Positions 1 through 64,000 of a stretch of 64,000 nt of DNA are shown here, one piece after another. Made by a program: the position numbers and the translations under genes. Numbering within the stretch: the stretch's first letter is position 1; each line of letters begins with the position of its first letter. Location: IMG/VR virus record IMGVR_UViG_3300024308_000018, positions 165,747 through 229,746 of that record. One strand, 5' to 3'. The notes beneath the pieces were generated by a model. It saw nothing but the letters and a program-made list of their open reading frames with translations. It was not told the DNA's origin and did no database searches.

Positions 1-1578
1 TTCGTTGAGGTGTACCACTATGGTCGCCGTATTGCCACGACACTGGATCCAGAAAGCGGACGCGGTTACCTGAAGTTCTACTTCGACCCGACGCAGAACC
101 AGTGTCAGGATATTGTGGTGCGTGTTGTTAGTGAAGATTTCGCAGAGGTGCAGCCAGATGGCAGCAAGCCAGATGCGACTTCCGTTTACTACGGCCTGTG
201 GTGTCCGGAAACGCGCGGTGCCCGAGAGTTCCGCCACCCCTGCGGTGCTTACGAGGTAACGAGCGCGGGCCACCCGACCACTGAAGACAACTTCGACTTG
301 CAGAACAAGTTCAAGGACGACGTGTGCGGCATCCTGATCAACTGCCAAGCTGGCAACCAGAAAGCGAAGTTCGAAGTGTTCGACGTCAACGACAACCTGT
401 TGGATACTCAGATCGTGGAAGCCGGACAGACGGGCAACCTCGAATACTGGGCACCGATAGGCGACAGAGACGTTCGTTATCCTCGCGTTCACGTTACGTC
501 TGGCATCGGCTGTAGCTGGCGCTACTTCGTGCACTGCGCCATCCAGAAACCTGACGTCGAAGTTCCGTCAACTATCATCCCGTTCACTTGCGTTGAGACC
601 CCGAAGGCCGATGACCTGCCGGGCGGGAACGGCGCGTGGCGTCTGGTGGTCGATAACGTGTGGGCCGACTGGATCAGCTATCCGTGGCGCGAAGACTGCG
701 AATACTACATCGTGGGAACGAACCATGACGACATCATGGTGCGCAACATTGTTCCGTATGCACCGATTGCGATGTCGATTGGAACAACGGAAGAGATGTT
801 CTACGATGGTGGTGACAACGCTCCGCGTGTTCGTATGGGCCGTGGCAATCGCGCAGACCCTAACACTGGGTTCATCGCGTGGATGGGGATTCGGCAGGTG
901 TACGAGCGGGAAATCATTATTTCCCCGGACACTGAGGGAACGGAGTTCGATAACAGCTGGCGCATTGTAGCGAATGGCAGTGGCGCAATCCTCGGCAGCG
1001 TTGCGTGGGAACATGGCTATGAATATTTCATATTCTCGTCCGATGACCACGGAGCCCAAGAGATTTCGCAGACGCACTTCTTCATGCCGCAGCCAGATCG
1101 TTTCCCCAAGTGGCCGACAGATGATGCGCGCTGGTGTATCACAACGTCTAACTCCAACGACTTCAGTTTTTGGAAGGACAAGACGATGCGTGCTTCTCGC
1201 GCGTGGGACACCAACTACAAGACCATGATGGTAATCCGCCGTCCGATCTTCGAATCGCAAGGCGACCTCGATTATTTGGGCTGGCGCGAAGACCTCTACG
1301 ACCCGTGGGCAGAAGGTCACGCTGGACGTGCGTTCCCTTGGGTGGCCGGACGCGAATATGCGCTCTGGAACATTGCGAAGGACTACCGCACTGATCAGCA
1401 CTCGATCTGTTCGCACAACCACATCGTCGGTCTGGGCAAAAACGGTATTGCGTCGTTCGGTTACGGCAACACCAAACTCAAGTACCCAGTAGGGAACGGG
1501 ATTGAATGTTGGTACGATGACTGGTCGTGCTTCTACCTGATGTCGCGTCCGTTCGTAGTGGAAGGGCTCGATGTTTAA
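1..1578 (+). CDS. Tail-fibre/virion appendage protein, 5'-truncated, with three ~110-aa internal repeats
   Basis: Frame is open from base 1 (ttc gtt gag gtg...) to TAA at 1576-1578. Trp/Tyr-rich, with a W..[DG].EY.[IL] motif recurring at about 685, 1006 and 1339. Sits in the fibre cluster. Confidence 0.6.
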   Translation, partial: FVEVYHYGRRIATTLDPESGRGYLKFYFDPTQNQCQDIVVRVVSEDFAEVQPDGSKPDATSVYYGLWCPETRGAREFRHPCGAYEVTSAGHPTTEDNFDLQNKFKDDVCGILINCQAGNQKAKFEVFDVNDNLLDTQIVEAGQTGNLEYWAPIGDRDVRYPRVHVTSGIGCSWRYFVHCAIQKPDVEVPSTIIPFTCVETPKADDLPGGNGAWRLVVDNVWADWISYPWREDCEYYIVGTNHDDIMVRNIVPYAPIAMSIGTTEEMFYDGGDNAPRVRMGRGNRADPNTGFIAWMGIRQVYEREIIISPDTEGTEFDNSWRIVANGSGAILGSVAWEHGYEYFIFSSDDHGAQEISQTHFFMPQPDRFPKWPTDDARWCITTSNSNDFSFWKDKTMRASRAWDTNYKTMMVIRRPIFESQGDLDYLGWREDLYDPWAEGHAGRAFPWVAGREYALWNIAKDYRTDQHSICSHNHIVGLGKNGIASFGYGNTKLKYPVGNGIECWYDDWSCFYLMSRPFVVEGLDV

Positions 1579-1580
1579 CG

Positions 1581-1602
1581 AGGGGGCTTCGGCCCCTTCT
1601 TT
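1581..1602 (+). terminator. GC hairpin with UUCG loop (weak intrinsic terminator or RNA stabiliser)
   Basis: GGGGC-TTCG-GCCCC followed by TTCTTT, directly after a stop codon and just before the GGAG RBS at 1603. Confidence 0.6.
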
Positions 1603-1613
1603 GGAGAATTTGG

Positions 1614-4600
1614 ATGTCAAACCTCTGCACGTTTACCAGACCACTTGCGTGCGCTTGGTCTGGGAACCATAACCCGTTAGCGGGCAAGGCATCGTTGATG
1701 GCGGACACACAACCAGCCACCAACATGTGGACAGCGTTCGCGATCCGTAACGAGCAGACTGCTGGCTACTGCTTCGGCTACGGATCAGCATTCATGAATG
1801 GATACTTCGATTCCAAAGACCGTCCGGTAGGCAACGGAATTTTTGGCGACTTCAGCAAACCCGAGTACCTGACACAAGGTGCTATGGTGCAGCTGAAGAT
1901 TGCACTATCGTTGGCGGCACGCGTCGAGCGCGGATCCATGACGCTTGTCCTTAACGACTCGCCTGATTGGGCGAACCATCTCACCAACATGGACGGCAAC
2001 GCCAAATCCTACGGGCAGCTCATGAAGTATTTGAGCGCCACGGAGCCGATGGCAATGCTGACCATGAACGAACTTCAAAACGGCGCACTCAACTACGACG
2101 GCACCGTTGCATTCTTCGAGAAGTTCAAGCGCATCATCATTCTGCTTAGCGGTTCCCCAAACTGGCTAGTAGGTGACGCGCTGTGTAAAAACCTGTCCGA
2201 CGCAATCGGACGCGGAGCCCCAGTCGTCTGCGTGCACGCCGATGGGTACAGTTGGAATTCCAATCACACGTTCAACCGCATTTTTGGTGTGGTTGGAATG
2301 CAAGTGGCAGGTGCCAACTACACCCACCTTTACGCGGAAGCCATCACTGACTACAAGAACATCTATGGCGATGACTTGTCATGGAAGTCGATCACGTCAC
2401 TGTACGGCGGGCGTCGCATGTTCATCTCTGGGGCTGCGGCGTACAGCCACTCGCGCTCCATGCCTACGGCGGGGCTCGACGGCTTCCCCGGCACGTGGGC
2501 TCAAGGTGTTTGTGTTGACGTGCCGTTTACCGACAGCATCTACATTCCGAACATCGTGGTGTTCCGGCCGAACTGTTGTTACAACGAAGGCGACGTGTAC
2601 TCCATGGAGTTCGACGTTCCGGCCACCGTGGTAAAGCCCACCGACTTCAAGACGGATCTGGCGAACGGGATTCTACACTTCGACTGGTGGCACGAACTTC
2701 AGACCGCCGAGCACGCACCGGAAGTCCTTCACGTTCGGGCACGCGGGTGGCATGTGGGCGGTGGCATGACGTACACCACTAATGCCATCCGTTACCGTGG
2801 AAGCAAGTGGGATGCACAGCGCAGCTACAACGTCATGGTGTTCAGCCGTGCGACTGGCGATGTGCTGGACTACCGCTCATTCGACGTGTACGGCAACGCG
2901 GCGAAAGCCGCAGAGTGTGCGGCTTTCCTCAATGCGCAGGACGCCAGCCGCATCGTGTTGGTGGTGACCAGCGACGAGCCGACCCGTAACTTGACTGCCG
3001 AGTTGCAGAGTGCGCTGATTCGCATTGGTGCGGGGGCCGCAACGCTACGCAAAATGAAAGTGCGTAGTGCCTACATGCTGCTCGGTATTCCCGGCGTGCC
3101 CGTGGGGATCGAGCGGTACAAGGGGGCCATGGATGAAGACCCGAACGCCGTAGTGGATGCAGCGTTTGACTTCCGCCCCGACGGTGCCCGCCCCATCGAG
3201 CCGCGCATGTCGGACACCACAGGCAAAGTGATTGTCGCAACGTTGCAGGGTATTGCGGAGCGTGCGTTGTTCCAAGCCAACTGGGATTCGTACCAAAACC
3301 AGAAGGCCATCGGCAATCCGGCGGTCGCAGCATTCAACGCCCGCTGGGTGAAGAACGCGCTGAACTGGATTCGACGCGGAACCACGATGGAAGTTCTGTT
3401 CGTGCCGACCAAGATGGCGACCACTGGCGACTGGAATCCGATGAACACGGATCCCAACGGCTGCTCGTCCATCATGGACTACATCAGGGCTGCTGGATTC
3501 AACGTGTCGGTGCTCGACCACACCAAGATCAGCAAACCCGTCGCCAGTGCCTACGGCAAGTACGACGTCGTGGTGTTCTGGGCAGCAGGTGGTGGCTCCG
3601 ATGATCCGGCGCGCATGCAGATTCTGATGCCTGTGCTGCAAACCGTGGTCAAGGGCGGCGCTGGGCTGTTCGCGATTTCTGATACCGCGCACCCGACGAT
3701 GAATGCGCTGGCTGACATGTACTCGGTGCAAACGAACTTCGTTGCGGGCATCCAACCGGATTCCTTCAACGTGGAGCGTGCGCGTGCCCAACATGGTGAC
3801 CACGTGATATTCGAGGGCCTGCAAGGCTCGTTCGCCAATGACAGCGCAGCTGGCGGTTTCCTCACCCAGACCCGTTTGCTTTGGCCGTACTGTGTGGACG
3901 GTGAGGCGTTGGAAGTTGTGCAGCTAAAGGAGAACGGACGTATCGCGCGTTTCCGCTACACCAAGATCCTCGACGGCATGGATAACCGCAAAGTCTTTAC
4001 CCTCGACGCATGGACGAAGCTCACTGACCTGCGCTTTAAGAAGATCGACATGAGTGACACCGACAAGTGGCCGCTCACAATCGAGATGCCGTGCGCATTG
4101 GTCGATGACGTTCCGCAGTACCGCATCGACGACGTGGAAGTCGAGGAAGGTAACAGCGGCCACACTCAAGCAGTGTTCACCGTGTCACTTGCGTGGCCCC
4201 TGCGCGGGCGTCCCGCTATCATCAGCTGGAAAGTTGTTGATGGTACAGCAACCACGGCGATCAGCAGCAACGCGGAGAAGATGCCGAAGTCGCTTCTGAT
4301 TGACGAGCATGGGAACTGGCACTCGGTTTACATTGAGTATGATCTGGTGCGCATTGCTGCTGATGGCGCGTTCCCCAAGTTCTACAACGGGACAATGCTG
4401 TCTGGTTCGTGGCAGCGCCGCTACTTCAAGAACATACTGGACTGGATGCAACGGGGTCGCGCGAAACGCCGTGTGCTGTTCCTTGGCGACCAAGCGGACG
4501 TCAACGTGAACTACGCGACGCTAGGCGCTAAGGGTGTCGACTTCGGTGACGCAGTGCCAGCCACTATCCGCGAAGCAGGGTACACAGTGGACTCCATGGT

Positions 4601-5636
4601 GTGGCAGAACTTCTACGGCGGCAAGCCCTCCGTTGATAACTTCCTTGTCTATGACTCCATCGTGTTTATCAGCTCTACGACTGGAGCCAGCACTGCGATT
4701 CCGCCGCAGTTCTCCAAGAACATGGAGGCCGCTGTCCGCAAGGGCATGGGGCTGTTCGCAATTACTGACCACGATGTGTTCACGAAATCGTTCACCAGCA
4801 TCATGAACCGTTTCGGTGTCCGCATCTACAATGACCCGACTGAAGCAAGCATGGTGTACCTCGACCAGTGCCGAGCAGCGCTTGAAAACAAAGCGCTGCT
4901 CGAAGGCATTACGATTCCGGTATTCCAAGCGCCCGGTTCGATCTCGGCGTTCATTGTCGACCCAGCTGTTATGGCACCGCCTGATCTCGACCCGCCGTTC
5001 AGTGGGGAGTTGATCTTCTCTCAGAACGAGATTCAGAAGCAGATTGCCATCAACGTAATAGGCGAGCTGTTGCCTGAAGATGACGAGTTCTTCTACGTCG
5101 ACTTGTTCAATCAGAGTCGCGGGGACATCATTAAGGGCCGTGGCGTTGGCACCATCATCAACGACGATGGCGATCTGTTCAACACCAGACAGCTCGACAA
5201 GATTGTTTCGTGGAGTGGTTACATTGCGGGTGGGGATTGGCCCACTGTACCAGACGTCAGCCTGTTCCTGATTCCTGTTCCCGCGAAGTACGGGCACACC
5301 GAAGAGGGCGGCACCGTCTGGATTTCTACAGACAGGGTGGACGTTGTTCAAGCTGACCGCAGTGGGTGGAACGCTACGTACAAGTTTACCGTGGGACGTC
5401 AGACGGCGTGCACCATTCGCATTGTCGACGATGACTCAAGCAACACCAAGATCTACAACTCCGCAGGCGGTCTTGTGTTCGAGTGGGGCTCGGGTGGTGG
5501 TGGGTCGTCCATGCAGCAACCGTTGTTGCTCCAAGCAGATGAATACACCGTTGTCTGCTGGGTACACAACGATGCGAACGGCAATGACTATTGGAGCAAC
5601 CCCGGCTACTTGGGCGTCTCAATAAGGAGAGCATGA
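1614..5636 (+). CDS. Large multidomain tail-fibre/adhesin protein (1340 aa): three GATase/flavodoxin-like repeats, an ILEI/GG-type lectin domain and a split Calx-beta domain
   Basis: GGAG RBS at 1603 supports ATG 1614 rather than 1527. ILEI-like segment (RSYNVMVF...SFDVYG...VLVVTSDEP...RSAYMLLG, about 2800-3170). Calx-beta halves (IDDVEVEEGNSG...VVDGTA and SGELIF...EDDEFFYVDL...GVGTIINDD). Confidence 0.75.
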   Translation: MSNLCTFTRPLACAWSGNHNPLAGKASLMADTQPATNMWTAFAIRNEQTAGYCFGYGSAFMNGYFDSKDRPVGNGIFGDFSKPEYLTQGAMVQLKIALSLAARVERGSMTLVLNDSPDWANHLTNMDGNAKSYGQLMKYLSATEPMAMLTMNELQNGALNYDGTVAFFEKFKRIIILLSGSPNWLVGDALCKNLSDAIGRGAPVVCVHADGYSWNSNHTFNRIFGVVGMQVAGANYTHLYAEAITDYKNIYGDDLSWKSITSLYGGRRMFISGAAAYSHSRSMPTAGLDGFPGTWAQGVCVDVPFTDSIYIPNIVVFRPNCCYNEGDVYSMEFDVPATVVKPTDFKTDLANGILHFDWWHELQTAEHAPEVLHVRARGWHVGGGMTYTTNAIRYRGSKWDAQRSYNVMVFSRATGDVLDYRSFDVYGNAAKAAECAAFLNAQDASRIVLVVTSDEPTRNLTAELQSALIRIGAGAATLRKMKVRSAYMLLGIPGVPVGIERYKGAMDEDPNAVVDAAFDFRPDGARPIEPRMSDTTGKVIVATLQGIAERALFQANWDSYQNQKAIGNPAVAAFNARWVKNALNWIRRGTTMEVLFVPTKMATTGDWNPMNTDPNGCSSIMDYIRAAGFNVSVLDHTKISKPVASAYGKYDVVVFWAAGGGSDDPARMQILMPVLQTVVKGGAGLFAISDTAHPTMNALADMYSVQTNFVAGIQPDSFNVERARAQHGDHVIFEGLQGSFANDSAAGGFLTQTRLLWPYCVDGEALEVVQLKENGRIARFRYTKILDGMDNRKVFTLDAWTKLTDLRFKKIDMSDTDKWPLTIEMPCALVDDVPQYRIDDVEVEEGNSGHTQAVFTVSLAWPLRGRPAIISWKVVDGTATTAISSNAEKMPKSLLIDEHGNWHSVYIEYDLVRIAADGAFPKFYNGTMLSGSWQRRYFKNILDWMQRGRAKRRVLFLGDQADVNVNYATLGAKGVDFGDAVPATIREAGYTVDSMVWQNFYGGKPSVDNFLVYDSIVFISSTTGASTAIPPQFSKNMEAAVRKGMGLFAITDHDVFTKSFTSIMNRFGVRIYNDPTEASMVYLDQCRAALENKALLEGITIPVFQAPGSISAFIVDPAVMAPPDLDPPFSGELIFSQNEIQKQIAINVIGELLPEDDEFFYVDLFNQSRGDIIKGRGVGTIINDDGDLFNTRQLDKIVSWSGYIAGGDWPTVPDVSLFLIPVPAKYGHTEEGGTVWISTDRVDVVQADRSGWNATYKFTVGRQTACTIRIVDDDSSNTKIYNSAGGLVFEWGSGGGGSSMQQPLLLQADEYTVVCWVHNDANGNDYWSNPGYLGVSIRRA

Positions 5637-5860
5637 TGGCAGCGTATGGAGTTTTAGCAATCCGCGACCCTGCGACAGGCAACTGGTACGATAATTTACG
5701 TGAACGTGGTTATCGTGTGCGATATTTGGATCCCGCGCTGGGATCCTTTCGCTGGGTTCTCATGACCGTGAACAACACGCGAATCAGAAATCCCGAGCAT
5801 AACCCAGCTGTGCACCAACCAAACGATCCGGTGTATCCGAAATGGACAACTCCGGTCTAA
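5633..5860 (+). CDS. Small hypothetical virion-associated protein (75 aa)
   Basis: AAGGAG RBS and ATGA overlap with the upstream stop. Confidence 0.6.
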   Translation: MMAAYGVLAIRDPATGNWYDNLRERGYRVRYLDPALGSFRWVLMTVNNTRIRNPEHNPAVHQPNDPVYPKWTTPV

Positions 5861-5871
5861 GGAAATAGACG

Positions 5872-6696
5872 ATGGTAATGCAGAAGATTAACACCTCCAT
5901 GATCGACGCTTCCGCTGCGGAAGAAGGCTCGCGCCTTGAAGTCGCTGGCGGTGGCACTGCGGACTTCGTACCTCCCGGTGCTAGTGACCCGTTATTTGAA
6001 GGCGATGCCGCTTACAACTATGACCCTGAAACCGGAACGTTGACTGTCTCGTACCCAGACGGACGCCAGCAATCGGTGAAAGGATTCGTGCGGACGAGTG
6101 ACCTTCAACAAGCAATGCGTGGTGCGCCGGGGCTTCCGGGTGCGCCGGGCACGCCGGGGAAAGACGGACGCGCAGGGCGAGACGGAGAGCAGGGCTGTCA
6201 GGGGCGAAAGGGTGACCGTGGGCGGATGGGCCCAACTGGTGGGACGGGCCCTCGCGGCTCGACTGGTAACACTGGCCCCACTGGTGATACTGGCCCCACT
6301 GGCCCCGATGGCCCTCCCGGCAAGGACGCGGTGAAAGCAGATTATACCGTCGTGCAGTACGTGGATCCCGATACCGAGATCCCATACGAGCAAGCATACT
6401 CCGGCTACGATCATGATGTGATGACTGGTCGCATTACGAACGGCGGGCGAGTGATTGCGCGTGCACTGCGCGATACTATAAACGTGACGTTCCAAAAGCC
6501 GTTTCAGAACCACGTACTGTCCGTGACCATTACGTTCATGGACATGACTACGAATCAAGCCAAGACGTTCAAGTTGTATAACCACGCGCGCAAAGATGGC
6601 ACGTTTGAAAACAGCATGCTTGGTGGGTTCGTGATCAAGTGCTCGGGGGTGAACACGGCGGACTGGGATTTCTTCTACACCGCAATAGGGGATTAA
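5872..6696 (+). CDS. Collagen-like tail fibre/whisker protein
   Basis: 23 uninterrupted Gly-X-Y triplets (6121-6327). C-terminal beta domain resembles phage fibre tips. Confidence 0.8.
   Translation: MVMQKINTSMIDASAAEEGSRLEVAGGGTADFVPPGASDPLFEGDAAYNYDPETGTLTVSYPDGRQQSVKGFVRTSDLQQAMRGAPGLPGAPGTPGKDGRAGRDGEQGCQGRKGDRGRMGPTGGTGPRGSTGNTGPTGDTGPTGPDGPPGKDAVKADYTVVQYVDPDTEIPYEQAYSGYDHDVMTGRITNGGRVIARALRDTINVTFQKPFQNHVLSVTITFMDMTTNQAKTFKLYNHARKDGTFENSMLGGFVIKCSGVNTADWDFFYTAIGD
6121..6327 (+). repeat. Collagen Gly-X-Y repeat (23 triplets)
   Basis: Translation GAPGLPGAPGTPGKD...GPTGPDGPPGKD. Confidence 0.9.
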
Positions 6697-6697
6697 A

Positions 6698-7477
6698 ATG
6701 TCGAGCGTTCAGGGATTTGCCGCTTCCTTGTATAACCTCGCACTAGAGAGTGGGCTGCAAAACGGCCCACTTGTCTATCAGGTTCGTGCAGGGACGGATA
6801 AGTACGTCGTGGTTTCCAATGTGGAGCCCACGGAGTTGGTACTGCCGCTGAATATCCTTTGGGTGCATCTGGAAAACGGTACGCCTACGCTGCTGCGTCG
6901 CGTATCGAAAGAAGCTGGCTCCGGCACGCTTCACACATGGGCACCCGAAACCAACTACGATGCAATCTTCACCACGGAAAATGTTTGGGCACCCGAAGAC
7001 CAAGTTGTGCGCTCCGCTAATTTAGTGGAAGGTGGGCAGCTAACTGGCCCATTGTATCCTGTGGCGAAAGACGTCTACGAAGAAACTGAAGTGCCTCCGG
7101 TTAGCTGGGTGCGGAAGTTCGTAAACGGCGTTCGCAACTCTCTGATGTCCATGTACCAGAACATGAACAACCGAGTGCTGTACGATGACCAGCGGATTCG
7201 TGCTCTTACGTTGCGGACGGAAGAGACGGTTGCGCGGGTACAAACGCTGGAAGGCAGCGCCTCCAACAACCAACATCTGCACTCGCAAGAGATGGAATCA
7301 GGCGTCTGGGTTGTCGACCACGGATTTGGCCCCGACATGATCGTGACCATTTTTGTGACTGACAGTAATGGGGATAATATATGGCCCGACAGAGTGCAAA
7401 GAGAGGGCGATACGCACGTAGTGTATTTCTCGCTTGCGCTATCTGGCTATGCGTTGGCAATTGGAATGAAGCCGTAG
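6698..7477 (+). CDS. Virion structural protein with coiled coil and a C-terminal small beta-domain
   Basis: Follows the collagen gene closely. C-terminal HSQ...WVVDHG module is shared with the 9784, 11547 and 12165 genes. Confidence 0.6.
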   Translation: MSSVQGFAASLYNLALESGLQNGPLVYQVRAGTDKYVVVSNVEPTELVLPLNILWVHLENGTPTLLRRVSKEAGSGTLHTWAPETNYDAIFTTENVWAPEDQVVRSANLVEGGQLTGPLYPVAKDVYEETEVPPVSWVRKFVNGVRNSLMSMYQNMNNRVLYDDQRIRALTLRTEETVARVQTLEGSASNNQHLHSQEMESGVWVVDHGFGPDMIVTIFVTDSNGDNIWPDRVQREGDTHVVYFSLALSGYALAIGMKP

Positions 7478-8280
7478 CTGGCCCGCGCACCATTCTCGTA
7501 ATCCGCAGTGAGTCGGTTTCACCTTACAGCGGCACGCAGTATGGTGCGCAATTGCTTGGCAGCGGCTACACTCACGTGATTACCCTGTACCTGCCGAGTG
7601 CAGCGAACGGCAACACGTGGATCAGTGACCAATATGAAGCGCGTATTCTGGAAGCGGTAAAAAGGTGGCAACCAGAATTGGTAGTGTCTGCCGAAATCGA
7701 CTTGGACAATTTCCCGACCTTGCGCACTGCCCTCGGCCCCAAACTTCGCACCGTGAAGCCTTTGGGGGTATTGGACGTAGCGCGTTCGTCGTTCGAGCGA
7801 CTGCATAAGTTCCTCGTTACTACGGGGATCAGCGACCGCAAGTTCTATCTCCTGTACCGACCGGAGTATGGGCCGCTGTATGATGACGTCGCTCGCGAAT
7901 CAGGGTTCAAGTCACTGGAGCCCATCGCGGTCTCCACGCTCGGCGAACTGAAGTCCGCGCTCGCCAGTATTCCACGCGACGACAACGTTGCAATCATCAA
8001 TGCTTTGACGCACGTAGAGGACATAGAGTTCAACTACGCGCTGCTCGGCCCGAAGGTAGCGAGTATCATTCGTCGCACGGGCTTGCTCGACCTGAGTGTG
8101 ATTGACAGTGCCCCCGGTGCTGTGAGCGTGCGACATAGTGCCGCACAGATCAACTTTGAGGCGAGTACCATCACAGCAGGTAACGTTGTTCTGTGTGTGG
8201 ATCCAAAGCGTCTGCGCGCCCTTGGTCTCAAAGAGGTCTACGTTGTAGGGTTCGCTGACATAGATTCCATCACTCAATAA
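7381..8280 (+). CDS. Putative secreted periplasmic-binding-protein-like protein
   Basis: 299-aa ORF with a signal-peptide-like N-terminus (basic, hydrophobic, AVA) encoded within a 97-nt overlap. Alpha/beta pattern reminiscent of ABC substrate-binding proteins. Confidence 0.45.
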   Translation: MARQSAKRGRYARSVFLACAIWLCVGNWNEAVAGPRTILVIRSESVSPYSGTQYGAQLLGSGYTHVITLYLPSAANGNTWISDQYEARILEAVKRWQPELVVSAEIDLDNFPTLRTALGPKLRTVKPLGVLDVARSSFERLHKFLVTTGISDRKFYLLYRPEYGPLYDDVARESGFKSLEPIAVSTLGELKSALASIPRDDNVAIINALTHVEDIEFNYALLGPKVASIIRRTGLLDLSVIDSAPGAVSVRHSAAQINFEASTITAGNVVLCVDPKRLRALGLKEVYVVGFADIDSITQ

Positions 8281-8294
8281 TTTGAAGGCACACA

Positions 8295-8585
8295 ATGGAC
8301 GATAAAATCGTGGCCCTCGTCAGACGCGCATTGATTGTTGCCGCAATAGTCCTGCTCGGTTCTGTCGTGTGGACGGGTTCTCGTAGCCGTGAGCCCTCAC
8401 CATCTTCAGCTGACGAGCAGGTGTTTTGCGCGTCGGCCATCTGTTTCTACGATTCGGTTAGAGGCAAGGAATGCCTCGACTTCCAACCTACAGTCAGCAA
8501 GCTCATTCCAGTACCGGACGTTCGCGGCGATAGCGTTCGGCTGGTAATCGAAGCGACTGGGAAAGAATGCAAGGAACGAAGATGA
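8295..8585 (+). CDS. Small membrane-anchored protein
   Basis: N-terminal TM segment (ALIVAAIVLLGSVVW), AAGG RBS, periplasmic Cys residues. Confidence 0.6.
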   Translation: MDDKIVALVRRALIVAAIVLLGSVVWTGSRSREPSPSSADEQVFCASAICFYDSVRGKECLDFQPTVSKLIPVPDVRGDSVRLVIEATGKECKERR

Positions 8586-9031
8586 TGGACTTCATTCAAA
8601 CCCTGCTTAACGGAAACTTCGCTACCGTAATCTCGGTCTTGATCTCAGCCGCGCTTATCGCGTTTACGTGGTACATTGCGTTGCCTGCGATCACGGAAAG
8701 AAACCAACTGCGAGAGCAGCTGAAGGAAAACCACTCACCTGAGCGCGTGGAAAATCTGGTTGAGCGCATGTCCGAGGAACTAGCTTCGGTCACGCAGCAA
8801 ATGACGGAGTTGAGTCGAGTTCTTGCAGAGATGCAAACTCACGCTACCGTTACCTCGCGTGCTGAAGGAACGGCACAGGCCGAGTTGTATACGCTGCTGG
8901 ATGAAATACGCCAGCAGATGCACAACCTTGCCACCCGCTTCGTCAGCTTAACCAACACCGTTAACGCAATGGGTGGACAACGCCAAGTGCCGCGTTCACC
9001 TGACGGCCTTAACGTTCGAGGACTCAGATAG
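8582..9031 (+). CDS. Membrane protein with a long coiled coil
   Basis: AAGGA RBS, ATGA overlap, TM segment VISVLISAALIAFTWYIAL followed by heptads. Confidence 0.65.
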   Translation: MMDFIQTLLNGNFATVISVLISAALIAFTWYIALPAITERNQLREQLKENHSPERVENLVERMSEELASVTQQMTELSRVLAEMQTHATVTSRAEGTAQAELYTLLDEIRQQMHNLATRFVSLTNTVNAMGGQRQVPRSPDGLNVRGLR

Positions 9032-9771
9032 TGAGTAAATATCTCCGAAACAACATAGGCTTTCGCCGCAGCAGTGCAGCGCAGTATGCTGGATTCTATA
9101 GCGCTAAGTCCTATATGCTCGGGGAGATTCTTGATGGGCCCAAATCCAACATCTTCTCCCCAACGGCCCGCGAGATACTGCTTCAGTATTTCTCGGCAAT
9201 GGAGCTTCTTCTCCGTGACATCGAAGTTGCTTTCATCGCGTGTAGCGATGGGGTGGTCTCTGATGTCGCGGTCTCGAAGTGTAAGGTGTCGGCTCGGGAA
9301 TTCAGTTCGAGCCTGCACCAAATCATTAAAGATAACCCGCAAGACTTCGACCCAGTGTTTGCTGAGCCGTGGGCTGCGGTGGTCGCTGAATCTGCTACGC
9401 CGTTGCTGGATGCCGCGCGTGACCTTCTCGAAGGTGACATCGAATCCGCGTTCTGCATGGCAGTTGGCTTCTGCACGTCGTACCTCAATCACATCATGTT
9501 CATCTTGCATGAGCTGGTGTGCTTGCTAAATGGCGCGGCACCAATCCTGTACCTGAGTGACATTGACATTCGGATTCAGGCCCGAAAATCTTACAGCTTG
9601 TCCCGCGCCCGCTTGAACGTGTACCGCACATTCAACCTGCTGAAGGATGACGCTGAGATCAAAGTTCTATGCGAGTTCGATGACGCAAAGGTGCGTGACG
9701 ACGAGCGTAGTTTGGTGGCGTACAGAGCACTCCTTGATTCTGTATCCACCTACTCACTGAAACTGTCTTAA
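9031..9771 (+). CDS. Hypothetical helical protein
   Basis: 246-aa ORF with GTG overlapping the upstream TAG. Confidence 0.6.
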   Translation: MSKYLRNNIGFRRSSAAQYAGFYSAKSYMLGEILDGPKSNIFSPTAREILLQYFSAMELLLRDIEVAFIACSDGVVSDVAVSKCKVSAREFSSSLHQIIKDNPQDFDPVFAEPWAAVVAESATPLLDAARDLLEGDIESAFCMAVGFCTSYLNHIMFILHELVCLLNGAAPILYLSDIDIRIQARKSYSLSRARLNVYRTFNLLKDDAEIKVLCEFDDAKVRDDERSLVAYRALLDSVSTYSLKLS

Positions 9772-9783
9772 CGGAGAGACAAC

Positions 9784-11478
9784 ATGAACGTAGCTGGTAA
9801 TCTGAAACTGCTGGGCCAAGGCCAAATCAAGAACTTCCTGCCTGAAGTTCTGGCCGTCGACCCGTCCGGTGTCGAGCTGTTTGAAGGTCGCGGCTGGTGG
9901 AACTCTACCTCCAAGTCTCTGAAGTTCTACAACGGCACCGAAGTGATCACTCTGGCCGTCGGTGGCGACCTGAGCGACTACATCCGCGCCGACGGCACCG
10001 TTGCCATGACTGGCGATCTGCTGCTGTCCAGCACTGACCAATCCGGTTCCGACGCCAAGGCCGCCATCTCCAAAGGCTACGCCGAGACCCTGCTGCAAGC
10101 CAAGCAAAACACCGTAACTGGTGCTGCCTCCACCATCGTTGCTGCCGACCTGACCGCCAACAAAGCGGTGATCTCCGATGCACAAGGTAAAGTCGTGGCC
10201 GCTGCGGCGACCGCTGCTGAAATCGAACATCTGGCTGGCGTCACTGCTCCGATCCAAACTCAGATCGACGGCAAGCAAGCTGCGCTGGGCTTCACCCCGC
10301 TGAACAAGGCTGGTGACAACCTCGACGGCGACATCAACGCCAACGGTCACAAGATCTCTGGTCTGGGTGCTCCGGCTGCTCCGACTGATGCCGCTCGTCA
10401 GATCGACATCGACAACGCGCTGTCCGGCCTGAACTGGCAAGAAGACGTGAAGGGTGTGCAGGCTGATGCCACTCTGGATCCGGGTACTCCGGTGAAAGGT
10501 GATCGCTACATCATCACCGACTCCGCTGCTCTGCACGCTGGCTTCGGCACCATCGCTGGTGTTGGTAACGGCGACATCGTTGAGCACGACGGCACCGAGT
10601 TCGTTGTTGTGTTCGACGTGAGTGCTGAAGGCGAGAAAGCCAACGGTACTCTGGTGTGGGACAACGGCACCACTACCTACAAACGCTTCCTGTCCGGCGC
10701 ATGGGGTTCCTTCGGCGGCCTGAGCGACATCAACGCTGGTACTGGTCTGGAGCAGATCGGCAACACCATCAACGTCAAGATGGGTGCTGGTATCGTTGAG
10801 CTGCCGGAAGATGGCGTCGGTATCGACCTGCGCGCTGAATCCGGTCTGGCTCTGCTGGATGCTGGTGGTGCTGAATCCACCGCAGCCGATGCCAAGCTGA
10901 CCGTCAAGCTGGACGGCAACTCCCTGACCAAGGGCGCCAACGGTCTGAAGATCGCTGCCGCTGGTGTTGGCGCCGCTGAACTGGCTGCCGCTGCTCTGGG
11001 TAACGGTCTGGTTGGTGGTGAAGGTTCCGTCGTTACCGTGAAAGCCAAGGCCGCTGGTGGCGTTGTTGTTGACGCCGAGGGCGTGTCCGTGGACAACGCG
11101 GTGCTGGAACTGACCTTCCTGAAAGAGACTGGCGACACTGCCGCCGACCTGAAGGTTACCGCTGTCCCCGCTGCCGACACCGACGTCGTGCGCCTGCTGG
11201 AACTGAACGCCGCCAAGGCCGAAGCTACCGCTGCCGCCGAGACCGTGAACACTCGCCTGACCAACAGCGAGTACGTTTACAACGGTCTGGCCAACGTGCA
11301 AGCTACCCACACCATCACCCACGGCCTCAACAACGCGTACCCGCAAGTTGAAGTCATGGACGCCGACGGCGCTACCGTAATGGTAGACTCCATCGTGCGT
11401 GTAGACGCCAACACCGTAAGCGTAAGCGTTCTGCCTGCTTCCGGTATCCGTGTCGTAGTTCGCGGCAACAAGAACTGA
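9784..11478 (+). CDS. Highly expressed fibrous virion protein (head/tail fibre)
   Basis: GGAGAG RBS and strongly biased codons. Trimeric-fibre stalk motifs (GHKISGLGAPAAPTDAA), Gly/Ala-rich shaft repeats, and a strong downstream terminator. Confidence 0.7.
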   Translation: MNVAGNLKLLGQGQIKNFLPEVLAVDPSGVELFEGRGWWNSTSKSLKFYNGTEVITLAVGGDLSDYIRADGTVAMTGDLLLSSTDQSGSDAKAAISKGYAETLLQAKQNTVTGAASTIVAADLTANKAVISDAQGKVVAAAATAAEIEHLAGVTAPIQTQIDGKQAALGFTPLNKAGDNLDGDINANGHKISGLGAPAAPTDAARQIDIDNALSGLNWQEDVKGVQADATLDPGTPVKGDRYIITDSAALHAGFGTIAGVGNGDIVEHDGTEFVVVFDVSAEGEKANGTLVWDNGTTTYKRFLSGAWGSFGGLSDINAGTGLEQIGNTINVKMGAGIVELPEDGVGIDLRAESGLALLDAGGAESTAADAKLTVKLDGNSLTKGANGLKIAAAGVGAAELAAAALGNGLVGGEGSVVTVKAKAAGGVVVDAEGVSVDNAVLELTFLKETGDTAADLKVTAVPAADTDVVRLLELNAAKAEATAAAETVNTRLTNSEYVYNGLANVQATHTITHGLNNAYPQVEVMDADGATVMVDSIVRVDANTVSVSVLPASGIRVVVRGNKN

Positions 11479-11495
11479 TAGTTGACACGTCATGG

Positions 11496-11520
11496 AGGGG
11501 AGCGCAATGCTCCCCTTTTT
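11496..11520 (+). terminator. Rho-independent terminator
   Basis: AGGGGAGC-GCAAT-GCTCCCCT followed by TTTT. Confidence 0.85.
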
Positions 11521-11546
11521 AGTTTTCATTCTGCGGAGAAACGCAC

Positions 11547-12155
11547 ATGAAATGTCTAGGTAACGTTAACATGCTGGGGAACAAGATCCAGAGCATGTCC
11601 CTCGAAAACAAGAATGAGTATCCGGCCACCCCGACTATCGGATCTCTGGAACTCATTCAGAAGCGCCTGATGCTGTGCATCGACGTTGGCACGGACGCAC
11701 AAAATCCGCTGCCGATGTGGGTTCCGCAGTCCAGCGAAGTGCAGATGTTCCGCTTCAACCAGCCGACCAACTCCACCACGTGGCTGGTAGAACATGGCCT
11801 GAACAACTCCACTCCTGTGTTCCAGATTTACGACGCGAACGGCCACATCTTCACGCCGGACGAAGTTGTGATCGTGGATCCCGACACCATCTCCATCTCG
11901 CTGAACACTCCGATGATGGGCAGCGTTACCGTCCTGTCCGGCACCATGTATGGCTCGCCTGCGCTGTCCCCTGTAGTGACCCAGAAGTTCACCGCTGCCA
12001 CCACGTGGACGCTGGCGCACAACTTGGGTCGCATTCCCACTGTTCGCATCTACGTGAACGGCGCAGAAGTGCAGGCTCCGGTAACTGTCGACGCGAACAA
12101 CGTCAGCGTGGACTTCGGCACCAACTCAGTAGCTGGTACTCTGCTGCTGTTCTAA
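11547..12155 (+). CDS. Virion structural protein with two small beta-domain repeats
   Basis: N-terminus resembles that of the 9784 gene. Two W.[VL].H.L...P modules. Confidence 0.65.
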   Translation: MKCLGNVNMLGNKIQSMSLENKNEYPATPTIGSLELIQKRLMLCIDVGTDAQNPLPMWVPQSSEVQMFRFNQPTNSTTWLVEHGLNNSTPVFQIYDANGHIFTPDEVVIVDPDTISISLNTPMMGSVTVLSGTMYGSPALSPVVTQKFTAATTWTLAHNLGRIPTVRIYVNGAEVQAPVTVDANNVSVDFGTNSVAGTLLLF

Positions 12156-12164
12156 GGAGGCGCT

Positions 12165-12395
12165 ATGTCTTTTTCAATTCCGCGTGAGAAGACCCACCAC
12201 CAAACGGTTCCAGCCGCCGAGTGGGACATCTATCACGGTTTCGGTCGCGAGCCTGCGGTCGACGTATACATCCAGCTGACTGGATGGGCAACGCCGCGCA
12301 AAGCCCTGCCGGAAGAAGTGAAGATCGTGTCTGCTAACGAAGTGAAGATCACGTTCGCGGGAATCCCAACTGCTGGTACTGCGGTACTGCGCTAA
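12165..12395 (+). CDS. Stand-alone small beta-domain virion protein
   Basis: AAGGAGG RBS. Single HHQ...EWDIYHGFGREPAVDV module. Confidence 0.7.
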   Translation: MSFSIPREKTHHQTVPAAEWDIYHGFGREPAVDVYIQLTGWATPRKALPEEVKIVSANEVKITFAGIPTAGTAVLR

Positions 12396-12440
12396 TCAAA
12401 GTGTGGGGGCACGTCCCCCACCTTCTAAGGGACATGTACC

Positions 12441-12902
12441 ATGATGCTCAACGTAATAAATTTTGCTGCCCCGCTGTTCACGTACTCGGAAATCGCTACG
12501 GCGCACGCCGGACAGAACCCAGCGAACGGAATGTTCGACGGGTCGCTCGGCAACGTGACGTCTTCAGGTTCCGCATACGGGGCGGTAACACTCAACGCCA
12601 AATACGCTGGCTGGAAAGTTGTAGGTTTGCGTTACATCCGCCAGAACCACAACAACAGTGTGAAGGCCGACGCAGTTAAAGACGCGCGGATCGAGGTGTT
12701 GGGTGAGGATAACGTGTGGCGCGTTCACGCAACAGTGCGCTTCCCATACGGGGAATACAACTCGCTTATCAAGTTGGAGAACAACCCAATTGCTCCGATT
12801 CCAGTAAACAGCAAGCGTCAGTTCCGAATTGGCTCCATCAATACGTGGGGCGGAAGCACTGCCACTCACTGGTGCGAGTTCCAATTGGTTGTCGGCTACT
12901 AA
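12441..12902 (+). CDS. Discoidin/F5-8-like carbohydrate-binding virion protein
   Basis: Beta-sandwich pattern (VVGLRYIRQ...ARIEVLG..NVW...RQFRI...W....WCEFQL). Confidence 0.5.
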   Translation: MMLNVINFAAPLFTYSEIATAHAGQNPANGMFDGSLGNVTSSGSAYGAVTLNAKYAGWKVVGLRYIRQNHNNSVKADAVKDARIEVLGEDNVWRVHATVRFPYGEYNSLIKLENNPIAPIPVNSKRQFRIGSINTWGGSTATHWCEFQLVVGY

Positions 12903-12911
12903 GGAGAGTCC

Positions 12912-13502
12912 ATGATCATCTATGACCCTGCTCATGCTGCTCCCCTAGATGTCAGCCACAAGCTGACGGCACCACCAACGCAGCGCGTAGTGACTAACTC
13001 TGCGATTCCCGAGTCTGGTTTTCAACTCAACTGGATCAACGCGGATGGTGCGCCCGGCGCAGAAGGTCAGCTGTTCAACGTGCTCGGTGTCGATAAGATC
13101 CAGAGCCTGAAGGGTAGGCCGAACCTGTCGCTGTTCTTTGCGCCGCTCAACTTCAGCCGCCTGATTCACCCCGGCGAAAAGAAAGCGCTTCGTGTTTGGT
13201 GCGGTGGCGCAGGCGATGCAAGCGATAACGCGTTCATCCTGCGCCGCTTCATCTCCGAGAGTAACCGACCGCAGCTCAAATACGGCGATGCCGTTGACGC
13301 GTGGGGCTGGCAGTGGATGTACTTCGACTATGCTGCCAACGGTTACCTGAGATGGTGGGCGCAATACGGCGGCGACAGCTATGCAGGTTACCCCGGCGGG
13401 CCAGTCACGTTCGATTGTGCGACACGTCGAGCCTACCAACAATTCCAACTGGACTTGGGCCGCGATGGAACGGCACCACCCGCTGGTTGGGTCTGGGTGT
13501 AA
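12912..13502 (+). CDS. SPRY/ConA-like putative receptor-binding protein
   Basis: AAGGAG RBS. C-terminal LDLGRDGTAPPAGWVW motif is shared with the 17239, 17763 and 18314 genes. Confidence 0.5.
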   Translation: MIIYDPAHAAPLDVSHKLTAPPTQRVVTNSAIPESGFQLNWINADGAPGAEGQLFNVLGVDKIQSLKGRPNLSLFFAPLNFSRLIHPGEKKALRVWCGGAGDASDNAFILRRFISESNRPQLKYGDAVDAWGWQWMYFDYAANGYLRWWAQYGGDSYAGYPGGPVTFDCATRRAYQQFQLDLGRDGTAPPAGWVWV

Positions 13503-13511
13503 GGAGAGACA

Positions 13512-14237
13512 ATGCCTATTCTGAGTGGAACACCAATAGCGTGGAGCAAGGCGTTCGACGTTGAGCGCAGTGTGGATCTTTTCCTCGGCTGTGCAGCAAC
13601 CAGCGTTGCCGAGATGCTGAAGATTTCCCACAAGTGCGTCGGCACCACGAAGGCACCGGAGGATGCGACGACCCAACTGTGCTCCATCAAGTTTGGGAAC
13701 ATCAAGGCCATGCAGCAGATGCCCAATGGGTTCAGCGCAACGCAGAACACTGTGAGCGGCTACAACAACGGCGTCATTGACTCGATGCCTATTGCCATGC
13801 TGTTCAGTGGTGGGCTGATGCGAGGCCACAAGTCAATGACGTTGAATCTGACGTACACTGGCGGTCTCGCACTCACTACCTTGACGCCGAACCTGATGCC
13901 GGATCCTGACTCGGGTACGTACCCGAGCGGTGCAACTTATAAGGTTGTTGCCGATGGTGCTACCGTGGCTGAAGCCAGCTTCGTCCCGTCCGCCACTCCA
14001 CTCAACATTGCGGTGAACAAGACGGTAACGAACTTGGCTATCACGATCAGTATCGAGGACGGTGGCTGCCTGATGTGTAACTGGCTGCCGAACTCTGCGG
14101 TGTTGCAGAATGCGCCGTTCCCCTCTTTCGGCGTACTGCTGGATCCATGGGGTGGCAACTCCATCACACTGCCCGGTCTCACCATTGCCTACGGGGTATC
14201 GATCACTACGCTGCTCGTTACGCCAAACTTCGTGTGA
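13512..14237 (+). CDS. Hypothetical virion structural protein
   Basis: AAGGAGAG RBS, beta-rich 241-aa ORF within the operon. Confidence 0.6.
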   Translation: MPILSGTPIAWSKAFDVERSVDLFLGCAATSVAEMLKISHKCVGTTKAPEDATTQLCSIKFGNIKAMQQMPNGFSATQNTVSGYNNGVIDSMPIAMLFSGGLMRGHKSMTLNLTYTGGLALTTLTPNLMPDPDSGTYPSGATYKVVADGATVAEASFVPSATPLNIAVNKTVTNLAITISIEDGGCLMCNWLPNSAVLQNAPFPSFGVLLDPWGGNSITLPGLTIAYGVSITTLLVTPNFV

Positions 14238-14243
14238 GGACAT

Positions 14244-14888
14244 ATGATCGCAGATTACATGTTCAATAAGTTCACGGTTCCCGCAGGCTACCGACTGTGT
14301 GTCGTGCTCTCTTCGGGGCCGATGTCGTCAGGTGCGCTAGGGAACTTGACGGGGAAGACGCTTGCAGACATACGTGCACTGGGATCCACACTGGCGACTG
14401 CCGTTCCCAATGCTGACGTCGGTGCGTTTGGCTTTCGCATCGAGCGTAGTCAGACGTCGGCCTACGGACAGAAATATGTGCCAGCGTTTTCGGTTCCTAG
14501 CCAGTGCGTGTACTCGCCAGTCAAAAGCGGCACCGTCACTTACGTGATTCTCGTACTGCTCGATGGCAGCACTGCGGCGGCCAAGGTCGTGCGTTGTTAT
14601 CAATGCAGTGCCGGACTGACTGGCGCGGAAGCCAATCTGTCACGCGTTACCGTCAGTGCCGAGGACAAAGCGTTCACCGCCAAGCTGGAACTGACTGGGA
14701 TCCCCGGCCAGCAGATTGGGGCCCAAGAGAAAACTCTGCGTGCTGCTGCCGTCCCGATCCCGATTATGCTTCCTCGGTCGAGCGAAGATACGCTGCGGGT
14801 CAATCCCCAATCGCTGTCTAACATAGCTACCAGCGAACAGGTGACTAAGACCGTTACCGCGAGCGCAATATCAGTAGGGAACTTGTGA
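14244..14888 (+). CDS. Virion appendage protein (paralogue family with 15093 and 16115)
   Basis: GAGGA RBS. Shares the VVLSSGP and VTYVIL motifs of the family. Confidence 0.6.
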   Translation: MIADYMFNKFTVPAGYRLCVVLSSGPMSSGALGNLTGKTLADIRALGSTLATAVPNADVGAFGFRIERSQTSAYGQKYVPAFSVPSQCVYSPVKSGTVTYVILVLLDGSTAAAKVVRCYQCSAGLTGAEANLSRVTVSAEDKAFTAKLELTGIPGQQIGAQEKTLRAAAVPIPIMLPRSSEDTLRVNPQSLSNIATSEQVTKTVTASAISVGNL

Positions 14889-15088
14889 TGCTATTAAACA
14901 TAATGGTATGGATGCCTACGGTTAGAGATACCAGCCGCATACTTAGGCCCTCCGCAAAAGCACTGCCAATACTTCTATCAACCAAGATAGAGAGATCCTT
15001 GCACGGTGCGCCATCTGCTATACAAGCAGTACGCATCTCGCAATCTACCAGCGGCCAGCTACGCCCGTCCGCATCCACTGTGAGGTAA
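14885..15088 (+). CDS. Possible small coupled ORF, or the frameshifted tail of the 14244 gene
   Basis: GTGA/TGATG overlap with the upstream stop. The sequence resembles the C-terminal repeat of the upstream protein and fills the gap exactly. Confidence 0.35.
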   Translation: MMLLNIMVWMPTVRDTSRILRPSAKALPILLSTKIERSLHGAPSAIQAVRISQSTSGQLRPSASTVR

Positions 15089-15092
15089 TGTT

Positions 15093-15887
15093 ATGGAGCT
15101 TATGAAAGAGACCAGCTTGATACAGTCACTTGTCAACCAAGTGTTTATGATCTTGTTCATGGGAGGTACTCCGCCATCGAATGCGGCGGAGTTGAACGCT
15201 GCTGTGCGTATGTCAGATTTCACCGATATGTGGAACAAGAGCCTTGGCTGCGCGTATGCTGGGGCGTCAAAGAACGCGCCCGCTGGCAGCAGTGCAGAGT
15301 ACACAATGCTGCTTAGTCCAAGGGCAGGGTGCGGCCAGCTAAAGGGTGCGGCCAATCGTCTTGACGGTCTGTCTTTTGTAGGCACTGGTTACGCGGTAAC
15401 TCCGGACACCATAGCCCTCGAAACAGCGGCGGGCGTTCCGATTACAGACTCCGGATGGCTTGGGCTATTCGCAGCGAACGTGCTATGTCGCGTTCCAAAG
15501 GGGGATGGCTTTGGCGCTGCCTCACTTAGCCCGCGCCAAATCACGGAATTTACACCAGTCGGTTATTTGGTTGTAGGATTTAACACACCCAAGACCATAA
15601 CCGGGATCCAGTGCGAGCGTAATCCAGTAGGGTCAGCTTCCGCCTATGCGGTGGACTACTGGGACGGGTCTGGGTGGGTAGAGTGCGTGGCTACCAGAAG
15701 TTCCGCTCGGGGTTGGGTTGCCATTGCATCTCAGCCAGTCACTACCAAGATGCGAATCCGTGTTAGCGCTGGTGCTCTCCCAGCAGGATCCGAGATCACA
15801 GATAGTTTCGTATTCGGTGCGGTAGAAGCACCGGAAGTCCGTGCAGTCCCTGCGATTACTTGGGCCCCTAGTGGTGCCTATATGTAG
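15093..15887 (+). CDS. Virion appendage protein with a discoidin-like insert; appears frameshifted near its 3' end
   Basis: GAGGT RBS and family motif ILFMGGTPPS. Ends abnormally at ITWAPSGAYM. Confidence 0.65.
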   Translation: MELMKETSLIQSLVNQVFMILFMGGTPPSNAAELNAAVRMSDFTDMWNKSLGCAYAGASKNAPAGSSAEYTMLLSPRAGCGQLKGAANRLDGLSFVGTGYAVTPDTIALETAAGVPITDSGWLGLFAANVLCRVPKGDGFGAASLSPRQITEFTPVGYLVVGFNTPKTITGIQCERNPVGSASAYAVDYWDGSGWVECVATRSSARGWVAIASQPVTTKMRIRVSAGALPAGSEITDSFVFGAVEAPEVRAVPAITWAPSGAYM

Positions 15888-16101
15888 TCGTCCGTCGGCG
15901 CCCGGTGCTGCCTCACCATATCTCGCACTTATAACCGAGGGAAGCATCAAGCGCGGAGGCAGCGTGCCGCTGTATGCGCTGACTGCGGCTGGCCCCGGAG
16001 GTAATGCCGAGCTGATTTTGACAAAGGCTTCTGGGCTTCAATCCAACGACACTCCGCAAATAACTGGTGTCTATATCCAGCCCGGCAACCTAATAGAGTA
16101 A
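15868..16101 (+). pseudogene. +1-frame continuation of the 15093 gene
   Basis: Removing one base from GGGCCCC (15862-15868) gives ITWALVVP...GPGGNAELIL..., restoring the family TW[AG].[IL] motif. No RBS-supported start of its own. Confidence 0.55.
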
Positions 16102-16114
16102 AAGGACACGAACC

Positions 16115-16612
16115 ATGATTGTATCAAGTGCAATGCTGCTGGCTGAGCTGGTAAGCAACCGAACTCAGAACCCTACATGGGCCATGATTCTGGCCTCTGG
16201 CAATCGCCCTACTCCGACTCAGCTCAGGAGTCTTATTTACGGAGGGTATGGATTTTACGTATCGGATGGGACTTTCAGCAATCTGGTAACTGCGGTTGGT
16301 GGCAAGCAAGTCATTCGCTTCGTCAGCCTTAACCCTGTAACTACTGAACTCACTCCGCAGAAACTGACCTTCAAACTGAGTGAGGTTGTCGCTAAGGGCT
16401 CCAGCCTGCAAAACGATCCTCCCACTTGGGGGATCCTGTATTTCGACATGCGCTCAACAGGTGCTGCCGACTTCCAAGGATGGCGCGCAGTCTACTTCAC
16501 GGTCGGCGACGAGAACAGCAACGCTGACATGAAGATTCAGGGAGGCTTCATTCCGAAGGATAGTGAGTGGAAACCCAACGACATCACAATCAACTTCGCC
16601 GGACTGGCGTAA
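16115..16612 (+). CDS. Virion appendage protein (paralogue of 14244 and 15093)
   Basis: AAGGA RBS. Motifs PTWAMILASGNRPT and PTWGIL...GDENSNADMKI. Confidence 0.65.
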   Translation: MIVSSAMLLAELVSNRTQNPTWAMILASGNRPTPTQLRSLIYGGYGFYVSDGTFSNLVTAVGGKQVIRFVSLNPVTTELTPQKLTFKLSEVVAKGSSLQNDPPTWGILYFDMRSTGAADFQGWRAVYFTVGDENSNADMKIQGGFIPKDSEWKPNDITINFAGLA

Positions 16613-16628
16613 CTAAGAGGACGTACAG

Positions 16629-17180
16629 ATGAAAGCATTCGGTATCACTCTGCCTGAAGGCAGCAAGATCGAAACTGCACCGCTCGACAACAGCAAGCGC
16701 GGCACCGCATTCCCCTCCAATCCCCAGCATCTCGACATCTTCGAGATCATCGCAGGCGGCGCTACCCCAGTAGGCATCTATGCCTACAACCAACGCACCA
16801 CTCAGTGGGTGCTCAAGGAAACCGTGTCGTACCCCTACGACGTAGGCATGTCTATCGCGGGCAAGCCCGAAGCTAACAAGACCGTGGCAATGGCCATCCT
16901 CGTTCGCCCCACGATCCTGCCGAAAGATTTTGTCGGCAGCAGAGCAGCGTGCGACGTTCCGGCCACTGGTGCCGTGGCGTTCCCGATCAAGTTGAACGGC
17001 GTTCAGATCGGCTCAATCAACTTCGCGGCAGGCGCAGCGGTCGGCACCTTCAGCTACTCCCCGACCGCAAGCCTGCTGGTCGGTGCTGGTGACAAGTTGA
17101 CTATCAGCTCTCCGGTAACTGCGGACGCAACTCTGTCCTACGTAGCGGCAACCCTGATGGGCAGCCAGCTTTCCGCGTAA
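16629..17180 (+). CDS. Highly expressed virion structural protein
   Basis: GAGGA RBS, biased codons, Ig-like beta C-terminus, followed by a terminator. Confidence 0.65.
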   Translation: MKAFGITLPEGSKIETAPLDNSKRGTAFPSNPQHLDIFEIIAGGATPVGIYAYNQRTTQWVLKETVSYPYDVGMSIAGKPEANKTVAMAILVRPTILPKDFVGSRAACDVPATGAVAFPIKLNGVQIGSINFAAGAAVGTFSYSPTASLLVGAGDKLTISSPVTADATLSYVAATLMGSQLSA

Positions 17181-17195
17181 AGGCATCATGTAGAT

Positions 17196-17217
17196 GGGGG
17201 CTTAGTGCCCCCTTTTT
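17196..17217 (+). terminator. Rho-independent terminator
   Basis: GGGGGC-TTAGT-GCCCCC-TTTTT. Confidence 0.9.
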
Positions 17218-17238
17218 CAGATCTGCTCTGGGGGATCT

Positions 17239-17736
17239 ATGCTTCTATCAGTTCAAAGTTACCAAGCGCCTCGCGTGCTGTCGACCATTGACGTCAATAC
17301 AATTCAGGCAAACTTCAAGCTCGCTACTCCTGACCAGTATGCGCTGGATAAGGGTGGCACATTGCTGCGTAAAGTTGGCGGGGCGGCAGGCGATAGTCGT
17401 TCCTGTGAGGTGTTGGGTAAGCCGCGCCCCGGCAAGTTCTTCATGCGCGTCAAATTCAACGGCCCTAGCTACTCAGTTATCACGATCTCCAATGGCCTCG
17501 TCAGTCCGAACAACCAAGTTGCTTGGACAACGGGCTCGCTTGCCGCCAACGTGTGGCATGCAATCCGTATTGAGCACGTATCGGGCGACACCTACAAGTT
17601 TACGGTGAACAGTACCGTTCTTTATCAAGGCACAGCGAAGAACTTGACGTTCTATGGGCACAGCGCCGTTACGGAAATGGAATTCGACCTCGGCCAGTTG
17701 GGCACCGCTCTCCCCGCTGGGTTTGACTGGTATTGA
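17239..17736 (+). CDS. SPRY/ConA-like putative receptor-binding protein, tandem copy 1
   Basis: Motifs GKPRPGKFFMRVKF, WHAIRIE and FDLGQLG..LPAGFDW. Confidence 0.65.
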   Translation: MLLSVQSYQAPRVLSTIDVNTIQANFKLATPDQYALDKGGTLLRKVGGAAGDSRSCEVLGKPRPGKFFMRVKFNGPSYSVITISNGLVSPNNQVAWTTGSLAANVWHAIRIEHVSGDTYKFTVNSTVLYQGTAKNLTFYGHSAVTEMEFDLGQLGTALPAGFDWY

Positions 17737-17762
17737 TTCCACGTTCCGTCATAGGAGGATTT

Positions 17763-18248
17763 ATGTTTTTGAACGTCCCATCAATGGGGGCCACTCAAGC
17801 ACCCATCGGCTATGCGGTCGACCGCTCTTGGATCGTGAAGGGCACTGGCGGTAACCGCCCCGCTGCCGTGGAGGGTTACGACTTCACGCTCACCGAAAAC
17901 GATACGAAGCTCGTTGCCAAGATCAACCAGTATCTGGGGTTCCGCGTGCTGCCATCGCGGGTAGCCAAAGGCCGCAACCTTTACTTCCGCGTCTACTTCC
18001 CTTACAACATCCAGATTGCAGTATGGGGAGCAGGCAACGCGTTCTCACGTTGGTACTCTCCCGGCTGGCACACGGTTCAGTGCGAGTACATGCTGAATGG
18101 CACTTGCCGTTACACCATTGATGGTGGCGTGGTCTACACTGGCGCTATCATCGGGGCCCCAGATTTCTACGGAGTTGGTGTCGGCACCATCCTGTTCGAC
18201 ATCGGTAACCGTGGAGGCACGCTGCCTGCAAACTATGAGTGGTGGTAA
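17763..18248 (+). CDS. SPRY/ConA-like putative receptor-binding protein, tandem copy 2
   Basis: AGGAGGA RBS gives ATG 17763. Motifs LYFRVYF, WHTVQCE and FDIGNRG..LPANYEW. Confidence 0.65.
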   Translation: MFLNVPSMGATQAPIGYAVDRSWIVKGTGGNRPAAVEGYDFTLTENDTKLVAKINQYLGFRVLPSRVAKGRNLYFRVYFPYNIQIAVWGAGNAFSRWYSPGWHTVQCEYMLNGTCRYTIDGGVVYTGAIIGAPDFYGVGVGTILFDIGNRGGTLPANYEWW

Positions 18249-18313
18249 TCATGATCTTAGTCCCCGCGCACGTCACACCAGTGAACATGATCCACGAAGT
18301 AGAGGCCCCTGAA

Positions 18314-18808
18314 ATGCTGCTTACCGTTCAGAATGCTCGGATGCCGGATTACTCAGTGCTTGATCCAACTACCATAATGCGTAACTGGATCAACGAAGGG
18401 CCGACTGCAAAATCGCGCATCGGGGACTTCGGTAGATCGATCACCAACTTGGAGAAGACCACAACTCTCATGTGCTGCGCGGTAGGCAAGCCCCGCCTCG
18501 GCAAGTACATGATGCGTGTAAAGTTCACTGGGTCGGGAACGTACTACTGCGCGGTCGTTGCCCTTAGTTCGTACTCACTGGCGGGGCGCATTGCGTATAC
18601 CGACTACCTAGCGTTGAACACGTGGCATACGGTCAAAGTGGAAATGGGTGCTGACGGCTTGTGCAAAGTATACGTCAACAGTACGCTGACCTGCTCAAGC
18701 AAGCTAGTTAAGGATGTCGGGCTCTACGTGTTCAATAATATCGACAAGGTTGAGATAGATGCTGGACAGTTAGGAAGTCCGTTGCTGGATGGGTATGAGT
18801 GGCTGTAA
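18314..18808 (+). CDS. SPRY/ConA-like putative receptor-binding protein, tandem copy 3
   Basis: Start chosen by paralogy (MLLTVQ vs MLLSVQ) and an AGAGG RBS. Motifs GKPRLGKYMMRVKF, WHTVKVE and IDAGQLG..LLDGYEW. Confidence 0.65.
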   Translation: MLLTVQNARMPDYSVLDPTTIMRNWINEGPTAKSRIGDFGRSITNLEKTTTLMCCAVGKPRLGKYMMRVKFTGSGTYYCAVVALSSYSLAGRIAYTDYLALNTWHTVKVEMGADGLCKVYVNSTLTCSSKLVKDVGLYVFNNIDKVEIDAGQLGSPLLDGYEWL

Positions 18809-18851
18809 CCGCCCACGGTAATTTAGGGTGTCCACCAATAGGAGATAGGGA

Positions 18852-19103
18852 ATGCAAGTAGCGAAACGTCATCAAACTTCTGGGATGCGCGCGGTGTGTG
18901 CCCAGATCATGCAGAGCGTGTCGGAAGACCAGCAGCAATCTCCAAAGCAGCTGGCCTACGACAAGTTGTTCCGTGACAAGTGCGCGGAGAACAAGGTGAA
19001 TCACCCGTTCGAACTCGGCGAACCTAACGCGATCAAAAAGTTCTTCTCTGAGCTTCAGATAGCGTGGGCTGAGTACAAAGACAAGCACGATATGGTTGAC
19101 TAA
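18852..19103 (+). CDS. Hypothetical protein heading the lysis cassette
   Basis: AGGAG RBS, 83 aa. Confidence 0.6.
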   Translation: MQVAKRHQTSGMRAVCAQIMQSVSEDQQQSPKQLAYDKLFRDKCAENKVNHPFELGEPNAIKKFFSELQIAWAEYKDKHDMVD

Positions 19104-19160
19104 GGCCCGTGCTCCCTGCCGTGACCAGTGCACGGCAGTTCTAACATCATTAGGAGACCT

Positions 19161-19484
19161 ATGAAATTCTCGGAACTTTTTGCATCGTTCACTGTGGAGC
19201 AAAGCATTTACATTCTCTACTGGATTGCTGGCATCGCAACGCATTGGGGAATGAAACTGCAACGCGAAGGTGTAACGGCCAAGCAATACTGGGCAAGCAA
19301 ACCCCTCAACAGTATTGCCAGTATCCTCGTCAGCTTCGCGGTAGTGCTGAACTCGCTCTTGACGGGCGACAACGAATTCATGACTTACTTCGGCGCGGGT
19401 TTCGTAGCCGAGGCATTCATCAATCGTTACGTGGCTACCCAAGGAGGTGACCCAAATGTTGGAAAAGCTGAAAGCGTGCGGTAG
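19161..19484 (+). CDS. Putative holin
   Basis: AGGAG RBS. 107 aa with 2-3 hydrophobic segments and a charged C-terminal tail, upstream of spanin-like genes. Confidence 0.55.
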   Translation: MKFSELFASFTVEQSIYILYWIAGIATHWGMKLQREGVTAKQYWASKPLNSIASILVSFAVVLNSLLTGDNEFMTYFGAGFVAEAFINRYVATQGGDPNVGKAESVR

Positions 19485-19734
19485 CTGGCTGCTGGGGTTG
19501 CTCGCGCTGCTGGCTGCCGTCCTGTTCGGAGCGAACATGCTTCGTGGGAGAAAGCAGTCAGAAGCAGGCGACGCAAGCGCGCCCGCAGGCAAGGCCCCCA
19601 TGGTGGAGGCGCAAGCCAAGGAGACGGACACGGTAAACATCAAGGTTGAGGAAATCAACGAGGTGAAGCCGCCCGCCAAGACTCCCAAGGATAAAAACAT
19701 GGAGGCCATGCTTGAAGACTATGACCGGCTTTAG
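19456..19734 (+). CDS. Putative inner-membrane spanin (Rz-like)
   Basis: AAGGAGGT RBS. Single N-terminal TM (WLLGLLALLAAVLFGA) followed by a charged periplasmic tail. Confidence 0.55.
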   Translation: MLEKLKACGSWLLGLLALLAAVLFGANMLRGRKQSEAGDASAPAGKAPMVEAQAKETDTVNIKVEEINEVKPPAKTPKDKNMEAMLEDYDRL

Positions 19735-20212
19735 TGCGCGCGTTATCCTGTTCTGCGTAGTGCTGCTTTGCGCGGTGGCACTCAGTGCATGTAGCACTGT
19801 TCCGCAGGCAGGCCCCGAGCCCCGCACCAGTATCGAGCAGATCCCCGACATGAAGCAGGTGCAGGTTCCAAAGTTGGAGCCAGCGGCAAAGCCGAGGTTG
19901 GTGGTGCGTGAGATTGAAGGTGTGAAGGTGCCAACTCTCGGTAACGAGGGCATGGCGCAGCTGATAGACCTATACAAGCACGATGGGTATGCGACGAGCA
20001 CCGCGAACTCTGCGGTGGAAGTTGCGAACGCCGCAATTGCGGAACGTAACCGACTGCTTGCATTGGCTAAGGCGGAAGAGGCGGAGGGGAATCGACTACG
20101 TGCTGAGTTACACGTCGAGAAGGAGGCGAGAAAGGACGAGCGAATGTGGGGCAACGTTGAACTCAACGCGACGCGTGCCCTGTTGCTGCTGTCCATTCTG
20201 GCCGGAATGTAG
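19721..20212 (+). CDS. Putative outer-membrane lipoprotein spanin (Rz1/u-spanin-like)
   Basis: Lipobox LSAC after a hydrophobic signal, a Pro-rich linker, a coiled coil and a hydrophobic C-terminus. Confidence 0.65.
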   Translation: MTGFSARVILFCVVLLCAVALSACSTVPQAGPEPRTSIEQIPDMKQVQVPKLEPAAKPRLVVREIEGVKVPTLGNEGMAQLIDLYKHDGYATSTANSAVEVANAAIAERNRLLALAKAEEAEGNRLRAELHVEKEARKDERMWGNVELNATRALLLLSILAGM

Positions 20213-20249
20213 AAGAGGGGAGATCCAAGCTACTGGATCTCCCCTCTTT
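20213..20249. terminator. Bidirectional terminator between convergent operons
   Basis: 15-bp perfect inverted repeat AAGAGGGGAGATCCA / TGGATCTCCCCTCTT. Confidence 0.85.
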
Positions 20250-20253
20250 GCAT

Positions 20254-20829
20254 TTAATCGTAATACGCGATCATGCGGATGCCGTCTTCGGCGTAGGTGG
20301 CATGGTTCCACATATCGGTGTCCGGCACGTTGGCGGCAGCGGCGGCCGCAGAGAGCAGCAGACCGTACACACCATCTTGGCCTTCGCTTGCCATGGTCTC
20401 GACGTCGAACACGCGGGCACCGCTCTGCGCGTCTGACGCTACCTCGGTGAAATCCGCGTGGTCGCAGGCACTGATCACCTTGTCGCCGACCAGCACAACG
20501 AACGACGCCTCCTTCGGAACTCTAGTTCCCTGCACCAACAGCTCGTACTGCTCAACGTAGAATGGCGACAGAGTTTTCACCGCGTCCGGTTTGCGGTCGA
20601 ACATGAACTCGCCGTCGCCTGCAACTTCCAGATCCGGATACAGGTAGACTTGGGCGCTGGCCGCAAGTGACAGCTTCGTGGTGTCCAGCCCAGCGAACGG
20701 CGCGCTGTCCTCAGTCTCACCCGATACGCGGGCCCACGTGTTGATAGCACTCAACACGCTTTGCGACGTGCTCAGGTAGGGCACTTCTTCGTGACGCATC
20801 ACGTAGACTTTTGCAACTACAGATTCCAT
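20254..20829 (-). CDS. Hypothetical protein, paralogue A
   Basis: Aligns by eye along its full length with the 20840 gene (VYV.R, LYP, PDAV..SPF..E..EL, AAAN.PDT, AED.I.MI). Confidence 0.75.
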   Translation of the reverse strand: MESVVAKVYVMRHEEVPYLSTSQSVLSAINTWARVSGETEDSAPFAGLDTTKLSLAASAQVYLYPDLEVAGDGEFMFDRKPDAVKTLSPFYVEQYELLVQGTRVPKEASFVVLVGDKVISACDHADFTEVASDAQSGARVFDVETMASEGQDGVYGLLLSAAAAAANVPDTDMWNHATYAEDGIRMIAYYD

Positions 20830-20839
20830 GGCAGTTACC

Positions 20840-21412
20840 TTACAGTGGATCGCTCATGCGATTCAGGTTTACGATCATAGCGATGTTGTCTTCGGCACTA
20901 ACGTGGACTTCCGCGCTATCGAATCCAGTATCCGGCAGGTTGGCCGCTGCATTGATTACCGAACGATACAGGCCGACAAAGCCGTCACAGTCGTCAGCAA
21001 TCTCTTCGACCTCGAAGAAGTCCCAGCCGCCCCACGTGTGCTCAATCGCGTAGTCGAGATCATGCTTGCCGTACTGCTCCATGGTCTGCGGCCCGAGGAA
21101 CACAGCGAACGAGCATTCGGTCGGAACTACTTCGGCACTCACACTAAGTTCGTGCAGCTCCAAAGAGAATGGTGACGGCGACTGTACGGCGTCCGGCCCG
21201 CGCTCTTCGAACCAGAAGCCCTCGACTTTCTGCTCTGGATACAGGTTGACGGGCACGGAGGTTCCGGAGTGCATGCTGACATAGCGCACGTCCTTGAAGT
21301 CGGTGCTCTTATCGGCCCACTCCTTGAACGCCTTGATTACCGCGTCCTGTGCTTCGCTGGTGCTGACAGTGTTGTCGCGCACGACATAGACTTGCATGTC
21401 TTTCATTTTCAT
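20840..21412 (-). CDS. Hypothetical protein, paralogue B
   Basis: Shares the motifs listed for paralogue A (20254). Confidence 0.75.
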   Translation of the reverse strand: MKMKDMQVYVVRDNTVSTSEAQDAVIKAFKEWADKSTDFKDVRYVSMHSGTSVPVNLYPEQKVEGFWFEERGPDAVQSPSPFSLELHELSVSAEVVPTECSFAVFLGPQTMEQYGKHDLDYAIEHTWGGWDFFEVEEIADDCDGFVGLYRSVINAAANLPDTGFDSAEVHVSAEDNIAMIVNLNRMSDPL

Positions 21413-21421
21413 AGAGTGCCT

Positions 21422-21925
21422 TCAGTAGATTGAAGTTATGTACTCGGCTGCACCGCGCAGCGACGAGTGACGGGGACGCAACGTCAACACGGAATACGTC
21501 GGGTGGTCAACGCGGTTTTCAACATTCCAGCCGTGCACGCCGATAGGGAACTTGACGTGGGGCTCAGGCACTTGCATTGGAATGATTGAGAGGTAAAGGA
21601 CGTTGACGAACGGCATGGCCTGCTTATAGATTTCGGCCCCGCCGATCACAATCGGCTGATTGCGTGCAATAGACAACGCCTCTTCAATGCTACTGACGCA
21701 ATCAACGCCACGGATCCGACGATTGGTCAGCACAATGTTGTGACGTCCGGGCAGAGGCTTCTTCGGCAGCGAATCCCACGTCCTGCGCCCCATAATGATC
21801 GAGCGATTAGCGGTAATTCCCGAGAACCACGCCAGATCTTCCGGAACGTGCCACGGCAACGTGCCATCCATCAAACCTATCGCCAAGTTATTGGACACGG
21901 CGGCGATCATATCGAGCTTCTGCAT
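21422..21925 (-). CDS. folA: Dihydrofolate reductase
   Basis: IAAVSNNLAIG..GTLPWHVPEDLAWF...IIMGRRTWDSLPKKPLPGRHNIVLT...VIGGAEIY. Confidence 0.97.
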   Translation of the reverse strand: MQKLDMIAAVSNNLAIGLMDGTLPWHVPEDLAWFSGITANRSIIMGRRTWDSLPKKPLPGRHNIVLTNRRIRGVDCVSSIEEALSIARNQPIVIGGAEIYKQAMPFVNVLYLSIIPMQVPEPHVKFPIGVHGWNVENRVDHPTYSVLTLRPRHSSLRGAAEYITSIY

Positions 21926-22090
21926 CTAAATCACCCCGTTACCCATGAAGTCCATGAGATCTTCGTAGTCGGAGATCGCAGCAGCCAGTTCCTCTATGCG
22001 TGCGTTGCTTTCGTCGTCCGTGTTGTCCAGTATGGCTTCGAGTTCAGCCAGCGCTGCTTGGTACGCGTCGTCGGTTTCAATCTTTTGCAT
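21926..22090 (-). CDS. 54-aa ORF resembling the N-terminal (non-HTH) domain of HigA antitoxins
   Basis: Absent from the ORF track (<60 aa). MQKIETDDAYQAALAELEAILDNTDDESNARIEELAAAISDYEDLMDFMGNGVI*, with an AGGGAG RBS. It fills the gap between flanking genes and its TAG abuts the folA ATG. Confidence 0.7.
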   Translation of the reverse strand: MQKIETDDAYQAALAELEAILDNTDDESNARIEELAAAISDYEDLMDFMGNGVI

Positions 22091-22712
22091 CTATAACTCC
22101 CTTGATGGTATTGACGCGGTGAATCGCAAGACCCTCATTGCGGGCTTTCACCATCGTGTCCCAGAAGTTACCGCGCAGCGGGCACGCAATGGTCACGATG
22201 TCGCCGTTATCAGCACAGAAGATTTCGGCATTCCGTAGGCAGTCACCGTGGTGGTAGTAGGTCATCGCCAACGGCATTCCCATGATCGCAAGGTGCGGGC
22301 TGAACATCCCAAACGCTTTGAGTTCATAGTAAGTGTCGTCGAAGGTGTCCATGCGCGTTTTCGTTATGAGCTGCATCCGCGAAATCTCGGTGCGTGGGCA
22401 GCACGCGACAAACTCTTGTCCGAGATAGCTGGCGACGACCAGCGGCGGCAGTTTGGCAAGTGCGGTGCCAGCGTACTGGACGAGTGCCAGCTTGTATCCG
22501 GTTTCAGCCGTGGGGAACCACTTGGCGAAATCTTCGGTACACAGCAGACGCATCTGCATGTCGGCGCGCGGTATCTGCTCCCACTCCATGAAGTCCGCAA
22601 TGCTCAACGTGTCATGTGCGTGATTGCGAATTACTGCGTTGAACGCCAAGCTGCTCTCTTCCGTAGCGCGTTCCCACTCTTCTTCCTTGTAAACCAGAAT
22701 GCCGTACATCAT
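22077..22712 (-). CDS. Hypothetical protein
   Basis: 211-aa ORF, ATGA-coupled to the upstream gene. Confidence 0.65.
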   Translation of the reverse strand: MMYGILVYKEEEWERATEESSLAFNAVIRNHAHDTLSIADFMEWEQIPRADMQMRLLCTEDFAKWFPTAETGYKLALVQYAGTALAKLPPLVVASYLGQEFVACCPRTEISRMQLITKTRMDTFDDTYYELKAFGMFSPHLAIMGMPLAMTYYHHGDCLRNAEIFCADNGDIVTIACPLRGNFWDTMVKARNEGLAIHRVNTIKGVIDAKD

Positions 22713-23164
22713 AGCGATTCGTCCATGGCGTTGCGGATCTCCAACATCACACAGTTCTCGCTGTGCTCAATCTTGGTACACGGCGTCCGGAACTTTGCGA
22801 TAGTCTGGCGTAGTGCACCAACGATCAGCAGGCTTACCGGGTCGGCGTGCTCTATCCAATATGCACTAGGGCTGAATGCTTCGGCGAGCAATTTATCGTA
22901 GTGGTCGTGGAATGCTGCATTCGGCTCAGGCCCCATTAGGAAAACGAAGCTGACGTCTTCCACGTGTTTTCGGTCGGCACGCAGCTTAAACACTTCGGTC
23001 ACGTGCTCACCTGCCGAAGTGTCCTTGCCCTGCGCGTGGTACATAGTTAAGTTGGGGTGGCCCTTGAATGCGACCGACACTGAAGTGATTGCTTGCAGCA
23101 GCTTGTCGGTTGAGGTGTAGCCCAAGCCTGCACGAATGGGTCGTACAACAAACACGTTACTCAT
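22709..23164 (-). CDS. Hypothetical protein, divergent paralogue C of 20254/20840
   Basis: NVFVVR...STDKLLQAI and DVSFVFLMGP match the family pattern. AGGAG RBS. Confidence 0.65.
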   Translation of the reverse strand: MSNVFVVRPIRAGLGYTSTDKLLQAITSVSVAFKGHPNLTMYHAQGKDTSAGEHVTEVFKLRADRKHVEDVSFVFLMGPEPNAAFHDHYDKLLAEAFSPSAYWIEHADPVSLLIVGALRQTIAKFRTPCTKIEHSENCVMLEIRNAMDESL

Positions 23165-23173
23165 ATCAAACTC

Positions 23174-23455
23174 CTAGCGTTTACGTTTCTGCTTCTTGCG
23201 CAGTTCACGACTACGCAACGCGCTACGCAAAGGGCGCAGCCGTTCTTGTTCTGCTCTGTGGGCCGCCCAGTGTGCCTGCTGCTCACGGCGGCGACGTTCA
23301 ACCTCTTCTCGGTCTGGAAGTTTGCTGACTCCGAAGAGATGGATCCCGAGGCCGTCGCCGACCGCCATCATATCAATGGTGCTCAGGATGTCGGGATCTA
23401 CTTTGGGGCCACCAAGTTCACTTAGCACCAAGTGCCATGCTGCTTTGCTATCCAT
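23174..23455 (-). CDS. Small basic hypothetical protein
   Basis: Start MDSKAAW overlaps the upstream stop. Arg/Lys-rich helical C-terminus. Confidence 0.55.
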   Translation of the reverse strand: MDSKAAWHLVLSELGGPKVDPDILSTIDMMAVGDGLGIHLFGVSKLPDREEVERRRREQQAHWAAHRAEQERLRPLRSALRSRELRKKQKRKR

Positions 23456-24164
23456 TGTGCTGACCCCATCTGTGCGGGCGGTGGCCTTCGCGATGATCCA
23501 GCGGGCGCTTGTCTCCACGCTTGTAGTGGATGCCGCGAATGTCATACCACGCCGCGCCGATGCGCGTATACACGTGGCCTTCAATGCGGTCATACCAGAT
23601 CACGGCTTCCGGATATTGGTGGCGCAGCAATAGGGCAAACCCATAGCAGTTCCCATTGGTGTAGAGATGCACGGAGTTGTTCAGTGACTCACGCACAGCG
23701 TCAATAAACTTGAGGATGTCACGGCGCTGGTGTTGCGTTGGCAGCCCGAACTTCCAGAGTCTGTTACGCCCAACGCTACGGCGACGTCCGTAGTAGCCTT
23801 GCAGCAGGTTCTGATCAGCGACTGGCAGGTACGGCACTCTTGAGAGTGTGCGAGCCGCTTGCTTATTGAGCAGCTTGTGTGCCGAGTGACGCGTTACCTT
23901 CAGCCACATGCGGAGCTTGGCTCGATACATGCGGCGATAAGGCATCTTGGGAGTCGGGTGCCGGATCATGTCGGAGCTGCTGTACGTCTGAAACGATTCA
24001 TCGACACAGAGTTTAAGCCGCCCCTCGACACGTTCAATCCGGATGTCCAAGTGCAGCGTGTGGTTCTCAGGGATGTCGGCTGGCGCTTTGGTCACGGGGA
24101 TCTTCACGTCCGGCCAGTGCGTCCACAGAAGACGCGGAAGTCCGAATGAAACAGTCAGGGGCAT
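23448..24164 (-). CDS. Hypothetical protein with a possible C-terminal Cys-His-Asp (papain/transglutaminase-like) module
   Basis: GNCYGFALLL...GHVY...WYDIRG. GAGGT RBS. Confidence 0.55.
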   Translation of the reverse strand: MPLTVSFGLPRLLWTHWPDVKIPVTKAPADIPENHTLHLDIRIERVEGRLKLCVDESFQTYSSSDMIRHPTPKMPYRRMYRAKLRMWLKVTRHSAHKLLNKQAARTLSRVPYLPVADQNLLQGYYGRRRSVGRNRLWKFGLPTQHQRRDILKFIDAVRESLNNSVHLYTNGNCYGFALLLRHQYPEAVIWYDRIEGHVYTRIGAAWYDIRGIHYKRGDKRPLDHREGHRPHRWGQHNG

Positions 24165-24168
24165 GGTG

Positions 24169-24603
24169 TTACCTCAGAGTAATGTTGAACACGTGGGGGT
24201 CAGCAGTACATTGGATGTTGGTCACAACGTATTGGCTGAGGTCGACGCCAGTTTCAGCCAGCACCTGCTGGACAATCTCCGGTGACAGCTCCATCTCGGG
24301 AGGGTTGGCTTTGGCAGCCCCTACCAGAGTTGCTAACCATCTGTCCATCACGTCCCGAACGGAGTCCGCAGCATTGTCGCCTTCTTGGAAGTCAATGATG
24401 GGTGCAGTAGTGGGGCACGCTTCAGTGAATGTGCCTTCGCGGTCGATCCGCCCGTGGCGTTGAGCCAGCAACGACTTCGCCATGATTTTCTCCAACTCAT
24501 TTGGCTGAGCCAGTACCTGTGTGTCTCCCCATACTATGTTGGGGAGGTTGGTGAAGTTGATTGTGATTTCAACTTTGCCATCATCTTGTTGCTCGGTGCT
24601 CAT
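24169..24603 (-). CDS. Hypothetical protein
   Basis: 144-aa ORF, ATGA-coupled. Confidence 0.6.
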   Translation of the reverse strand: MSTEQQDDGKVEITINFTNLPNIVWGDTQVLAQPNELEKIMAKSLLAQRHGRIDREGTFTEACPTTAPIIDFQEGDNAADSVRDVMDRWLATLVGAAKANPPEMELSPEIVQQVLAETGVDLSQYVVTNIQCTADPHVFNITLR

Positions 24604-24971
24604 TTGCGTTTCTTCCTTGCTGCTGCTTTCTGGGAGGCGCGCCGTTCGTGGCTGCGAATCGCGTTGCCTGTGCTGGGGCTTCGTATGGCTGCGGCTGCCG
24701 CACGTTCCTCAACGGCCACGCGACGACGTTCCATCTCCTGAACACGGGCGGCGTGAATGGCATGCGCTTCATTCAGCGCTTCTTGCGTCACACCGTACCC
24801 AGCAGCACCGACCGATATGGCAAAGAGTCTGGCGTCAGCGGTAGACATGCCAAGGGCTTTCGCGTACTCGAACACTTCGTGCTGCGAACGTGGAAGGCGT
24901 GCACCCATCGGACGTTCAGCCAAACCGTGCGCCTCCAAATCGTAGTGGCGGCGTGCATTCATCTTTTGCAT
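24600..24971 (-). CDS. Hypothetical basic protein
   Basis: GGAG RBS just after a hairpin supports the MQKMNARR start. Arg/Lys-rich C-terminus. Confidence 0.6.
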   Translation of the reverse strand: MQKMNARRHYDLEAHGLAERPMGARLPRSQHEVFEYAKALGMSTADARLFAISVGAAGYGVTQEALNEAHAIHAARVQEMERRRVAVEERAAAAAIRSPSTGNAIRSHERRASQKAAARKKRK

Positions 24972-24981
24972 GTGGATCTCC

Positions 24982-25010
24982 AAGGGGAGCATGGCGCTCC
25001 CCTCTTGTTT
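24982..25010. terminator. Hairpin, near-identical to the 11496 terminator
   Basis: On the - strand AGGGGAGC-GCCAT-GCTCCCCT-TGGAG. On the + strand it is followed by CTTGTTT. Confidence 0.6.
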
Positions 25011-25017
25011 ACAGTTT
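25004..25017 (-). promoter_or_regulatory. Candidate promoter element AAACTGTAAACAAG (copy 1)
   Basis: Intergenic 14-mer identical to 27760-27773, both upstream of - strand gene blocks. Confidence 0.35.
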
Positions 25018-25018
25018 G

Positions 25019-25687
25019 TCAGTCCAGTATTGACCCGATAGTAAGGGCATCGAGTACGGAATCGAGAGCTTTGCCTACAATGCTCTGATCGCCTTTGGTC
25101 TCAGGCAACTTGCGGTAGCCTTTCTCCGTGTACTTCAGCTGCTTGTCTTCCAGCGCGCGAACGTTGTCCTTCTCCACCACAGCCTCTACAGTCGTATCCG
25201 GCTCTGACGCCATATCAACGCCGAGCAGCACAGGCGCGTTCAACAAGTCACGACGGATCCGAATGTGGTAACCGTGCATGCCTTTGGTGACGTAGTTCAC
25301 TTCCTTGCCCGTGAGGTCGAGCCCACCGCACGCGGCTTTGACTTCCTCGACCACTTTGGGATCCAGAATGTTGGGGCCCTCGACTCCCGCTCGACAGATG
25401 GCTACCCACCAATGTTGCGCGGGGCCATGCAGCGGGTCGTAGTTTTCATCCGTGTAGGGGATCGTGGGCAACGTTACGAACTCGCTTTCACCCACGGGTT
25501 CGAAGGTGAAGTGCATCGTGCCCCAATCATACTTGGCGCGAGTGAGTTTGTGGTGTGCCAGCGATACGCCCTGCATTGCGGCGTAGCGGATAACAGACTG
25601 AGGTGCGGAACCGTCATCGACATTGAGGAACTTGCACTCTTCCTCAAGCTCGTCGTTGAACGGCATTGCTATGTTCAACGTGATCAT
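25019..25687 (-). CDS. Hypothetical protein
   Basis: GGAG RBS and ATGA overlap, 222 aa. Confidence 0.65.
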   Translation of the reverse strand: MITLNIAMPFNDELEEECKFLNVDDGSAPQSVIRYAAMQGVSLAHHKLTRAKYDWGTMHFTFEPVGESEFVTLPTIPYTDENYDPLHGPAQHWWVAICRAGVEGPNILDPKVVEEVKAACGGLDLTGKEVNYVTKGMHGYHIRIRRDLLNAPVLLGVDMASEPDTTVEAVVEKDNVRALEDKQLKYTEKGYRKLPETKGDQSIVGKALDSVLDALTIGSILD

Positions 25688-25869
25688 GATTGCTCCTTAC
25701 GCTCGGCACAGTCTACGGTGAACTGGCCGCTCTTAGCGTTCTCCATAGCCTGCTGCATTGCTTCGTTAAACTGCGGAGGCGACTTGACCAACTCTTCGAA
25801 CTTGGCGTGCGCCTCGTCATCCAGCAGGATAACCTCTGGCGCTGCCTCGACCTCTGGCTTACTTGACAT
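25684..25869 (-). CDS. 61-aa protein resembling the C-terminal domain of DUF1778/TacA-AtaR antitoxins
   Basis: AAGGAG RBS. VILLDDEAHAKFEELVKSPPQFNEAMQQA matches the I.L..E....F...L..PP..N..L..A pattern. Confidence 0.6.
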   Translation of the reverse strand: MSSKPEVEAAPEVILLDDEAHAKFEELVKSPPQFNEAMQQAMENAKSGQFTVDCAERKEQS

Positions 25870-25878
25870 GGCTGCTCC

Positions 25879-27195
25879 TTAAATGCTGACGGGGAAGTGA
25901 ACGTGCGGCTGATAGTTCTCGTAGGTGTAGTCGAACACCTTGAGCAGCTCGTCGTCCGGCAACTCCATGCAGTGCGCGATGAACTCGTCGAACCGGTAAC
26001 GCGTGCCGTAGTATTTGTCGCAGCCCGCCCATTTGGTGGTCAGCGCTTCCGGTACGTTGATCTTGAGCTTCGGTGCATCGATCATCGCATCAGTCACGGT
26101 CTCCAGCTCTCCGAGACGCGCGATCTCGGTATCGAGTTGGTGCTGCAACTTGGAAATGGGGGCACCGAGCTGGTTCTTGTAGATGTGGCAGTCACCCATG
26201 CTGTATTGCAGGCCGCCCGCACTCAACTTGGTTTTCGATACAGCGGCAATGATATGCAGCAGTGTGGAGTACGACGCCCAGTTGAAGGGGCCGCCGAGTG
26301 GCGCGTCACAGCTACGTTGATACGCGTTCATGTGGATCACGTGCTCAACGTTGTGGAGACTGCGGTAGTGTGGAGCACCTAGCACCAGCTGGAATGACAT
26401 GTGGCACGGTGGCAGCTGCATCTTCGGCAGATCGCGCGGGTTCCACGCACTGACAACCATGCGTGACGAGCCCGGATCGTTATCCAGCAGATCCAACACG
26501 TCACCCAGCTGGTCAATGTAGCCAGTCATGACCACGTTGTCGTATCCGGTCTCGCCTGCTTCATACATGCCCTGCTTCACGTAGCCCTTGGCGAGCAGCG
26601 CGTTATAACGCTCCATGTGTTCGGAATCACCAGTGAAGATGATCTGGGTGTCTTCAATTCTACGCCACTGTGCACCATACACGGGGCCCAGTTGGCCGCC
26701 AATGAGTTTGCGCGACGGGATGCTGTAGTTGTCCATCCAGATCTCTTGGCGGTTAAGGTCGTCGGGGTAACGCGCAGTTACCTCTTTGAACTGATCCATG
26801 AGGCCGCGCTTCTCAACCAAGCGAATGCGATCCGCCCACGTGAGTTCCGCCCAGACTTCGGTGCCAGCTTTCACCCACCCGTCCCAGATGTTGACGTTGC
26901 GGCTCTTCAGATACGCGATGTCTGTCTGTCCGCTACAGAACCAAAGCAGCTCATGCAGCATAGGCAGCAGGAGCAACTTCTTACCGCGCACCAGCGGCAC
27001 GCTGACCGTTACGTCTGGGAACGTAAACGTAGTGTGCGGAATACTGAGGCGCTGGTGCTGACGTGCGGGCTTCAGGTAACCAGTACGGCGGATCTCTAAC
27101 AGCATTGCTTGATACTGCAAGTCGACGTTGAAAACTTCGTGGAAGTCATCAGCGCATTTAAAGTCATCCATTACGTTAGGGCAGGTTCCGTTCAT
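25879..27195 (-). CDS. thyA: Thymidylate synthase (ThyA type) with two insertions
   Basis: HELLWFCSG, NIWDGW, LGPVYGAQWR, VSAWNP, LPPCH, YQRSCD..LGGPFN..SY, GDCHIY. Confidence 0.97.
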   Translation of the reverse strand: MNGTCPNVMDDFKCADDFHEVFNVDLQYQAMLLEIRRTGYLKPARQHQRLSIPHTTFTFPDVTVSVPLVRGKKLLLLPMLHELLWFCSGQTDIAYLKSRNVNIWDGWVKAGTEVWAELTWADRIRLVEKRGLMDQFKEVTARYPDDLNRQEIWMDNYSIPSRKLIGGQLGPVYGAQWRRIEDTQIIFTGDSEHMERYNALLAKGYVKQGMYEAGETGYDNVVMTGYIDQLGDVLDLLDNDPGSSRMVVSAWNPRDLPKMQLPPCHMSFQLVLGAPHYRSLHNVEHVIHMNAYQRSCDAPLGGPFNWASYSTLLHIIAAVSKTKLSAGGLQYSMGDCHIYKNQLGAPISKLQHQLDTEIARLGELETVTDAMIDAPKLKINVPEALTTKWAGCDKYYGTRYRFDEFIAHCMELPDDELLKVFDYTYENYQPHVHFPVSI

Positions 27196-27734
27196 TTTGC
27201 GTGCTCCATGAGTTTAACGTTGTTGAGGATACGATGGCCGATCTTCTTGCTCAGCGCTTGCGACAGACACAGAACTTCGTCCACGTCTATCTGGCTAATT
27301 TTGAATGTGGCGTCCTGAAGGTGTGAGGTCAGGCGATAGTCGAACAGGTAGTAGAACTCGGCTATCCCGGCATCGTTGAGAGCCGTGAGACATTCGGGGC
27401 ACGGGGTATCGGTGCACACCATAATGGCACCGCGTGCCTTGTCGCCCGCTTGCTGCAACGCTCTGATTTCGGCATGTACGACTTCAGGATTGGTCATCAA
27501 GTGGCCGTAGGGATCACCAGCTTGCGGCACGAAGTCCGGAGTAGCTGGGATCTCGCAGCAGTTGGTTGAATGGCCGGACGGCATACCGTTCGCGCCCCAG
27601 CCCAACACCTCGGGGCGATTTTCAACCGCGTCACGCGCAATGATGATTGCACCAGCTTGGCGACGTACACAGTGACTGTGGGTCGAGATCTGGAAAGCGG
27701 TCAACGCTGCGCTAACAATGTACTCGTGTTTCAT
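27192..27734 (-). CDS. dCMP deaminase
   Basis: HAE and PCPEC zinc motifs, CVRRQAGAII, GANGMP. GGAG RBS supports MKHEY at 27734. Confidence 0.92.
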   Translation of the reverse strand: MKHEYIVSAALTAFQISTHSHCVRRQAGAIIIARDAVENRPEVLGWGANGMPSGHSTNCCEIPATPDFVPQAGDPYGHLMTNPEVVHAEIRALQQAGDKARGAIMVCTDTPCPECLTALNDAGIAEFYYLFDYRLTSHLQDATFKISQIDVDEVLCLSQALSKKIGHRILNNVKLMEHAK

Positions 27735-27759
27735 AGTGGTCTCCATAAGGGGTCACCAC

Positions 27760-27773
27760 TTGTTTACAGTTTT
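27760..27773 (-). promoter_or_regulatory. Candidate promoter element AAACTGTAAACAAG (copy 2)
   Basis: Lies in the divergent gap where the promoter of the dCMP deaminase-thyA operon is expected. Confidence 0.4.
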
Positions 27774-27788
27774 GCATAGGAGGTATGT

Positions 27789-28280
27789 ATGCAGATCAGC
27801 GCTAACTTTAACCTGCGCCACGTGGTGGAGAGCGACACCGCTTTCCGCTTGAAGATTGACAACAGTGCTCCGCCCGCAGTAGTAAGCGAAGCGATCAACG
27901 TTGCGGTCAACGTTCTTGAACCCCTCGCGATCCACTTTGGGGTCGCCAACATTGAGATCAATTCGTGGTTCCGCTGCGAAGCGTTGGAGAAGGCTATCTG
28001 CAAGGATGCGTATGTGAAGTGGTGTGCGCAGAACGGCATGAAGGTCAACGACGTGAGCTGGGCGAAATACTTTGCCCGCAAGCAGCACCCGCGCGGCAAC
28101 GCCGTAGACTTTGAAGTGAAGGGAGTGAGCAACAAGGAGTTGTTTGAGTGGTGCAAGGCCAACTTGGTTTACGACCAGTTGATCCTTGAGTTCCACAAGA
28201 GTGGGGATCCGCGTAGTGGTTGGGTGCACATCAGTTACGTGCCCCGCAACAACCGCAAGCAGGCATTCTCTATCGGGTAA
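27789..28280 (+). CDS. Endolysin, zinc peptidase M15 family
   Basis: INSWFRCEALEKAI, KQHPRGNAVD (His/Asp ligands), DQLILEF, WVHISY. AGGAGG RBS. Confidence 0.88.
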   Translation: MQISANFNLRHVVESDTAFRLKIDNSAPPAVVSEAINVAVNVLEPLAIHFGVANIEINSWFRCEALEKAICKDAYVKWCAQNGMKVNDVSWAKYFARKQHPRGNAVDFEVKGVSNKELFEWCKANLVYDQLILEFHKSGDPRSGWVHISYVPRNNRKQAFSIG

Positions 28281-28283
28281 AAG

Positions 28284-28317
28284 AAAGGGGAGACACCGCA
28301 AAGTGTCTCCCCTTTTC
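28284..28317. terminator. Bidirectional terminator
   Basis: 13-bp perfect inverted repeat AAAGGGGAGACAC / GTGTCTCCCCTTT between convergent genes. Confidence 0.88.
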
Positions 28318-30237
28318 TTATTCTGCAATGCGTTGAACTTTGCAGTACAGCACAGGCGTCGGCTCGTTCGTGAGCGGCTGTGCGTTACGTACCGGATACA
28401 TGAACACCTTGCCTGAGTTGTTGTCGGTGGCGTAGATCTGGAACGTGCGGTGCTTCTGCGACGCGATGGTGTAGAGCGGAGCACCAATGACCGGAGGCTT
28501 CTCGCGCAACAGTCGGATACTCTCTTTCTCGTCGGCGCTCAGGGCCGGGAACTTGAAGTCGATCAGCGCCTTGGTCTGCGCCCACTTGGCGGAAACCTTG
28601 ACGTTGTTGACCCCAATGTTATGCAGCCACTGATACACTCGACGCACGGCCCCATACACATCATCACGACCTACGCGGCCGCCAACGATGTCGAATACCA
28701 GACCCTTGGTGGTCGGGCGCGGTTTCAGATGTCCGCTGAAGAAGCCTTCATTGAACAGCTTGGTGATCGCCAGCCGTGTTTCCGCAGGGTCGAAGTCGCT
28801 CCAACTGACGTTGATGTCGTCGGGGTCGATGTCCGTCCATGGCCGCTCTTCGCGCACGTCGTCTGACCCGATGGGCGACACGTAGGAAACCATGCGCACG
28901 AACGTTGCCTTCGACTTGATTTCCGCAGTAGACATGGCGACCGCGCGCTTGTTGATCTGCGTGACCAGCGGAGATTGCCGCACGATCTTGTAGAGTTCAA
29001 CCTTACCTGCTTTCGTCATGGAATCGCCAGCAGCCTGACGCAACGTGTCGAGCTGGCGGGTGAGTGCTGCGCGTGTCGGTGCGTACACCACCCAGCTGTC
29101 TTTCGCGTGCTGCTCATGCGGAGTAACAGCGAGGAAGCCGTAATCGGAATCCGCAATGGTCTTCGGCGACGGGATGGTCGTGGTACGTGGGCCGACGGTC
29201 GGGCTCGTTACCGGGACAGTCACGCGTGTGGTAGCTTTCTCGATCTCAGCCAACTGCTTTTCAGCACCCTGCTTACTGGTGTAGCCAAGCTCTTTCCACT
29301 GGGAGAGAGTACGGCCAGCTGCCAGCAATGCGCGGATGTCTTCGGCGTGTGCGGCCAACGCTGCCGCCACGTACTGCTGCTCGCGCGGCTTGGCAAGCAG
29401 CGCCATACCGATTTGCGCAGTCGTCATGTTCTTGTACGCTGGGCGCTTGTTGTTGCGCAGTGCATTTTCGATGGGGTCATCGGAAGCAACAGGGTGATAC
29501 ACGTTGCCCTTATTGTCGACCTCCAACTCGGTGCCCTTGTAGACGTTGCCGCCGATAAGCACGGTGAAGTTCGGGTCGCCGACGTACTTGGGATCAATGG
29601 GCCCGCCGTCGTACTGGTGCACGGTGTTGGGCTTCTTATCCTTCAGCTTTTCTTCAACCTGCTGCGCGATAGTCTGGACGGCCTTCGGCTTGAACGACGC
29701 CTTCAGTCGCGCGACCTTGGTCTTCGGCAGGTAGGTTTCCATCGGGGTTTTGAGATCGAAGCAGAAGTAATGGCGCTTGTTGCTGTCCATATACATCTTG
29801 ATCCCGGCAGCGAGGAACCACTTGTGAGTAGTGGTGTCGTTGATGTCCTCGGTGATCGTGCCGATCTCTGTGAAGTTGGCTCGGTTTACGCCTTTGCCTG
29901 TAGCGTACAACAGGTTGTCGAGATCCATCTTCTTGGGGAACTTGGTGCCCGCCAGAATCTGCATGATCTTCGCACGGTCGCTAACGTAGAAGAACTCGCG
30001 CTTACGCTCAATCTTCAACACGATGGCGACTTTACCACGGGCATTTGCTGCGGGCACCAACTCGTAGGCTTCACCCTTATCGACCGCTGCGTCCCAGTCG
30101 TCGTTACCGTCGATGTCTATGGACGCACTGCCCATATACTTCAAGCGAATCGGAGCCACGGCGGACTCCGAAGTCATCGGTTCAACGTTACTGAGGCTCT
30201 GCATGCGGACGCCAAAATTACGCTGGATCACATTCAC
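28318..30237 (-). CDS. Putative internal head (virion cargo) protein
   Basis: AGGAGG RBS with a GTG start. N-terminal SLS and SES motifs; basic; N-domain loosely resembles the 43204 protein. Confidence 0.6.
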   Translation of the reverse strand: MNVIQRNFGVRMQSLSNVEPMTSESAVAPIRLKYMGSASIDIDGNDDWDAAVDKGEAYELVPAANARGKVAIVLKIERKREFFYVSDRAKIMQILAGTKFPKKMDLDNLLYATGKGVNRANFTEIGTITEDINDTTTHKWFLAAGIKMYMDSNKRHYFCFDLKTPMETYLPKTKVARLKASFKPKAVQTIAQQVEEKLKDKKPNTVHQYDGGPIDPKYVGDPNFTVLIGGNVYKGTELEVDNKGNVYHPVASDDPIENALRNNKRPAYKNMTTAQIGMALLAKPREQQYVAAALAAHAEDIRALLAAGRTLSQWKELGYTSKQGAEKQLAEIEKATTRVTVPVTSPTVGPRTTTIPSPKTIADSDYGFLAVTPHEQHAKDSWVVYAPTRAALTRQLDTLRQAAGDSMTKAGKVELYKIVRQSPLVTQINKRAVAMSTAEIKSKATFVRMVSYVSPIGSDDVREERPWTDIDPDDINVSWSDFDPAETRLAITKLFNEGFFSGHLKPRPTTKGLVFDIVGGRVGRDDVYGAVRRVYQWLHNIGVNNVKVSAKWAQTKALIDFKFPALSADEKESIRLLREKPPVIGAPLYTIASQKHRTFQIYATDNNSGKVFMYPVRNAQPLTNEPTPVLYCKVQRIAE

Positions 30238-30880
30238 GGGGGCCTCCTACAGAAAGCTGTGCTTCACAGCACAGGTACGGCCAAAGTTCATGGTGGATCT
30301 GCTCGATTGTCTTGCCGACAACGTTGACAACCAGAACGTTTTGCTCGCGTGCTGCGGCCTGACGGTAGCTTGACATCAGCGCCTCATACTTGGAGCGTTC
30401 GGTGTAGCGCTTCTCGATAGCGTCGAGCTGCTGACCGTCCCCGGTACGCGCATTACGGCGTTCCAGATAGGTGTCGTAGTCGAGTTCGAGGAACACGTAC
30501 AGCGGGGTGATCGGAGCGGCTATCTTCTTGTAGCGCAGGAACATGTCACGCAGTACGTCGTCGTTGCCGCACTGATAGATGTCGGTGCTGGGCGAACCAC
30601 GGTCACCCAACACAACCTTGCCCTGCTCCAAAGCCGGAATGATCCGCTTGTGGAACAGATCAGCACGTGCCGCCATCATTGCAAACAGCTCGGCTTCCGG
30701 GCTTGGATCGTATTCACCGTGCAGCACGCTCGCACGCATCGCTTCAGCGAAAGGGGTGCCGCCCGGCTCACGGACGACCTCCACTTCCACACCGCGCGCT
30801 TGAAGCTGCTCTGCAATGAACGCAATCAGAGAGGACTTGCCAGCGAAGTCCGGGCCTTCAAGTACGATGTAACTATCCAT
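30218..30880 (-). CDS. tmk: Thymidylate kinase
   Basis: YIVLEGPDFAGKSS P-loop, REPGGT, ELFAMMAARA, VLGDR. Confidence 0.95.
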   Translation of the reverse strand: MDSYIVLEGPDFAGKSSLIAFIAEQLQARGVEVEVVREPGGTPFAEAMRASVLHGEYDPSPEAELFAMMAARADLFHKRIIPALEQGKVVLGDRGSPSTDIYQCGNDDVLRDMFLRYKKIAAPITPLYVFLELDYDTYLERRNARTGDGQQLDAIEKRYTERSKYEALMSSYRQAAAREQNVLVVNVVGKTIEQIHHELWPYLCCEAQLSVGGPRECDPA

Positions 30881-30889
30881 GAGTCACCT

Positions 30890-32113
30890 TTACTTGCCAG
30901 AGTACATTTTGACTTTGTTGCTGAACACGTCGGCGACCAAAGTATCGAACAGCGCACGCGCTTCGGCCTTGGCTGCCTTGAAGTCGCCGGAGTCCACAGC
31001 GGTGGAGAAGATGCGCTGCATATCGGCGGTGAACTTCGGCGGCACGCGGCACTGACGCTTGCCCAACTGCTTGGTGAAGTTCATCAGAGCGAACTGGGCA
31101 TTCTCTTTGGCCTTGCGACGCAGCTCAACCTTGGTCATTTCTTCCGGCTTGAGTCGGTTCATGACGCGCGCTTTGAAGTCAGCCTGAGTACCAGCCATGA
31201 CTTTCGCGAACTCAACGTAGCCGTAGGTCAGACCCAGCACGTTGTTCACGTAGTTCTTCACGGAGTCGATACCGCGCAGCCCTTCGATCTTGGTGGTTTC
31301 GGCCAGAGCTTCGTTGCCCTTCTGAACGGAGGTGATCACCCGGTTGTACGCGGCGCAGTGCTTGCGGATGTTCTCGATGGACTTGGCAGTCATGGCAGGA
31401 GCCTTGGTCAGCATGCCTTGGAACTGGTTACGCAACTTGGTAGCGGCCAGAATCTGGGCCTTCTGCTTCTCTTCCTTGGTAGCAGCCTTGGTGGTCGGCA
31501 CAACCTTGTCGGCCGGAGCTTTCACCGGAGCTTTCTTGCCATCGGCAACAGCTGCGTCTCTCTTTTCCATGATGGTGGTCAGGGCTTTGGTGACTGCATC
31601 CTTGCTGAGCAGGCGCGACTGGTTCGGATATTGAACGCTGTGCATACCAGCCCACTCTTCCACCGCTTTCTGGACTGCGGTCGCCATATTCTTGCCCTTG
31701 GCGAATCGGACTTTGTAGGACAGGCGATCAGCAATCTCTGCAATCTCACCCTTGGAGAACTTCTTGGCTTTAGCCTTGGTTCCATCGGGAGCAGAGAACC
31801 CAGCAGGCTGCCGACCGGACGGGGAGGTAGCGAGATCGCGCTTGGGGTTTCCAGTATTCACCTTGGGTTTGAATGCGGGTTTCTTGGTTTTCCCGTTGGC
31901 GTTGAGCAGGCTCGTAAGTCTACCAAGTTTCTCTTGCGCCTCCTTCTTGCTGGGGAAGCCCGCAGCTTTTATCTCGGCAACAGGGCCGATAGACAGATCG
32001 TTGAGGCGGCGAATAGTTGGCAGCAACGGGGCAGCCAGTTTGCTTCCGCCAATCAGGGCGTCAACGATTTCAGCCAAAGACTTCTTGGCAGATACCGACA
32101 GTTGAATTTCCAT
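30890..32113 (-). CDS. Lys/Ala-rich basic putative internal head protein
   Basis: Leader MEIQLSVSA, highly basic, high-expression codons. Confidence 0.6.
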   Translation of the reverse strand: MEIQLSVSAKKSLAEIVDALIGGSKLAAPLLPTIRRLNDLSIGPVAEIKAAGFPSKKEAQEKLGRLTSLLNANGKTKKPAFKPKVNTGNPKRDLATSPSGRQPAGFSAPDGTKAKAKKFSKGEIAEIADRLSYKVRFAKGKNMATAVQKAVEEWAGMHSVQYPNQSRLLSKDAVTKALTTIMEKRDAAVADGKKAPVKAPADKVVPTTKAATKEEKQKAQILAATKLRNQFQGMLTKAPAMTAKSIENIRKHCAAYNRVITSVQKGNEALAETTKIEGLRGIDSVKNYVNNVLGLTYGYVEFAKVMAGTQADFKARVMNRLKPEEMTKVELRRKAKENAQFALMNFTKQLGKRQCRVPPKFTADMQRIFSTAVDSGDFKAAKAEARALFDTLVADVFSNKVKMYSGK

Positions 32114-32127
32114 ATCTTGTTCCTTAC

Positions 32128-32847
32128 TTATTGAATCCAGATGTTGTTGAATGGGACTGTGTGCTTGACGATCTTGCCTTTGTCGTCAGTCGTGGTGATC
32201 AACGCTTTCTCGCTCGGCAGCAGAAACATGAGGCGTCCAATGTGGTCGAGGGTTCCCTCACTGAACTGAACATCCTGCCCGCGCAGTCGGCTGATCTGCC
32301 ACGCGGTCTTCGTAAACTTCACCGCGCCTTTCGCCCGTGCTTCACGTCCTACAAGGAATTGCAGGAAGTGCTTGCGGGCTTGCAACGCGTGGTCGTCCTG
32401 AACCCGAGTCACGTCAGTGTTGAGCATAGCGAATGCGGTGGCGTGTTCGATGGCCTTGAAGTTCAGAGCCTCAACTCGCGCACCGCTTGCCAGCCCGAGT
32501 TCCACAACGTAACGTCCCTTGGCAAACTTGTGGATGCCGATGGACGAGTTGTTCATGCGGTTAGTCCACACGATGGAAAACATATCGGAGCCTTCAAGAC
32601 GGGTGGTGATCGTGATAGGCCCGAACCGGGTGTGCTGGCTACTACGCGACGCCTGCTGCGCGTTGGATGCAGATTCAATCTCACCCAGCATGCAGGCTTC
32701 GGCCTCACGCTTGTCACGCAGCTTGCGCGCAGATTCAAACATCTCGCCAAACATGTTGTCGAAGATGTCGCCGAAACTTTCAGCGAAGGAGAGGCTGGCG
32801 AATTCTGATTCCGTTTTTACTTGATTCAATCCTAATGCAATGTTCAT
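32128..32847 (-). CDS. Putative internal head protein
   Basis: Leader MNIALGLN...ASLS. GGAGAG RBS and TAATG coupling. Confidence 0.6.
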   Translation of the reverse strand: MNIALGLNQVKTESEFASLSFAESFGDIFDNMFGEMFESARKLRDKREAEACMLGEIESASNAQQASRSSQHTRFGPITITTRLEGSDMFSIVWTNRMNNSSIGIHKFAKGRYVVELGLASGARVEALNFKAIEHATAFAMLNTDVTRVQDDHALQARKHFLQFLVGREARAKGAVKFTKTAWQISRLRGQDVQFSEGTLDHIGRLMFLLPSEKALITTTDDKGKIVKHTVPFNNIWIQ

Positions 32848-33383
32848 TAGTTAACTCTCCGTGCCCGAGACAAGCCAGAAATCCACGCGAGCTTGGTGAA
32901 CAACCAAATGCGTCGAGCAGGTGCCATTTTCCTTTTAGCCGCAGGCAGGACTTTGCGCACAGGGCCGCCATTCCTACAAACGATGATACCAGCGCCTGAC
33001 CCAGCCAACGCTTCCTTCAAGCGGTCAGCATGAGTGTCCCAAAGCGCGTCGCTCACTGCGAAGTAGAACTGGTTGCAGAACGGTAAATAGCGCTGCCATT
33101 TTTGGTCTGCCGCAAAATCCTGCCATCCACTTTTCACCTCGACTATCGTGACAGAGCGATCCATCTTCACACATACGACGTCAGCACGTAAATGCCCGCC
33201 CCTCTCGACCCCCACCTCAAAGTGCAGGCTATACATGAGCTTCGTGAAGTATGGAGACAGTGCCTGACGCAATAGCGGGGCAACTTGATTTCGACTGATC
33301 GACGTGAAGGTCGCGGGCCCCAGATTACCGAAGGCCCGCTGACTCGGTGTCTTACTCGTCGTCGGTTTCCTCGTACTTGGCAT
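32847..33383 (-). CDS. mmcB: MmcB-like PD-(D/E)XK nuclease
   Basis: FEV.....LRADVV......IVEVKS..QDF..DQKW..YLPFCNQFYFAV, the MmcB/DUF1052 pattern. The start is inferred from a GAGG RBS inside the end of the upstream gene. Confidence 0.8.
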   Translation of the reverse strand: MPSTRKPTTSKTPSQRAFGNLGPATFTSISRNQVAPLLRQALSPYFTKLMYSLHFEVGVERGGHLRADVVCVKMDRSVTIVEVKSGWQDFAADQKWQRYLPFCNQFYFAVSDALWDTHADRLKEALAGSGAGIIVCRNGGPVRKVLPAAKRKMAPARRIWLFTKLAWISGLSRARRVN

Positions 33384-33909
33384 AAGCATCCTCACGGATC
33401 GGTTCCCAAGTCTCGCCGCCGAAGACGAGGCGCACGCCACTGAACGCACCAGCATTCAGACCCTGATTGAGCAAATCCAAGTCCAGCTGGTCGGCAGGAA
33501 CTTTGATCGTCATGTGCGGCTCATACTCAGGGTAGCTGTGACGGTAGCCCATCTGACGCAGGTACTTGTGACGCGCGATCAGACCTTGACTATCCAGCTT
33601 CAGCACCAGCGTGTTCTCTTCGGGCCCGAAGAGCGCACCGCTATTCACGGTAGCCTCGATCTGAATCGGGGCCGCCGGATGGAACAGCACGGGGTTTTCG
33701 CGGTCGTACATCATTGTCACGTGCAGGTCTTTGGGGTCGAAGTCAGTCTTCAGACCGATCTTCTCCAACTCAGACATGACAAACCGCACGGTCTCCGGAG
33801 TGGGATACACAGCAGCGTAGCCAGCGGGGGTCGTGCGGTCGGGGTCGTTCTGGCGGCCACGGCGTCGGGTGGATTCCGAAACCATGTTGAGGCCGAGATT
33901 GATGTTCAT
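33352..33909 (-). CDS. acb1: Anti-CBASS nuclease Acb1-like 2H phosphoesterase with an N-terminal leader
   Basis: Two HxT motifs (LHVTMMYDR, PHMTI). TLVLKLDS..L..RH.Y.R..G..H.Y..Y.PH.T and E..EP match T4 gp57B/Acb1 as I recall it. Confidence 0.82.
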   Translation of the reverse strand: MNINLGLNMVSESTRRRGRQNDPDRTTPAGYAAVYPTPETVRFVMSELEKIGLKTDFDPKDLHVTMMYDRENPVLFHPAAPIQIEATVNSGALFGPEENTLVLKLDSQGLIARHKYLRQMGYRHSYPEYEPHMTIKVPADQLDLDLLNQGLNAGAFSGVRLVFGGETWEPIREDAYAKYEETDDE

Positions 33910-33919
33910 TGGATTCTCC

Positions 33920-34312
33920 TTACAGGGCGTCCATCGGCATGCGCATCAGGACAACGCTATGTTGATAACTGAGAGGCACATTTGCCAACTTGGCGTCGTC
34001 GGAACGCACAGAAGTCACGCGCCCGATAGGGGAACCATGCGCAACACGATCAATGAGATACGACGTGACCACAGAATTGTCTACTGGGTCTTCCACCGCA
34101 AACCCGATGGGGTCTTTGGTGGTGAGCGACGGCGCGCCCAGCACAACGAAGTTGAGATCTTCCACGTGGTCGGGGTTCACTTTCTTCAGTGCTGCGCGAA
34201 TCGGGTTGGGGGCATTGGCGTATGCAGCTTTCCGAACACGGTCAAGGAACGTGATTACGGGGTCTGCGGACAGCGAAGCGTTAGCAACGCAAAGGTTGAG
34301 TTCAATGTTCAT
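33920..34312 (-). CDS. Putative internal head protein
   Basis: AGGAGG RBS and leader MNIELNL...ASLSA. Confidence 0.6.
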   Translation of the reverse strand: MNIELNLCVANASLSADPVITFLDRVRKAAYANAPNPIRAALKKVNPDHVEDLNFVVLGAPSLTTKDPIGFAVEDPVDNSVVTSYLIDRVAHGSPIGRVTSVRSDDAKLANVPLSYQHSVVLMRMPMDAL

Positions 34313-34332
34313 GGTGTTCCTCCTGAGCTAAA

Positions 34333-35124
34333 TTAGCGTGCGGGAGAATCAGGAATCAGCTGGCAGTAGTTCTTGCCGTTGGTGAACATGGTGAAGTCGT
34401 GGCGGGGCTCACCGAACGCCAAGGCCGACCGTTGCAGATCGTAGTCCCCGAACATCACCATGCGCAGCGGATGCGGGCCGACGGTCAGGGATTCGAACTG
34501 GTGCTTGGGTAGATTCACGTTCTTCAGCGCCTCTCCGCCATTGAGCAGCATCGTGGGCTTGCGCATCGAGTGGCCGACTTGCTGATCGCTGTATCCCATT
34601 CGGAAGCCGGAGAAGCAAGCGAGGCTATCCTCTCCGAACGTGATTGCCTGCATCGGTTCGGTCTGCACGCGATGGAGACCTATGCGACCGAACGGATCCT
34701 GTGCCGGAGTGCGCACAATGTTGGTTGCCATGATCGTGATATGGCCGTCATCACCGCACATGAGGCGACGTTGCAGATCGTCGGAGAACGAACAGCGGAA
34801 GCACTTAGGTGGCGTGGTGTTCGGCAGCAGGTGGACGATGTGAACGAGGTCGGAGCGAATACTGAATGACCAGCTGTCGTCACCCTCACCGCCAGTCACG
34901 TCGTAATAGTTGTCGACGTACTCGACGTCGGGCCCGTAAATGTGGCTGTCATCTGCCGACATGAATACGCGGTCACGCAGGTAACGGCGCAGCGTGACTT
35001 CGGCGTCAGCGGACGACACGCGCTCGCTCGCGTAATCAATCGCGAACAGGTCGACGGTCAGGCCGCGCTCGCGATGCAGAAGGGCCACAGGGAAATAGAG
35101 TTTACCACACAGCATTTGTTTCAT
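34333..35124 (-). CDS. Hypothetical protein
   Basis: GAGGT RBS, 263 aa. Confidence 0.6.
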   Translation of the reverse strand: MKQMLCGKLYFPVALLHRERGLTVDLFAIDYASERVSSADAEVTLRRYLRDRVFMSADDSHIYGPDVEYVDNYYDVTGGEGDDSWSFSIRSDLVHIVHLLPNTTPPKCFRCSFSDDLQRRLMCGDDGHITIMATNIVRTPAQDPFGRIGLHRVQTEPMQAITFGEDSLACFSGFRMGYSDQQVGHSMRKPTMLLNGGEALKNVNLPKHQFESLTVGPHPLRMVMFGDYDLQRSALAFGEPRHDFTMFTNGKNYCQLIPDSPAR

Positions 35125-35134
35125 TGCATACCTC

Positions 35135-35932
35135 TTAGTTCAGGTTCACGTTCGAGCCGTTGACGAACGCTTCACCTTTTGCATCTACCTTGAAATCGCC
35201 GCCGACTTCGATGTCGTACTTGCCGTCAATCTTGTCCTTGCGGTTACCCTTCACATGCACGGTTTGGTGACCGCCAATGGTCGTGTGCTGCGAACCAACT
35301 TGGCGCCCCAGCAGACCCTTGAACGGGATGCGCCCCTGCGGATCACTCTTCAGGTACTTGGCGCTCATGTTCGGGTCGTTGAGAATGTAGGCCGGAACTT
35401 CGCCCTTGTCGCCAGTGACGATCAGCTGCTGGTTCCCAACGATAGTCTGGTTCATATCGCCGAACGTCACGAAGTTGTAGTCGCCGGGATTGATGAAGAA
35501 CACCTCGTTGGTCTGCGTGTCGACCAGTACCTGAAAACCGTTGGGGAAACGGAAGCCCAAGCGGTTCGGGTAGTTGACGTCGTACACCGGATCCTTCGAC
35601 AGCTTGTCGATTGGGGTAGCTGCCGCCCACGTCGCGACGTGGGGGTCTCCGGTCGGGAAGTAGAGTTCAACCTTGTTGCCGCGACGTGGGACACCGCCGA
35701 AGAAACTGGTCTTGCCGATTGCTCCCATCTTCTTTGCCATCTGGCCGAACGGGTGATTCCAGCCACGGGGGCGTGCCCACGGCAACTGATCATCCGGTAT
35801 GTCGTCCATAAGGCCAGCGACGCGTGCACGAATCTGCCCGAACTTACCGGGATCGTTCTCGTCCACGACAATCGCTTCATAGGGCTCGGTCTTGTTGAGC
35901 CCTTTTCCGTGCAGTGCGCTCTGCTCTCTCAT
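35135..35932 (-). CDS. Baseplate central spike (gp5/VgrG-like OB fold plus beta-helix)
   Basis: YEAIVVDENDP.KFGQIRARV......LPWARP, P.RGNKVELYF..GD, and C-terminal beta-helix repeats. Confidence 0.85.
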   Translation of the reverse strand: MREQSALHGKGLNKTEPYEAIVVDENDPGKFGQIRARVAGLMDDIPDDQLPWARPRGWNHPFGQMAKKMGAIGKTSFFGGVPRRGNKVELYFPTGDPHVATWAAATPIDKLSKDPVYDVNYPNRLGFRFPNGFQVLVDTQTNEVFFINPGDYNFVTFGDMNQTIVGNQQLIVTGDKGEVPAYILNDPNMSAKYLKSDPQGRIPFKGLLGRQVGSQHTTIGGHQTVHVKGNRKDKIDGKYDIEVGGDFKVDAKGEAFVNGSNVNLN

Positions 35933-37767
35933 ACGATCTCCACGTCAGCGCTATTCTGTCCGCCAAAGGCACACTGGAACTTGCGCAGGTACTCTTCCAT
36001 CTTTTGGTACAGTGAGGCGAGGTCGAACGACGGGCCGTGCAGCTTGTCCAGAGAGAATGCGTCAAGGCATTTGCTCCCCAGCTTATCAGCAATTGCGTCG
36101 TTCATTTCACTCACTTTGTTGTCGGCGCATGGCGCATTCAACGTTGGCACATTGCGATAGCCTTCAGGGATGTCGCCGCGCGCAATCATGTCGTTGATGT
36201 CGCCTTCAAACTGACCCATGAGTGCTTCCATTTCCCCAAGTCTGGAATCGAGCAGTTGGAAAATGGTTGCCGGATTCTTGATGCCAAAGTCGAGCGACAG
36301 CTTCTCCAACGGCGACAGCATTCCGCACAGTCGGTTCGTGAACGCCGCCATACTGAACTCGCTCATTAGTGCGTCGAGCAAATCCGACTCTGGCCCGTAC
36401 TTGGCTGCAAGCTCGGGGAGATTGATTGCGGAACTTGCGGTCTCCACCATCTTGCCCATCATTGCATCCAGCTGCTGCGTCTGCTTCTCCACAACCTGAT
36501 CGATTGCGTTGAGGCCGTTGCCCATCTGACGCACGCCATCATTCTGCTGCGGCGGCCGCACGGTATCCGCTACGCTGGGCTGGCGGTTGCTCACCTTGTT
36601 CTTGCCGTTGTCTCCATCGACAAGTTCGGTCGTGCCCTTGGTGCCGACGAAGTTGCGCGTTAGCAGGGCCGCCGTGTGATAACTGCGCCGACGAATCAGC
36701 TCCGTGTATCCAGCGTACAACCACTTGCCGCTCTGCTTCTCGTTGAGCACTGCGCCCTTGGCCGTCACTGATCCGGCATAGAGCTGCACAGGGGTCAGCA
36801 GCTCCAAGTCTTTCAGCGAGCCATTGAAACGCACGCGGCAGAACTCAGAGAATGCTGCGTAGTTGCGACGCCAGTTATCGAGGGCTTCCACCCAGTGCTT
36901 GTGAACGTTGGCGCTCGCACCTTTCGAAATCGGCTGGTGCGGCTGGAACGTGTAGTTAGTTCCGGTGATTGCTTCGCGCTGCTTGGCGTTGACGTTGGGG
37001 CTACCGCCTGCCTTGATCTTACCCTTGCTGAAGCGCTCGACTTCGCCGTCGCCGTTGGTTGCCATCATGGTCGAGCCGTAGCCGACGTTCATGTTGAGGA
37101 AGCCGCTAATACTCTTCGAGCTGATCTCTTCGACGAGCACCGCACTACCGTTTTCCACAGGGTAGTTGTAGGAGAACACGGTCTTCGGTTCTTCCTGCAT
37201 CGCCTTGATAACGTCGATCAACTTCAGGCGCTTATCTTCGGTGACCACGACTTGGGGATAGCCGCCTTCCGGAATCCACATTCGCTGCTCAAGAGTTTCG
37301 AGGAACAGGCGTGGACTCTGGCCGAACGTAGTCCAGCGCATGTTGTCGTCGACGCCGCTGACGTTGGTCTCAAATTGCAGACCATACTCGCCTGCAATCT
37401 TCTTCGCAACGTCCAAGCTGGTGCCACGCTGAGCCATTGCCTTGGTGTCGTTGAAGAAGCCGGGGACATCGAGCAGGCAGGTTACGACCTTCAGAGATCG
37501 GTCGCGCTGTCCCACAACGATGAAGGTCGATGTCCGCATTACGTCGCGCGTCTTACCCCGAGAGATAGTGATGCGCGTTCCATCCACCAGAGCGAACGGC
37601 CCACTGAATGCGTCCTGATTATCGTTGAATGTGATCTGGGCACACGGCACACCGAGCACACTGTTGACGACGAGGATTTGAGAGATGCAGTCGCGCAGAC
37701 CGGGAATCTCTTGGTCGTTTATTTTCAGCGACAGGTAAAACTGACCACTGATGCCGCCTTCTGCCAT
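35929..37767 (-). CDS. Baseplate hub protein (gp27/GpD-like)
   Basis: Located upstream of the spike gene. Hub-like N-terminal beta pattern. AGGAGG RBS. Confidence 0.65.
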   Translation of the reverse strand: MAEGGISGQFYLSLKINDQEIPGLRDCISQILVVNSVLGVPCAQITFNDNQDAFSGPFALVDGTRITISRGKTRDVMRTSTFIVVGQRDRSLKVVTCLLDVPGFFNDTKAMAQRGTSLDVAKKIAGEYGLQFETNVSGVDDNMRWTTFGQSPRLFLETLEQRMWIPEGGYPQVVVTEDKRLKLIDVIKAMQEEPKTVFSYNYPVENGSAVLVEEISSKSISGFLNMNVGYGSTMMATNGDGEVERFSKGKIKAGGSPNVNAKQREAITGTNYTFQPHQPISKGASANVHKHWVEALDNWRRNYAAFSEFCRVRFNGSLKDLELLTPVQLYAGSVTAKGAVLNEKQSGKWLYAGYTELIRRRSYHTAALLTRNFVGTKGTTELVDGDNGKNKVSNRQPSVADTVRPPQQNDGVRQMGNGLNAIDQVVEKQTQQLDAMMGKMVETASSAINLPELAAKYGPESDLLDALMSEFSMAAFTNRLCGMLSPLEKLSLDFGIKNPATIFQLLDSRLGEMEALMGQFEGDINDMIARGDIPEGYRNVPTLNAPCADNKVSEMNDAIADKLGSKCLDAFSLDKLHGPSFDLASLYQKMEEYLRKFQCAFGGQNSADVEIV

Positions 37768-37775
37768 GATACCTC

Positions 37776-38042
37776 CTAGAACTCGTAGGTCTTGGTCTCG
37801 GCTTTCTTGGTGCGGTCAAGACGGGGAATGCGCAGGATCATTCCCGCGCGTACCTCACATTGATGCACCAGCCCGTTGAACGACAGGATGATATAGAACA
37901 GGTTGTGGTTGTTGTAGTAGCGCTTGGCGATAAGCTGCGGGTTCGCAACCTCCGTTGTCTTCACTTCGTGATTCGTGAAGTCACCGGTAAGCAAGTCGTA
38001 GGTCTTATCGCGCAGCGGATCCATCCCAAATTGATCAATCAT
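37776..38042 (-). CDS. Baseplate LysM-like/tail X protein (gp53-like)
   Basis: PQLIAKRYYNN..LFYIILSFNGL......AGMILRIP. GAGG RBS supports 38042. Confidence 0.75.
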   Translation of the reverse strand: MIDQFGMDPLRDKTYDLLTGDFTNHEVKTTEVANPQLIAKRYYNNHNLFYIILSFNGLVHQCEVRAGMILRIPRLDRTKKAETKTYEF

Positions 38043-38053
38043 AACAGACCTCT

Positions 38054-38794
38054 TTACAGATTGCCCAACGCTTGGGGATTGAACCATGCTTGCAGATCCT
38101 TACGAGTTACGGCGAAGTAGGATTCGACGGTCACCATGAAATCGGCAGCGATTGGATGTCCCGTCGAATCCTCGAACGCACAGTCGCCGCTCGCGCTCAC
38201 GTTGGTGATGATGGCGGGAGTCATGGCGAAGAACGTACCGAGACGGACGGTAAACGCTTCTTCAAGGTTGAACTCGTTGGTGGCAGTAACACCCACCGCA
38301 GAAGTCAAAGTGTCAACCGCAGCGTTGAGCACTTCCTTTGCTGGGGCGGGGCCCGGCGGGACAAAGAATCCCATCCACTCGTCGGGAGCCGCCATGCTCA
38401 GCAGCTGCACCATCGGATCCATTACCTCTTCCTGCGTCGAGTGATAAGCGTCGAGAAAGATTGGAAGCTCCAACGTCAGGTACTGCGGCGAATCCCAAAC
38501 CCGCGCACTCGCCAACTTGTGGATCGACGAGTAGCCTGCAAACTTGAGTGCCTTGTTGGCGTTCTGCGCTCTGTTGTTGGGCACATCCGCCAGCGATACG
38601 CCAGCGAACGGAGAAGCCCAGTTACTTGCAAGGCTGATGTTGAAATCCTCCGGCACGTAACCGGAGAACTTAACGGAGCCCGCTTTGTTGTGAATGTGCA
38701 GTTGGTACATCTTGTCAACGTGCACCATGTCACTACGTCCACGCGCTTGGCCTGCGGCAACGGTAGCCGCTCCGCGCATGAAATAGTTAGCCAT
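38054..38794 (-). CDS. Tail tube initiator/baseplate protein
   Basis: Position between tape measure and LysM genes, with a tube-initiator-like beta pattern. Confidence 0.55.
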   Translation of the reverse strand: MANYFMRGAATVAAGQARGRSDMVHVDKMYQLHIHNKAGSVKFSGYVPEDFNISLASNWASPFAGVSLADVPNNRAQNANKALKFAGYSSIHKLASARVWDSPQYLTLELPIFLDAYHSTQEEVMDPMVQLLSMAAPDEWMGFFVPPGPAPAKEVLNAAVDTLTSAVGVTATNEFNLEEAFTVRLGTFFAMTPAIITNVSASGDCAFEDSTGHPIAADFMVTVESYFAVTRKDLQAWFNPQALGNL

Positions 38795-38804
38795 GCTTTT
38801 CTCC

Positions 38805-41096
38805 TTAGATACGTCCGGTCAGTATGCTTCCCAGACCGTGATCGGTAAGCAACAGCGGCATGTCATCAAGCGACGTTGGGTCAGTTGCGGCCTGTGCAAT
38901 GTTCTGCGGAACCTCGCGCCTGCTTCGGCTGGACGACTGGGCATTAGTTGCTGAGCGTCCTTCCGGTTTAGGTGCGGCAGGTGCTGCCAACATTGGCGGT
39001 GGTGGCGGTGTGGTCTGCGTCACGATGTTATCGCTGGTGTCGGTGCGCGCTACCGTGACTTCCGGCGTTGACTTGGTGTCACGGCCGACAGTCTTATCAG
39101 CCTGTTCGGCTTTGGGTTCTGTCGCTTTTGCCTGCGCCTGATAATCCGCGTGCGACTTCGTGATGTTGCGGACGTAGCCTTGCGTTTCGCGGGGCATGTG
39201 CGGCAGGAGATCGTTGATGTCGGTGGAGCCCGTGCGCTTGATCAATTTCTGCATGTTGCCGGGGCCCCAGTTGTAGGCAGCGAGCGCAACCGGAACGTTA
39301 CCGTCGAACATCTTGATCATCTGCGACAGGTATTTGGTGCCGCCCTCGACGTTCTGCTCTGGGTCGTGGGAATCACGCACACCGAGTTCGCGCGCAGTAC
39401 CCGGCATGAGCTGCATCAAGCCGCTGGCCCCGACGTGGGATCTAGCGTCATTCTTGCCGCCGGACTCTTGCTTGATAACGCTACGCACCAGCATGGGGTC
39501 GAGGCCGCGCTTGGCCGCCTTTTCCTCAATCAGCCCAGACCAGTTAGACAGCCGCGCTTCCAGCTTGTCGTTGACTGGCAGGTTCTTCAACACACCTTGG
39601 CCCGCAACGTAGTTGGGATCCGCGCGATAGTCGAGGCGCTGACTTGGGGAACCCGCACGTGGGATCACGTTGTCACGGTTCGCGCCATAGCCGCCGCCTG
39701 AAGCATACGACATTCCGCTGATGCCCTGCGCGTAGTTCCCGGCAGTGGGCGAGCCGTTGCCGATTCCCAACAGACGTTGCCACCAACTGGCCCCGCTGTT
39801 TTTGGTGTCCGCCGCTTTCGCCAGCTTCTCCAAATCAGGGGACTTGAGTTCGGCTTGAACCTTGTGCGCGTCCTCGTCCTTCTTCACTTGGTCGTCACGC
39901 ACCACAACGTCGTACACCATAGTGCCAGCTTCTTCGCCCGCTTCGCTACCGAACCACGAACCGACGCCACCACCAAGCACCGCACCGACCGCAGTACCAA
40001 CAGCGGCACCCACAGCAGTACCCAATATGGGAACAACAGATCCCACTAGGGCACCAGCGGCAGCCCCACCTTGGGCGCCGAGCCACGCACCGCCAGCACC
40101 ACCGACTACGGATCCCGCAGTAGCGCCGCCGAGTTTGCTATACTCCTTGTCCTTCTCTTTGTCGGTGAGCGTGTCGTTGTCCTTGATGGACATGACTTCG
40201 TTGCCGACCAGACCGAGCGTCAGCAGCGATCCGGCAATGCCTCCGATTTTGCCGAGGCCGCCGAGCTTGCTGAATAGTCCCTTCTCTGCGGTTGCGGCTT
40301 TCGTCGCGCGCTTCAGATCAGGTGCGTCTTCGGCAGCAGCGGCCGCAGTGCGTTTGACATCAGGCGTTTCTGTTTTCGGCTTCTGCTTACGTTCGGTGTC
40401 GATCTCTTCGGGTTCCGGTGCGTCGCCCAAAACAGTGCTGGCACCAGCGAGACCCAGTGCACCGGTTGCAGCAAGCGCGACAGCTTTGCCCGCCGTGCTC
40501 ATACCGGAAAGCAGTTTACCCCCAGCACGCGAGAAGAAACCAGCCTTCTTGGGGGTGGGGGTTCTGCGAGTGCGCGTTTTCTTCTTGCGGTCTCGGCCGT
40601 TACCGCCGATGTCGGCACCGCCGCCGCCGAACATGTCGCCGAGCAGACTGCCACCTTGTTGCTGCTGTGCAACTTGGTCACGCTGGCGATTGTGCAGCGC
40701 ATCCATTTCATCAAGGCGGCGGCGCTCTCGGGTCTCAGCCCGCAGGATCTGAACTTGGCGCTTCTCCCACTTCCACCACTTGCCGATAAGTTCGAGCAGT
40801 TGGTCGAGGCGTTCGTTGCTGCCGAGCAACAGGTCTTCCATCTTCACGGTGCTGATGGTGGAGAACGCTTCTTGATAAGCGGAGTCCACTTCTTCGGGTT
40901 TGGCACGATCAATGTTCGGGGCTTCGGTGCGCTCAGTCACTGCCGCCTGATCTTGTTTGACAAAGCGGCCGCGCTCGTCACGTGCTCTGGGTTTGCCACG
41001 CGACTTACGCTCTTTCGTCGGCTCGCCAATGACACCGCCTAAAGCCACGGCATCGGCTGCTGCTGTAAGCAACGCGTAATGTGAGGGCAGAATCAT
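38805..41096 (-). CDS. Tape-measure-like tail protein with a lytic transglycosylase (SLT) domain
   Basis: VIKQESGG, GASGLMQLMPGTA, N.EGGTKYL, ALAAYNWGPG (about 39170-39520), plus a glycine-zipper membrane region. Confidence 0.88.
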   Translation of the reverse strand: MILPSHYALLTAAADAVALGGVIGEPTKERKSRGKPRARDERGRFVKQDQAAVTERTEAPNIDRAKPEEVDSAYQEAFSTISTVKMEDLLLGSNERLDQLLELIGKWWKWEKRQVQILRAETRERRRLDEMDALHNRQRDQVAQQQQGGSLLGDMFGGGGADIGGNGRDRKKKTRTRRTPTPKKAGFFSRAGGKLLSGMSTAGKAVALAATGALGLAGASTVLGDAPEPEEIDTERKQKPKTETPDVKRTAAAAAEDAPDLKRATKAATAEKGLFSKLGGLGKIGGIAGSLLTLGLVGNEVMSIKDNDTLTDKEKDKEYSKLGGATAGSVVGGAGGAWLGAQGGAAAGALVGSVVPILGTAVGAAVGTAVGAVLGGGVGSWFGSEAGEEAGTMVYDVVVRDDQVKKDEDAHKVQAELKSPDLEKLAKAADTKNSGASWWQRLLGIGNGSPTAGNYAQGISGMSYASGGGYGANRDNVIPRAGSPSQRLDYRADPNYVAGQGVLKNLPVNDKLEARLSNWSGLIEEKAAKRGLDPMLVRSVIKQESGGKNDARSHVGASGLMQLMPGTARELGVRDSHDPEQNVEGGTKYLSQMIKMFDGNVPVALAAYNWGPGNMQKLIKRTGSTDINDLLPHMPRETQGYVRNITKSHADYQAQAKATEPKAEQADKTVGRDTKSTPEVTVARTDTSDNIVTQTTPPPPPMLAAPAAPKPEGRSATNAQSSSRSRREVPQNIAQAATDPTSLDDMPLLLTDHGLGSILTGRI

Positions 41097-41098
41097 GG

Positions 41099-41965
41099 TT
41101 AACTCCTATGGGCCGCCGCAGCTTCCCGTTTCTTGCGCTCTGCCTCCCGCCTGTCTTGCACGTAGCAGCCATGGTGATACAGCAGGCGCTTGAGCGGAAT
41201 GTCTTCGGGGATGCAGGCGTTGAAGTGCATGCTCAGGTTGAATTGCATGTTCATCATCGACACGTCGCTGAAGACGCGCAGGAATCCGAACATGTCGAGG
41301 GGGTCAACGCTGAGAACTTCGTTGGGGCAGAATTGACAGCGCAGTTTCTGCTGCACAACAATGCGCGAGTACATGTGTCGCTTGATTGTCGCAAGCTCTC
41401 CACACGTCAGAGAATCCGCGATGGCTTCCAGCGGCCAGTCACAGTCCACCCAGCGGGCCGCCATGATCAATTCTTCCGGGTAGCCTTTCTTGATTGCGGA
41501 GTACGCGGGTTCCAGCGAACTAACCAGCGGGTGCTTCATGTTCGCGGGTAACGTGCGACGTGCACCCTCAACTTTGACAGTGAGGCGGACGTCTTGCGTA
41601 TTGAGGGAGCCGCACACAGTTTTCCGATACTTCGGATTGTGTGGATTGACTGGTGTGTAGTCGAAGCCCGGTGTGCCCTCGACGCCTTTGACCCAGCGGG
41701 GAGCAAGGCAGTGCCAGTTCATGACGCGGCTGTCTTCGGTGTACGACACACGGTCAACTAGAGCGAGCAGGTAGCGGAAGTCATCGTCATCCATCGACAT
41801 CACGTCATGCGTGCACAGACTCTGGATAACGTCGATCAGCAGTTCCGGCGAACGATAGCGAATCGCCGTGAACAGCGGGCCCATGTGATTGGACAACATT
41901 GGGTAGAGGCCAACGTCGTCGAGCCCGCTGGGGAATCCGCCGAAGCGGGCAGCGATGTTACTCAA
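41099..41965 (-). CDS. Baseplate hub assembly/tail chaperone (gp26/gp51-like)
   Basis: CxxC near the C-terminus and position upstream of the tape measure. The TTG start is uncertain. Confidence 0.5.
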   Translation of the reverse strand: MSNIAARFGGFPSGLDDVGLYPMLSNHMGPLFTAIRYRSPELLIDVIQSLCTHDVMSMDDDDFRYLLALVDRVSYTEDSRVMNWHCLAPRWVKGVEGTPGFDYTPVNPHNPKYRKTVCGSLNTQDVRLTVKVEGARRTLPANMKHPLVSSLEPAYSAIKKGYPEELIMAARWVDCDWPLEAIADSLTCGELATIKRHMYSRIVVQQKLRCQFCPNEVLSVDPLDMFGFLRVFSDVSMMNMQFNLSMHFNACIPEDIPLKRLLYHHGCYVQDRREAERKKREAAAAHRS

Positions 41966-42695
41966 AGAACACCCCGATGTTCATTTGCCACGTGGTGGTA
42001 GACTGGCGACCACACTGCGGGCAAAGCAGGAATGCACCGTTGCGCACGCCGTGGTTGTTCTGCGACAGCCAGCGGCCAGCGTTCATGAGATCGGCAGCTT
42101 CCAGTTCGTCGATGTCGTGAGCAGCGAGTACCATGTGCAGCAGGTGAACACGATCCGTTGAATCGTAATCGTCCTCTCCCAGTTGACGCAGCAGCGGCAG
42201 CGTCATGTTTGGCAGCGGTGCCTTCTGCATGCAGTCACTGTGAACGTGCATCACTTGGATGTCTTCGGCAGTGAGGTAAGCACTGGCGTGTCCGCCACAG
42301 GCTTCAACGCTGAGAACGGTCGCGGTCTCCGGAACGTCGCTTGCCGAGTACACGGAAGTCTGCATGCCGTTGGCCTCAACGATGTGATAGACCGGATGGT
42401 TGCACACACCTTTGAGCAGCATCGGCACGCCAGATTCTTGCCACTGACGAACTACCAGTTGCCACGCGTCGTAGATGGTCAGACTGTTCATCAGGTTGTC
42501 GACGTCACACGATTCGGGATCGATGCAGTCGCGCAGTGCGTGCCCGAAAGCCATCAGCTCTTCCGTCGCGTTCTTGGGTTTGGCTTCCCATACGCGCCGC
42601 AGATCAGCACCGCGAAACTTCCGCATCTCGAACGACTCAATGGGAGGATCGGCGACTACCAGTTTGGAACCAAGTTCGTTAGCGGTAACAAGCAT
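41958..42695 (-). CDS. Baseplate hub assembly/tail chaperone
   Basis: TAATG coupling and GGAG RBS give start 42695. C-terminal CPQC. Confidence 0.5.
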   Translation of the reverse strand: MLVTANELGSKLVVADPPIESFEMRKFRGADLRRVWEAKPKNATEELMAFGHALRDCIDPESCDVDNLMNSLTIYDAWQLVVRQWQESGVPMLLKGVCNHPVYHIVEANGMQTSVYSASDVPETATVLSVEACGGHASAYLTAEDIQVMHVHSDCMQKAPLPNMTLPLLRQLGEDDYDSTDRVHLLHMVLAAHDIDELEAADLMNAGRWLSQNNHGVRNGAFLLCPQCGRQSTTTWQMNIGVFFE

Positions 42696-43207
42696 TATGT
42701 ACTCCAGATAAGACGACAAGCATCACACTTGAACTGAACGACCAGAGGCTCATTGGACGGTTGACGCGCAAGCGCCAGCCCGTCGAAAGACATAGGCCAG
42801 CAGTTGCGTACTTCAATCGTCACGACGAGTTGCCCTGTCGTATCGTACAGCCCACAGCTGATGTTCTTCTTGTAGGTGGACGGGAGACGGAAGGCACCAT
42901 TGTACGGATTCTGAATCAACTGCTGCCACGTATCGAAGTAGCGCAGAGCATGCAGTTTCGCAGTGGTTGCCGCCTCCATTGAGAATTGGCCGGGCCGAGT
43001 ACCGTTGGCGAAGTAGATTTCGCTGGATGCAATGTTCTTCGCGCGCTCTTGCAGCACGTTGAACGGAGGCGTCACAGCTTCAATCAATTCAATGGGGAGC
43101 TTGAGGCCGCCGATGTCGGGCAACGCCAGCACTTTCCATTTGTCTGATTGCCACGGCTCGTATTGACCTTCAGAGTGTTTTTCTAGTTGTGCCAGCGTAA
43201 CGGTCAT
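42695..43207 (-). CDS. Tail-tube-like paralogue (gp19/gp54-like)
   Basis: YFDTWQQLI...G.F....YKKNI...LYD.TG......CWP, parallel to the 43914 tube protein. Confidence 0.7.
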   Translation of the reverse strand: MTVTLAQLEKHSEGQYEPWQSDKWKVLALPDIGGLKLPIELIEAVTPPFNVLQERAKNIASSEIYFANGTRPGQFSMEAATTAKLHALRYFDTWQQLIQNPYNGAFRLPSTYKKNISCGLYDTTGQLVVTIEVRNCWPMSFDGLALARQPSNEPLVVQFKCDACRLIWST

Positions 43208-43869
43208 GAATCCACCTTAACCATTAACACCGCCCGCTCGGGCTGCGTCTTGGAAGTTGGCTGCTGCACAACGGCTCCGACTTCGTGGTTGGTGCCTGCC
43301 ATGGCGGCGAGCAGCAGTTTCTCCGCGTGCTTCTCCCACTGCTCAGCTTTCAACTTCGATTCCACGTAGGAGGAAGTCGCATCGTAGTAGAAGACTTTGC
43401 CGTCACCCATATCAGCGTTGCGCATGTAGGTAATACTGCGCGGCTTGGGGAACGCTTGCTTGCGAAGAGCAGTCAGGATGTCTTTGGCGTTGCCTACAGC
43501 TTTGGTTTTGGTATCGGGGGCCGGATCGGCTGGCGGCTGTGCCGTTGGGTCACGTGGAACGTTCGCGCCCTTGACCAGTCTGCTGTTGTTTACAGCTTTG
43601 CCCTTCACTCGTCCCTTGTAATACGTTGCACGGCTCATGAGGGAACGTGCGGTTTTCGCATCGCACTTGAACAGCTCAGTCGGCAGGTCTTCGTGTGCAA
43701 CGTAGAACACACCACGCGGCCCGATGAAGATACCGAAGCGTTCGCCCGCATCTATCTGAACTTCGTATTCCTTGTTTTCGAGATATACACCACGCGCCCC
43801 AGTGAACTTGAACCAATCGAATTCAGTGTACTGCGGCTTGGCGGCGGATAGGCTCAAATTTAAGAGCAT
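43204..43869 (-). CDS. Putative internal head protein
   Basis: GGAGG RBS and leader MLLNLSLSA. Confidence 0.55.
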   Translation of the reverse strand: MLLNLSLSAAKPQYTEFDWFKFTGARGVYLENKEYEVQIDAGERFGIFIGPRGVFYVAHEDLPTELFKCDAKTARSLMSRATYYKGRVKGKAVNNSRLVKGANVPRDPTAQPPADPAPDTKTKAVGNAKDILTALRKQAFPKPRSITYMRNADMGDGKVFYYDATSSYVESKLKAEQWEKHAEKLLLAAMAGTNHEVGAVVQQPTSKTQPERAVLMVKVDS

Positions 43870-43878
43870 AGATCCTCC

Positions 43879-43900
43879 AAAGGGGGCACTAGGCCCCCTT
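43879..43900 (-). terminator. Terminator after the tail tube gene
   Basis: - strand GGGGGC-CTAGT-GCCCCC-TTT. Confidence 0.8.
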
Positions 43901-43913
43901 ATCGCTACTGCGT

Positions 43914-44429
43914 TCAGTCCGCATCGGTCTTGATGTAGTCGAACTTGAAGTCAATAGAACAGGGAACAGCTTGCGCCGCGCCACTGAACTGGTAGTCAGG
44001 CACCTGACCCGGCCACACGCCCTTGATGGTGGTTTCATCCACCAGCGCGCCAGTTTGATCCAGCAGGCGGAAGGTTACGGTCGCGGCGTATTCTTTCTTG
44101 AACTTGCCAGTTGCCGTTTGGGTGGCGCGAATCAACGCCTGCCACTTGCGCATGATCTTGAGGATCTTCGCTTGGTGGTTTTCGTTGAACTCCATCTGGA
44201 ACGAGCCGCTGAAAGTCTTACGGCCCGCGTAACGGAGTTGGTAACCGAACGCTTCTTTGATCACTTCCTCGATGGTTGCACCGGGCAGCGTACCAGTTTT
44301 GGTATGGATACGCAGGCTCTTGGCACCATCCATGCCGTCGACGGGCAGGTTGGAGAAGATGATCTCGAAGTTATCGTCGAGCATCGGGTCGCCAGTGGAC
44401 TCGAACTCGTCAAGGGTAGGCTTAGACAT
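43914..44429 (-). CDS. Tail tube protein (T4 gp19-like)
   Basis: DPMLDDNFEI, TLPG.TIEE....FG....YAGRKTF, W..LI....G..K.EY......LLDQ.G......GVWP. Confidence 0.88.
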   Translation of the reverse strand: MSKPTLDEFESTGDPMLDDNFEIIFSNLPVDGMDGAKSLRIHTKTGTLPGATIEEVIKEAFGYQLRYAGRKTFSGSFQMEFNENHQAKILKIMRKWQALIRATQTATGKFKKEYAATVTFRLLDQTGALVDETTIKGVWPGQVPDYQFSGAAQAVPCSIDFKFDYIKTDAD

Positions 44430-44441
44430 GATGTCTCCTGT

Positions 44442-45179
44442 TTACTTGGCCGGAGTAGCAGCGGCTTTCTTGGCGGCAGCCAGCTGGGTTTTGGTTGCGT
44501 GACGCAGAACCAGAACACCCGCACCCGGTACGTTGATGTAAACGGCGGGCATGCCACGCGCCGGAGTAGACTCGAACACGTTGGCGGGTTTGATCTTGGA
44601 GCCCGCAGCGCCGAGGATGGTGTTCACCACAAGGTCAGCGGACTTGCGGAAGTCTGCGACGTTGGCCGCAGTGTTCGCTTGGCTGATCTCGGTGGCGCGG
44701 CCCTTGGTCTTGTCCAGTCCGCCCATGTGGGTTTCGATGGCCTTGATCAGGTCACGCTGGATAGCGGCAGCTTCTTTGCCCAGAATGCGCACGTCGTAGA
44801 TCGGTGCGATGGTGGCGTAGGCGTCGGTCGCGGTCTTACGGCTCATGACACGGAAGGCACGCTTGCGCAGATAGGCCGGGTCGCCCTTCTTGGCTTTGAC
44901 CGCAGAGTAGTTCTCGGCCTTGGAGTGTGCCTTCTTGTTCACCACGTAGTAGCCAACAGGCTTCAGCGCTTTCTCGATCTGCTTCGGAGTCTTGGCACCG
45001 ATGCGAGCGATAACCTTGTCGGCTACCGCGTCACCCTTGGCGTGTGCCTTAGCGAAACGCTCGGCGGCGGCAACGATCTTCTTGCCAGCGGCTTCAGCCT
45101 TCTTGATGTTCAGGTGCTTGTCAGCATCCAGAAAGTCAGCGGCTGCGGAAACGGATACGGTCTTGATGTTCAGCTTCAT
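44442..45179 (-). CDS. Highly expressed Lys/Ala-rich basic protein (putative internal head protein)
   Basis: Leader MKLNIKTVSVSA, very basic, strong codon bias. Confidence 0.6.
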   Translation of the reverse strand: MKLNIKTVSVSAAADFLDADKHLNIKKAEAAGKKIVAAAERFAKAHAKGDAVADKVIARIGAKTPKQIEKALKPVGYYVVNKKAHSKAENYSAVKAKKGDPAYLRKRAFRVMSRKTATDAYATIAPIYDVRILGKEAAAIQRDLIKAIETHMGGLDKTKGRATEISQANTAANVADFRKSADLVVNTILGAAGSKIKPANVFESTPARGMPAVYINVPGAGVLVLRHATKTQLAAAKKAAATPAK

Positions 45180-45181
45180 GG

Positions 45182-46894
45182 TTATACCTGTCCACGTTCA
45201 ATGAGGGAAACCACCGCCTTGAGGCCGCCCGTCGGGGCTACGTTCAAGTTCAGGTGAATACGTTTGGTGTAGCGGGTCGGGTCGAGGAAGATGTCGACGT
45301 ACAGATCACCGTTCGCGCTGCTGGCGTTGGTGTTGTTGCGACGGTCAACTACCGATTCGTACCAGTCCAGACCACGGCCATTGGCGGCAGGCTGCAACAC
45401 GTTGTCGTCGAGGTCAGTCTTCAGCTCTTTGCGGAGCACGGTACTGTCGTTCTCGAAGTTGTAACGCAGGAAGCTGACGCGCACGCTTTCAGTAATGACG
45501 GAAAGCAGACGTTGCACACCGATGTCGTCCAGCGGCGAGCGCTTGCCGTTCATGGTGTCCGCGTTCCACATGTAGATACCGACGGCATCGTTGGGTGCGA
45601 CCGGAGACTTGAAGTGGATCGGGAAGTTGATCTGGTTATCGTTGAGGATGTCACGCACCGGAAGCGGGGCTTCATGGCGCAGGCGCAGACCCCACGGGAA
45701 ACCACCACGATTCAGACCAGCAGGCGCGAGCCAGCTACGATCCTTATCGCACTCCAACATCGCGTAGGTCATTGCCACAGAGCAGGGAACCCACATGTTG
45801 CGCTCCACGCTGGATGCGCGGTACTCGATGTCGTTGTTGCTCAGGGTGGCGAACGCGGTAGCCATGTTCATGCCCATGCCGTCGAGCAACTTGCGACCGT
45901 AGCGGTAGGCGATAGCATCTTCATGATACTGCCACTGCACAGGCACGTTGTTGTTCGAGATGCAGTCCATGCGGTCTTCAGCGATTTCCGCAATCTTGGC
46001 TGCGATGGCCGGGTGAGCGTAGCCGCCGTCACACGCGATACCGACGCGAACAGTTTCCCAGTCGCGGTAGTTCTCCCAGCCTTCCAGCATGAGAGCCAGC
46101 GAACGGTTGCGGACTTCTTCGTCATCGCTGTAGATGTCGATCTCGTCGCCGTCGCTACCGTGCAGCAGTTGGCCGTGCGGTGCGTTCGGTGCGTTCGGGT
46201 CGCGGGGCCCGCCGCCGATGGCGTTGATAGCCAGATAGCGCGGGTCGTTCTTGAGCTTGTAGTGGTCTTCGTTGACGAACACCATGATGGGGCAGAGGTG
46301 ATCGTTGTTCACCATCTCTTCGATGAACTTCTGCTCGTTGTTGTCGTCCTTCTTGTAGAAGAGCGTGCAGCCACGATAGGTATGAATCGGGGTTTTGTAC
46401 CCGACGCGATACACGTAGAAGTTGAAGGACTCGCCATCCGGGTCAGTGAGGTCGGGCTCGAACGCACAGTAGTAGTTCTTGCCGTTGTCGCCGCCGTGAC
46501 GTGCAGCTACCAGCATGATGTCCTTGTCGTTGAACAGCACGGTGTCGAGGTTGTCGAGACCAGCAGCAAGGTTGCGGGTAGTGGCGAAGTTGTTGAAGGT
46601 GGTGATCATGGTAGCAGCGAACTTCACGTTGCTGCCGATACGGGTGATGTTGAGGTAGCGCGCTTGGGACGCCAGCAGCTTCAGGATCTCAACGTTCTGC
46701 CAGTAGCGTCCAACGGACGGGCCAAGCAGATCGTCGACTTCGGAAGCAAGAACACGCATGTTCTTACCCACGACCCCGAGAGGGAGAGGCATAACCAAAG
46801 TAGCGACCCCACCTACAGCCAGAACAGCATTCGCCCCACGATCATTGATCGAGAAGTAAACGCCAGCACTGGTGTGTTGTGTAATAAAGGCCAT
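45182..46894 (-). CDS. Tail sheath protein
   Basis: AGVY..I.DR N-terminus; WLAPAGLNRG, QINF, RLL, V.DRRNNT...NG.L.VDI...P C-terminal sheath motifs. Confidence 0.93.
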   Translation of the reverse strand: MAFITQHTSAGVYFSINDRGANAVLAVGGVATLVMPLPLGVVGKNMRVLASEVDDLLGPSVGRYWQNVEILKLLASQARYLNITRIGSNVKFAATMITTFNNFATTRNLAAGLDNLDTVLFNDKDIMLVAARHGGDNGKNYYCAFEPDLTDPDGESFNFYVYRVGYKTPIHTYRGCTLFYKKDDNNEQKFIEEMVNNDHLCPIMVFVNEDHYKLKNDPRYLAINAIGGGPRDPNAPNAPHGQLLHGSDGDEIDIYSDDEEVRNRSLALMLEGWENYRDWETVRVGIACDGGYAHPAIAAKIAEIAEDRMDCISNNNVPVQWQYHEDAIAYRYGRKLLDGMGMNMATAFATLSNNDIEYRASSVERNMWVPCSVAMTYAMLECDKDRSWLAPAGLNRGGFPWGLRLRHEAPLPVRDILNDNQINFPIHFKSPVAPNDAVGIYMWNADTMNGKRSPLDDIGVQRLLSVITESVRVSFLRYNFENDSTVLRKELKTDLDDNVLQPAANGRGLDWYESVVDRRNNTNASSANGDLYVDIFLDPTRYTKRIHLNLNVAPTGGLKAVVSLIERGQV

Positions 46895-46919
46895 TGGGAT
46901 TCTCCATTCGAATGGACAT

Positions 46920-47303
46920 CTATAAATTACGGACTACCGCTGTAATGGACACCACAGTTGGCTGTGCTGCAACGATAATCAGCGAATCTATCGAGCCAGT
47001 CATCGCGAAAATCCCAGTGCAGGGCAGTGCCGCACCGCCGATCATAATGGTGATCGGAAAGCTAGACTCGATAGCAATCATTCCGTCGATGTTCTTCACT
47101 TCCACGCCACGGGAGTCGACGGTCAGTGTGTTTTGAGACAGCGATTGATTGTCGCCGCCTTTCACCGGAGCTTGTTTGGTCTGACGCTTGATAAGCGACC
47201 GACCGCGACCGCCTGCAACGTGCTGGATACTAAGATCCATAATCAACGTGCTATCGGTCGGGCGGAATCTGGTTCGCGCGTTTTGATGTGAAATACTGGT
47301 CAT
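46920..47303 (-). CDS. Hypothetical virion/neck protein
   Basis: ATGA-coupled, 127 aa. Confidence 0.5.
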   Translation of the reverse strand: MTSISHQNARTRFRPTDSTLIMDLSIQHVAGGRGRSLIKRQTKQAPVKGGDNQSLSQNTLTVDSRGVEVKNIDGMIAIESSFPITIMIGGAALPCTGIFAMTGSIDSLIIVAAQPTVVSITAVVRNL

Positions 47304-48073
47304 CGCATTCCTCGCATCAGCAGATCGATTGTTGACTGGGCGCGGCGCAGGTCGTCTGCTTCCTCGGCACTGATAGCGTACTGAGGGTCGAACAGAATGC
47401 TGTTCAATTCCTCAAGCTCGTCCTCGGGCGGAGTTGGATTAGCATCGACGTTGAATTGCACGGAGCCGTAGTTGTTGATCTTGGATATATCGCGGATGAA
47501 GCCGATCTTTGACGTGACGTCGAGTGAGAAATTGACTGCCGCAGTGCCGGGCGTGCTGCCCTCGTTGAGGTCGTCAATCATTGGCAACGGCATGGACTTG
47601 CCACCACCACTCAGCGTTACATTGCTGAACCATTTGTTCCGCGCGTAGCTGATCTCAGAACCCAGCATGCCTACGGGGAAGAAGATAGCGGCTGCCGTAC
47701 AGAAGGCGATAGCCTCTTGCATGTCCTGAAACTTGATCTCACACTCGCAGTTGATTAGCACTGGAATGAGAAATGACCGTTGCAGCACCGCGTTATTCTG
47801 ACCGCCTGCTACCACACCATCACCAGTACCCACGCGCAGCATGTTCTTGATGTTGTTCTCGGTGACGTTGATCGCCGTCATCTTGAACCCGCCGTGGGGA
47901 TACGCGGTGCCCGTTGCTTTACTTGCGCGGAGACCTTGCTTCCAGTTGTTGTGGAACTGAAGGCTGAAGTTCTCGACGCCCATGACGTCTTTGAATTGTT
48001 CCTTGAGCGCACGTACTGTCAGGAGTAACGGCGCGGGATCAATCATGCGAGACATTGACCCTAACATTGCCAT
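47300..48073 (-). CDS. Putative tail completion/neck protein
   Basis: Position between the MCP block and the sheath gene. The start is uncertain. Confidence 0.5.
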   Translation of the reverse strand: MAMLGSMSRMIDPAPLLLTVRALKEQFKDVMGVENFSLQFHNNWKQGLRASKATGTAYPHGGFKMTAINVTENNIKNMLRVGTGDGVVAGGQNNAVLQRSFLIPVLINCECEIKFQDMQEAIAFCTAAAIFFPVGMLGSEISYARNKWFSNVTLSGGGKSMPLPMIDDLNEGSTPGTAAVNFSLDVTSKIGFIRDISKINNYGSVQFNVDANPTPPEDELEELNSILFDPQYAISAEEADDLRRAQSTIDLLMRGMR

Positions 48074-48086
48074 ATTTTGCCTCAGA

Positions 48087-48115
48087 AACAAGAAGAGCCA
48101 GCACTAGGCTGGCTC
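48087..48115 (-). terminator. Terminator after the MCP operon
   Basis: - strand GAGCCAGC-CTAGT-GCTGGCTC-TTCTTGTTT. Confidence 0.8.
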
Positions 48116-48124
48116 GGGGTTCCC

Positions 48125-48556
48125 CTAGTCGATATTGCTGATAGTCAGCTTGATCAGGGAACGTTGAACGTCGGAACTTTCTGATTCGAAAGAGTCGTCA
48201 GCTTCTTCGTCTTCGTCTTCGAAGTCGATTACGCCGAGATCAATTTGGTCATCGTCATCCGAGTCGTCATCCGCGACGCTCAAGATGTCTTCCAGAGGAT
48301 CGGACATCTTGCTGAGTCGGCCAGCACGCGACAGTTCGGAACTGAGGGAATCAATGACATCCCCCAATTCCGATTCCGGCGCAAGAATGGCGGAACTCAA
48401 ACTGCACGCGACTTCATTGTTATCCACCAAGGTGGCAATGAGTTCGGGTGCGTCATCGGCGTGAGCCGCTTGACTGAAGAGTTCCGCTGCATCCTGTACG
48501 CGACCGCTACGGAGCGCCGAGATTGACATTGCTATCAAACTGGCGCTCAGCTTCAT
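48125..48556 (-). CDS. Small acidic head-assembly protein rich in SxS motifs
   Basis: ATGA-coupled to the MCP. Contains SAS, SIS, SLS (x2) and SES, and an acidic C-terminus. Confidence 0.6.
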   Translation of the reverse strand: MKLSASLIAMSISALRSGRVQDAAELFSQAAHADDAPELIATLVDNNEVACSLSSAILAPESELGDVIDSLSSELSRAGRLSKMSDPLEDILSVADDDSDDDDQIDLGVIDFEDEDEEADDSFESESSDVQRSLIKLTISNID

Positions 48557-49653
48557 TGACGCTTAGCCAGAGCCAGACCTTGGGTGTTGGCAACAACCAT
48601 GGACAGGATTTCGCTGATCAGCCAGCCCTTGTCGGTGTTACCTTCGTTGGCGCCAGTGGTAGCTTCGCTGGTTGCGCCGCCGCGAGTGGTGTACGCGCCG
48701 AGGTATTCCGGAGTGGCGAAGGTAAACAGGGTGCCACGTTCCAGAACACGTTGGGTCGGATCACGGAAACCGTCGGTGATCAGATCCATGCCCAGCAGGG
48801 TAGCCAGACGGCCAGTGCTCAGCAGCTCGTAACGGGTAACCGGTTCCAGAGCTTCCATCCACACGGAGCCACCGATCATGTCAGTCCAGAAGTCGGAAGA
48901 CAGAACGGTGCCCGCGACCGGAATGTTCCAGCTGTCGATCTGGTCGCGCATGGCGGCCAAGTGACCCGGCAGCAGCTTGTCGTGCAGGTAGGTGATCGGG
49001 TTGCCACGACCAACGGCCTGATATACGGCGTCCATGAACAGACGGTCTTCTTTGACCACTACGGACTGGTGAGCGTCGCGCTCAGCACGGCCCATCAGGT
49101 CACCAGCGATCTGGTGCATGTCGATCACCGGAACGCGCACAGCGGACTTGACTTCGAACTCTTGCGGGTTGAAGACTTTGCCGCGCAGGATTTGGTAACC
49201 CAGATCGGACGGGCCAGTTGCGACCACGGCGTGGCAGACGTGTTGTTTCAGTTCGACACGCGCGATTTCGCCTTGACGCAGGGTGCTGCCTTGCAGCAGG
49301 TTACGCATCAGGCCGGAACGCTCGGCACGGTCTTCAACGCGTGCAACGATGCTGGAGCCCAGAGACGCCCACTTGGACGGATCGTTGGCAGCTTCCATGA
49401 ACACTTCGTTGCCCAAACGGATGCGGTCAGCGCTGGACATGGAAGCCTGCATGGAGCCGACTTGATCTTCTTGAACCAGAACGACGTCGCCGTTCTTCAT
49501 CATGTCCATGTAACGTTGGCCTTGGGCCAGCGCGTCTTTCTTGTTGATGGCGTTCAGGTCGCCGGATGCGGAGAACATCGGCAGGTCGGTAACGGGACGG
49601 CCATCGCGAGTAACGGCAACAACAGCGCCCTTGGCTTTTGCATATTGAGTCAT
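48553..49653 (-). CDS. Major capsid protein (HK97 fold)
   Basis: AGGAA RBS gives MTQYAK at 49653. Strongest codon bias in the window. Lies downstream of protease and scaffold. HK97-like pattern (VVVKEDRLF, TGRLATLLGMDLITD). Confidence 0.85.
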   Translation of the reverse strand: MTQYAKAKGAVVAVTRDGRPVTDLPMFSASGDLNAINKKDALAQGQRYMDMMKNGDVVLVQEDQVGSMQASMSSADRIRLGNEVFMEAANDPSKWASLGSSIVARVEDRAERSGLMRNLLQGSTLRQGEIARVELKQHVCHAVVATGPSDLGYQILRGKVFNPQEFEVKSAVRVPVIDMHQIAGDLMGRAERDAHQSVVVKEDRLFMDAVYQAVGRGNPITYLHDKLLPGHLAAMRDQIDSWNIPVAGTVLSSDFWTDMIGGSVWMEALEPVTRYELLSTGRLATLLGMDLITDGFRDPTQRVLERGTLFTFATPEYLGAYTTRGGATSEATTGANEGNTDKGWLISEILSMVVANTQGLALAKRQ

Positions 49654-49684
49654 GAGAAGGAATTCCTGTTCAAAGTGGTAGGTT

Positions 49685-49710
49685 ATGTGGGGGCGAACAT
49701 CGCGCCCCAC
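49685..49710 (-). promoter_or_regulatory. GC hairpin in the MCP 5' leader
   Basis: GTGGGGCG.../...CGCCCCCAC between the TAATTTG motif and the MCP RBS. No U-tract. Confidence 0.45.
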
Positions 49711-49735
49711 AAATTAGCAAACGCAGCTTACTGGA

Positions 49736-50449
49736 TTAGTAAGCGTGAACTTCCAGCAGCAGGAATTCACCTTCAGCTGACGGGCGGTTCAGAACGGTAA
49801 CGTTCTTCAGCACGGTGCCTTGACCAGCAGTGGTCAGCATGCCATCGGGGCCCAGACGCGGGTTCAGCACGTCAGTCCAGTCAACGCTGGAGTCGTAGAA
49901 GCTGGTCGCGATGTCGCCGACAACCAAGAAGGACTCTTGGTTTTGAGCGTTACCGGGATGGCCGCCGTGCGGGGCGTCACCAGTGATCTGTTGAGCTTCG
50001 GTGACGGTCGGCTCGTAGTGGTACTGGATCTCAGCAGGCTTGCCCAGATCGTCGGCGTGGAAGTAGAACATGTCTTTGACACGGTTCACCTTACCAGCGG
50101 CGTCCGGAGCTTGGGCGTCGGCACCGATGGCGGTTACCACGGCATCACCGATACGAACCAGCAGCTTGCCCGCGACCGGAACGCGGATGGTGCTGAAGGT
50201 GGCGACAGCAGCGCCGTCCAGCTTGGAGATCTTGAACGCTTCTACCTTCGGCACGTACTGCGGAGGAACGGCACGGGACAGGCGGAAGCCAGCGAATTGC
50301 TCGTCAGCAGCACCAGTGGAAGGACGAACGACACGGACGCCATCTTCTTTGACGGAGACCAGAGCCTGACCTTCTTCAGTGATAAAGACACCAGCGGCCT
50401 TCGGTGCGAAGCTGGTCTTGAGTACGCGAGTTGCTTGCAGGTTAATCAT
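49736..50449 (-). CDS. Abundant head structural protein (decoration/cement-like)
   Basis: AAGGA RBS gives MINLQ at 50449. High-expression codons. Directly upstream of the MCP. Confidence 0.65.
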   Translation of the reverse strand: MINLQATRVLKTSFAPKAAGVFITEEGQALVSVKEDGVRVVRPSTGAADEQFAGFRLSRAVPPQYVPKVEAFKISKLDGAAVATFSTIRVPVAGKLLVRIGDAVVTAIGADAQAPDAAGKVNRVKDMFYFHADDLGKPAEIQYHYEPTVTEAQQITGDAPHGGHPGNAQNQESFLVVGDIATSFYDSSVDWTDVLNPRLGPDGMLTTAGQGTVLKNVTVLNRPSAEGEFLLLEVHAY

Positions 50450-50519
50450 GAGATTGATTCCTTGTAGGACGTAATGGTTACTGGGCACCGTATCGTTGGT
50501 GCCCAAAGTTCAGCGACAT

Positions 50520-52817
50520 TTATTTCAGGCCGAGGGCCGCCATCTTCTGTTCCCATGCGAGGGCGTCAGAGGACTTGGAGGCGATCTTGTCTTCAGGCTC
50601 TTGCGCAGGCTTGCGCACGACCTTACCGATTTCGGTAGCGCCGTTGGCAGACACGGAGGCAACGTTGATCTCTTCGATGGCACGGCTTACTTCGTTGTAG
50701 CCTTCGACAGACATTGCGCTCAGGGACTGTGCACGGGAGTAGACGGAAGCCATGAGTTCGGCACCCTGTTCGGCGAAGGCCGAGGATACCATCTCACGGG
50801 CGCTGCTCAGGCTCATGCCACCAGCAACCATCTTGTTCACCAGCGCGGACGCAACAGCGTTGTCATCCTGCTTCCAGAAGCCGCGAGTCAGACCGACAAA
50901 TGCGGTGCTGACGCTTGCTTGGTAGCGTTCGGTGGTATCGGCAACGATGGTGTTGATTTCGCTTTGCAGACGGTCGGCACGCTCGTCAGCGGACTTGCTT
51001 GCACGTTGTTGCAGAACGTTGCTGACGCTGACGTTGAATTCCACCGGAGTGAAGCCCAAGTCGGTCAGGGCCTGCTCCAGACCGTTCTCGCGGGCCGAAG
51101 CACTGAGTACGTTAGGCAGAGTACCGTTGCGGAACAGCAGCTTGGCCTTGTCTTCGTCACCCAGCGCAGTAGACAGAGCGGTCAGGTTCAGGGAACCCAG
51201 CGGCAGGTTGTCGTAGATGGCGTGATAGCGGCTCTTACCGTCGAACACACAGGACAGAGAGTCGAGGTTGAATTCCGCATCAGCGACCAAGGCTTCCGCC
51301 GCGCTGATAGAAATTACCGAACTCTCGGATTCCATGTCACCATCTTCGTCCTCGAAGTCCAGCTCGGAAAGCTCGTCGTCGGTCAACATGGTGTCGGGAT
51401 CTTCGCCATCATCATCACCTTCGTCGCCGGAGGTGGATTCCAGAGAGAAGTCGCCAGTGGCTTCGAAATCGGACTCTTCGTCCTCTTCCTCGTCCTCTTC
51501 GTCTTCTTCGTCTTCTTCGTCTTCGTCGTCGAATTCAGGCATGTCGTCACCTTCGTCTTCGTCGTCGAAGTCGTCACCGGACAGGCTGGCTTCGCCATCG
51601 TCGCCCATGTCTTCGTCGTCGTCGAGTTCGAGGTCTTCCTCTTCCTCGTCGTCGAACTCTTCTTCCTCACCGGAAGCAGACAGGAGGTCTTCGTCTTCCG
51701 CATCCAGCTCGGCCAGATCGGATTCCAGATCGTCGAGGGAAGACTCGTCGCCAACGGTGTCGGCGGCGGGCAGGTCGGCCAGATCTTCTTCGCTCGGTTC
51801 TACCAGCGGAGCGTCGCACTCGGAGCAGAAGTTGGCATCAGCAGAGCTGCACGCCATGAAACCGCAACCGTCGTGGCACTTGAACAGGTGAATGTTCAGA
51901 GCGTCGTGGGCGAGTTCAGCACCAGTGCCAGACAGAGAATCCATCACGCTGCTGGTAACGTTGTTACCGGTGTACGGGTTGAACGCGCACGCAGAGTTGG
52001 AGATGAAGTTCTCGTCGGTGTTCTTGTGATCGAAGTGGCTTGCGTTCGGCGCGCCGTTGATCAGAAGGTCGCGCAGCCCGTTAAGGGCACCGGACACTGA
52101 CGGAGCGAATACGTGCAAACGCTGATCAATTTTTCCAATTTTCTTGATCATGTTCTCGGGTTCCTCAAGGGGAGCGTTACAGTGAGCGCAGAAAACGATG
52201 TCCGCCGAAGTAGACAACGTTACAGGGTGGCTGCAACCAGCAGCGCACTTGAATTTGTGAAACACGCCGCTGAATTCAGCAACGTTGGAGCAGCTTCGTA
52301 CCGACTCTTGACCGCTATACGGATCGTAGTTCAACGTTGCGAGTTCCCCCGACAACGATGGCACGGTGCCGGAGCGCAAGGCACGGGCATAAGCAGCGGC
52401 TTGCTCTTCGGTTCCGCAGAACAGAGGGTCGCTACCTTGCAGCAGGGCGTCAGACTCGGAGCCGAAAACGAGGTCGTGAATATCTTCCTCGCTTGCGGTG
52501 AGTGCTGCGGAGCATGAAGGGCAACGTTGCAACTGGGATTCAGACAGGATGAAGGATTGGCAGCCATCCAGACACACGGTCAGGTTAGCTTCCGCTTCCG
52601 CACTGGTAGAGGCGAATTCCGTGCCCTCTACCCCATCAAAATCATGCACTGTGCCGTAACCGCAAGGGTCATAGGCAATGCCGTTAGTTGCGAACACGGC
52701 ACCGGATTCCGATGCCATGAAACGCGCGTTCTTCCCTGTAGCAACGTCCGAAAACGCTGCTACAACTCCCGCCTTGCTGTTAGCTGCCACGACTATGCCT
52801 TTGTAGAGCTTAGACAT
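50520..52817 (-). CDS. Prohead core/scaffold protein with Cys-rich ribbons, an acidic tract and a C-terminal coiled coil
   Basis: Position upstream of the MCP. Three C...C-x(12-16)-C..C modules, a D/E tract at about 51350-51800, and about 25 SxS motifs. Confidence 0.7.
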   Translation of the reverse strand: MSKLYKGIVVAANSKAGVVAAFSDVATGKNARFMASESGAVFATNGIAYDPCGYGTVHDFDGVEGTEFASTSAEAEANLTVCLDGCQSFILSESQLQRCPSCSAALTASEEDIHDLVFGSESDALLQGSDPLFCGTEEQAAAYARALRSGTVPSLSGELATLNYDPYSGQESVRSCSNVAEFSGVFHKFKCAAGCSHPVTLSTSADIVFCAHCNAPLEEPENMIKKIGKIDQRLHVFAPSVSGALNGLRDLLINGAPNASHFDHKNTDENFISNSACAFNPYTGNNVTSSVMDSLSGTGAELAHDALNIHLFKCHDGCGFMACSSADANFCSECDAPLVEPSEEDLADLPAADTVGDESSLDDLESDLAELDAEDEDLLSASGEEEEFDDEEEEDLELDDDEDMGDDGEASLSGDDFDDEDEGDDMPEFDDEDEEDEEDEEDEEEDEESDFEATGDFSLESTSGDEGDDDGEDPDTMLTDDELSELDFEDEDGDMESESSVISISAAEALVADAEFNLDSLSCVFDGKSRYHAIYDNLPLGSLNLTALSTALGDEDKAKLLFRNGTLPNVLSASARENGLEQALTDLGFTPVEFNVSVSNVLQQRASKSADERADRLQSEINTIVADTTERYQASVSTAFVGLTRGFWKQDDNAVASALVNKMVAGGMSLSSAREMVSSAFAEQGAELMASVYSRAQSLSAMSVEGYNEVSRAIEEINVASVSANGATEIGKVVRKPAQEPEDKIASKSSDALAWEQKMAALGLK

Positions 52818-52862
52818 GGGACTTCCTCATGGTGGTTTGTTTTGGGCCACGCTTAAATTATA

Positions 52863-55800
52863 TCATGCAAGTTTCTGCCTATCCTCCGGGGTAATGAAAT
52901 TGTTCACAAAGAAACGTTCTACAACGTTGATGCCGTTGCAGTTGTAGAGGCCGCGAACACTGTTACCGCTAACCATCGTTTCCGCCAGAATCGCGAACTG
53001 TTCAGTGTCGAACGCGTAGGCGTCTTTACCCTGAGCAGGGTGAAGTTTGCGACCACTTGTAGCCTTCTTCCAGTCCAGCAACGCTGTACCTTTCAGGCCC
53101 TTGTGGAAGTAGTGCGCAAATTCATGCGTCAGCGCCTGCAACACGGTCTGGGTGTTTGCACCTCCCAGATGCTGCGCGATTTCCGACATGTTGATGTAGA
53201 TAACGGAAACCATGCGACCGCCGCTATTGAACGTTGCAATACAGGTTGCACCAGAGCCTTCGGTTCCCACCACGACAAAGTTGCCCGCCGGAAGTTTGCG
53301 AGTCATACCCAAGCATTTGCTGTTCTTTGCGAGGTCTTCCAGAATATCATCGGACAGGCGATAGGTACGCCCACCGTTGAATCCTTGACGCAGCGCGGCT
53401 TCGAAGATTTTGTTCGCCTGATAGCTTACGCTACCCGTGAACACTTCGGAGTTGTCTACGCCAGTCGGCGGAGTGGTCGGCGTCACCTTGCGGTATTCGG
53501 CGTCCCCGCTACCTTCCTCGAATGATGTGTACGCGATTTTGCCGTCATTCGCACGCGGCACATTCTGCGGGGCACTGTCTTTCCCGTAACGGCCAGCGTC
53601 GGAAATCTGAGTCGGCCAACGCTTGAGCGCATGGTTGATTACGTTCTCCGGGGTTTCGAGGAACGCACGAAGTTGCACGGTTGCCCCACGAATAGCGGGT
53701 GCAATCTGTGGGCGCATCTTCAAGTCATTCCACGCGGTCGGCGACATATCCAGCGGACGCATCTCGATTGCTGCTTCCAGCACTGCTTGAACAGCGTCAA
53801 CCACGTGGCCCGCAACTTGTTCCGTGGTGCCGGATTCGGTGCCAAGGAATTCGTCGACGAACGAGTTAACCTTCGCCATCAAGCTGTCGAACATCATGGT
53901 CGTTGCCAGCCCAGTAACAGGAGCATGCTTGAACTCAGCAAACGCACCTTCCCACTTGGTGTAGATAAGTGGGTCACTGGCGGCCTTCATTCGGATGTCG
54001 TGCAGCATGGAAGCACCGCGACGCATACGAACGCGCTTGTTCTCGATGGCGTTCAGTGGAACAACCATGGCCGAGATTTCCAGATCGATACCAGTACCGG
54101 ATCCTGTTTTCGGCAGGGCCGCAACCAACAGGTTGCTCACGTTCACCTTGCCATATGCCGTGCCATCCACGACGTCGGTCAAACCCTCAATCGCGTAGTA
54201 GAACGGCTTCGGTGCCACGTCACCCCAACGAATCGGAGTGATGAACAGCGGACGCATGTGGTTGCCCATGTCGTAGAGTTCAGAGCACAGGTTCTCGATG
54301 AACTGGCGCAGCTCAACTTCGGTGCGCAGGGACGAACGTTGCGCACTCCGCAGAATCAGGGACGACACATCTTCCCAGCTCATTTTCAGATTGAGCGGCA
54401 GGTTACGCTCGGCGGCTCCGTCCATGAAGTCGTTCCACCAGTTTTCGTAACGCTCTTGGTTTTCACCAGTAGCGCGGTCGCGGAACTGGTTACGCCATTC
54501 CAGCAGAATCTGGTTGAACTCGCGCATGTCGGACAGTGACGGCGACGACTTAGCCAGCGGGCGCAGGCCCACCAGCTGCACGGCACTCAGGAACTTGCCG
54601 ACGAATTCGAACAGGTCATCTTCGGACGGGAAGCAGGTGAGCACGAACGATTCGAGCGCGTTCTCGTTGGTGTGCAGTGCCCGCACGTTGCGGAACACGT
54701 CACGGTAGTGAGTTGGTGCAGAGCGGCGACCGTCAGACACAGACATACCAATCGGACGCAGATCCGACAGCATGTTGTAGACCTTAATCAGGCCCTGCAA
54801 TGCGCTGTCACGCTGACCGTCTTTGGTGTTCGCTGACGCGCCTTTGGCCTTGTGGATGATGCGGGTGATGCAAACCGCCGCGTCCATGTACTGCTCGGTG
54901 GTGAGGTTCGGGGCCAGTGGGCACAGGTCAACGAATGCCTGACGCGTAATGCTCAAATCGAGCGCGTCGCCGAGAGCACCAGCCAGCACGTCGCCCATCT
55001 TGCGCAGGTGCGCGCTTGCCGATTCCCACTCAACGATGTTCGATGCCGTCATCTGCTCAAGGTTCGCCGGACGCTGAACAATGAACATGCCGCGCGTTTC
55101 CGTCACGATCTCGTTCCACTGGTCAGCAGCCTTCGGCTGCTGCTTCTTGTCGTCCAGCTTCTCGCTTGCTTCACGCACAATGGTGGCCGCAACTTCCATG
55201 ATGTCGACATCGTTGTACCACTGACGGAACTTGCTGGCGATTACGGCACGCAGGCCGAGGCCGCGAGCTTGGCTTTCGTACTGGGCGGGACGCATGCCAT
55301 ACGGACGCCAGTGCGACGTCAGGTCGCAGGCAGCACGAATCTGATCAGCAACGTCTGTGGTGGTGAGGTCGCGCGGTGCGTTCTCAACCTTGCCGACAGA
55401 GGACGTGCGGTACTGTGCCAAGCGGGTGGCCGCGAAATCACGCAGCATCCACTCGACATGCTCCCACAAATCATCGAACGAGTTAACGGCGATTGAGCTG
55501 AGCGGGTTGACACCGACCATGCCGTCCGCGATAAACGTAACGACTGGTGCGGAGTAGATGTTGCCCTTTGCCACTGCCTCGTTGGCGTAGCTGCGAATCT
55601 TGCTGACGTGAACCAACGCAGGCTGGTAGCCGTACACCGCGATGTTCTGCGCTGGTGCCGCTGCCTCAATCATCTGATTCAGTTCGGCTTCGCACGTAGC
55701 GGTCACGGCATTGCCCACAGTCGCGTACTTCTCCCACACGCCGTTCTTCAGGAAACGGTAGAGGGAAGCGATTGCAGGCCAGCGACGATCTTCCGCAGGG

Positions 55801-57008
55801 TCATAACCAGCAGTGCGTGTGGCGGGTGCCATGCGCATAATCACGGAGAGCGTGTTCGCCACGTGAGTTACGTGCTTGCTAGGTTCTATAGAGATCAACG
55901 TGTCGATGAACCAGCGACAGATCGGATCCAACTCTTCCTGAGTGTTGGCTGGCGAGTTACGCAGTGAAGAGAACGGCACTACGCCTTCACAGCCGCTGTC
56001 GATAAACGAGCAGATGTAGCGCAGGGCGAACCACTCGGGATACGCACCAGTCGGCGTCTTCGGCACGTCGCGGTAGAAGGTCTCCATCTGGTCGACGTAA
56101 CCACTGAGGGCACCCAGTACCGTGTTGGCTGCGCTCATATCGTTGAACATGTTGCCGCTTACTGCGCGGGCGTAGTCCTGACGAATCTGGCCCACCATGA
56201 AACGCGGCATCAGGGTTTCAAAGTAGTTGTATTTGCTGCGGGTGACATTCACCAGATTCTCACGGATTACTTTGTACCGTGGAATGTTCGGGTACGTCAT
56301 GCGTGCCGTGGAGTTCAGCGCGAACTCAATCACGTTGGTGAACTGGTAAAGCAGCGTGAAGAACTCTTGGGGAGCGCCGGAGATCTCTGCCTGCCACGCC
56401 ATAACGTAGGGAGCGGCGGCAGGTGGCAGGTCTTCCAGAGCGTAACCGCCGACAGTGAACGCGTCGTTCACCGCTTCATCGAACAGGGTAGCCAGATCTT
56501 TGAAGTTGGGATGGCGGACGACTTCACTCATGCCGTAGTCGTACATGGCCTCGCGAACTTCCGAATCGATCATGACTGCCAAGTGCATGCCACGGCGGTC
56601 ACGGGAGGTCAGCACTTTGGTAGAGATGGCAGCAAGGGCGAGACCGAGCGAGTCGCTGTTCACGTCGACTGGCGAGGGCTGTTGGGGCTTAGCAGATTCA
56701 GGTTCGGGCTTCGCGGGTTCGGGGTCTGGAATGCTGCCCGTTACTTGGGCTTCCAGCTCGGGATCCAGTGCGAGACCTTCAGGCCAAATATCCTGCACAC
56801 CGAACGAGAAATTCATCGACTGTTCGGAGATGGCTTCAACAACGGAACGTGCGACTGGAGCCATCTTGTTGCTCCCGTCGATTGCACAATCCACGAATTG
56901 CTGGCCCTTGATGTTGCGCATGTTCCCCTCGAACCAAACGCTCTGGGGCTGCACGGTGAACGGCCCCAGTTGAGCGGGGGCCACGCCGTAATAAAGTTTT
57001 ACACCCAT
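52863..57008 (-). CDS. Large (1381 aa) putative virion protein with a C-terminal HExxH motif
   Basis: TAATG coupling to the protease gene. LTHEFAHYFH at 53112-53126. Helical [ML]RP-containing repeats. Confidence 0.65.
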   Translation of the reverse strand: MGVKLYYGVAPAQLGPFTVQPQSVWFEGNMRNIKGQQFVDCAIDGSNKMAPVARSVVEAISEQSMNFSFGVQDIWPEGLALDPELEAQVTGSIPDPEPAKPEPESAKPQQPSPVDVNSDSLGLALAAISTKVLTSRDRRGMHLAVMIDSEVREAMYDYGMSEVVRHPNFKDLATLFDEAVNDAFTVGGYALEDLPPAAAPYVMAWQAEISGAPQEFFTLLYQFTNVIEFALNSTARMTYPNIPRYKVIRENLVNVTRSKYNYFETLMPRFMVGQIRQDYARAVSGNMFNDMSAANTVLGALSGYVDQMETFYRDVPKTPTGAYPEWFALRYICSFIDSGCEGVVPFSSLRNSPANTQEELDPICRWFIDTLISIEPSKHVTHVANTLSVIMRMAPATRTAGYDPAEDRRWPAIASLYRFLKNGVWEKYATVGNAVTATCEAELNQMIEAAAPAQNIAVYGYQPALVHVSKIRSYANEAVAKGNIYSAPVVTFIADGMVGVNPLSSIAVNSFDDLWEHVEWMLRDFAATRLAQYRTSSVGKVENAPRDLTTTDVADQIRAACDLTSHWRPYGMRPAQYESQARGLGLRAVIASKFRQWYNDVDIMEVAATIVREASEKLDDKKQQPKAADQWNEIVTETRGMFIVQRPANLEQMTASNIVEWESASAHLRKMGDVLAGALGDALDLSITRQAFVDLCPLAPNLTTEQYMDAAVCITRIIHKAKGASANTKDGQRDSALQGLIKVYNMLSDLRPIGMSVSDGRRSAPTHYRDVFRNVRALHTNENALESFVLTCFPSEDDLFEFVGKFLSAVQLVGLRPLAKSSPSLSDMREFNQILLEWRNQFRDRATGENQERYENWWNDFMDGAAERNLPLNLKMSWEDVSSLILRSAQRSSLRTEVELRQFIENLCSELYDMGNHMRPLFITPIRWGDVAPKPFYYAIEGLTDVVDGTAYGKVNVSNLLVAALPKTGSGTGIDLEISAMVVPLNAIENKRVRMRRGASMLHDIRMKAASDPLIYTKWEGAFAEFKHAPVTGLATTMMFDSLMAKVNSFVDEFLGTESGTTEQVAGHVVDAVQAVLEAAIEMRPLDMSPTAWNDLKMRPQIAPAIRGATVQLRAFLETPENVINHALKRWPTQISDAGRYGKDSAPQNVPRANDGKIAYTSFEEGSGDAEYRKVTPTTPPTGVDNSEVFTGSVSYQANKIFEAALRQGFNGGRTYRLSDDILEDLAKNSKCLGMTRKLPAGNFVVVGTEGSGATCIATFNSGGRMVSVIYINMSEIAQHLGGANTQTVLQALTHEFAHYFHKGLKGTALLDWKKATSGRKLHPAQGKDAYAFDTEQFAILAETMVSGNSVRGLYNCNGINVVERFFVNNFITPEDRQKLA

Positions 57009-57799
57009 TACCAACGTTCCTTATTGCGAGGATCCATTACGGATTCTGGGTCGGGAGACGCGCACACGAATGCTGGATTGCGCACGGCACTGGTCTCGAA
57101 ACCTTCGAGCACGTGGCACTGGCGATAAGCGAGACGGCCATCGGGTCGACGCATTACGCGGTTGCCGACGTGTCCGCACAGCCGCTTGCTACTGCCAGTG
57201 AAGGTTTCGCCGCACACCGAGCAGGTATACGCTTTGTACCACGTGCCCTTGGAGTAGGTGTTGTGCTTACCGGACAGAATGTCACGGCACAACTCGGGCT
57301 CAAGGTTGCGGTCGTAGGCCAGCAGCAAAATCAGACGACCGTGCGCTTTGTGGAAACCTTGCAGCTTCGACAGTTGGGCGTCGAAGATTGCGCCACGTGC
57401 GATGCGGTGGTTCTGGTTGTTGTGCTCGATGAAGGTGGGCTTACCCTTGAAGGTCTTGTACGCCAGCTGCCCGAATTCCGGACGGAAGGTCAGCCAGTCT
57501 TTGAGACCGAACGCGTCGCCGTTGGTATTGGGGATCCCCGACACGTTGACGACTGTAGGATGCAGCACGTAGTCGCGGATGTCGCGGCTGATGTTGTAGT
57601 GCTCGGCAGCAGCGGGCAGCCAAGTGTTCACGTCGAGGTTAACGGATTCGCGAACACCCATGCTTTCGCCGCGAACGGAGATTGACTTCGACTGGCGGGA
57701 GGCTTGCAGCTTGTGCATGTCGAGGCCGCGCGGAATCGAGACCCCAACGTCGAAGGATACGGAACGGAACGCTCCCTTGGATACATCAAATTCGCTCAT
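57008..57799 (-). CDS. Prohead maturation protease (serine, assemblin/HK97-like, with a Cys/His Zn-type insert)
   Basis: GKPTFIEH (catalytic His), TYSKG (Ser), CSVC...CGH, GFETSAVRNPAF. GGAG RBS gives start 57799. Confidence 0.78.
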   Translation of the reverse strand: MSEFDVSKGAFRSVSFDVGVSIPRGLDMHKLQASRQSKSISVRGESMGVRESVNLDVNTWLPAAAEHYNISRDIRDYVLHPTVVNVSGIPNTNGDAFGLKDWLTFRPEFGQLAYKTFKGKPTFIEHNNQNHRIARGAIFDAQLSKLQGFHKAHGRLILLLAYDRNLEPELCRDILSGKHNTYSKGTWYKAYTCSVCGETFTGSSKRLCGHVGNRVMRRPDGRLAYRQCHVLEGFETSAVRNPAFVCASPDPESVMDPRNKERW

Positions 57800-57801
57800 T
57801 G

Positions 57802-59055
57802 TTATCTCCGAAGAACTGAAACGGCCCACTGCTTAGCAAACTCATAAGGCATGCGGGCGGGATTAACGAGCACGATGTCGTTACGATGGATCGCGGTGTA
57901 CGGCTCAAGGGTCGCTTCGTCGCGGTCGGTGCGGTACGCGTTTTCGTTGAAGCCATCGACCAGCACACTGTACCAGCCGTTCGCCTCTTTGCTCGGCGTG
58001 CCGTATTTCTTATCCCACATGAGGAAGCCGCGAATCTTGCGGCCGACTACCAGCAGGTAGCGGCGACCGCACTCTTCTTCGAGTCCGCGATAGTAGTCCA
58101 CGGGGCAGCGACGGATCTTAACTTCGATGCCAGTGCTGCTGGTACTGGTGAACTCGCCGTCAGCGCTCTTCTTGATGGCGTCAAGGTTGAGACCTTCCGC
58201 CCAGTCCATGAAGGTTTCGACCAAGCGGTCGCACTCGTCACCAGACAACGAGGCGTAGGCAGCAGAGCGTGACATGCTCGCAGCGTCCAGAGTGCTGTTG
58301 ATGAAGAAGCACGCCAAGATAGCGGGCAACGCACCAGCACCAGCGGCAGCAGCACCAACACCAATGAGGCCGTATGCTGCAATCTTGGCAATCGGCAACG
58401 TTGCCTTGATTGCGCGAACCATGGTGCTCGCGTCCTCTTGGGTCTTCGGCTTCATCTTCTTGACAACAGCCGGAATGTCACCGCGATTAATCTCTTCGCG
58501 GGAACCACTCAGATCAGCACGGGTGCCGGGGCTACGGCCACTGTCGAGAGCGCCGAAGAACGCACGAAGGCCCGCCTTCAGCGCATCGGGCAATGAGCTG
58601 CGGTAGGAATCAGCCATTGCAGAGCGCGGAGGGATCGGGCGAGTTTCACGGATAGCAGGTGGCCGTGGTTGTGACTCTTCGTTTTCGTCTTCGTCTTCGA
58701 AGTCGGCGTCTTTCAGATCTTCCTTGGGTTCAGCTTCAGACTCTTCTTCAGAGTCGTCTACATCGGCCTCGCCTTCCTCGTCTTCCTCGTCGCCATCTTC
58801 GCTGCCATCAGCGGCATCGGCCCCACCAACGTTGTCAGCAACATTGCCGCCACCAGCTTGGTTGCGGAACTTGGCCTTCTTGGAAGCATTCTTGTTCAGC
58901 GGCTTCAGTGCGAGCTGGCGATTTTTCACCATCTTGGCGTATTTCCCTTTGGGGTGACGCTTGATGTGGGCACGCTGCTTTTCAGGAGAACGGCTTTCCC
59001 ACCAGCTACTCGCCGACTCGCTCAAGCAAATCGGTTCTTTTGAATTTGTGTGCAT
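57802..59055 (-). CDS. Putative internal head protein with an acidic linker and a hydrophobic hairpin
   Basis: SES near the N-terminus, WW...EKQ..HIKRHP.GK motif, and a Gly/Ala-rich hydrophobic segment. The start is uncertain. Confidence 0.55.
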   Translation of the reverse strand: MHTNSKEPICLSESASSWWESRSPEKQRAHIKRHPKGKYAKMVKNRQLALKPLNKNASKKAKFRNQAGGGNVADNVGGADAADGSEDGDEEDEEGEADVDDSEEESEAEPKEDLKDADFEDEDENEESQPRPPAIRETRPIPPRSAMADSYRSSLPDALKAGLRAFFGALDSGRSPGTRADLSGSREEINRGDIPAVVKKMKPKTQEDASTMVRAIKATLPIAKIAAYGLIGVGAAAAGAGALPAILACFFINSTLDAASMSRSAAYASLSGDECDRLVETFMDWAEGLNLDAIKKSADGEFTSTSSTGIEVKIRRCPVDYYRGLEEECGRRYLLVVGRKIRGFLMWDKKYGTPSKEANGWYSVLVDGFNENAYRTDRDEATLEPYTAIHRNDIVLVNPARMPYEFAKQWAVSVLRR

Positions 59056-60127
59056 AGAAATGGGCCTTATCATTCAGTTGAAGAGATTCCAGCGATCTGA
59101 CCACAAAGGCCGGAACCTGCTGTAGATAGTAGTTCGAGTAGTCGAACATGAAATTACTGTCTACGGGCATTGTTGTCTCCATGCAACGTATGCCGAATGC
59201 AACGCATGCAAGGTCTTCCCCCGCGTAGTAGTGCGAGAGACACAGCTGCCCCAACGTTTCGATGCGGTCAGGGCGGTACGTGTGCGCAATCATTGCATGC
59301 AGCGCGCCCTCTGAAGCCAGCATTGAATGCGGCTGCACGGCACGCGCAATTTCCAACGCGGCCCACGTGATGAAATCATCGTAGCGTGCGATGGTGCGCA
59401 GAAGGCCGAAGCAGCGACTGACGTTCTGCTGATAGTAGGCAATGATCGCCTCGTCGGGGACGCGGCTATCTTCGATCATATCCGACAGCGCGTAAGCATG
59501 TTGGCGGGTCAGATAGAACAGCACGCGCTCGTCGTGTGGAAAGCAAGCATAGTCGCGCAGCAGCAAATCCATATGGAAGCTGCGGTACTTCTTGTTCGGC
59601 TCTTGCAGGTGCAAGGAGTTGAACGTCGAGGCATCGTGCGGAACACTCAGGTGACCAACAGGCTTCAGGACTTCGTGCACCGCGTACTTCCAGTAATGGG
59701 TGCCGCCACGGAATCCCTTGGCCTGCGTATACACGATAGACTGGTCGCCGACCAAATCCATCTGCACGTTAACCAAGTCAACGTGATCGGGCAGTTCTCT
59801 GATCTCGACTGTCCAATCTCTCACTCCCTTGGAGATGAAACGCTCGTCGAGATCCAGCCACATACAGATGGTGTTGTGGTCAGCACTAGCGCACGCTATG
59901 GAGCGCGCAACGTCGTAAGCAACGGGGCCGTCGAAGTCAGCAGGCAACATGCGCAGCACAGTCATGTCGTGGTGGATGCCAACGTAGTATTCAGCAAGTG
60001 CCACCGAGTCGTCCGACGAACCGGTATCGACAAGCACAATCTTGTCCGCGTGCTGCACGCTTGCATACCAGTCGTCAATGTTCCGCGCTTCGTCTCGCAT
60101 TATGGAAGCGACCATTACCTTATTCAT
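59006..60127 (-). CDS. GT2-family glycosyltransferase with a TPR-like C-terminus
   Basis: IMRDEARNI, IVLVDTGSSDDS, ARS, WLDLDE (DxD), W...VHEVL. GGAG RBS. Confidence 0.85.
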   Translation of the reverse strand: MNKVMVASIMRDEARNIDDWYASVQHADKIVLVDTGSSDDSVALAEYYVGIHHDMTVLRMLPADFDGPVAYDVARSIACASADHNTICMWLDLDERFISKGVRDWTVEIRELPDHVDLVNVQMDLVGDQSIVYTQAKGFRGGTHYWKYAVHEVLKPVGHLSVPHDASTFNSLHLQEPNKKYRSFHMDLLLRDYACFPHDERVLFYLTRQHAYALSDMIEDSRVPDEAIIAYYQQNVSRCFGLLRTIARYDDFITWAALEIARAVQPHSMLASEGALHAMIAHTYRPDRIETLGQLCLSHYYAGEDLACVAFGIRCMETTMPVDSNFMFDYSNYYLQQVPAFVVRSLESLQLNDKAHFYAHKFKRTDLLERVGE

Positions 60128-60128
60128 T

Positions 60129-61010
60129 CTACTTCTCCGAACTAATTGGCAAGATGTTACCGGACAGCCACCAATCAGGATCGGTCTCGGCCCAAAGGGT
60201 GTCCCAGTGTTCTAGGTCAACACAGTTATATCCAAATCCGTTGCCTATGATGCTGGCGACGCGGTTGTAAATCCGAACTTCCATGCGGACGCGCCCACGT
60301 GTTCCTTTTGGTTGATAGGCACGCTCACTGGTTCCATCGAACCCGCGCAGCTTATCGTCGGTGGTGAATGTGTAGTCTACGCGATTGCGCAGGATCCAGT
60401 TCGGCCAGAACGATGCGTAGATGCCCCCAATCTGCGAGAACAAAATGGTGGCCGTGCGAGTGAAGATCTCAAACGCTTGACGCCGCTCATTCCACTCTGC
60501 AACCGGACGCTCCCAGTAGAAATACACGTTGTAGCAGTAGGGCTTGGGTTTTTCTTTCGGCCAGTCATGTCGCTCTTTGAACACAAAGCGATCTTCGGTG
60601 ACGCGGTAGATGTCGAACCAAGCGCGGTAGTTAGGCTTGACCTTCACCAGAATGCGAATCGGGTCACTAGCCTGAGTGCCATTGGTGAGTCGGATGTTGA
60701 AGCACTCGTCACCGATGAACTTTGTCTTAGGCAGGTAGATGATCGATTCCTTGTCATCGGACAACCTCACGCTGCCAAGATCCGGCTGATTCATGATCAG
60801 GGGAGAAAGACGCCAGCCGCGCTGTGCCTGCACCTTGTCCAAAACGCCTTCAGTCGGTGAGTTCCCTTCTGTATCGCGTGCCCCCTGAAGCAGCAGCGAC
60901 TTCAGGGGGATTTTGATTTCGGTGTTCTCGTTGCCTTCGAATTCTATCACCTCGGGAACTACGGGTTTGAAGTTGCGCCAGTAGTCGAGGGTTACGGTGG
61001 TCGAGTTCAT
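60129..61010 (-). CDS. Virion structural protein with an Ig/cadherin-like domain
   Basis: QPDLGSV.......IIYLP...FIGD.CFN..LTNG...S.PI.I.V.V. ATGA-coupled to the ligase gene. Confidence 0.55.
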   Translation of the reverse strand: MNSTTVTLDYWRNFKPVVPEVIEFEGNENTEIKIPLKSLLLQGARDTEGNSPTEGVLDKVQAQRGWRLSPLIMNQPDLGSVRLSDDKESIIYLPKTKFIGDECFNIRLTNGTQASDPIRILVKVKPNYRAWFDIYRVTEDRFVFKERHDWPKEKPKPYCYNVYFYWERPVAEWNERRQAFEIFTRTATILFSQIGGIYASFWPNWILRNRVDYTFTTDDKLRGFDGTSERAYQPKGTRGRVRMEVRIYNRVASIIGNGFGYNCVDLEHWDTLWAETDPDWWLSGNILPISSEK

Positions 61011-62953
61011 AGCATCGCCTCGAATTGTTGTCGGCCAATGACTTTGACGCCAGCGTCGCGCGCCTTGTCCAGCTTGGCACTGCTGCCGTTCGGATCGCTG
61101 GCGACCAGAATGGTTACGGCTTTCGTCATAGAACCTGCAACAGCAGCGCCCGCTTCCATCGCCCGCTCTTTGAGGACTGCATCACGGAAGCCAGTGAACA
61201 ACACGGTCTGGCCCGCCAGCTTGGATTTGCGCGTCACCTTGAACTTACGCACCACAAGCCCGTATTTGCGAATCATCTTGGCAATGGCTGACATGTTGGT
61301 GGAGAGCAGTGGAATCTTGGACTTGAGTTCAGTCAGTTCCGCCAGCTCGCGTTTGATTTTGGCCGGAGTGAGTTTGGCAATCGCCTCGACGTCGTTACCG
61401 AACATCGGCAGCACCTTGGCCCAGTTGGTTTCGCCCATCCCCTCAAGTCCGACGAACGGACTGAGACCAGTGAACAGCTGCTCGATACGCGCGCCCTTGT
61501 CGAACAACACGCGGTCGATTTCAGCATCAAGGGCACGGGCTTTCGCCAGCCCCAGTGCGGGAGCAAACACGTTCATCGGCGAAATCAGAATGCGGTGCAG
61601 GGTATTGGCTGACGTGGTTTCGATCAGCTTGCGGATACTCGGTGCCCCAATGTTACGCACGCCAGTTGCGACGAAGAAGTCGTTGATGCGGCGCACCTGC
61701 ACGTCGATGTCCTGCGAGATGTCGTGCACGGCAACAAAGTCCACGCCTTTGCGTTCGAACGGCACGTCGGGCAGAGCCGCTTTCTTTGCCGGACGCACCA
61801 CTTCCATGATGTAGGGAATGACGGAACCGCTGCGCACAATCTTGAGGATTGCGCCTTTGCCAATCGGGCGCTTCTTGCTGCGGTCGGCGTTCTTGTCGTC
61901 TTTCAGATAGCCGTGCTCGATGTAGAAACCGTTGTGTCCGGTGGCCTTCGAACACATGGCACCGCCTGCCAGCTTCGTCGGCTCATAATGGATAACGGGG
62001 TTGAGCACACCAAACTTCGACATCTGGAACGTTACGCCAGTGCATGGAACCAACGCGGTTGCCGCATCCACGTTCATCTTGAACTTGAACGCGTGCTTCG
62101 GGTTGCTGGCTCCGGTGTGTGCGTATGCAACGTCCTGCGCAACGACCAGCCCGTCGATTTCGTATGGGGAGTTACGCACCCGCTCGTCCAGATACGCAAT
62201 CAACTGCGCTTCTGTCAGCTTGGTGAACTTCTTGGAGTGTGGAACCTTGAACCCGAGGTCTTTTAGGATGTCGAGTTGCTTGCTCTGCTTCATCCCAGCG
62301 CCATACCCCTTGAGGATTTCGAACGCCACGAAGTTCACATGCTTCATTGCCGACGGGGTGGTCTGCGAGTTAATGAGGCCGCCCGCTGCGTTACGCGCTG
62401 CCGTGTATTCGTGCGTCCCGTTGTCCTTGTGCAGGATACTGTCGAACGTTGCTGTTGGGATGATGGCTTCAACGCGGATCACCATGTCATTGTACTTCAG
62501 CTGCTGCGGTACAGGCAACTTCTTGACGTGGTAGCTGCGGTCGGTGCCGTGGGTGCTGGTGCCACGCGTCATCATGTTAGTGAGACGTGGGCCCCGGTAA
62601 ACGAGTTCGATGGACTGGCCGTCGAGCTTATCGGTTACGACGAAGGGCCCGTTGCCCTCCAACGCCTTCGCTAACTTCGCAGTGCCTGCGTTGAGCTGGT
62701 CGAGTGACGCCATGGGTACGACGAGCGGAGTGTCCGCTACGTTCTTTGCACCGATCTTGTTTACCAATGTTCCTTGCGGGTACTGCTTCTTGTAGAACTT
62801 GCGCACGATGTCGTACACGCTGTCAGGAGTGAGCGGTGCGTTGTCGACAAAGAACGCCTTGTCCAGTTTCTTGATCAGGTTTTCGATTTTCTTCTGGTCA
62901 AGAGCCTTGAGGACGGCAATTGGATTTTCGATTAGCTTTTGGATAAGAGACAT
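61007..62953 (-). CDS. ligA: NAD+-dependent DNA ligase
   Basis: Domain Ia (D..YD), KLDG adenylation motif, TRG, YEIDGLVV, AFKF, RSGSVIP, and a C-terminal BRCT (LFTGFRD...K...A). Confidence 0.95.
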   Translation of the reverse strand: MSLIQKLIENPIAVLKALDQKKIENLIKKLDKAFFVDNAPLTPDSVYDIVRKFYKKQYPQGTLVNKIGAKNVADTPLVVPMASLDQLNAGTAKLAKALEGNGPFVVTDKLDGQSIELVYRGPRLTNMMTRGTSTHGTDRSYHVKKLPVPQQLKYNDMVIRVEAIIPTATFDSILHKDNGTHEYTAARNAAGGLINSQTTPSAMKHVNFVAFEILKGYGAGMKQSKQLDILKDLGFKVPHSKKFTKLTEAQLIAYLDERVRNSPYEIDGLVVAQDVAYAHTGASNPKHAFKFKMNVDAATALVPCTGVTFQMSKFGVLNPVIHYEPTKLAGGAMCSKATGHNGFYIEHGYLKDDKNADRSKKRPIGKGAILKIVRSGSVIPYIMEVVRPAKKAALPDVPFERKGVDFVAVHDISQDIDVQVRRINDFFVATGVRNIGAPSIRKLIETTSANTLHRILISPMNVFAPALGLAKARALDAEIDRVLFDKGARIEQLFTGLSPFVGLEGMGETNWAKVLPMFGNDVEAIAKLTPAKIKRELAELTELKSKIPLLSTNMSAIAKMIRKYGLVVRKFKVTRKSKLAGQTVLFTGFRDAVLKERAMEAGAAVAGSMTKAVTILVASDPNGSSAKLDKARDAGVKVIGRQQFEAML

Positions 62954-62966
62954 TGGTGAACTCCGG

Positions 62967-62990
62967 AAAGAGGGGGCCGAAACCCCCTCA
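62967..62990 (-). terminator. Terminator-like hairpin
   Basis: - strand GAGGGGGT-TTCG-GCCCCCTC-TTT, then a GGAG RBS. Confidence 0.7.
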
Positions 62991-62995
62991 CGTTA

Positions 62996-64000
62996 TCAAC
63001 TCTTGATTGCAGACTTGTCGTGCTCCGCGTTATCAACGGCGTCTTGCGCTTCGTTGAATTCCTTCGGAGTGACTTGCCCAACTTTGTCCGCGTACTTCAA
63101 GATACTCTGACCACGGTCGGTAGCTACGCGCACAGTGCGGTAGGTTTCCGGCTTGCTGTCGAAGTCCCAAAGTTTGTAGACAATGATGCGGTCGTTCTGC
63201 TCCATCGGCTCCGCAGAGACCAGCAGGAAACGACGCTTGAGCTTGGTGTCATCGTGGAACGTCAGCAGGTCGCCTTCTTCAGCGGTCTGCGTATCCTTGA
63301 TGCCAGCAGGCTTCGGCACTTCAGCGCCAGCGGCTTCAGGATCTTCAGCGTCCTCGTCTTCGAATTCGAGCGGGTCGTCTTCAGACTCTGGCGCTTCTTC
63401 GGCGGGAGGTGCTTTTTCCTTGGCCTTCGGTTTCTTCTCGGCGTCCTTCGGAGGGGTCTTCTCTTCCTCGGGCTCTTTGCCGATGTCTTCCTCGTCTACG
63501 TCGGCCAGATCAGAAACCGCGTCATCATCGTCGAAGTCCTGCGCGTCAGGGTTGTCGCGAAGGCTATCAGCAATCCCAGCGGAGTCTTCGTCGATCTCAG
63601 GCTCTTCCATGTCCTCAAGATCATCGTCGGCGGTGGGCTCGAAGTCTTCGTCGTCAGCCGCATCAGGATCTTCTTCAGCGTCTGGGTCTTCCTCTTCGAA
63701 CTCTTCATCGTCCGGCTGTTCGTCGGCCGCGTCGGGATCCTCTTCTTCGAAATCAGCGTCGCCATCTTCAGATCCATCATCACCAGCGTCGGGGTCTTCT
63801 TCCTCGAATTCCTCGTCGTCCGGCTGCGCATCAGCGTCGGGGTCTTCCTCTTCAGCGTCGGGGTCTTCCTCTTCAGCGTCGGGGTCTTCCTCTTCAGCGT
63901 CGGGGTCTTCCTCTTCAGCGTCGGGGTCTTCCTCTTCAGCGTCGGGGTCTTCCTCTTCAGCGTCGGGGTCTTCTTCAGCGTCGGGGTCTTCTTCAGTGGC
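62996..64000 (-). CDS. Very acidic repeat-containing protein, 5'-truncated by the window edge
   Basis: The frame of the listed 62996-63610 ORF stays open to base 64000 (ATEEDPDAEEDPDAEEEDPDA...). Small globular C-terminal domain. Confidence 0.75.
   Translation of the reverse strand, partial: ATEEDPDAEEDPDAEEEDPDAEEEDPDAEEEDPDAEEEDPDAEEEDPDAEEEDPDADAQPDDEEFEEEDPDAGDDGSEDGDADFEEEDPDAADEQPDDEEFEEEDPDAEEDPDAADDEDFEPTADDDLEDMEEPEIDEDSAGIADSLRDNPDAQDFDDDDAVSDLADVDEEDIGKEPEEEKTPPKDAEKKPKAKEKAPPAEEAPESEDDPLEFEDEDAEDPEAAGAEVPKPAGIKDTQTAEEGDLLTFHDDTKLKRRFLLVSAEPMEQNDRIIVYKLWDFDSKPETYRTVRVATDRGQSILKYADKVGQVTPKEFNEAQDAVDNAEHDKSAIKS
63831..63992 (-). repeat. In-frame tandem repeat: 6 x 21 nt (EEEDPDA) plus 2 x 18 nt (EEDPDA)
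   Basis: + strand unit TCAGCGTCGGGGTCTTCCTCT is perfect six times (63831-63956), then TCAGCGTCGGGGTCTTCT twice. Degenerate copies occur at about 63680-63800. Confidence 0.95.

What the first reader, a model, noticed from the sequence alone, without database searches (positions are those of the whole stretch)
28318..59055. Shared N-terminal leader (M-x-[IL]-x-[LI]...S-x-S-[AG]) defines a candidate capsid-targeting/cleavage code
Seen, N-termini of unrelated - strand genes: MEIQLSVSA (32113), MNIALGLN...ASLS (32847), MNINLGLNMVSES (33909), MNIELNL...ASLSA (34312), MLLNLSLSA (43869), MKLNIKTVSVSA (45179), MKLSAS...SISA (48556), ...MQSLS...TSESA (30237), ...CLSESA (59055). The MCP has FSASG and ASMSSA, and the protease itself has RSVS and SKSIS. 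The metabolic enzymes (DHFR, TS, TMK, ligase) lack such a leader. Known: T4 gp21 cuts after [IL]-x-E and phiKZ gp175 after [SAG]-x-E. Inference: this lineage's prohead protease uses S-x-S, which would predict the injected proteome from sequence alone.
Basis: partly seen in the sequence, partly recalled or inferred. Interest (0 to 1): 0.8.

Follow-up and report, generated by a model that had tools for sequence, protein, structure and literature searches.

The report
Ser-x-Ser leader code of jumbo-phage head
A short N-terminal tag ending in Ser-x-Ser-Ala marks many unrelated proteins of this giant phage and its relatives, and the same tripeptide fills the scaffold-like protein, so it is most likely the cutting signal of the head-maturation protease and flags proteins packed into the capsid, including an anti-CBASS enzyme.

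Summary

**In the window**
- Seven proteins carry S-x-S-[AG] in their first 30 residues, against 1.5 expected (P about 0.001). All seven lie in the minus-strand structural block.
- The acidic 765-aa protein between the protease and the capsid gene has 16 copies, against 1.9 expected.
- The capsid protein has two sites. The protease has one at its own N-terminus.

**In relatives**
- The sites are kept in orthologs that are only 30-50% identical.
- Across 80 related loci the motif is 3.4-fold enriched in the first 15 residues; permuted controls give 0.7-1.5-fold.
- The consensus leader is M-K-I-x-Φ-x-Φ-S-x-S-A, found on about 47 unrelated protein families.
- These families include Acb1 (anti-CBASS), NUDIX, an NAD-dependent ligase, DarA_C and SprT-like proteins.
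- In distant clades Ala replaces Ser.

**Other evidence**
- The T4 and phiKZ glutamate motifs are not enriched.
- The published ~20% mass loss of the PaBG capsid protein matches cutting at the second capsid site.

**Reading**
This is most likely a small-x-small cleavage motif of a gp21-like prohead protease, and the short propeptides work like the T4 capsid-targeting sequence. No experiment here shows cleavage, targeting or injection. I rate it a new variant of a known kind.

The parts
57008..57799 (-). Head-maturation (prohead) protease, 263 aa from the ATG start; the ORF finder extends it to the GTG at 57829.
   Evidence: It matches PHROG 18299 'head maturation protease' at E 3e-90. The AF2 model has pLDDT 82. 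Its top PDB fold hits are T4 gp21, entry 5jbl (E 0.1). Many BFVD 'prohead serine protease' models match at E 1e-6 to 1e-3. H126, S183 and a C193/C196/C208/H210 cluster are invariant in 26 homologs.
57752..57763 (-). S13-V-S15-F16, the predicted autoprocessing site at the protease N-terminus.
   Evidence: The pattern [SA]-x-[SA]-F is conserved across protease homologs down to 34% identity. S-x-S-F is 4.6-fold enriched in N-termini family-wide.
50520..52817 (-). Acidic (pI 4.1) 765-aa scaffold/core-like protein carrying 25 S-x-S, 16 of them S-x-S-[AG]; the predicted multi-cut substrate.
   Evidence: It has 16 S-x-S-[AG] against 1.9±1.35 in shuffles, z=10.3. The residue after S-x-S is A or G in 16 of 25 cases (P=9e-7). 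Homologs in Yen9-02, Alexandra and JA13 have 24-29 S-x-S against 9-13 expected. The gene lies between the protease and the MCP. The PaBG ortholog gp82 is absent from the PaBG virion band list.
48553..49653 (-). Major head protein with an HK97 fold, 366 aa from the ATG at 49653.
   Evidence: It matches PHROG 2522 at E 1e-78. Relatives are 44-48% identical. The AF2 model matches HK97 and encapsulin folds at E 1e-9.
49561..49572 (-). MCP site 1: S28-A-S30-G31.
   Evidence: It aligns with L-S-x-S-T-G-E-[IF]-N-A in most relatives. In some distant clades the sequence is L-D-x-K-T instead, so this site is less general than site 2.
49432..49443 (-). MCP site 2: S71-M-S73-S74, the predicted maturation cut, which would remove 73 aa (20%).
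   Evidence: The site sits in a hypervariable linker where nearly all of about 40 loci keep a small-x-small tripeptide (SxS, AxA, AxS); L082 has no clear one. In the AF2 model the motif lies at the end of a low-confidence stretch (residues 62-72), just before helix 74-90. The PaBG MCP is reported to lose 'about 20%' of its mass, and a cut at the aligned A-P-S71 gives 40.2 to 32.6 kDa.
48125..48556 (-). Small acidic (pI 4.1) protein next to the MCP. Its leader is MKLSASLIAMSIS|A, and it has three internal S-x-S-S.
   Evidence: The internal sites SVS[SA] and ALS[AS] are conserved in 20 orthologs. Its position and acidity resemble small prohead-core proteins; that comparison is an inference.
45144..45179 (-). 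Leader MKLNIKTVSVS|A of a 245-aa basic (pI 10.2) Ala/Lys-rich protein, 44442-45179.
   Evidence: The sequence is shown. This gene has the highest codon-usage score in the window. It has no family match and is absent at this position in Yen9-02, Alexandra and JA13.
43843..43869 (-). Leader MLLNLSLS|A of the 221-aa KMPT-N-domain protein, 43204-43869.
   Evidence: It matches Pfam KMPT-N at E 2.6e-12. Ortholog leaders are MLLLLSTSA, MLILLSESA and MLFFVSVSA. In the Lu11-type clade the leader is MIISLAAAA or MIIAIAAA.
34265..34312 (-). Leader MNIELNLCVANASLS|A of a 130-aa protein of unknown family, 33920-34312.
   Evidence: The sequence is shown. It has no PHROG or Pfam match.
33868..33909 (-). Leader MNINLGLNMVSES|T of the 185-aa Acb1-family protein, 33352-33909.
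   Evidence: It matches Pfam Acb1 (PF23474) at E 5.9e-18 over residues 31-174. The leader, with invariant S11 and S13, is kept in 7 homologs down to 55% identity. An independent Acb1 homolog in L067 starts MKIQISLSA.
32785..32847 (-). Leader MNIALGLNQVKTESEFASLS|F of a 239-aa protein of unknown family, 32128-32847.
   Evidence: The sequence is shown. It has no family match.
32087..32113 (-). Leader MEIQLSVS|A of a 407-aa basic protein, 30890-32113.
   Evidence: The sequence is shown. It has no family match. It closely resembles the NUDIX leader MEIMISLSA of Yen9-02.
30160..30237 (-). 25-aa leader ending TSES|A of a 639-aa protein, 28318-30237. The start is a GTG preceded by AGGAGG.
   Evidence: The sequence and upstream region are shown. 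The Yen9-02 ortholog has RSES|A at the aligned place, while Alexandra and JA13 lack it, so this site is less certain.
59011..59073 (-). Leader ending LSES|A of the 423-aa protein upstream of the protease, 57802-59073. It also has SRSA and SLSG at residues 268-278.
   Evidence: The sites are listed. The protein matches PHROG 31537. Related proteins in other loci start with a leader followed by '..WWKK..RKAYI..HP', for example MDYGITSLSA and ..ISLSAQESNWWKK.
62996..64000 (-). C-terminal part of an acidic repeat protein that runs off the window, which is also the end of the contig. In the close relative L009 its N-terminus is MQLSISSIASTS|A followed by a KMPT-N domain.
   Evidence: The reading frame is open to the window end. 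The full gene is seen in L009 at 2497-4806. It matches Pfam KMPT-N at E 7e-8. Orthologs start MHSLSA, MILSVSA and MLSQSA.

Best explanation
**Proposed mechanism.** The gp21-like prohead protease (57008-57799) of this jumbo-phage lineage recognises a small-x-small tripeptide. In this clade that is S-x-S, most often followed by A or G, in place of the x-x-Glu sites used by T4 and phiKZ.

**Predicted events inside the prohead.**
- The protease trims its own N-terminus at S13-V-S15|F.
- It cuts the acidic 765-aa scaffold/core-like protein into pieces of about 30 aa, at 16 or more sites.
- It removes a 73-aa N-terminal domain from the capsid protein, with cuts after S30 and S73.
- It clips short propeptides of 5-25 aa, M-[KNE]-[IL]-x-Φ-x-Φ-S-x-S|A, from a set of unrelated cargo proteins.

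**Role of the leader.** By analogy with the T4 capsid-targeting sequence and the P1 DarB signal, the hydrophobic-alternating leader is proposed to dock the cargo onto the assembling core, so that cargo is enclosed, processed and later ejected with the DNA.

**Shown here.** The motif, its enrichment, its positions, its conservation, the Ser/Ala drift between clades, and the protease fold family.

**Inferred, not shown.** That the protease is the enzyme, that the scissile bond follows the second Ser, that the leader targets proteins to the capsid, and that the cargo is injected.
For: 1. N-terminal enrichment in the window: 7 proteins against 1.5 expected, P=0.0012; 7 of 28 structural-block proteins against 0 of 43 others.
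2. The scaffold-like protein has 16 S-x-S-[AG] against 1.9 expected (z=10.3). The T4 motif [LI]-x-E (z=-1.3) and the phiKZ motif [SAG]-x-E (z=+1.0) are not enriched.
3. Homologs of that protein in Yen9-02, Alexandra and JA13 have 24-29 S-x-S against 9-13 expected.
4. Sites are conserved in orthologs only 30-50% identical. The KMPT-N protein leader has a variable middle residue (L/T/E/V). The protease N-terminal [SA]-x-[SA]-F is kept across 26 or more homologs. Both MCP sites are conserved.
5. Family-wide, across 1308 unique ORFs from 80 loci, S-x-S-[AG] occurs at 5.45 per 1000 aa in the first 15 residues against 1.62 elsewhere (3.4-fold). Permuted controls give 0.7-1.5-fold. With a strict leader pattern, 113 ORFs match against 24 for the control. 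The hits fall into about 47 unrelated families, and the commonest propeptide is 8 aa.
6. Orthologs switch S to A together. SprT-like proteins start MRILISLSA or MKIFVSLSA in Ser-type clades and MKIFIALAA in an Ala-type clade. KMPT-N proteins start MLLNLSLSA against MIISLAAAA. Ala-type clades also have scaffold-like proteins rich in A-x-A and MCP site 2 of the form ATAA or ATAS.
7. Some cargo families are typical of injected or anti-defence proteins: DarA_C, Acb1, NUDIX and SprT-like. Several window cargo proteins are basic.
8. The protease model's best PDB match is T4 gp21, and it matches many 'prohead serine protease' models.
9. Published PaBG data agree. The MCP loses about 20% of its mass, as predicted for site 2. 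The gp82 scaffold-like ortholog is absent from the virion list. gp83, which starts MLIKINLLEAVAA, is a virion protein.
10. MCP site 2 lies in a low-confidence linker just before the first long helix of the model.
11. The leader serines use mixed codon families.
Against: - No mass-spectrometry or N-terminal sequence data exist for any predicted site, and none was found in the searchable literature.
- The register is undecided: the cut could fall after S-x-S or after S-x-S-A.
- The protease fold match to T4 gp21 is weak (E 0.1, TM 0.44-0.47). Pfam gives no family for it.
- In relatives, part of the S-x-S excess in the scaffold-like protein lies in acidic low-complexity runs such as DSESSSDED, which could arise without selection for cleavage.
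- A-x-A excess in distant clades could simply reflect Ala-rich helices.
- MCP site 1 is replaced by L-D-x-K-T in some clades.
- The leaders of 28318-30237 and 48125-48556 are not conserved in all orthologs.
- Two leader genes, 44442-45179 and 43204-43869, sit among tail genes. A capsid-internal role would not be guessed from that position.
- The family-wide scan used longest-ORF starts and includes some spurious ORFs and many closely related Erwinia phages.
Confidence: 0.65

Rival explanations
1. [quoted passage not shown] Cargo enters the prohead through other parts of the protein, and the leader is only a removable pro-piece, for example one that keeps enzymes inactive until they are enclosed.
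For: Very short leaders such as MHSLS|A and MLSQS|A have little room for a docking signal. In SPN3US most head proteins are not cleaved at all, and propeptide roles there are unresolved.
Against: The positions before the motif are non-random: P4 and P5 are hydrophobic, M-K-I is frequent, and the commonest length is 8 aa. The same leader sits on about 47 unrelated families, including enzymes that gain and lose it between orthologs (ligase, NUDIX). This is the pattern described for the T4 capsid-targeting sequence.
Confidence: 0.17
2. The leader is an uncleaved N-terminal beta-strand tag that docks proteins to a virion or assembly partner. The S-x-S repeats in the scaffold-like protein are binding or spacing elements, not cut sites.
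For: The alternating hydrophobic pattern M-x-Φ-x-Φ-x-Φ looks like an amphipathic strand. No cleavage has been shown.
Against: The motif also lies in the MCP N-terminal region. That region is known to be removed in PaBG, with a mass loss that fits site 2. It also lies at the protease's own N-terminus. The PaBG scaffold-like ortholog is not among the virion bands.
Confidence: 0.07
3. S-x-S-[AG] is a sequon for a post-translational modification, for example O-glycosylation by the conserved glycosyltransferase at 59006-60127 beside the head genes, or phosphorylation.
For: A beta-1,4-glycosyltransferase-like gene is conserved next to the protease module in the window and in Yen9-02, Alexandra, JA13 and Lu11. 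Ser-rich sequons are typical of O-linked modification; this last point rests on general knowledge.
Against: In distant clades the sites are Ala-x-Ala at equivalent places, and Ala cannot be modified in this way. The sites cluster at residues 3-15 of unrelated proteins and in a protein that is absent from PaBG virions. They do not cluster on exposed surfaces of mature shell proteins.
Confidence: 0.04
4. A host enzyme is responsible (signal peptidase I with its small-x-small rule, or a Prp-like protease), or the leader is a secretion signal, and the phage protease is not involved.
For: Small residues at -3 and -1 are the signal-peptidase rule. The leaders also look like the L27/80alpha Prp-cleaved leader MLKLNLQFFA. 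Both points are from memory and were not tested here.
Against: The leaders are 5-15 aa long and have no long hydrophobic core. Sixteen or more sites lie inside a very acidic cytoplasmic protein. The phage protease carries the motif at its own N-terminus. Site usage drifts with phage clade, not with host.
Confidence: 0.03
5. The pattern is chance, compositional bias, start-codon miscalls or AT-rich codon bias at gene starts.
For: Ser is common (6.4%), and some ORF starts are uncertain, for example the MCP and 57802-59073.
Against: Shuffle tests reject chance (P=0.0012 and z=10.3). Permuted-motif controls show no enrichment. The sites are conserved in orthologs, the serine codons are mixed, and 47 independent families carry the leader.
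Confidence: 0.02

Closest known systems
T4 gp21 prohead protease with the capsid-targeting sequence of internal proteins IPI-III (MKTYQEFIAE; sequence quoted from memory)
   Same: A short N-terminal tag of about 10 aa is shared by otherwise unrelated, fast-evolving cargo proteins, many of them anti-defence, and ends at the protease site. The same site is repeated in the scaffold core protein, in the capsid protein propeptide and in the protease itself. The gene order protease-scaffold-MCP is the same (PMC3012670).
   Different: In T4, P1 is Glu ([LI]-x-E). Here P1 and P3 are Ser or Ala, and the Glu motifs are not enriched. The protease here has a Cys/His cluster insert and only weak fold similarity to gp21. 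The cargo includes recognisable enzymes (Acb1, NUDIX, ligase).
phiKZ gp175 and SPN3US gp245 prohead proteases ([SAG]-x-E and A-x-E)
   Same: These are jumbo myoviruses in which many head and ejection proteins lose N-terminal propeptides and long propeptides are cut at several sites. P3 is a small residue (S/A/G), as it is here (PMC10052503).
   Different: P1 is Glu there and Ser or Ala here. Most SPN3US propeptides are 111-254 aa long, whereas here most cargo leaders are 5-15 aa. No sequence relationship to these proteases was detected.
Phage P1 Dar system (DarB N-terminal capsid-targeting signal; DarA)
   Same: An N-terminal signal of 30 aa or less directs anti-restriction proteins into the capsid (PMC9024508). 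A DarA_C-domain protein in the related locus L041 carries the leader MEIFISLSA.
   Different: The P1 MCP is cut at E120|S121. No shared short leader consensus across many P1 proteins has been described.
Herpesvirus assemblin ((V/L/I)-x-A|S) and the S. aureus 80alpha/L27 leader cut by host Prp (..KLNLQFFA|); both quoted from memory
   Same: P1 is a small residue and not an acidic one. For Prp, a short hydrophobic-alternating N-terminal leader is shared by the scaffold and capsid proteins.
   Different: Assemblin sites lie at the C-terminal side of the scaffold and have a hydrophobic P3. Prp is a host cysteine protease of Firmicutes, whereas here the relatives infect Proteobacteria and a phage serine-protease-like enzyme is present. 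Neither comparison was tested here.

Membership tests
gp21/assemblin-fold prohead serine proteases (T4 gp21, MEROPS S77 and kin) | Assemblin-like fold | tested here: inconclusive
   The AF2 model has pLDDT 82. The three best PDB hits are all T4 gp21 (5jbl), but only at E 0.1 and TM 0.44-0.47. Forty BFVD matches have E<=1e-3. They include several models named 'prohead serine protease' and COG3740 head maturation protease, with TM 0.3-0.5. The protein matches PHROG 18299 'head maturation protease' at E 3e-90. Pfam gives no hit.
gp21/assemblin-fold prohead serine proteases | Conserved His and Ser catalytic residues | tested here: inconclusive
   H126 (in E-H) and S183 (in N-T-Y-S-x-G) are invariant in 26 homologs and lie 57 residues apart. 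Their geometry and catalytic role were not examined.
gp21/assemblin-fold prohead serine proteases | Gene sits beside the scaffold and major capsid genes | tested here: met
   The order protease, (variable gene), acidic scaffold-like gene, virion protein, MCP is conserved in the window and in most related loci whose 10-kb flank reaches the MCP; in PaBG the protease lies elsewhere in the genome.
gp21/assemblin-fold prohead serine proteases | Cleavage after Glu ([LI]-x-E or [SAG]-x-E) | tested here: not met
   In the scaffold-like protein [LI]-x-E has z=-1.3 and [SAG]-x-E has z=+1.0, with no N-terminal enrichment. S-x-S-[AG] has z=10.3. This is a test of motif usage, not of enzyme activity.
T4-type capsid-targeting sequence (CTS) system | One short N-terminal sequence shared by unrelated proteins and ending at the protease motif | tested here: met
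   There are nine leader proteins in the window with no mutual similarity. About 47 families carry the leader across 80 loci, with a consensus M-K-I-x-Φ-x-Φ-S-x-S-A.
T4-type capsid-targeting sequence (CTS) system | The leader is necessary and sufficient for packaging into the prohead and is removed there | not testable with these tools
   This needs reporter fusions and virion proteomics.
Acb1 anti-CBASS phosphodiesterase (for 33352-33909) | Match to the Pfam Acb1 model above its cut-off | tested here: met
   PF23474 matches at 65.4 bits (cut-off 27), E 5.9e-18, over residues 31-174. Cyclic-nucleotide cleavage was not tested.
Prohead scaffold/core protein (T4 gp22-like role, for 50520-52817) | Present in proheads, degraded by the protease and absent from mature heads | not testable with these tools
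   The support is indirect: position, acidity and 16 motif copies, and the PaBG ortholog gp82 not listed among 14 virion bands. There is no sequence similarity to known scaffolds. The PHROG label for this family is 'ATPase'.

The most novel reading that the evidence does not exclude
A whole lineage of jumbo phages uses one 8-aa address label, M-K-I-x-Φ-S-x-S|A, read by a prohead protease with Ser/Ala specificity at P1. The lineage includes the Lu11/PaBG/Alexandra/Y3/Salmondvirus group and many uncultured relatives.

On this reading, the label is attached to and removed from enzymes over evolutionary time. The phages would thereby pre-load the capsid with ready-made counter-defence and repair enzymes: an Acb1 anti-CBASS nuclease, NUDIX hydrolases, an NAD-dependent DNA ligase, and DarA-like and SprT-like proteins. 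These would enter the cell with the DNA, before any phage gene is expressed. The injected proteome could then be read directly from the sequence.
Probability: 0.4. Interest if true: 0.85.

Novelty: new variant of a known kind. Interest (0 to 1): 0.72.

Why it matters
**Reading cargo from sequence.** Prohead-protease motifs and capsid-targeting tags are established for only a few model phages: T4, phiKZ/SPN3US and P1. A validated small-x-small code would show which proteins are packaged and ejected, from sequence alone. It would apply to a large and mostly uncultured jumbo-phage lineage.

**Anti-defence enzymes delivered as protein.** The tagged set includes an anti-CBASS Acb1 homolog, NUDIX hydrolases, DarA-like proteins and, in some genomes, the DNA ligase. 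This suggests that counter-defence and repair enzymes can arrive as protein together with the DNA. That would change how the timing of anti-defence is understood.

**Practical and mechanistic uses.**
- The leader would be a compact tag of about 8 aa for loading foreign proteins into these capsids, as was done with the T4 and P1 tags.
- It would also show that gp21-like proteases can move their P1 preference from Glu to Ser/Ala.

Tried and rejected
- **Nucleotide relatives.** Megablast of the head module against GenBank phages found nothing, so relatives had to be reached by protein search.
- **Protease against Pfam and PDB sequences.** Pfam gave no family for the protease, the scaffold-like protein or most leader proteins. 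A PDB sequence search with the protease returned only chance C2H2 zinc-finger matches to its Cys/His insert.
- **DNA-level explanation.** A repeated promoter, ribosome-binding site or recent duplication of gene 5' ends was rejected. The codons for the shared residues differ, and serines use both codon families.
- **Paralogy of the leader proteins.** This was rejected by all-against-all BLAST.
- **T4 and phiKZ glutamate motifs.** They were tested and are not enriched.
- **'Virion structural protein' 49736-50449.** I considered its start, MINLQATRVLKTSFA, as another leader. Orthologs have no small-x-small there, so I dropped it.
- **Strict S-to-A co-variation across all substrates.** It holds only partly. 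Some Ala-type clades keep S-x-S at the protease N-terminus and at MCP site 1. I therefore read it as relaxed small-x-small specificity with clade-level drift.
- **Literature.** Searches for a described cleavage motif in this lineage found none. Closed-access papers on phiRSL1, Y3 and Lu11 could not be checked.

Full report
**What the window is**

The window is the last 64 kb of an uncultured 229,746-bp IMG/VR contig, with GC about 56%. It has no nucleotide-level relative in GenBank phages.

Protein searches place it in the jumbo myovirus group that includes Yersinia fHe-Yen9-02, Dickeya JA11/13/29/33/AD1, Erwinia Alexandra/Y3/Yoloswag, and more distantly PaBG, Lu11 and phiRSL1. The capsid protein is 44-48% identical to the nearer ones. 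Gene order is shared with them.

The minus-strand block from 28 to 64 kb holds these genes:
- a head-maturation protease (57008-57799);
- a 1383-aa protein;
- an acidic 765-aa protein that PHROGs labels 'ATPase' (50520-52817);
- a virion protein;
- the major head protein (48553-49653);
- the tail sheath, two tube-like genes, and tape-measure/lysin, baseplate and nucleotide-metabolism genes.

**Checking the observation**

S-x-S-[AG] starts within the first 30 residues in 7 proteins. Within-protein shuffles give 1.5 (P=0.0012). All seven are among the 28 proteins of the structural block, and none is among the 43 other proteins.

The shared serines use both AGY and TCN codons, and the other leader codons differ, so the signal is in the protein and not in the DNA. 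The leader proteins are not similar to each other beyond the leader.

**The strongest new fact**

The 765-aa acidic protein (pI 4.1) between the protease and the capsid gene contains 25 S-x-S. Sixteen of them are followed by A or G. Shuffles give 1.9±1.35 for S-x-S-[AG], so z=10.3. The preference for A or G after S-x-S has P=9e-7. The sites are spread along the whole protein, about every 30 residues.

By contrast, the T4 motif [LI]-x-E (z=-1.3) and the phiKZ motif [SAG]-x-E (z=+1.0) are not enriched.

Homologs in Yen9-02, Alexandra and JA13 have 24-29 S-x-S against 9-13 expected.

Position, acidity and a many-fold repeated site are what one sees in a scaffold or core protein that the prohead protease degrades, as T4 gp22 is (established knowledge). 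In PaBG the ortholog gp82 is not among the 14 virion bands, although its neighbours gp80, gp81 and gp83 are.

**Conservation in orthologs**

- KMPT-N protein (43204-43869): it starts MLLNLSLSA here, and MLLLLSTSA, MLILLSESA and MLFFVSVSA in phages where the protein is only about 32% identical. The two serines are fixed and the residue between them is free.
- Protease: it carries [SA]-x-[SA]-F near its N-terminus in homologs down to 34% identity.
- Capsid protein site 1: SAS|G at residues 28-31 here, aligning with L-S-x-S-T-G-E-[IF]-N-A in most relatives.
- Capsid protein site 2: about 43 residues further on, SMS|S at residues 71-74. It lies in a hypervariable linker where nearly all of the ~40 loci keep a small-x-small tripeptide (SxS, AxA, AxS); L082 has no clear one.
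- Structure around site 2: in the AF2 model the motif lies at the end of a low-confidence stretch (residues 62-72), just before the first long helix, which starts at residue 74. The model matches HK97-type shells over about 280-300 columns.

A cut at site 2 removes 20% of the window protein (39.9 to 32.1 kDa). At the aligned A-P-S71 of PaBG gp80 it gives 40.2 to 32.6 kDa. The PaBG paper reports that the capsid protein loses 'about 20%' of its mass on maturation (PMC7412058). This is the only experimental datum that bears on the model, and it fits site 2 but not site 1.

**Family-wide test**

I fetched 80 loci around protease homologs from IMG/VR and took all plus-strand ORFs of at least 100 aa, giving 1308 unique sequences.

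- S-x-S-[AG] occurs at 5.45 per 1000 residues in the first 15 positions and 1.62 elsewhere, a 3.4-fold difference.
- Five permuted versions of the motif, and T-x-T-[AG], give 0.7-1.5-fold.
- A strict leader pattern matches 113 ORFs, against 24 for its control.
- The hits fall into about 47 unrelated families. A few are probably spurious ORFs.
- The commonest propeptide is 8 residues.
- The consensus is M-[KE]-[IL]-x-Φ-(x-Φ)-S-x-S|A, with hydrophobic P4 and P5.
- Some genomes have five or six such genes within 20 kb (L032, L037, L039, L041, L043, L076).

Pfam identifies several of these proteins:
- Acb1, in the window gene 33352-33909 and independently in L067;
- NUDIX, in L039; the leader-bearing genes annotated as nudix hydrolase in the Yen9-02 and Alexandra records were not themselves scanned;
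- NAD-dependent DNA ligase, in L018 and some Dickeya and Erwinia phages;
- DarA_C, in L041;
- SprT-like, in L047;
- DUF5856.

The same ortholog can have the leader in one phage and lack it in another. NUDIX has it in Yen9-02 and Alexandra but not in JA13. The ligase has it in JA13 and L018 but not in the window.

**Ser and Ala**

In the Lu11- and PaBG-type clades the scaffold-like protein is enriched in A-x-A instead of S-x-S (for example 31 against 16-17 expected). MCP site 2 there reads ATAA or ATAS. Orthologous leaders read MIISLAAAA or MIIAIAAA for KMPT-N, and MKIFIALAA for the SprT-like protein.

The switch is not complete. Some of these clades keep S-x-S at the protease N-terminus. I therefore read the specificity as small-x-small, with clade-level drift in usage. 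That several unrelated substrates drift together argues that one enzyme reads them all.

**The enzyme**

The protease model (pLDDT 82) has T4 gp21 as its three best PDB matches, but weakly (E 0.1, TM 0.44-0.47). It also matches many predicted 'prohead serine protease' structures.

H126 and S183 are invariant. So is a Cys-x-x-Cys...Cys-x-His cluster that gp21 lacks. Membership of the gp21/assemblin fold group is therefore likely but not proven.

The defining Glu specificity of the T4 and phiKZ enzymes is not met. That lowers 'it is a gp21' but not 'it works like gp21'.

**Mechanism proposed**

The protease would act as follows:
- it trims itself;
- it chops the acidic core protein;
- it removes a 73-aa N-terminal domain from the capsid protein;
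- it clips the leaders of cargo proteins enclosed in the prohead.

I favour the bond after the second Ser for three reasons. It keeps the P3/P1 spacing of the T4 and phiKZ motifs. It puts the invariant residue at P1. And it leaves A, G, S or T as the new N-terminus of the cargo. This register is an inference.

The idea that the leader also targets cargo to the core rests on analogy. In T4, diverse internal anti-defence proteins share only a capsid-targeting sequence (PMC3012670). In P1, DarB has an N-terminal packaging signal (PMC9024508).

**Rivals**

The rivals I considered are:
- a cleavage tag that carries no targeting information;
- an uncleaved docking strand;
- a modification sequon read by the neighbouring glycosyltransferase, which the Ala-type clades argue against;
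- a host peptidase;
- chance.

They are weighed in the Rival explanations section of this report.

**Comparison with what is known**

The system works like the T4 gp21 and capsid-targeting-sequence system and like the phiKZ/SPN3US propeptide system. It differs in P1 chemistry, in the very short leaders, and in the range of recognisable enzymes that carry them.

I found no description of this motif for the lineage in the searchable literature. Closed-access papers on phiRSL1, Y3 and Lu11 could not be read. I rate it a new variant of a known kind.

**Caveats**

- No cleavage, packaging or injection has been observed.
- ORF starts in the family scan are longest-ORF guesses.
- Many of the loci are closely related Erwinia phages; I removed only identical sequences and then clustered into families.
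- Part of the S-x-S excess in relatives' scaffold-like proteins lies in acidic low-complexity runs.
- Two window leaders (28318-30237 and 48125-48556) are not conserved in all orthologs.

Noticed in passing
window 33352-33909 (-): This gene is an Acb1-family (anti-CBASS) homolog: Pfam PF23474, E 5.9e-18. It has a 30-aa N-terminal extension made of the leader plus an invariant basic stretch, TRRRGxQNxPxR. It sits on the late structural strand, in the same slot where Yen9-02 and Alexandra have a leader-bearing NUDIX hydrolase.
   Followed up: partly
window 50520-52817 (-): The protein that PHROGs and GenBank records call 'ATPase' shows no Pfam ATPase domain. It has three repeats of a zinc-ribbon-like unit (C-x-x-G-C ... 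C-x-x-C, each followed by APLxEP) and a poly-acidic block of about 120 aa. The 'ATPase' label looks inherited and unsupported.
   Followed up: partly
window 52863-57014 (-): This 1383-aa protein lies between the protease and the scaffold-like gene. Only its last ~170-190 residues (from about residue 1194-1214) match the 350-400-aa proteins found at this position in Yen9-02, Alexandra and JA13. The first ~1200 residues are an unexplained expansion with no family match, and they hold only one S-x-S-[AG].
   Followed up: no
window 57008-57799 (-), residues 193-210: The protease family has an invariant Cys-x-x-Cys ... Cys-x-His cluster that is absent from T4 gp21. It looks like a zinc site. It caused spurious C2H2 zinc-finger matches in the PDB sequence search.
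   Followed up: no
window 44442-45179 (-): A basic (pI 10.2) Ala/Lys-rich 245-aa protein with the leader is inserted between the sheath and tube genes. It has the highest codon-usage score in the window, and Yen9-02, Alexandra and JA13 have no gene at this position. It could be an abundant DNA-associated internal head protein.
   Followed up: partly
window 62996-64000 (-) and L009:2497-4806: This very acidic protein has EEDPDAEE-type tandem repeats and runs off the window, which is also the contig end. In the close relative it is 769 aa, with the leader MQLSISSIASTSA and a KMPT-N domain. It therefore shares a domain with 43204-43869.
   Followed up: partly
window 48553-49710, 49736-50506 and 32847-33455 (-): The longest-ORF starts appear to be too far upstream. 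Alignment with relatives places the MCP start at the ATG at 49653, the virion protein start at the ATG at 50449, and the MmcB-like gene start about 40-47 codons downstream of 33455.
   Followed up: yes
window 59006-60127 (-): A beta-1,4-glycosyltransferase-like gene is conserved inside the head module in the window and in Yen9-02, Alexandra, JA13 and Lu11. Its substrate is unknown. I considered it only as a rival reader of the Ser motif.
   Followed up: no
L006 (PaBG) 16242-17204: PaBG gp83 is a confirmed virion protein (band 9 in PMC7412058). It starts MLIKINLLEAVAAK, an Ala-type version of the leader, and is encoded immediately upstream of the scaffold-like gene.
   Followed up: partly
window 42695-44429 (-): Two tail-tube-like paralogs (43914-44429 and 42695-43207) flank the leader-bearing KMPT-N gene. 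The same arrangement is conserved in Yen9-02, Alexandra and JA13. Why a predicted head-cargo gene sits between tube genes is unexplained.
   Followed up: no

What the first reader, a model, noticed from the sequence alone, without database searches (positions are those of the whole stretch)
33352..33909. Acb1-like anti-CBASS nuclease carrying the same cleavable leader as putative capsid-cargo proteins
Seen: a 2H phosphoesterase with both HxT motifs, preceded by an extra ~24-aa N-terminus MNINLGLNMVSES-TRRR. This is almost the same leader as its unrelated neighbours (MNIALGLN...SLS at 32847; MNIELNL...SLS at 34312). Known: T4 Acb1/gp57B degrades CBASS cyclic-nucleotide signals, and T4 internal proteins enter heads via a short protease-removed capsid-targeting sequence. 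Inference: this phage may package Acb1 in the head and inject it with the DNA, disarming CBASS before phage gene expression starts.
Basis: partly seen in the sequence, partly recalled or inferred. Interest (0 to 1): 0.85.

Follow-up and report, generated by a model that had tools for sequence, protein, structure and literature searches.

The report
Anti-CBASS nuclease with capsid-loading leader
An uncultured jumbo phage encodes an Acb1-type enzyme (the kind that destroys the alarm nucleotides of bacterial CBASS immunity) behind a short N-terminal tag that it shares with unrelated neighbour genes and that ends in the same Ser-x-Ser motif that recurs in the phage's head-scaffold and capsid proteins, so the enzyme is probably loaded into the capsid, trimmed, and delivered with the DNA, though none of this has been shown experimentally.

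Summary
The gene at 33352-33909 (-) encodes a 185-aa Acb1-family 2H phosphoesterase: Pfam PF23474 at 65 bits against a cut-off of 27, both H-x-T motifs, and solved Acb1 structures as its best fold matches. It carries about 30 extra N-terminal residues: a 13-residue leader and a basic linker. The leader is real. At least seven unrelated proteins in the window start M-x-(I/L)-x-(L/I)... and end in Ser-x-Ser. Codon usage differs between leaders, so conservation is at the protein level. The architecture persists in at least 8 related metagenomic lineages.

New here: Ser-x-Ser followed by a small residue is the most over-represented conserved motif in the acidic scaffold-like protein encoded near the head protease (19 conserved columns; no other pair exceeds 5). 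It is also conserved in the major capsid protein's N-terminal region. I therefore read it as the prohead-protease site.

Two further facts bear on the reading. The Acb1 of Erwinia phage Yoloswag, a cultured relative, has no leader and lies in another module. In other phages, Acb1 domains are fused to DarA, portal and MuF head proteins.

Packaging, cleavage, ejection and substrate are all inferred. The closest analogues are T4's internal proteins and the packaged 2H domains predicted by Iyer et al. 2017. I rate it a new variant of a known kind.

The parts
33352..33909 (-). Acb1-family 2H phosphoesterase precursor, 185 aa
   Evidence: ORF. Pfam PF23474 65.4 bits, residues 31-174. PDB 7t26 Acb1 at E 2.5e-11 by profile. 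Foldseek top hits are 7t26/7t27 and 9q2g/9q2y.
33871..33909 (-). Leader, residues 1-13: alternating hydrophobic start, ending S11-E-S13
   Evidence: Conserved in 8 database homologues; S11 and S13 are invariant. pLDDT is below 50. The same architecture occurs on unrelated neighbours.
33820..33870 (-). Basic, Pro-containing linker, residues 14-30; would be the N-terminus of the mature protein
   Evidence: 88% mean identity across homologues, higher than the enzyme domain at 72%. Absent from Yoloswag Acb1 and from solved Acb1 structures.
33715..33723 (-). First catalytic H-x-T motif (H63, T65)
   Evidence: Invariant. Aligns with the H-x-T of Acb1 7t26 and 9q2g.
33508..33516 (-). Second catalytic H-x-T motif (H132, T134)
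   Evidence: Invariant. Aligns with the second motif of solved Acb1.
33920..34312 (-). 130-aa protein of unknown function with the same kind of leader (residues 1-15, ending S-L-S)
   Evidence: AF2 pLDDT 82 with residues 1-14 disordered. No fold match in PDB or BFVD.
32128..32847 (-). 239-aa protein of unknown function with leader (S-L-S at residues 18-20)
   Evidence: No Pfam, PHROG or NCBIfam hit.
30890..32113 (-). 407-aa Lys/Ala-rich basic protein (pI 10.1) with a short leader ending S-V-S at residues 6-8
   Evidence: The leader is conserved in L009, L010, L003 and L002.
28318..30237 (-). 639-aa protein with a longer N-terminal segment ending in a conserved (M)-V/T-S-E-S followed by Ala, at about residues 20-27
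   Evidence: Homologous to Yoloswag gp113. The last gene before the terminator hairpin.
32847..33392 (-). MmcB-like PD-(D/E)xK nuclease lying between leader genes. It has no leader. The start is uncertain (Met at 33392 or 33386) and overlaps the 3' end of the Acb1 gene.
   Evidence: Pfam PF06319 at 4.4e-15. Conserved neighbour in all related loci.
57008..57829 (-). Head maturation protease, the candidate enzyme that removes the leaders
   Evidence: phrog_18299 at 3.1e-90. 48% identical to Yoloswag gp142, annotated as head maturation protease. It has its own conserved S-x-S at residues 23-25.
50520..52817 (-). 765-aa acidic scaffold-like protein carrying about 20 positionally conserved S-x-S sites
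   Evidence: 10 S-[EL]-S against 2.0 expected; none of 2000 shuffles reached it. 19 conserved S-x-S columns against at most 5 for any other residue pair. The enrichment persists in homologues down to about 25-35% identity. The PaBG homologue gp82 lies two genes upstream of the capsid gene gp80, with gp81 between them.
48553..49653 (-). Major capsid protein with conserved S-x-S near the N-terminus (residues 28-30; a second site at 71-73)
   Evidence: 47% identical to the Yoloswag major head protein and 38% to PaBG gp80. The first S-x-S aligns in all three.
48125..48556 (-). 143-aa acidic protein next to the capsid gene, with a leader-like start, S-I-S at residues 11-13 and three further S-[EL]-S
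   Evidence: The Yoloswag counterpart gp137 has 7 S-x-S.
43204..43869 (-). 221-aa KMPT-N-domain protein in the tail module with an 8-residue leader ending S-L-S
   Evidence: Pfam PF20294 at 2.6e-12, starting at residue 17. The leader and S-x-S are conserved in L009 and in Yoloswag gp132.
44442..45179 (-). 245-aa protein between the sheath and tube genes with an 11-residue leader ending S-V-S
35135..35932 (-). gp5-like baseplate spike, at the upstream end of the gene array that contains the Acb1 gene
   Evidence: phrog_430 at 3.7e-20. Synteny hub-spike-...-Acb1-MmcB-...-Tmk in all related loci.
28283..28316 (.). 14-bp-stem hairpin at the end of the long minus-strand array, a likely bidirectional terminator
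   Evidence: No terminator-like site above chance lies between the baseplate genes and this point.

Best explanation
The gene encodes the precursor of an Acb1-type cyclic-oligonucleotide phosphodiesterase that is made together with the virion proteins.

(1) The first ~10 residues form a disordered stretch with hydrophobic residues at positions 3, 5 and 7. They act as an address tag that brings the precursor into the assembling prohead.

(2) The phage's head maturation protease (57008-57829) cuts at or next to the S11-E-S13 motif. The same Ser-x-Ser-small motif is where it would chop the acidic scaffold-like protein and trim the capsid protein.

(3) The 172-residue mature enzyme (19.6 kDa, with a new basic N-terminus) stays in the DNA-filled head.

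(4) It enters the next host cell with the genome, so CBASS second messengers can be hydrolysed before any phage gene is expressed.

The same tag loads several unrelated proteins, so it behaves like an independently evolved counterpart of the T4 capsid-targeting sequence.

Shown: family membership and catalytic motifs; modular, conserved leaders; the shared Ser-x-Ser motif and its enrichment in head proteins; leaderless orthologues elsewhere.

Inferred: head targeting, cleavage, retention, ejection and substrate.
For: Enzyme. Pfam Acb1 is above its cut-off. Both H-x-T motifs are invariant. Profile hits fall on solved Acb1. The AF2 model's best structural matches are Acb1 structures.

Leader.
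- It is shared by at least 7 unrelated proteins in the window, P about 4e-6.
- It is kept, with different residues, in relatives at 94, 77, 73, 55% identity and lower.
- Leader, S-x-S and linker are as conserved as the enzyme domain or more so.
- It is disordered in two models.

Cleavage-site inference.
- S-x-S is conserved at 19 columns of the scaffold-like protein; no other pair exceeds 5, and other Ser-Ser spacings give 0-1.
- Enrichment is 4-7-fold across homologues, including Dickeya phage JA13.
- The extended context (F/M/V/L two residues before the first Ser; A/G/S/T after the second in 83% of sites) matches the leader junctions.
- S-x-S is conserved in the capsid protein N-region of the window phage, Yoloswag and PaBG and in the protease N-terminus.
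- PaBG virion proteins are known to be proteolytically processed (PMC7412058).
- In P0066 and P0068, which sit at the same syntenic position, an unrelated 150-aa domain is joined to Acb1 through a conserved S-E/T-S.

Contrast. Yoloswag Acb1 (156 aa) has no leader and lies among replication genes. Most of the 150 best family representatives are 140-175 aa without an extension.

Convergence. Acb1 domains are fused to DarA_N, Phage_portal_3 and Phage_Mu_F, and the solved Pam3 portal 8hds carries one at residues 484-614.

Gene context. The gene sits in a tightly packed, co-oriented array with the baseplate genes, with no terminator before 28283-28316.

Precedents. The T4 capsid-targeting sequence and its internal proteins (PMC7411985, PMC3012670).
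Against: - There is no experimental evidence for this phage or any close relative. It is known only from metagenomes.
- The specificity of this clade's prohead protease is unpublished as far as I could find. Ser-x-Ser could mark something other than cleavage.
- The protease has no sequence match to a solved prohead protease. Its assignment rests on a PHROG family name, a RefSeq annotation and synteny.
- PaBG's scaffold-like homologue has only 7 S-x-S, and PaBG lacks the second capsid-protein site.
- Two leader-bearing proteins are encoded in the tail module.
- Mature Acb1 is acidic (pI 5.05). From my own recollection, not checked here, T4 internal proteins are basic.
- Expression timing is unknown.
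- CBASS is generally thought to fire late in infection. The advantage of pre-loading is therefore not self-evident.
Confidence: 0.58

Rival explanations
1. The leader is an uncleaved docking strand that attaches cargo to a tail or baseplate component rather than to the prohead core. The closest analogy is effectors riding on a spike. Acb1 would still be virion-borne, but by another route, and Ser-x-Ser would not be a protease site on these proteins.
For: The Acb1 cluster lies directly downstream of the hub and spike genes in every lineage. Two proteins with the same leader are encoded between the sheath and tube genes. The alternating hydrophobic pattern fits a beta-strand that could add onto a partner.
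Against: The junction motif is the one enriched in the scaffold-like protein and present in the capsid protein and the protease, all of which are head components. In P0066 and P0068 the same motif sits between two domains, which makes sense for processing but not for docking. Gene position does not dictate location in the virion.
Confidence: 0.14
2. The tagged proteins enter proheads only as transient core or scaffold accessories, or the leader is a regulatory pro-sequence. Under this reading Acb1 is not delivered to the next cell. It acts late in the producing cell, or is released from the prohead after cleavage.
For: Scaffold components are cleaved and expelled in T4-like systems (PMC7411985). 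The mature enzyme is acidic, and, from my own recollection, not checked here, T4 internal proteins are basic. CBASS signalling is often triggered late, when a cytosolic late-expressed enzyme would be sufficient.
Against: A cytosolic role needs no leader. Yoloswag, the cultured relative whose gene was read directly, does without one. The conserved basic linker that would become the new N-terminus suggests the mature form has a function of its own. The recurrent fusions of Acb1 to retained head proteins (portal, DarA, MuF) point to delivery.
Confidence: 0.12
3. The enzyme is a 2H phosphoesterase with a different target: 2',3'-cyclic phosphate RNA ends, 2'-5' oligoadenylate-like signals, or cyclic oligoadenylates of type III CRISPR. 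The anti-CBASS label would then be wrong, whether or not the protein is packaged.
For: The 2H superfamily covers all these reactions. Iyer et al. 2017 considered both an RNase role and a nucleotide-degrading role for phage 2H domains (PMC5512222). Identity to characterised Acb1 is only 19-24%. The PHROG name for the family is 'RNA ligase'.
Against: The best sequence and structure matches are specifically Acb1, not LigT, CPDase or Usb1. The Pfam Acb1 score is far above its cut-off, while the LigT-type models fall below theirs. No RNA ligase partner gene is nearby.
Confidence: 0.18
4. The shared N-termini are a chance resemblance or an artefact of start-codon choice or DNA duplication.
For: The leaders are short, and Met-Asn/Lys-Ile starts are common in well-expressed genes.
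Against: P is about 4e-6 in the window. Every leader ATG has its own Shine-Dalgarno sequence, and codons differ between leaders. Independent gene calls in at least 8 lineages keep the leader and the two serines while other residues change.
Confidence: 0.01

Closest known systems
Acb1 (T4 gene 57B product; phage FBB1 Acb1, PDB 7t26/7t27; Burkholderia phage BCSR5 Acb1, PDB 9q2g/9q2y)
   Same: Same Pfam family (PF23474), the same two H-x-T/S catalytic motifs, and the same 2H fold as best structural match.
   Different: The characterised Acb1 proteins matched here are chains of 137-165 residues in the PDB listings, and the alignments show no leader on them. This protein has a 13-residue leader and a 17-residue basic linker in front of the domain, and it lies in a structural-gene array. 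Identity is 19-24%. Activity is untested.
T4 internal proteins (IPI, IPII, IPIII) and Alt, with their capsid-targeting sequence removed by the prohead protease gp21
   Same: A short N-terminal propeptide shared by otherwise unrelated, fast-evolving proteins encoded side by side. In T4 it binds the prohead core, is cut off by the head protease, and the cargo is ejected with the DNA. Some of that cargo is anti-defence (PMC7411985, PMC3012670).
   Different: There is no sequence relation to the T4 tag. The putative site is Ser-x-Ser followed by a small residue, whereas the SPN3US site ends in Glu (A-x-E) and is described there as reminiscent of the T4 gp21 site. Packaging and cleavage are not demonstrated here. 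The cargo would be an anti-CBASS enzyme, which is not known among T4 internal proteins.
Virion-packaged 'polyvalent' proteins with 2H phosphoesterase domains fused to MuF or portal (Iyer, Burroughs, Anand, de Souza, Aravind 2017, PMC5512222)
   Same: The idea that phage 2H domains are carried in the capsid and may degrade defence-related nucleotides. I found such fusions again for Acb1-family domains: DarA_N, Phage_portal_3, Phage_Mu_F and the Pam3 portal 8hds.
   Different: Here the domain is not fused to a structural protein. It stands alone behind a small, presumably removable tag, which is a different loading route and releases a free enzyme.
Giant-phage head proteolysis (the SPN3US A-x-E site; phiKZ, as I recall it, is similar)
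   Same: A jumbo myovirus in which many head and ejection proteins carry N-terminal propeptides ending at one short consensus, and a scaffold or inner-body protein carries many such sites (PMC7411985).
   Different: The consensus has Ser, not Glu, at the last position. The propeptides on the cargo are much shorter (8-20 residues, against about 110-130 for the SPN3US propeptides cited). The clade is the PaBG/Lu11/Yoloswag group (PMC7412058), not the phiKZ-like phages.
ICP3 Gp15 ejectosome protein that inhibits the CBASS effector CapV (bioRxiv 10.1101/2025.07.23.666291)
   Same: A virion-delivered protein that counteracts CBASS.
   Different: Gp15 is an essential DNA-ejection protein that binds the effector stoichiometrically and does not degrade cGAMP. 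The protein here is an accessory enzyme predicted to degrade the signal.

Membership tests
Acb1 (anti-CBASS 2H phosphoesterase, PF23474) | Sequence match to the family model above the curated threshold | tested here: met
   65.4 bits against a cut-off of 27, E 5.9e-18, residues 31-174 on model positions 4-140 of 144.
Acb1 (anti-CBASS 2H phosphoesterase, PF23474) | Two catalytic H-x-T/S motifs | tested here: met
   H63-V-T65 and H132-M-T134 are invariant in 8 homologues and align with both motifs of 7t26 and 9q2g.
Acb1 (anti-CBASS 2H phosphoesterase, PF23474) | 2H fold closest to solved Acb1 | tested here: met
   AF2 model at pLDDT 72.9. The Foldseek top 5 are all Acb1 entries (7t26 E 2.6e-5, TM 0.67 on the target). 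LigT, CPDase and Usb1 rank lower. The model quality is moderate.
Acb1 (anti-CBASS 2H phosphoesterase, PF23474) | Hydrolysis of CD-NTase products (3'3'-cGAMP, cA3 and others) and rescue of phage from CBASS | not testable with these tools
   This needs an enzyme assay and plating on a laboratory strain carrying CBASS.
Capsid-targeting-sequence cargo (T4 internal-protein type) | A short N-terminal propeptide shared by otherwise unrelated proteins | tested here: met
   Seven proteins in the window. Their mature parts are unrelated (BLASTP E > 0.1). The leaders are conserved across lineages.
Capsid-targeting-sequence cargo (T4 internal-protein type) | The propeptide ends at the consensus site of the phage's own prohead protease | tested here: inconclusive
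   The junction motif Ser-x-Ser-small equals the motif conserved at 19 columns of the scaffold-like protein and in the capsid protein and protease N-regions. The protease's specificity has not been measured.
Capsid-targeting-sequence cargo (T4 internal-protein type) | Homology to the T4 tag and cleavage after Glu | tested here: not met
   Several leaders contain no Glu near the junction (S-L-S, S-Q-S, S-N-S, S-V-S). This is an analogue, not a member of the T4 family.
Capsid-targeting-sequence cargo (T4 internal-protein type) | The mature protein is present in DNA-filled heads and ejected into the host | not testable with these tools
   This needs virion proteomics and infection experiments. 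The phage is uncultured.
Polyvalent or structural-protein-fused 2H domains (Iyer et al. 2017) | 2H domain in one polypeptide with MuF, portal, DarA or other effector domains | tested here: not met
   The window protein is a single domain plus leader. Fusions exist in other family members, and a two-domain version sits at the same locus in L022-L024.
Sec, Tat or lipoprotein signal peptide | Positively charged n-region, uninterrupted hydrophobic core, A-x-A or lipobox | tested here: not met
   Read directly from the sequences. The leaders are 8-20 residues with alternating, not contiguous, hydrophobic residues, and have no lipobox Cys. No dedicated predictor was available.

The most novel reading that the evidence does not exclude
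The PaBG/Yoloswag-related jumbo phages may have evolved, independently of T4, a portable address label: M-x-hydrophobic-x-hydrophobic, ending in Ser-x-Ser. A prohead protease of unreported specificity, with Ser at both key positions, would cut it. With this label they would load a changeable arsenal into the capsid. That arsenal includes a free anti-CBASS nuclease, proteins of unknown fold, multi-domain precursors that are cut apart at Ser-x-Ser, and possibly a DNA methylase. The arsenal would be fired into the host ahead of gene expression. Any protein behind this label would then be a candidate injected counter-defence factor.
Probability: 0.45. Interest if true: 0.72.

Novelty: new variant of a known kind. 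Interest (0 to 1): 0.62.

Why it matters
The characterised Acb1 proteins compared here are leaderless, free-standing enzymes, which I take to be made after infection starts. A pre-loaded, injected Acb1 would show that phages can neutralise nucleotide-signalling immunity from the first second of infection. It would extend the T4 internal-protein paradigm from anti-restriction to anti-CBASS.

There is a practical gain as well. The leader plus Ser-x-Ser rule gives a sequence-only way to pick out candidate injected proteins in a large, poorly known group of jumbo phages. It also predicts the cleavage specificity of their head protease, which can be tested directly by mass spectrometry on cultured members (Yoloswag, Dickeya JA11/AD1, PaBG). 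Finally, it offers a candidate tag for loading foreign proteins into these capsids, as the T4 tag does for T4.

Tried and rejected
- Megablast of the region against GenBank phages found nothing. Only protein-level relatives exist.
- I looked for published protease specificity or virion N-termini in this clade. The PaBG proteome comes from gel bands only and gives no cleavage sites. Searches on Yoloswag and Y3 found nothing usable.
- The protease gave no meaningful PDB hit by sequence or by a 2-sequence profile. The only matches were to its zinc-ribbon-like insert. Its fold was not modelled because the two structure jobs went to Acb1 and the 130-aa neighbour.
- The 130-aa neighbour gave a confident model but no fold match in PDB or BFVD. 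I found no Pfam, PHROG or NCBIfam family for the 130-, 239-, 407- or 263-aa proteins, and none in Pfam or NCBIfam for the 639-aa protein, whose only hit is phrog_32352 of unknown function. The idea that the neighbours are known anti-defence proteins therefore could not be supported.
- The N-domain of the two-domain Acb1 proteins P0066 and P0068 is not a diverged copy of the 130-aa family (hhalign probability 0.1).
- The 639-aa protein is unrelated to PaBG gp84.
- Sigma-70 promoter and terminator scans inside the array were at chance level.
- I rejected a DNA-level repeat, a Sec-type signal peptide and a misplaced start codon as explanations of the leader.
I repeated it without that row.
- Literature searches found no report of leader-mediated packaging of Acb1.
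Full report
**What is there.** The window is the last 64 kb of a 229.7-kb viral contig, IMGVR_UViG_3300024308_000018. It belongs to a jumbo myovirus. Its baseplate hub is about 35% identical to those of Erwinia phage Yoloswag and the Dickeya JA/AD1 phages. That places it in or near the PaBG/Lu11/Yoloswag group described in PMC7412058.

On the minus strand a tightly packed array runs as follows:
- gp25-like protein (37776-38087)
- hub (35929-37767)
- gp5-like spike (35135-35932)
- 263-aa protein
- 130-aa protein (33920-34312)
- the finding (33352-33909)
- MmcB-like nuclease
- 239-aa protein (32128-32847)
- 407-aa protein (30890-32113)
- thymidylate kinase
- 639-aa protein

Gaps between these genes are 0-20 nt. 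Nothing terminator-like above chance occurs until a 14-bp-stem hairpin at 28283-28316.

**The enzyme.** The 185-aa product matches Pfam Acb1 (PF23474) over residues 31-174 at 65.4 bits, against a cut-off of 27. The generic LigT-type models fall below their cut-offs. A profile of the protein and its homologues hits solved Acb1 (7t26, E 2.5e-11) and the Acb1 of Burkholderia phage BCSR5 (9q2g/9q2y), and both H-x-T motifs align. H63, T65, H132 and T134 are invariant. An AlphaFold2 model (pLDDT 72.9) has Acb1 entries as its five best PDB matches. Residues 1-25 have pLDDT below 50. No second copy lies in the window. Membership in the Acb1 family is therefore well supported. Substrate and phenotype are inferred from the family.

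**The leader.** In front of the domain lie about 30 residues: a 13-residue leader ending S-E-S, then a basic, Pro-containing linker.

Four further proteins in the window have the same architecture, with Met, hydrophobic residues at positions 3 and 5 (usually 7 too), and an end in Ser-x-Ser followed by a small residue:
- the 407-aa protein
- a 221-aa KMPT-N-domain protein (43204-43869)
- a 245-aa protein (44442-45179)
- a 143-aa acidic protein beside the capsid gene (48125-48556)

A fixed pattern fits 4 of 60 true N-termini against 0.18% of background positions (P about 4e-6). The mature parts are unrelated to one another. Each leader has its own ribosome-binding site, and synonymous codons differ between leaders, so the resemblance is selected at the protein level.

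**Conservation of the leader.** In relatives at 94% (L002), 77% (L009), 73% (L003), 55% (L012) identity and lower (L018, L020), the same gene families keep a leader. Its residues change, but the pattern and the two serines remain. Within the Acb1 family the Ser-x-Ser (96%) and the linker (88%) are more conserved than the catalytic domain (72%), and the first ten leader residues (75%) are about as conserved as it.

**The link to the head protease (new here).** The window also holds the head module:
- head maturation protease (57008-57829; phrog_18299, 3.1e-90; 48% identical to Yoloswag gp142)
- a 1383-aa protein
- a 765-aa acidic protein (50520-52817)
- a 256-aa ORF at 49736-50506 that occupies the position of PaBG gp81; no homology test was run
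- the major capsid protein (48553-49653; 47% identical to the Yoloswag major head protein)

The 765-aa protein has 10 S-[E/L]-S against 2.0 expected, and none of 2000 shuffles reached that number. In an alignment of eight homologues down to 43% identity, Ser-x-Ser is conserved at 19 columns, and at 14 of these the middle residue varies. The next most frequent residue pair reaches 5 columns, and Ser-Ser spacings of 1, 3 and 4 give 1, 0 and 0. One of the 19 columns lies inside a Cys-x-x-Cys motif and need not be a site. The enrichment persists in homologues at about 25-35% identity, including Dickeya phage JA13. The Yoloswag homologue has 27 Ser-x-Ser.

The extended context of these sites matches the leader junctions. 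F, M, V or L sits two residues before the first Ser. L, E, C or V sits in the middle. A, G, S or T follows the second Ser in 83% of sites.

The motif also appears in other head proteins:
- The capsid protein has a Ser-x-Ser that aligns in the window phage, Yoloswag and PaBG.
- The protease has a conserved one at residues 23-25.
- The 423-aa protein upstream of the protease has one at residues 18-20.
- The PaBG homologue of the 765-aa protein (gp82) lies two genes upstream of the capsid gene gp80, with gp81 between them.
- PaBG virion proteins are reported to be proteolytically processed.

By analogy with the many A-x-E sites of SPN3US, and, as I recall it, the S/A/G-x-E sites of phiKZ head proteins, I read Ser-x-Ser-small as this clade's prohead-protease site. 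I cannot say where in the motif the cut falls.

**Further support from relatives.**
- Yoloswag's Acb1 homologue is 156 aa, has no leader, and lies among replication genes.
- An exhaustive profile search found 1646 family members. Most of the 150 best representatives are 140-175 aa without an extension.
- The closest hits are the exceptions. P0063, P0064, P0106 and P0193 begin with a leader ending in Ser-x-Ser. P0063 sits at the same syntenic position.
- P0066 and P0068, also at that position, consist of a leader, an unrelated ~150-aa domain, a conserved S-E/T-S junction and Acb1. They look like precursors meant to be cut apart.

**Convergent evidence that Acb1 domains travel in virions.** Family members are fused to DarA_N/DarA_C, Phage_portal_3 and Phage_Mu_F. 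The solved portal of cyanophage Pam3 (8hds) carries an Acb1-like domain with both catalytic motifs at residues 484-614. Iyer et al. 2017 had already noted 2H domains fused to MuF and portal, and proposed that they are packaged and might degrade defence nucleotides. A virion ejection protein that blocks CBASS by another mechanism has been reported.

**Mechanism proposed.**
- Late synthesis together with the structural proteins.
- The leader targets the precursor to the prohead core.
- The head protease removes the leader at Ser-x-Ser.
- The 19.6-kDa enzyme stays in the head and is ejected with the DNA.
- Cyclic-oligonucleotide signals are hydrolysed from the onset of infection.

Only the anatomy is shown. 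Each functional step is inferred.

**Weak points.**
- There is no proteomic or biochemical evidence.
- The protease is assigned from a family name and synteny only.
- PaBG has fewer sites.
- Two leader proteins are encoded in the tail module.
- The mature enzyme is acidic.
- Expression timing is unknown.

**Comparison and novelty.** This protein works like a T4 internal protein with its capsid-targeting sequence, but it is not a member of that family. The tag is unrelated and Glu is not required at the site. It is a member of the Acb1 family. It differs from the polyvalent 2H fusions in being a free domain behind a small tag. I found no paper that describes leader-mediated packaging of Acb1. 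I therefore rate it a new variant of a known kind, with moderate to high interest. The predicted Ser-x-Ser specificity and the list of tagged proteins can be tested directly in cultured relatives.

Noticed in passing
window 50520-52817 (-), and homologues P0008-P0062: A 765-aa acidic protein with Cys-x-x-Cys pairs, annotated 'ATPase' in RefSeq relatives. No Pfam domain supports that name. It carries about 20 positionally conserved Ser-x-Ser motifs and looks like a multiply cleaved scaffold or inner-core protein.
   Followed up: yes
PDB 8hds chain A residues 484-614; P0129, P0102, P0105, P0136: The solved portal protein of cyanophage Pam3 ends in an Acb1-like domain with both catalytic motifs. 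Other Acb1-family domains are fused to portal, DarA and MuF head proteins, and one (P0089) to a GNAT acetyltransferase.
   Followed up: partly
L002 13802-15934 (94% relative of the window phage): An N6/N4 DNA methylase (PF01555, 3.3e-42) is inserted between the 239-aa and 407-aa family genes. It reads in frame, without a stop, into the leader of the 407-aa family gene. The product could be a methylase-leader-cargo polyprotein, or the two could be translated separately.
   Followed up: partly
window 33920-34312 (-): The 130-aa neighbour gives a confident model (pLDDT 82; three helices plus a beta-sheet domain) with no structural neighbour in PDB or BFVD. It precedes Acb1 in nearly every lineage, so the two may work together.
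   Followed up: partly
window 43204-43869 (-) and 44442-45179 (-): Two leader-bearing proteins are encoded inside the tail module, between the sheath and tube genes. One has a KMPT-N domain (Pfam describes it as the 'KTSC and Metallopeptidase N-terminal fusion domain'). Yoloswag gp132 keeps the leader and Ser-x-Ser.
   Followed up: partly
window 57008-57829 (-), about residues 192-231: The head maturation protease carries a Cys-x-x-Cys ... Cys-x-His insert that resembles a zinc finger. This insert was the only thing that matched PDB sequences. It is conserved in Yoloswag gp142.
   Followed up: no
window 32847-33392 (-); L009 10549-11070; L012 1172-1687; L007 14299-14787: The MmcB-like nuclease has no leader, but in relatives it begins with an Arg-rich stretch that resembles the basic stretch exposed on Acb1 after the putative cut. 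Its start overlaps the 3' end of the Acb1 gene. Its stop overlaps the start of the 239-aa gene (TAATG).
   Followed up: no
window 48523-50467 (+): The longest ORFs here are plus-strand shadows. The real genes are the minus-strand capsid gene (48553-49653) and a 256-aa ORF (49736-50506) at the position of PaBG gp81; no homology test was run on it. A naive longest-ORF caller would miss the capsid gene.
   Followed up: yes
L009 16490-18326 versus window 25879-27195: In a 77% relative the thymidylate synthase gene call is shorter (296 aa, against 438 aa in the window). It is followed by a GIY-YIG/I-TevI-like homing endonuclease gene. This arrangement is reminiscent of the T4 td intron.
   Followed up: no
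window 30218-30880, 33352-33909, 35135-35932: Acb1 lies between a nucleotide kinase gene and the baseplate spike gene. From memory, and not checked here, T4 gene 57B (acb1) also lies next to gene 1 (dNMP kinase) and near the baseplate genes. The neighbourhood may therefore be old.
   Followed up: no
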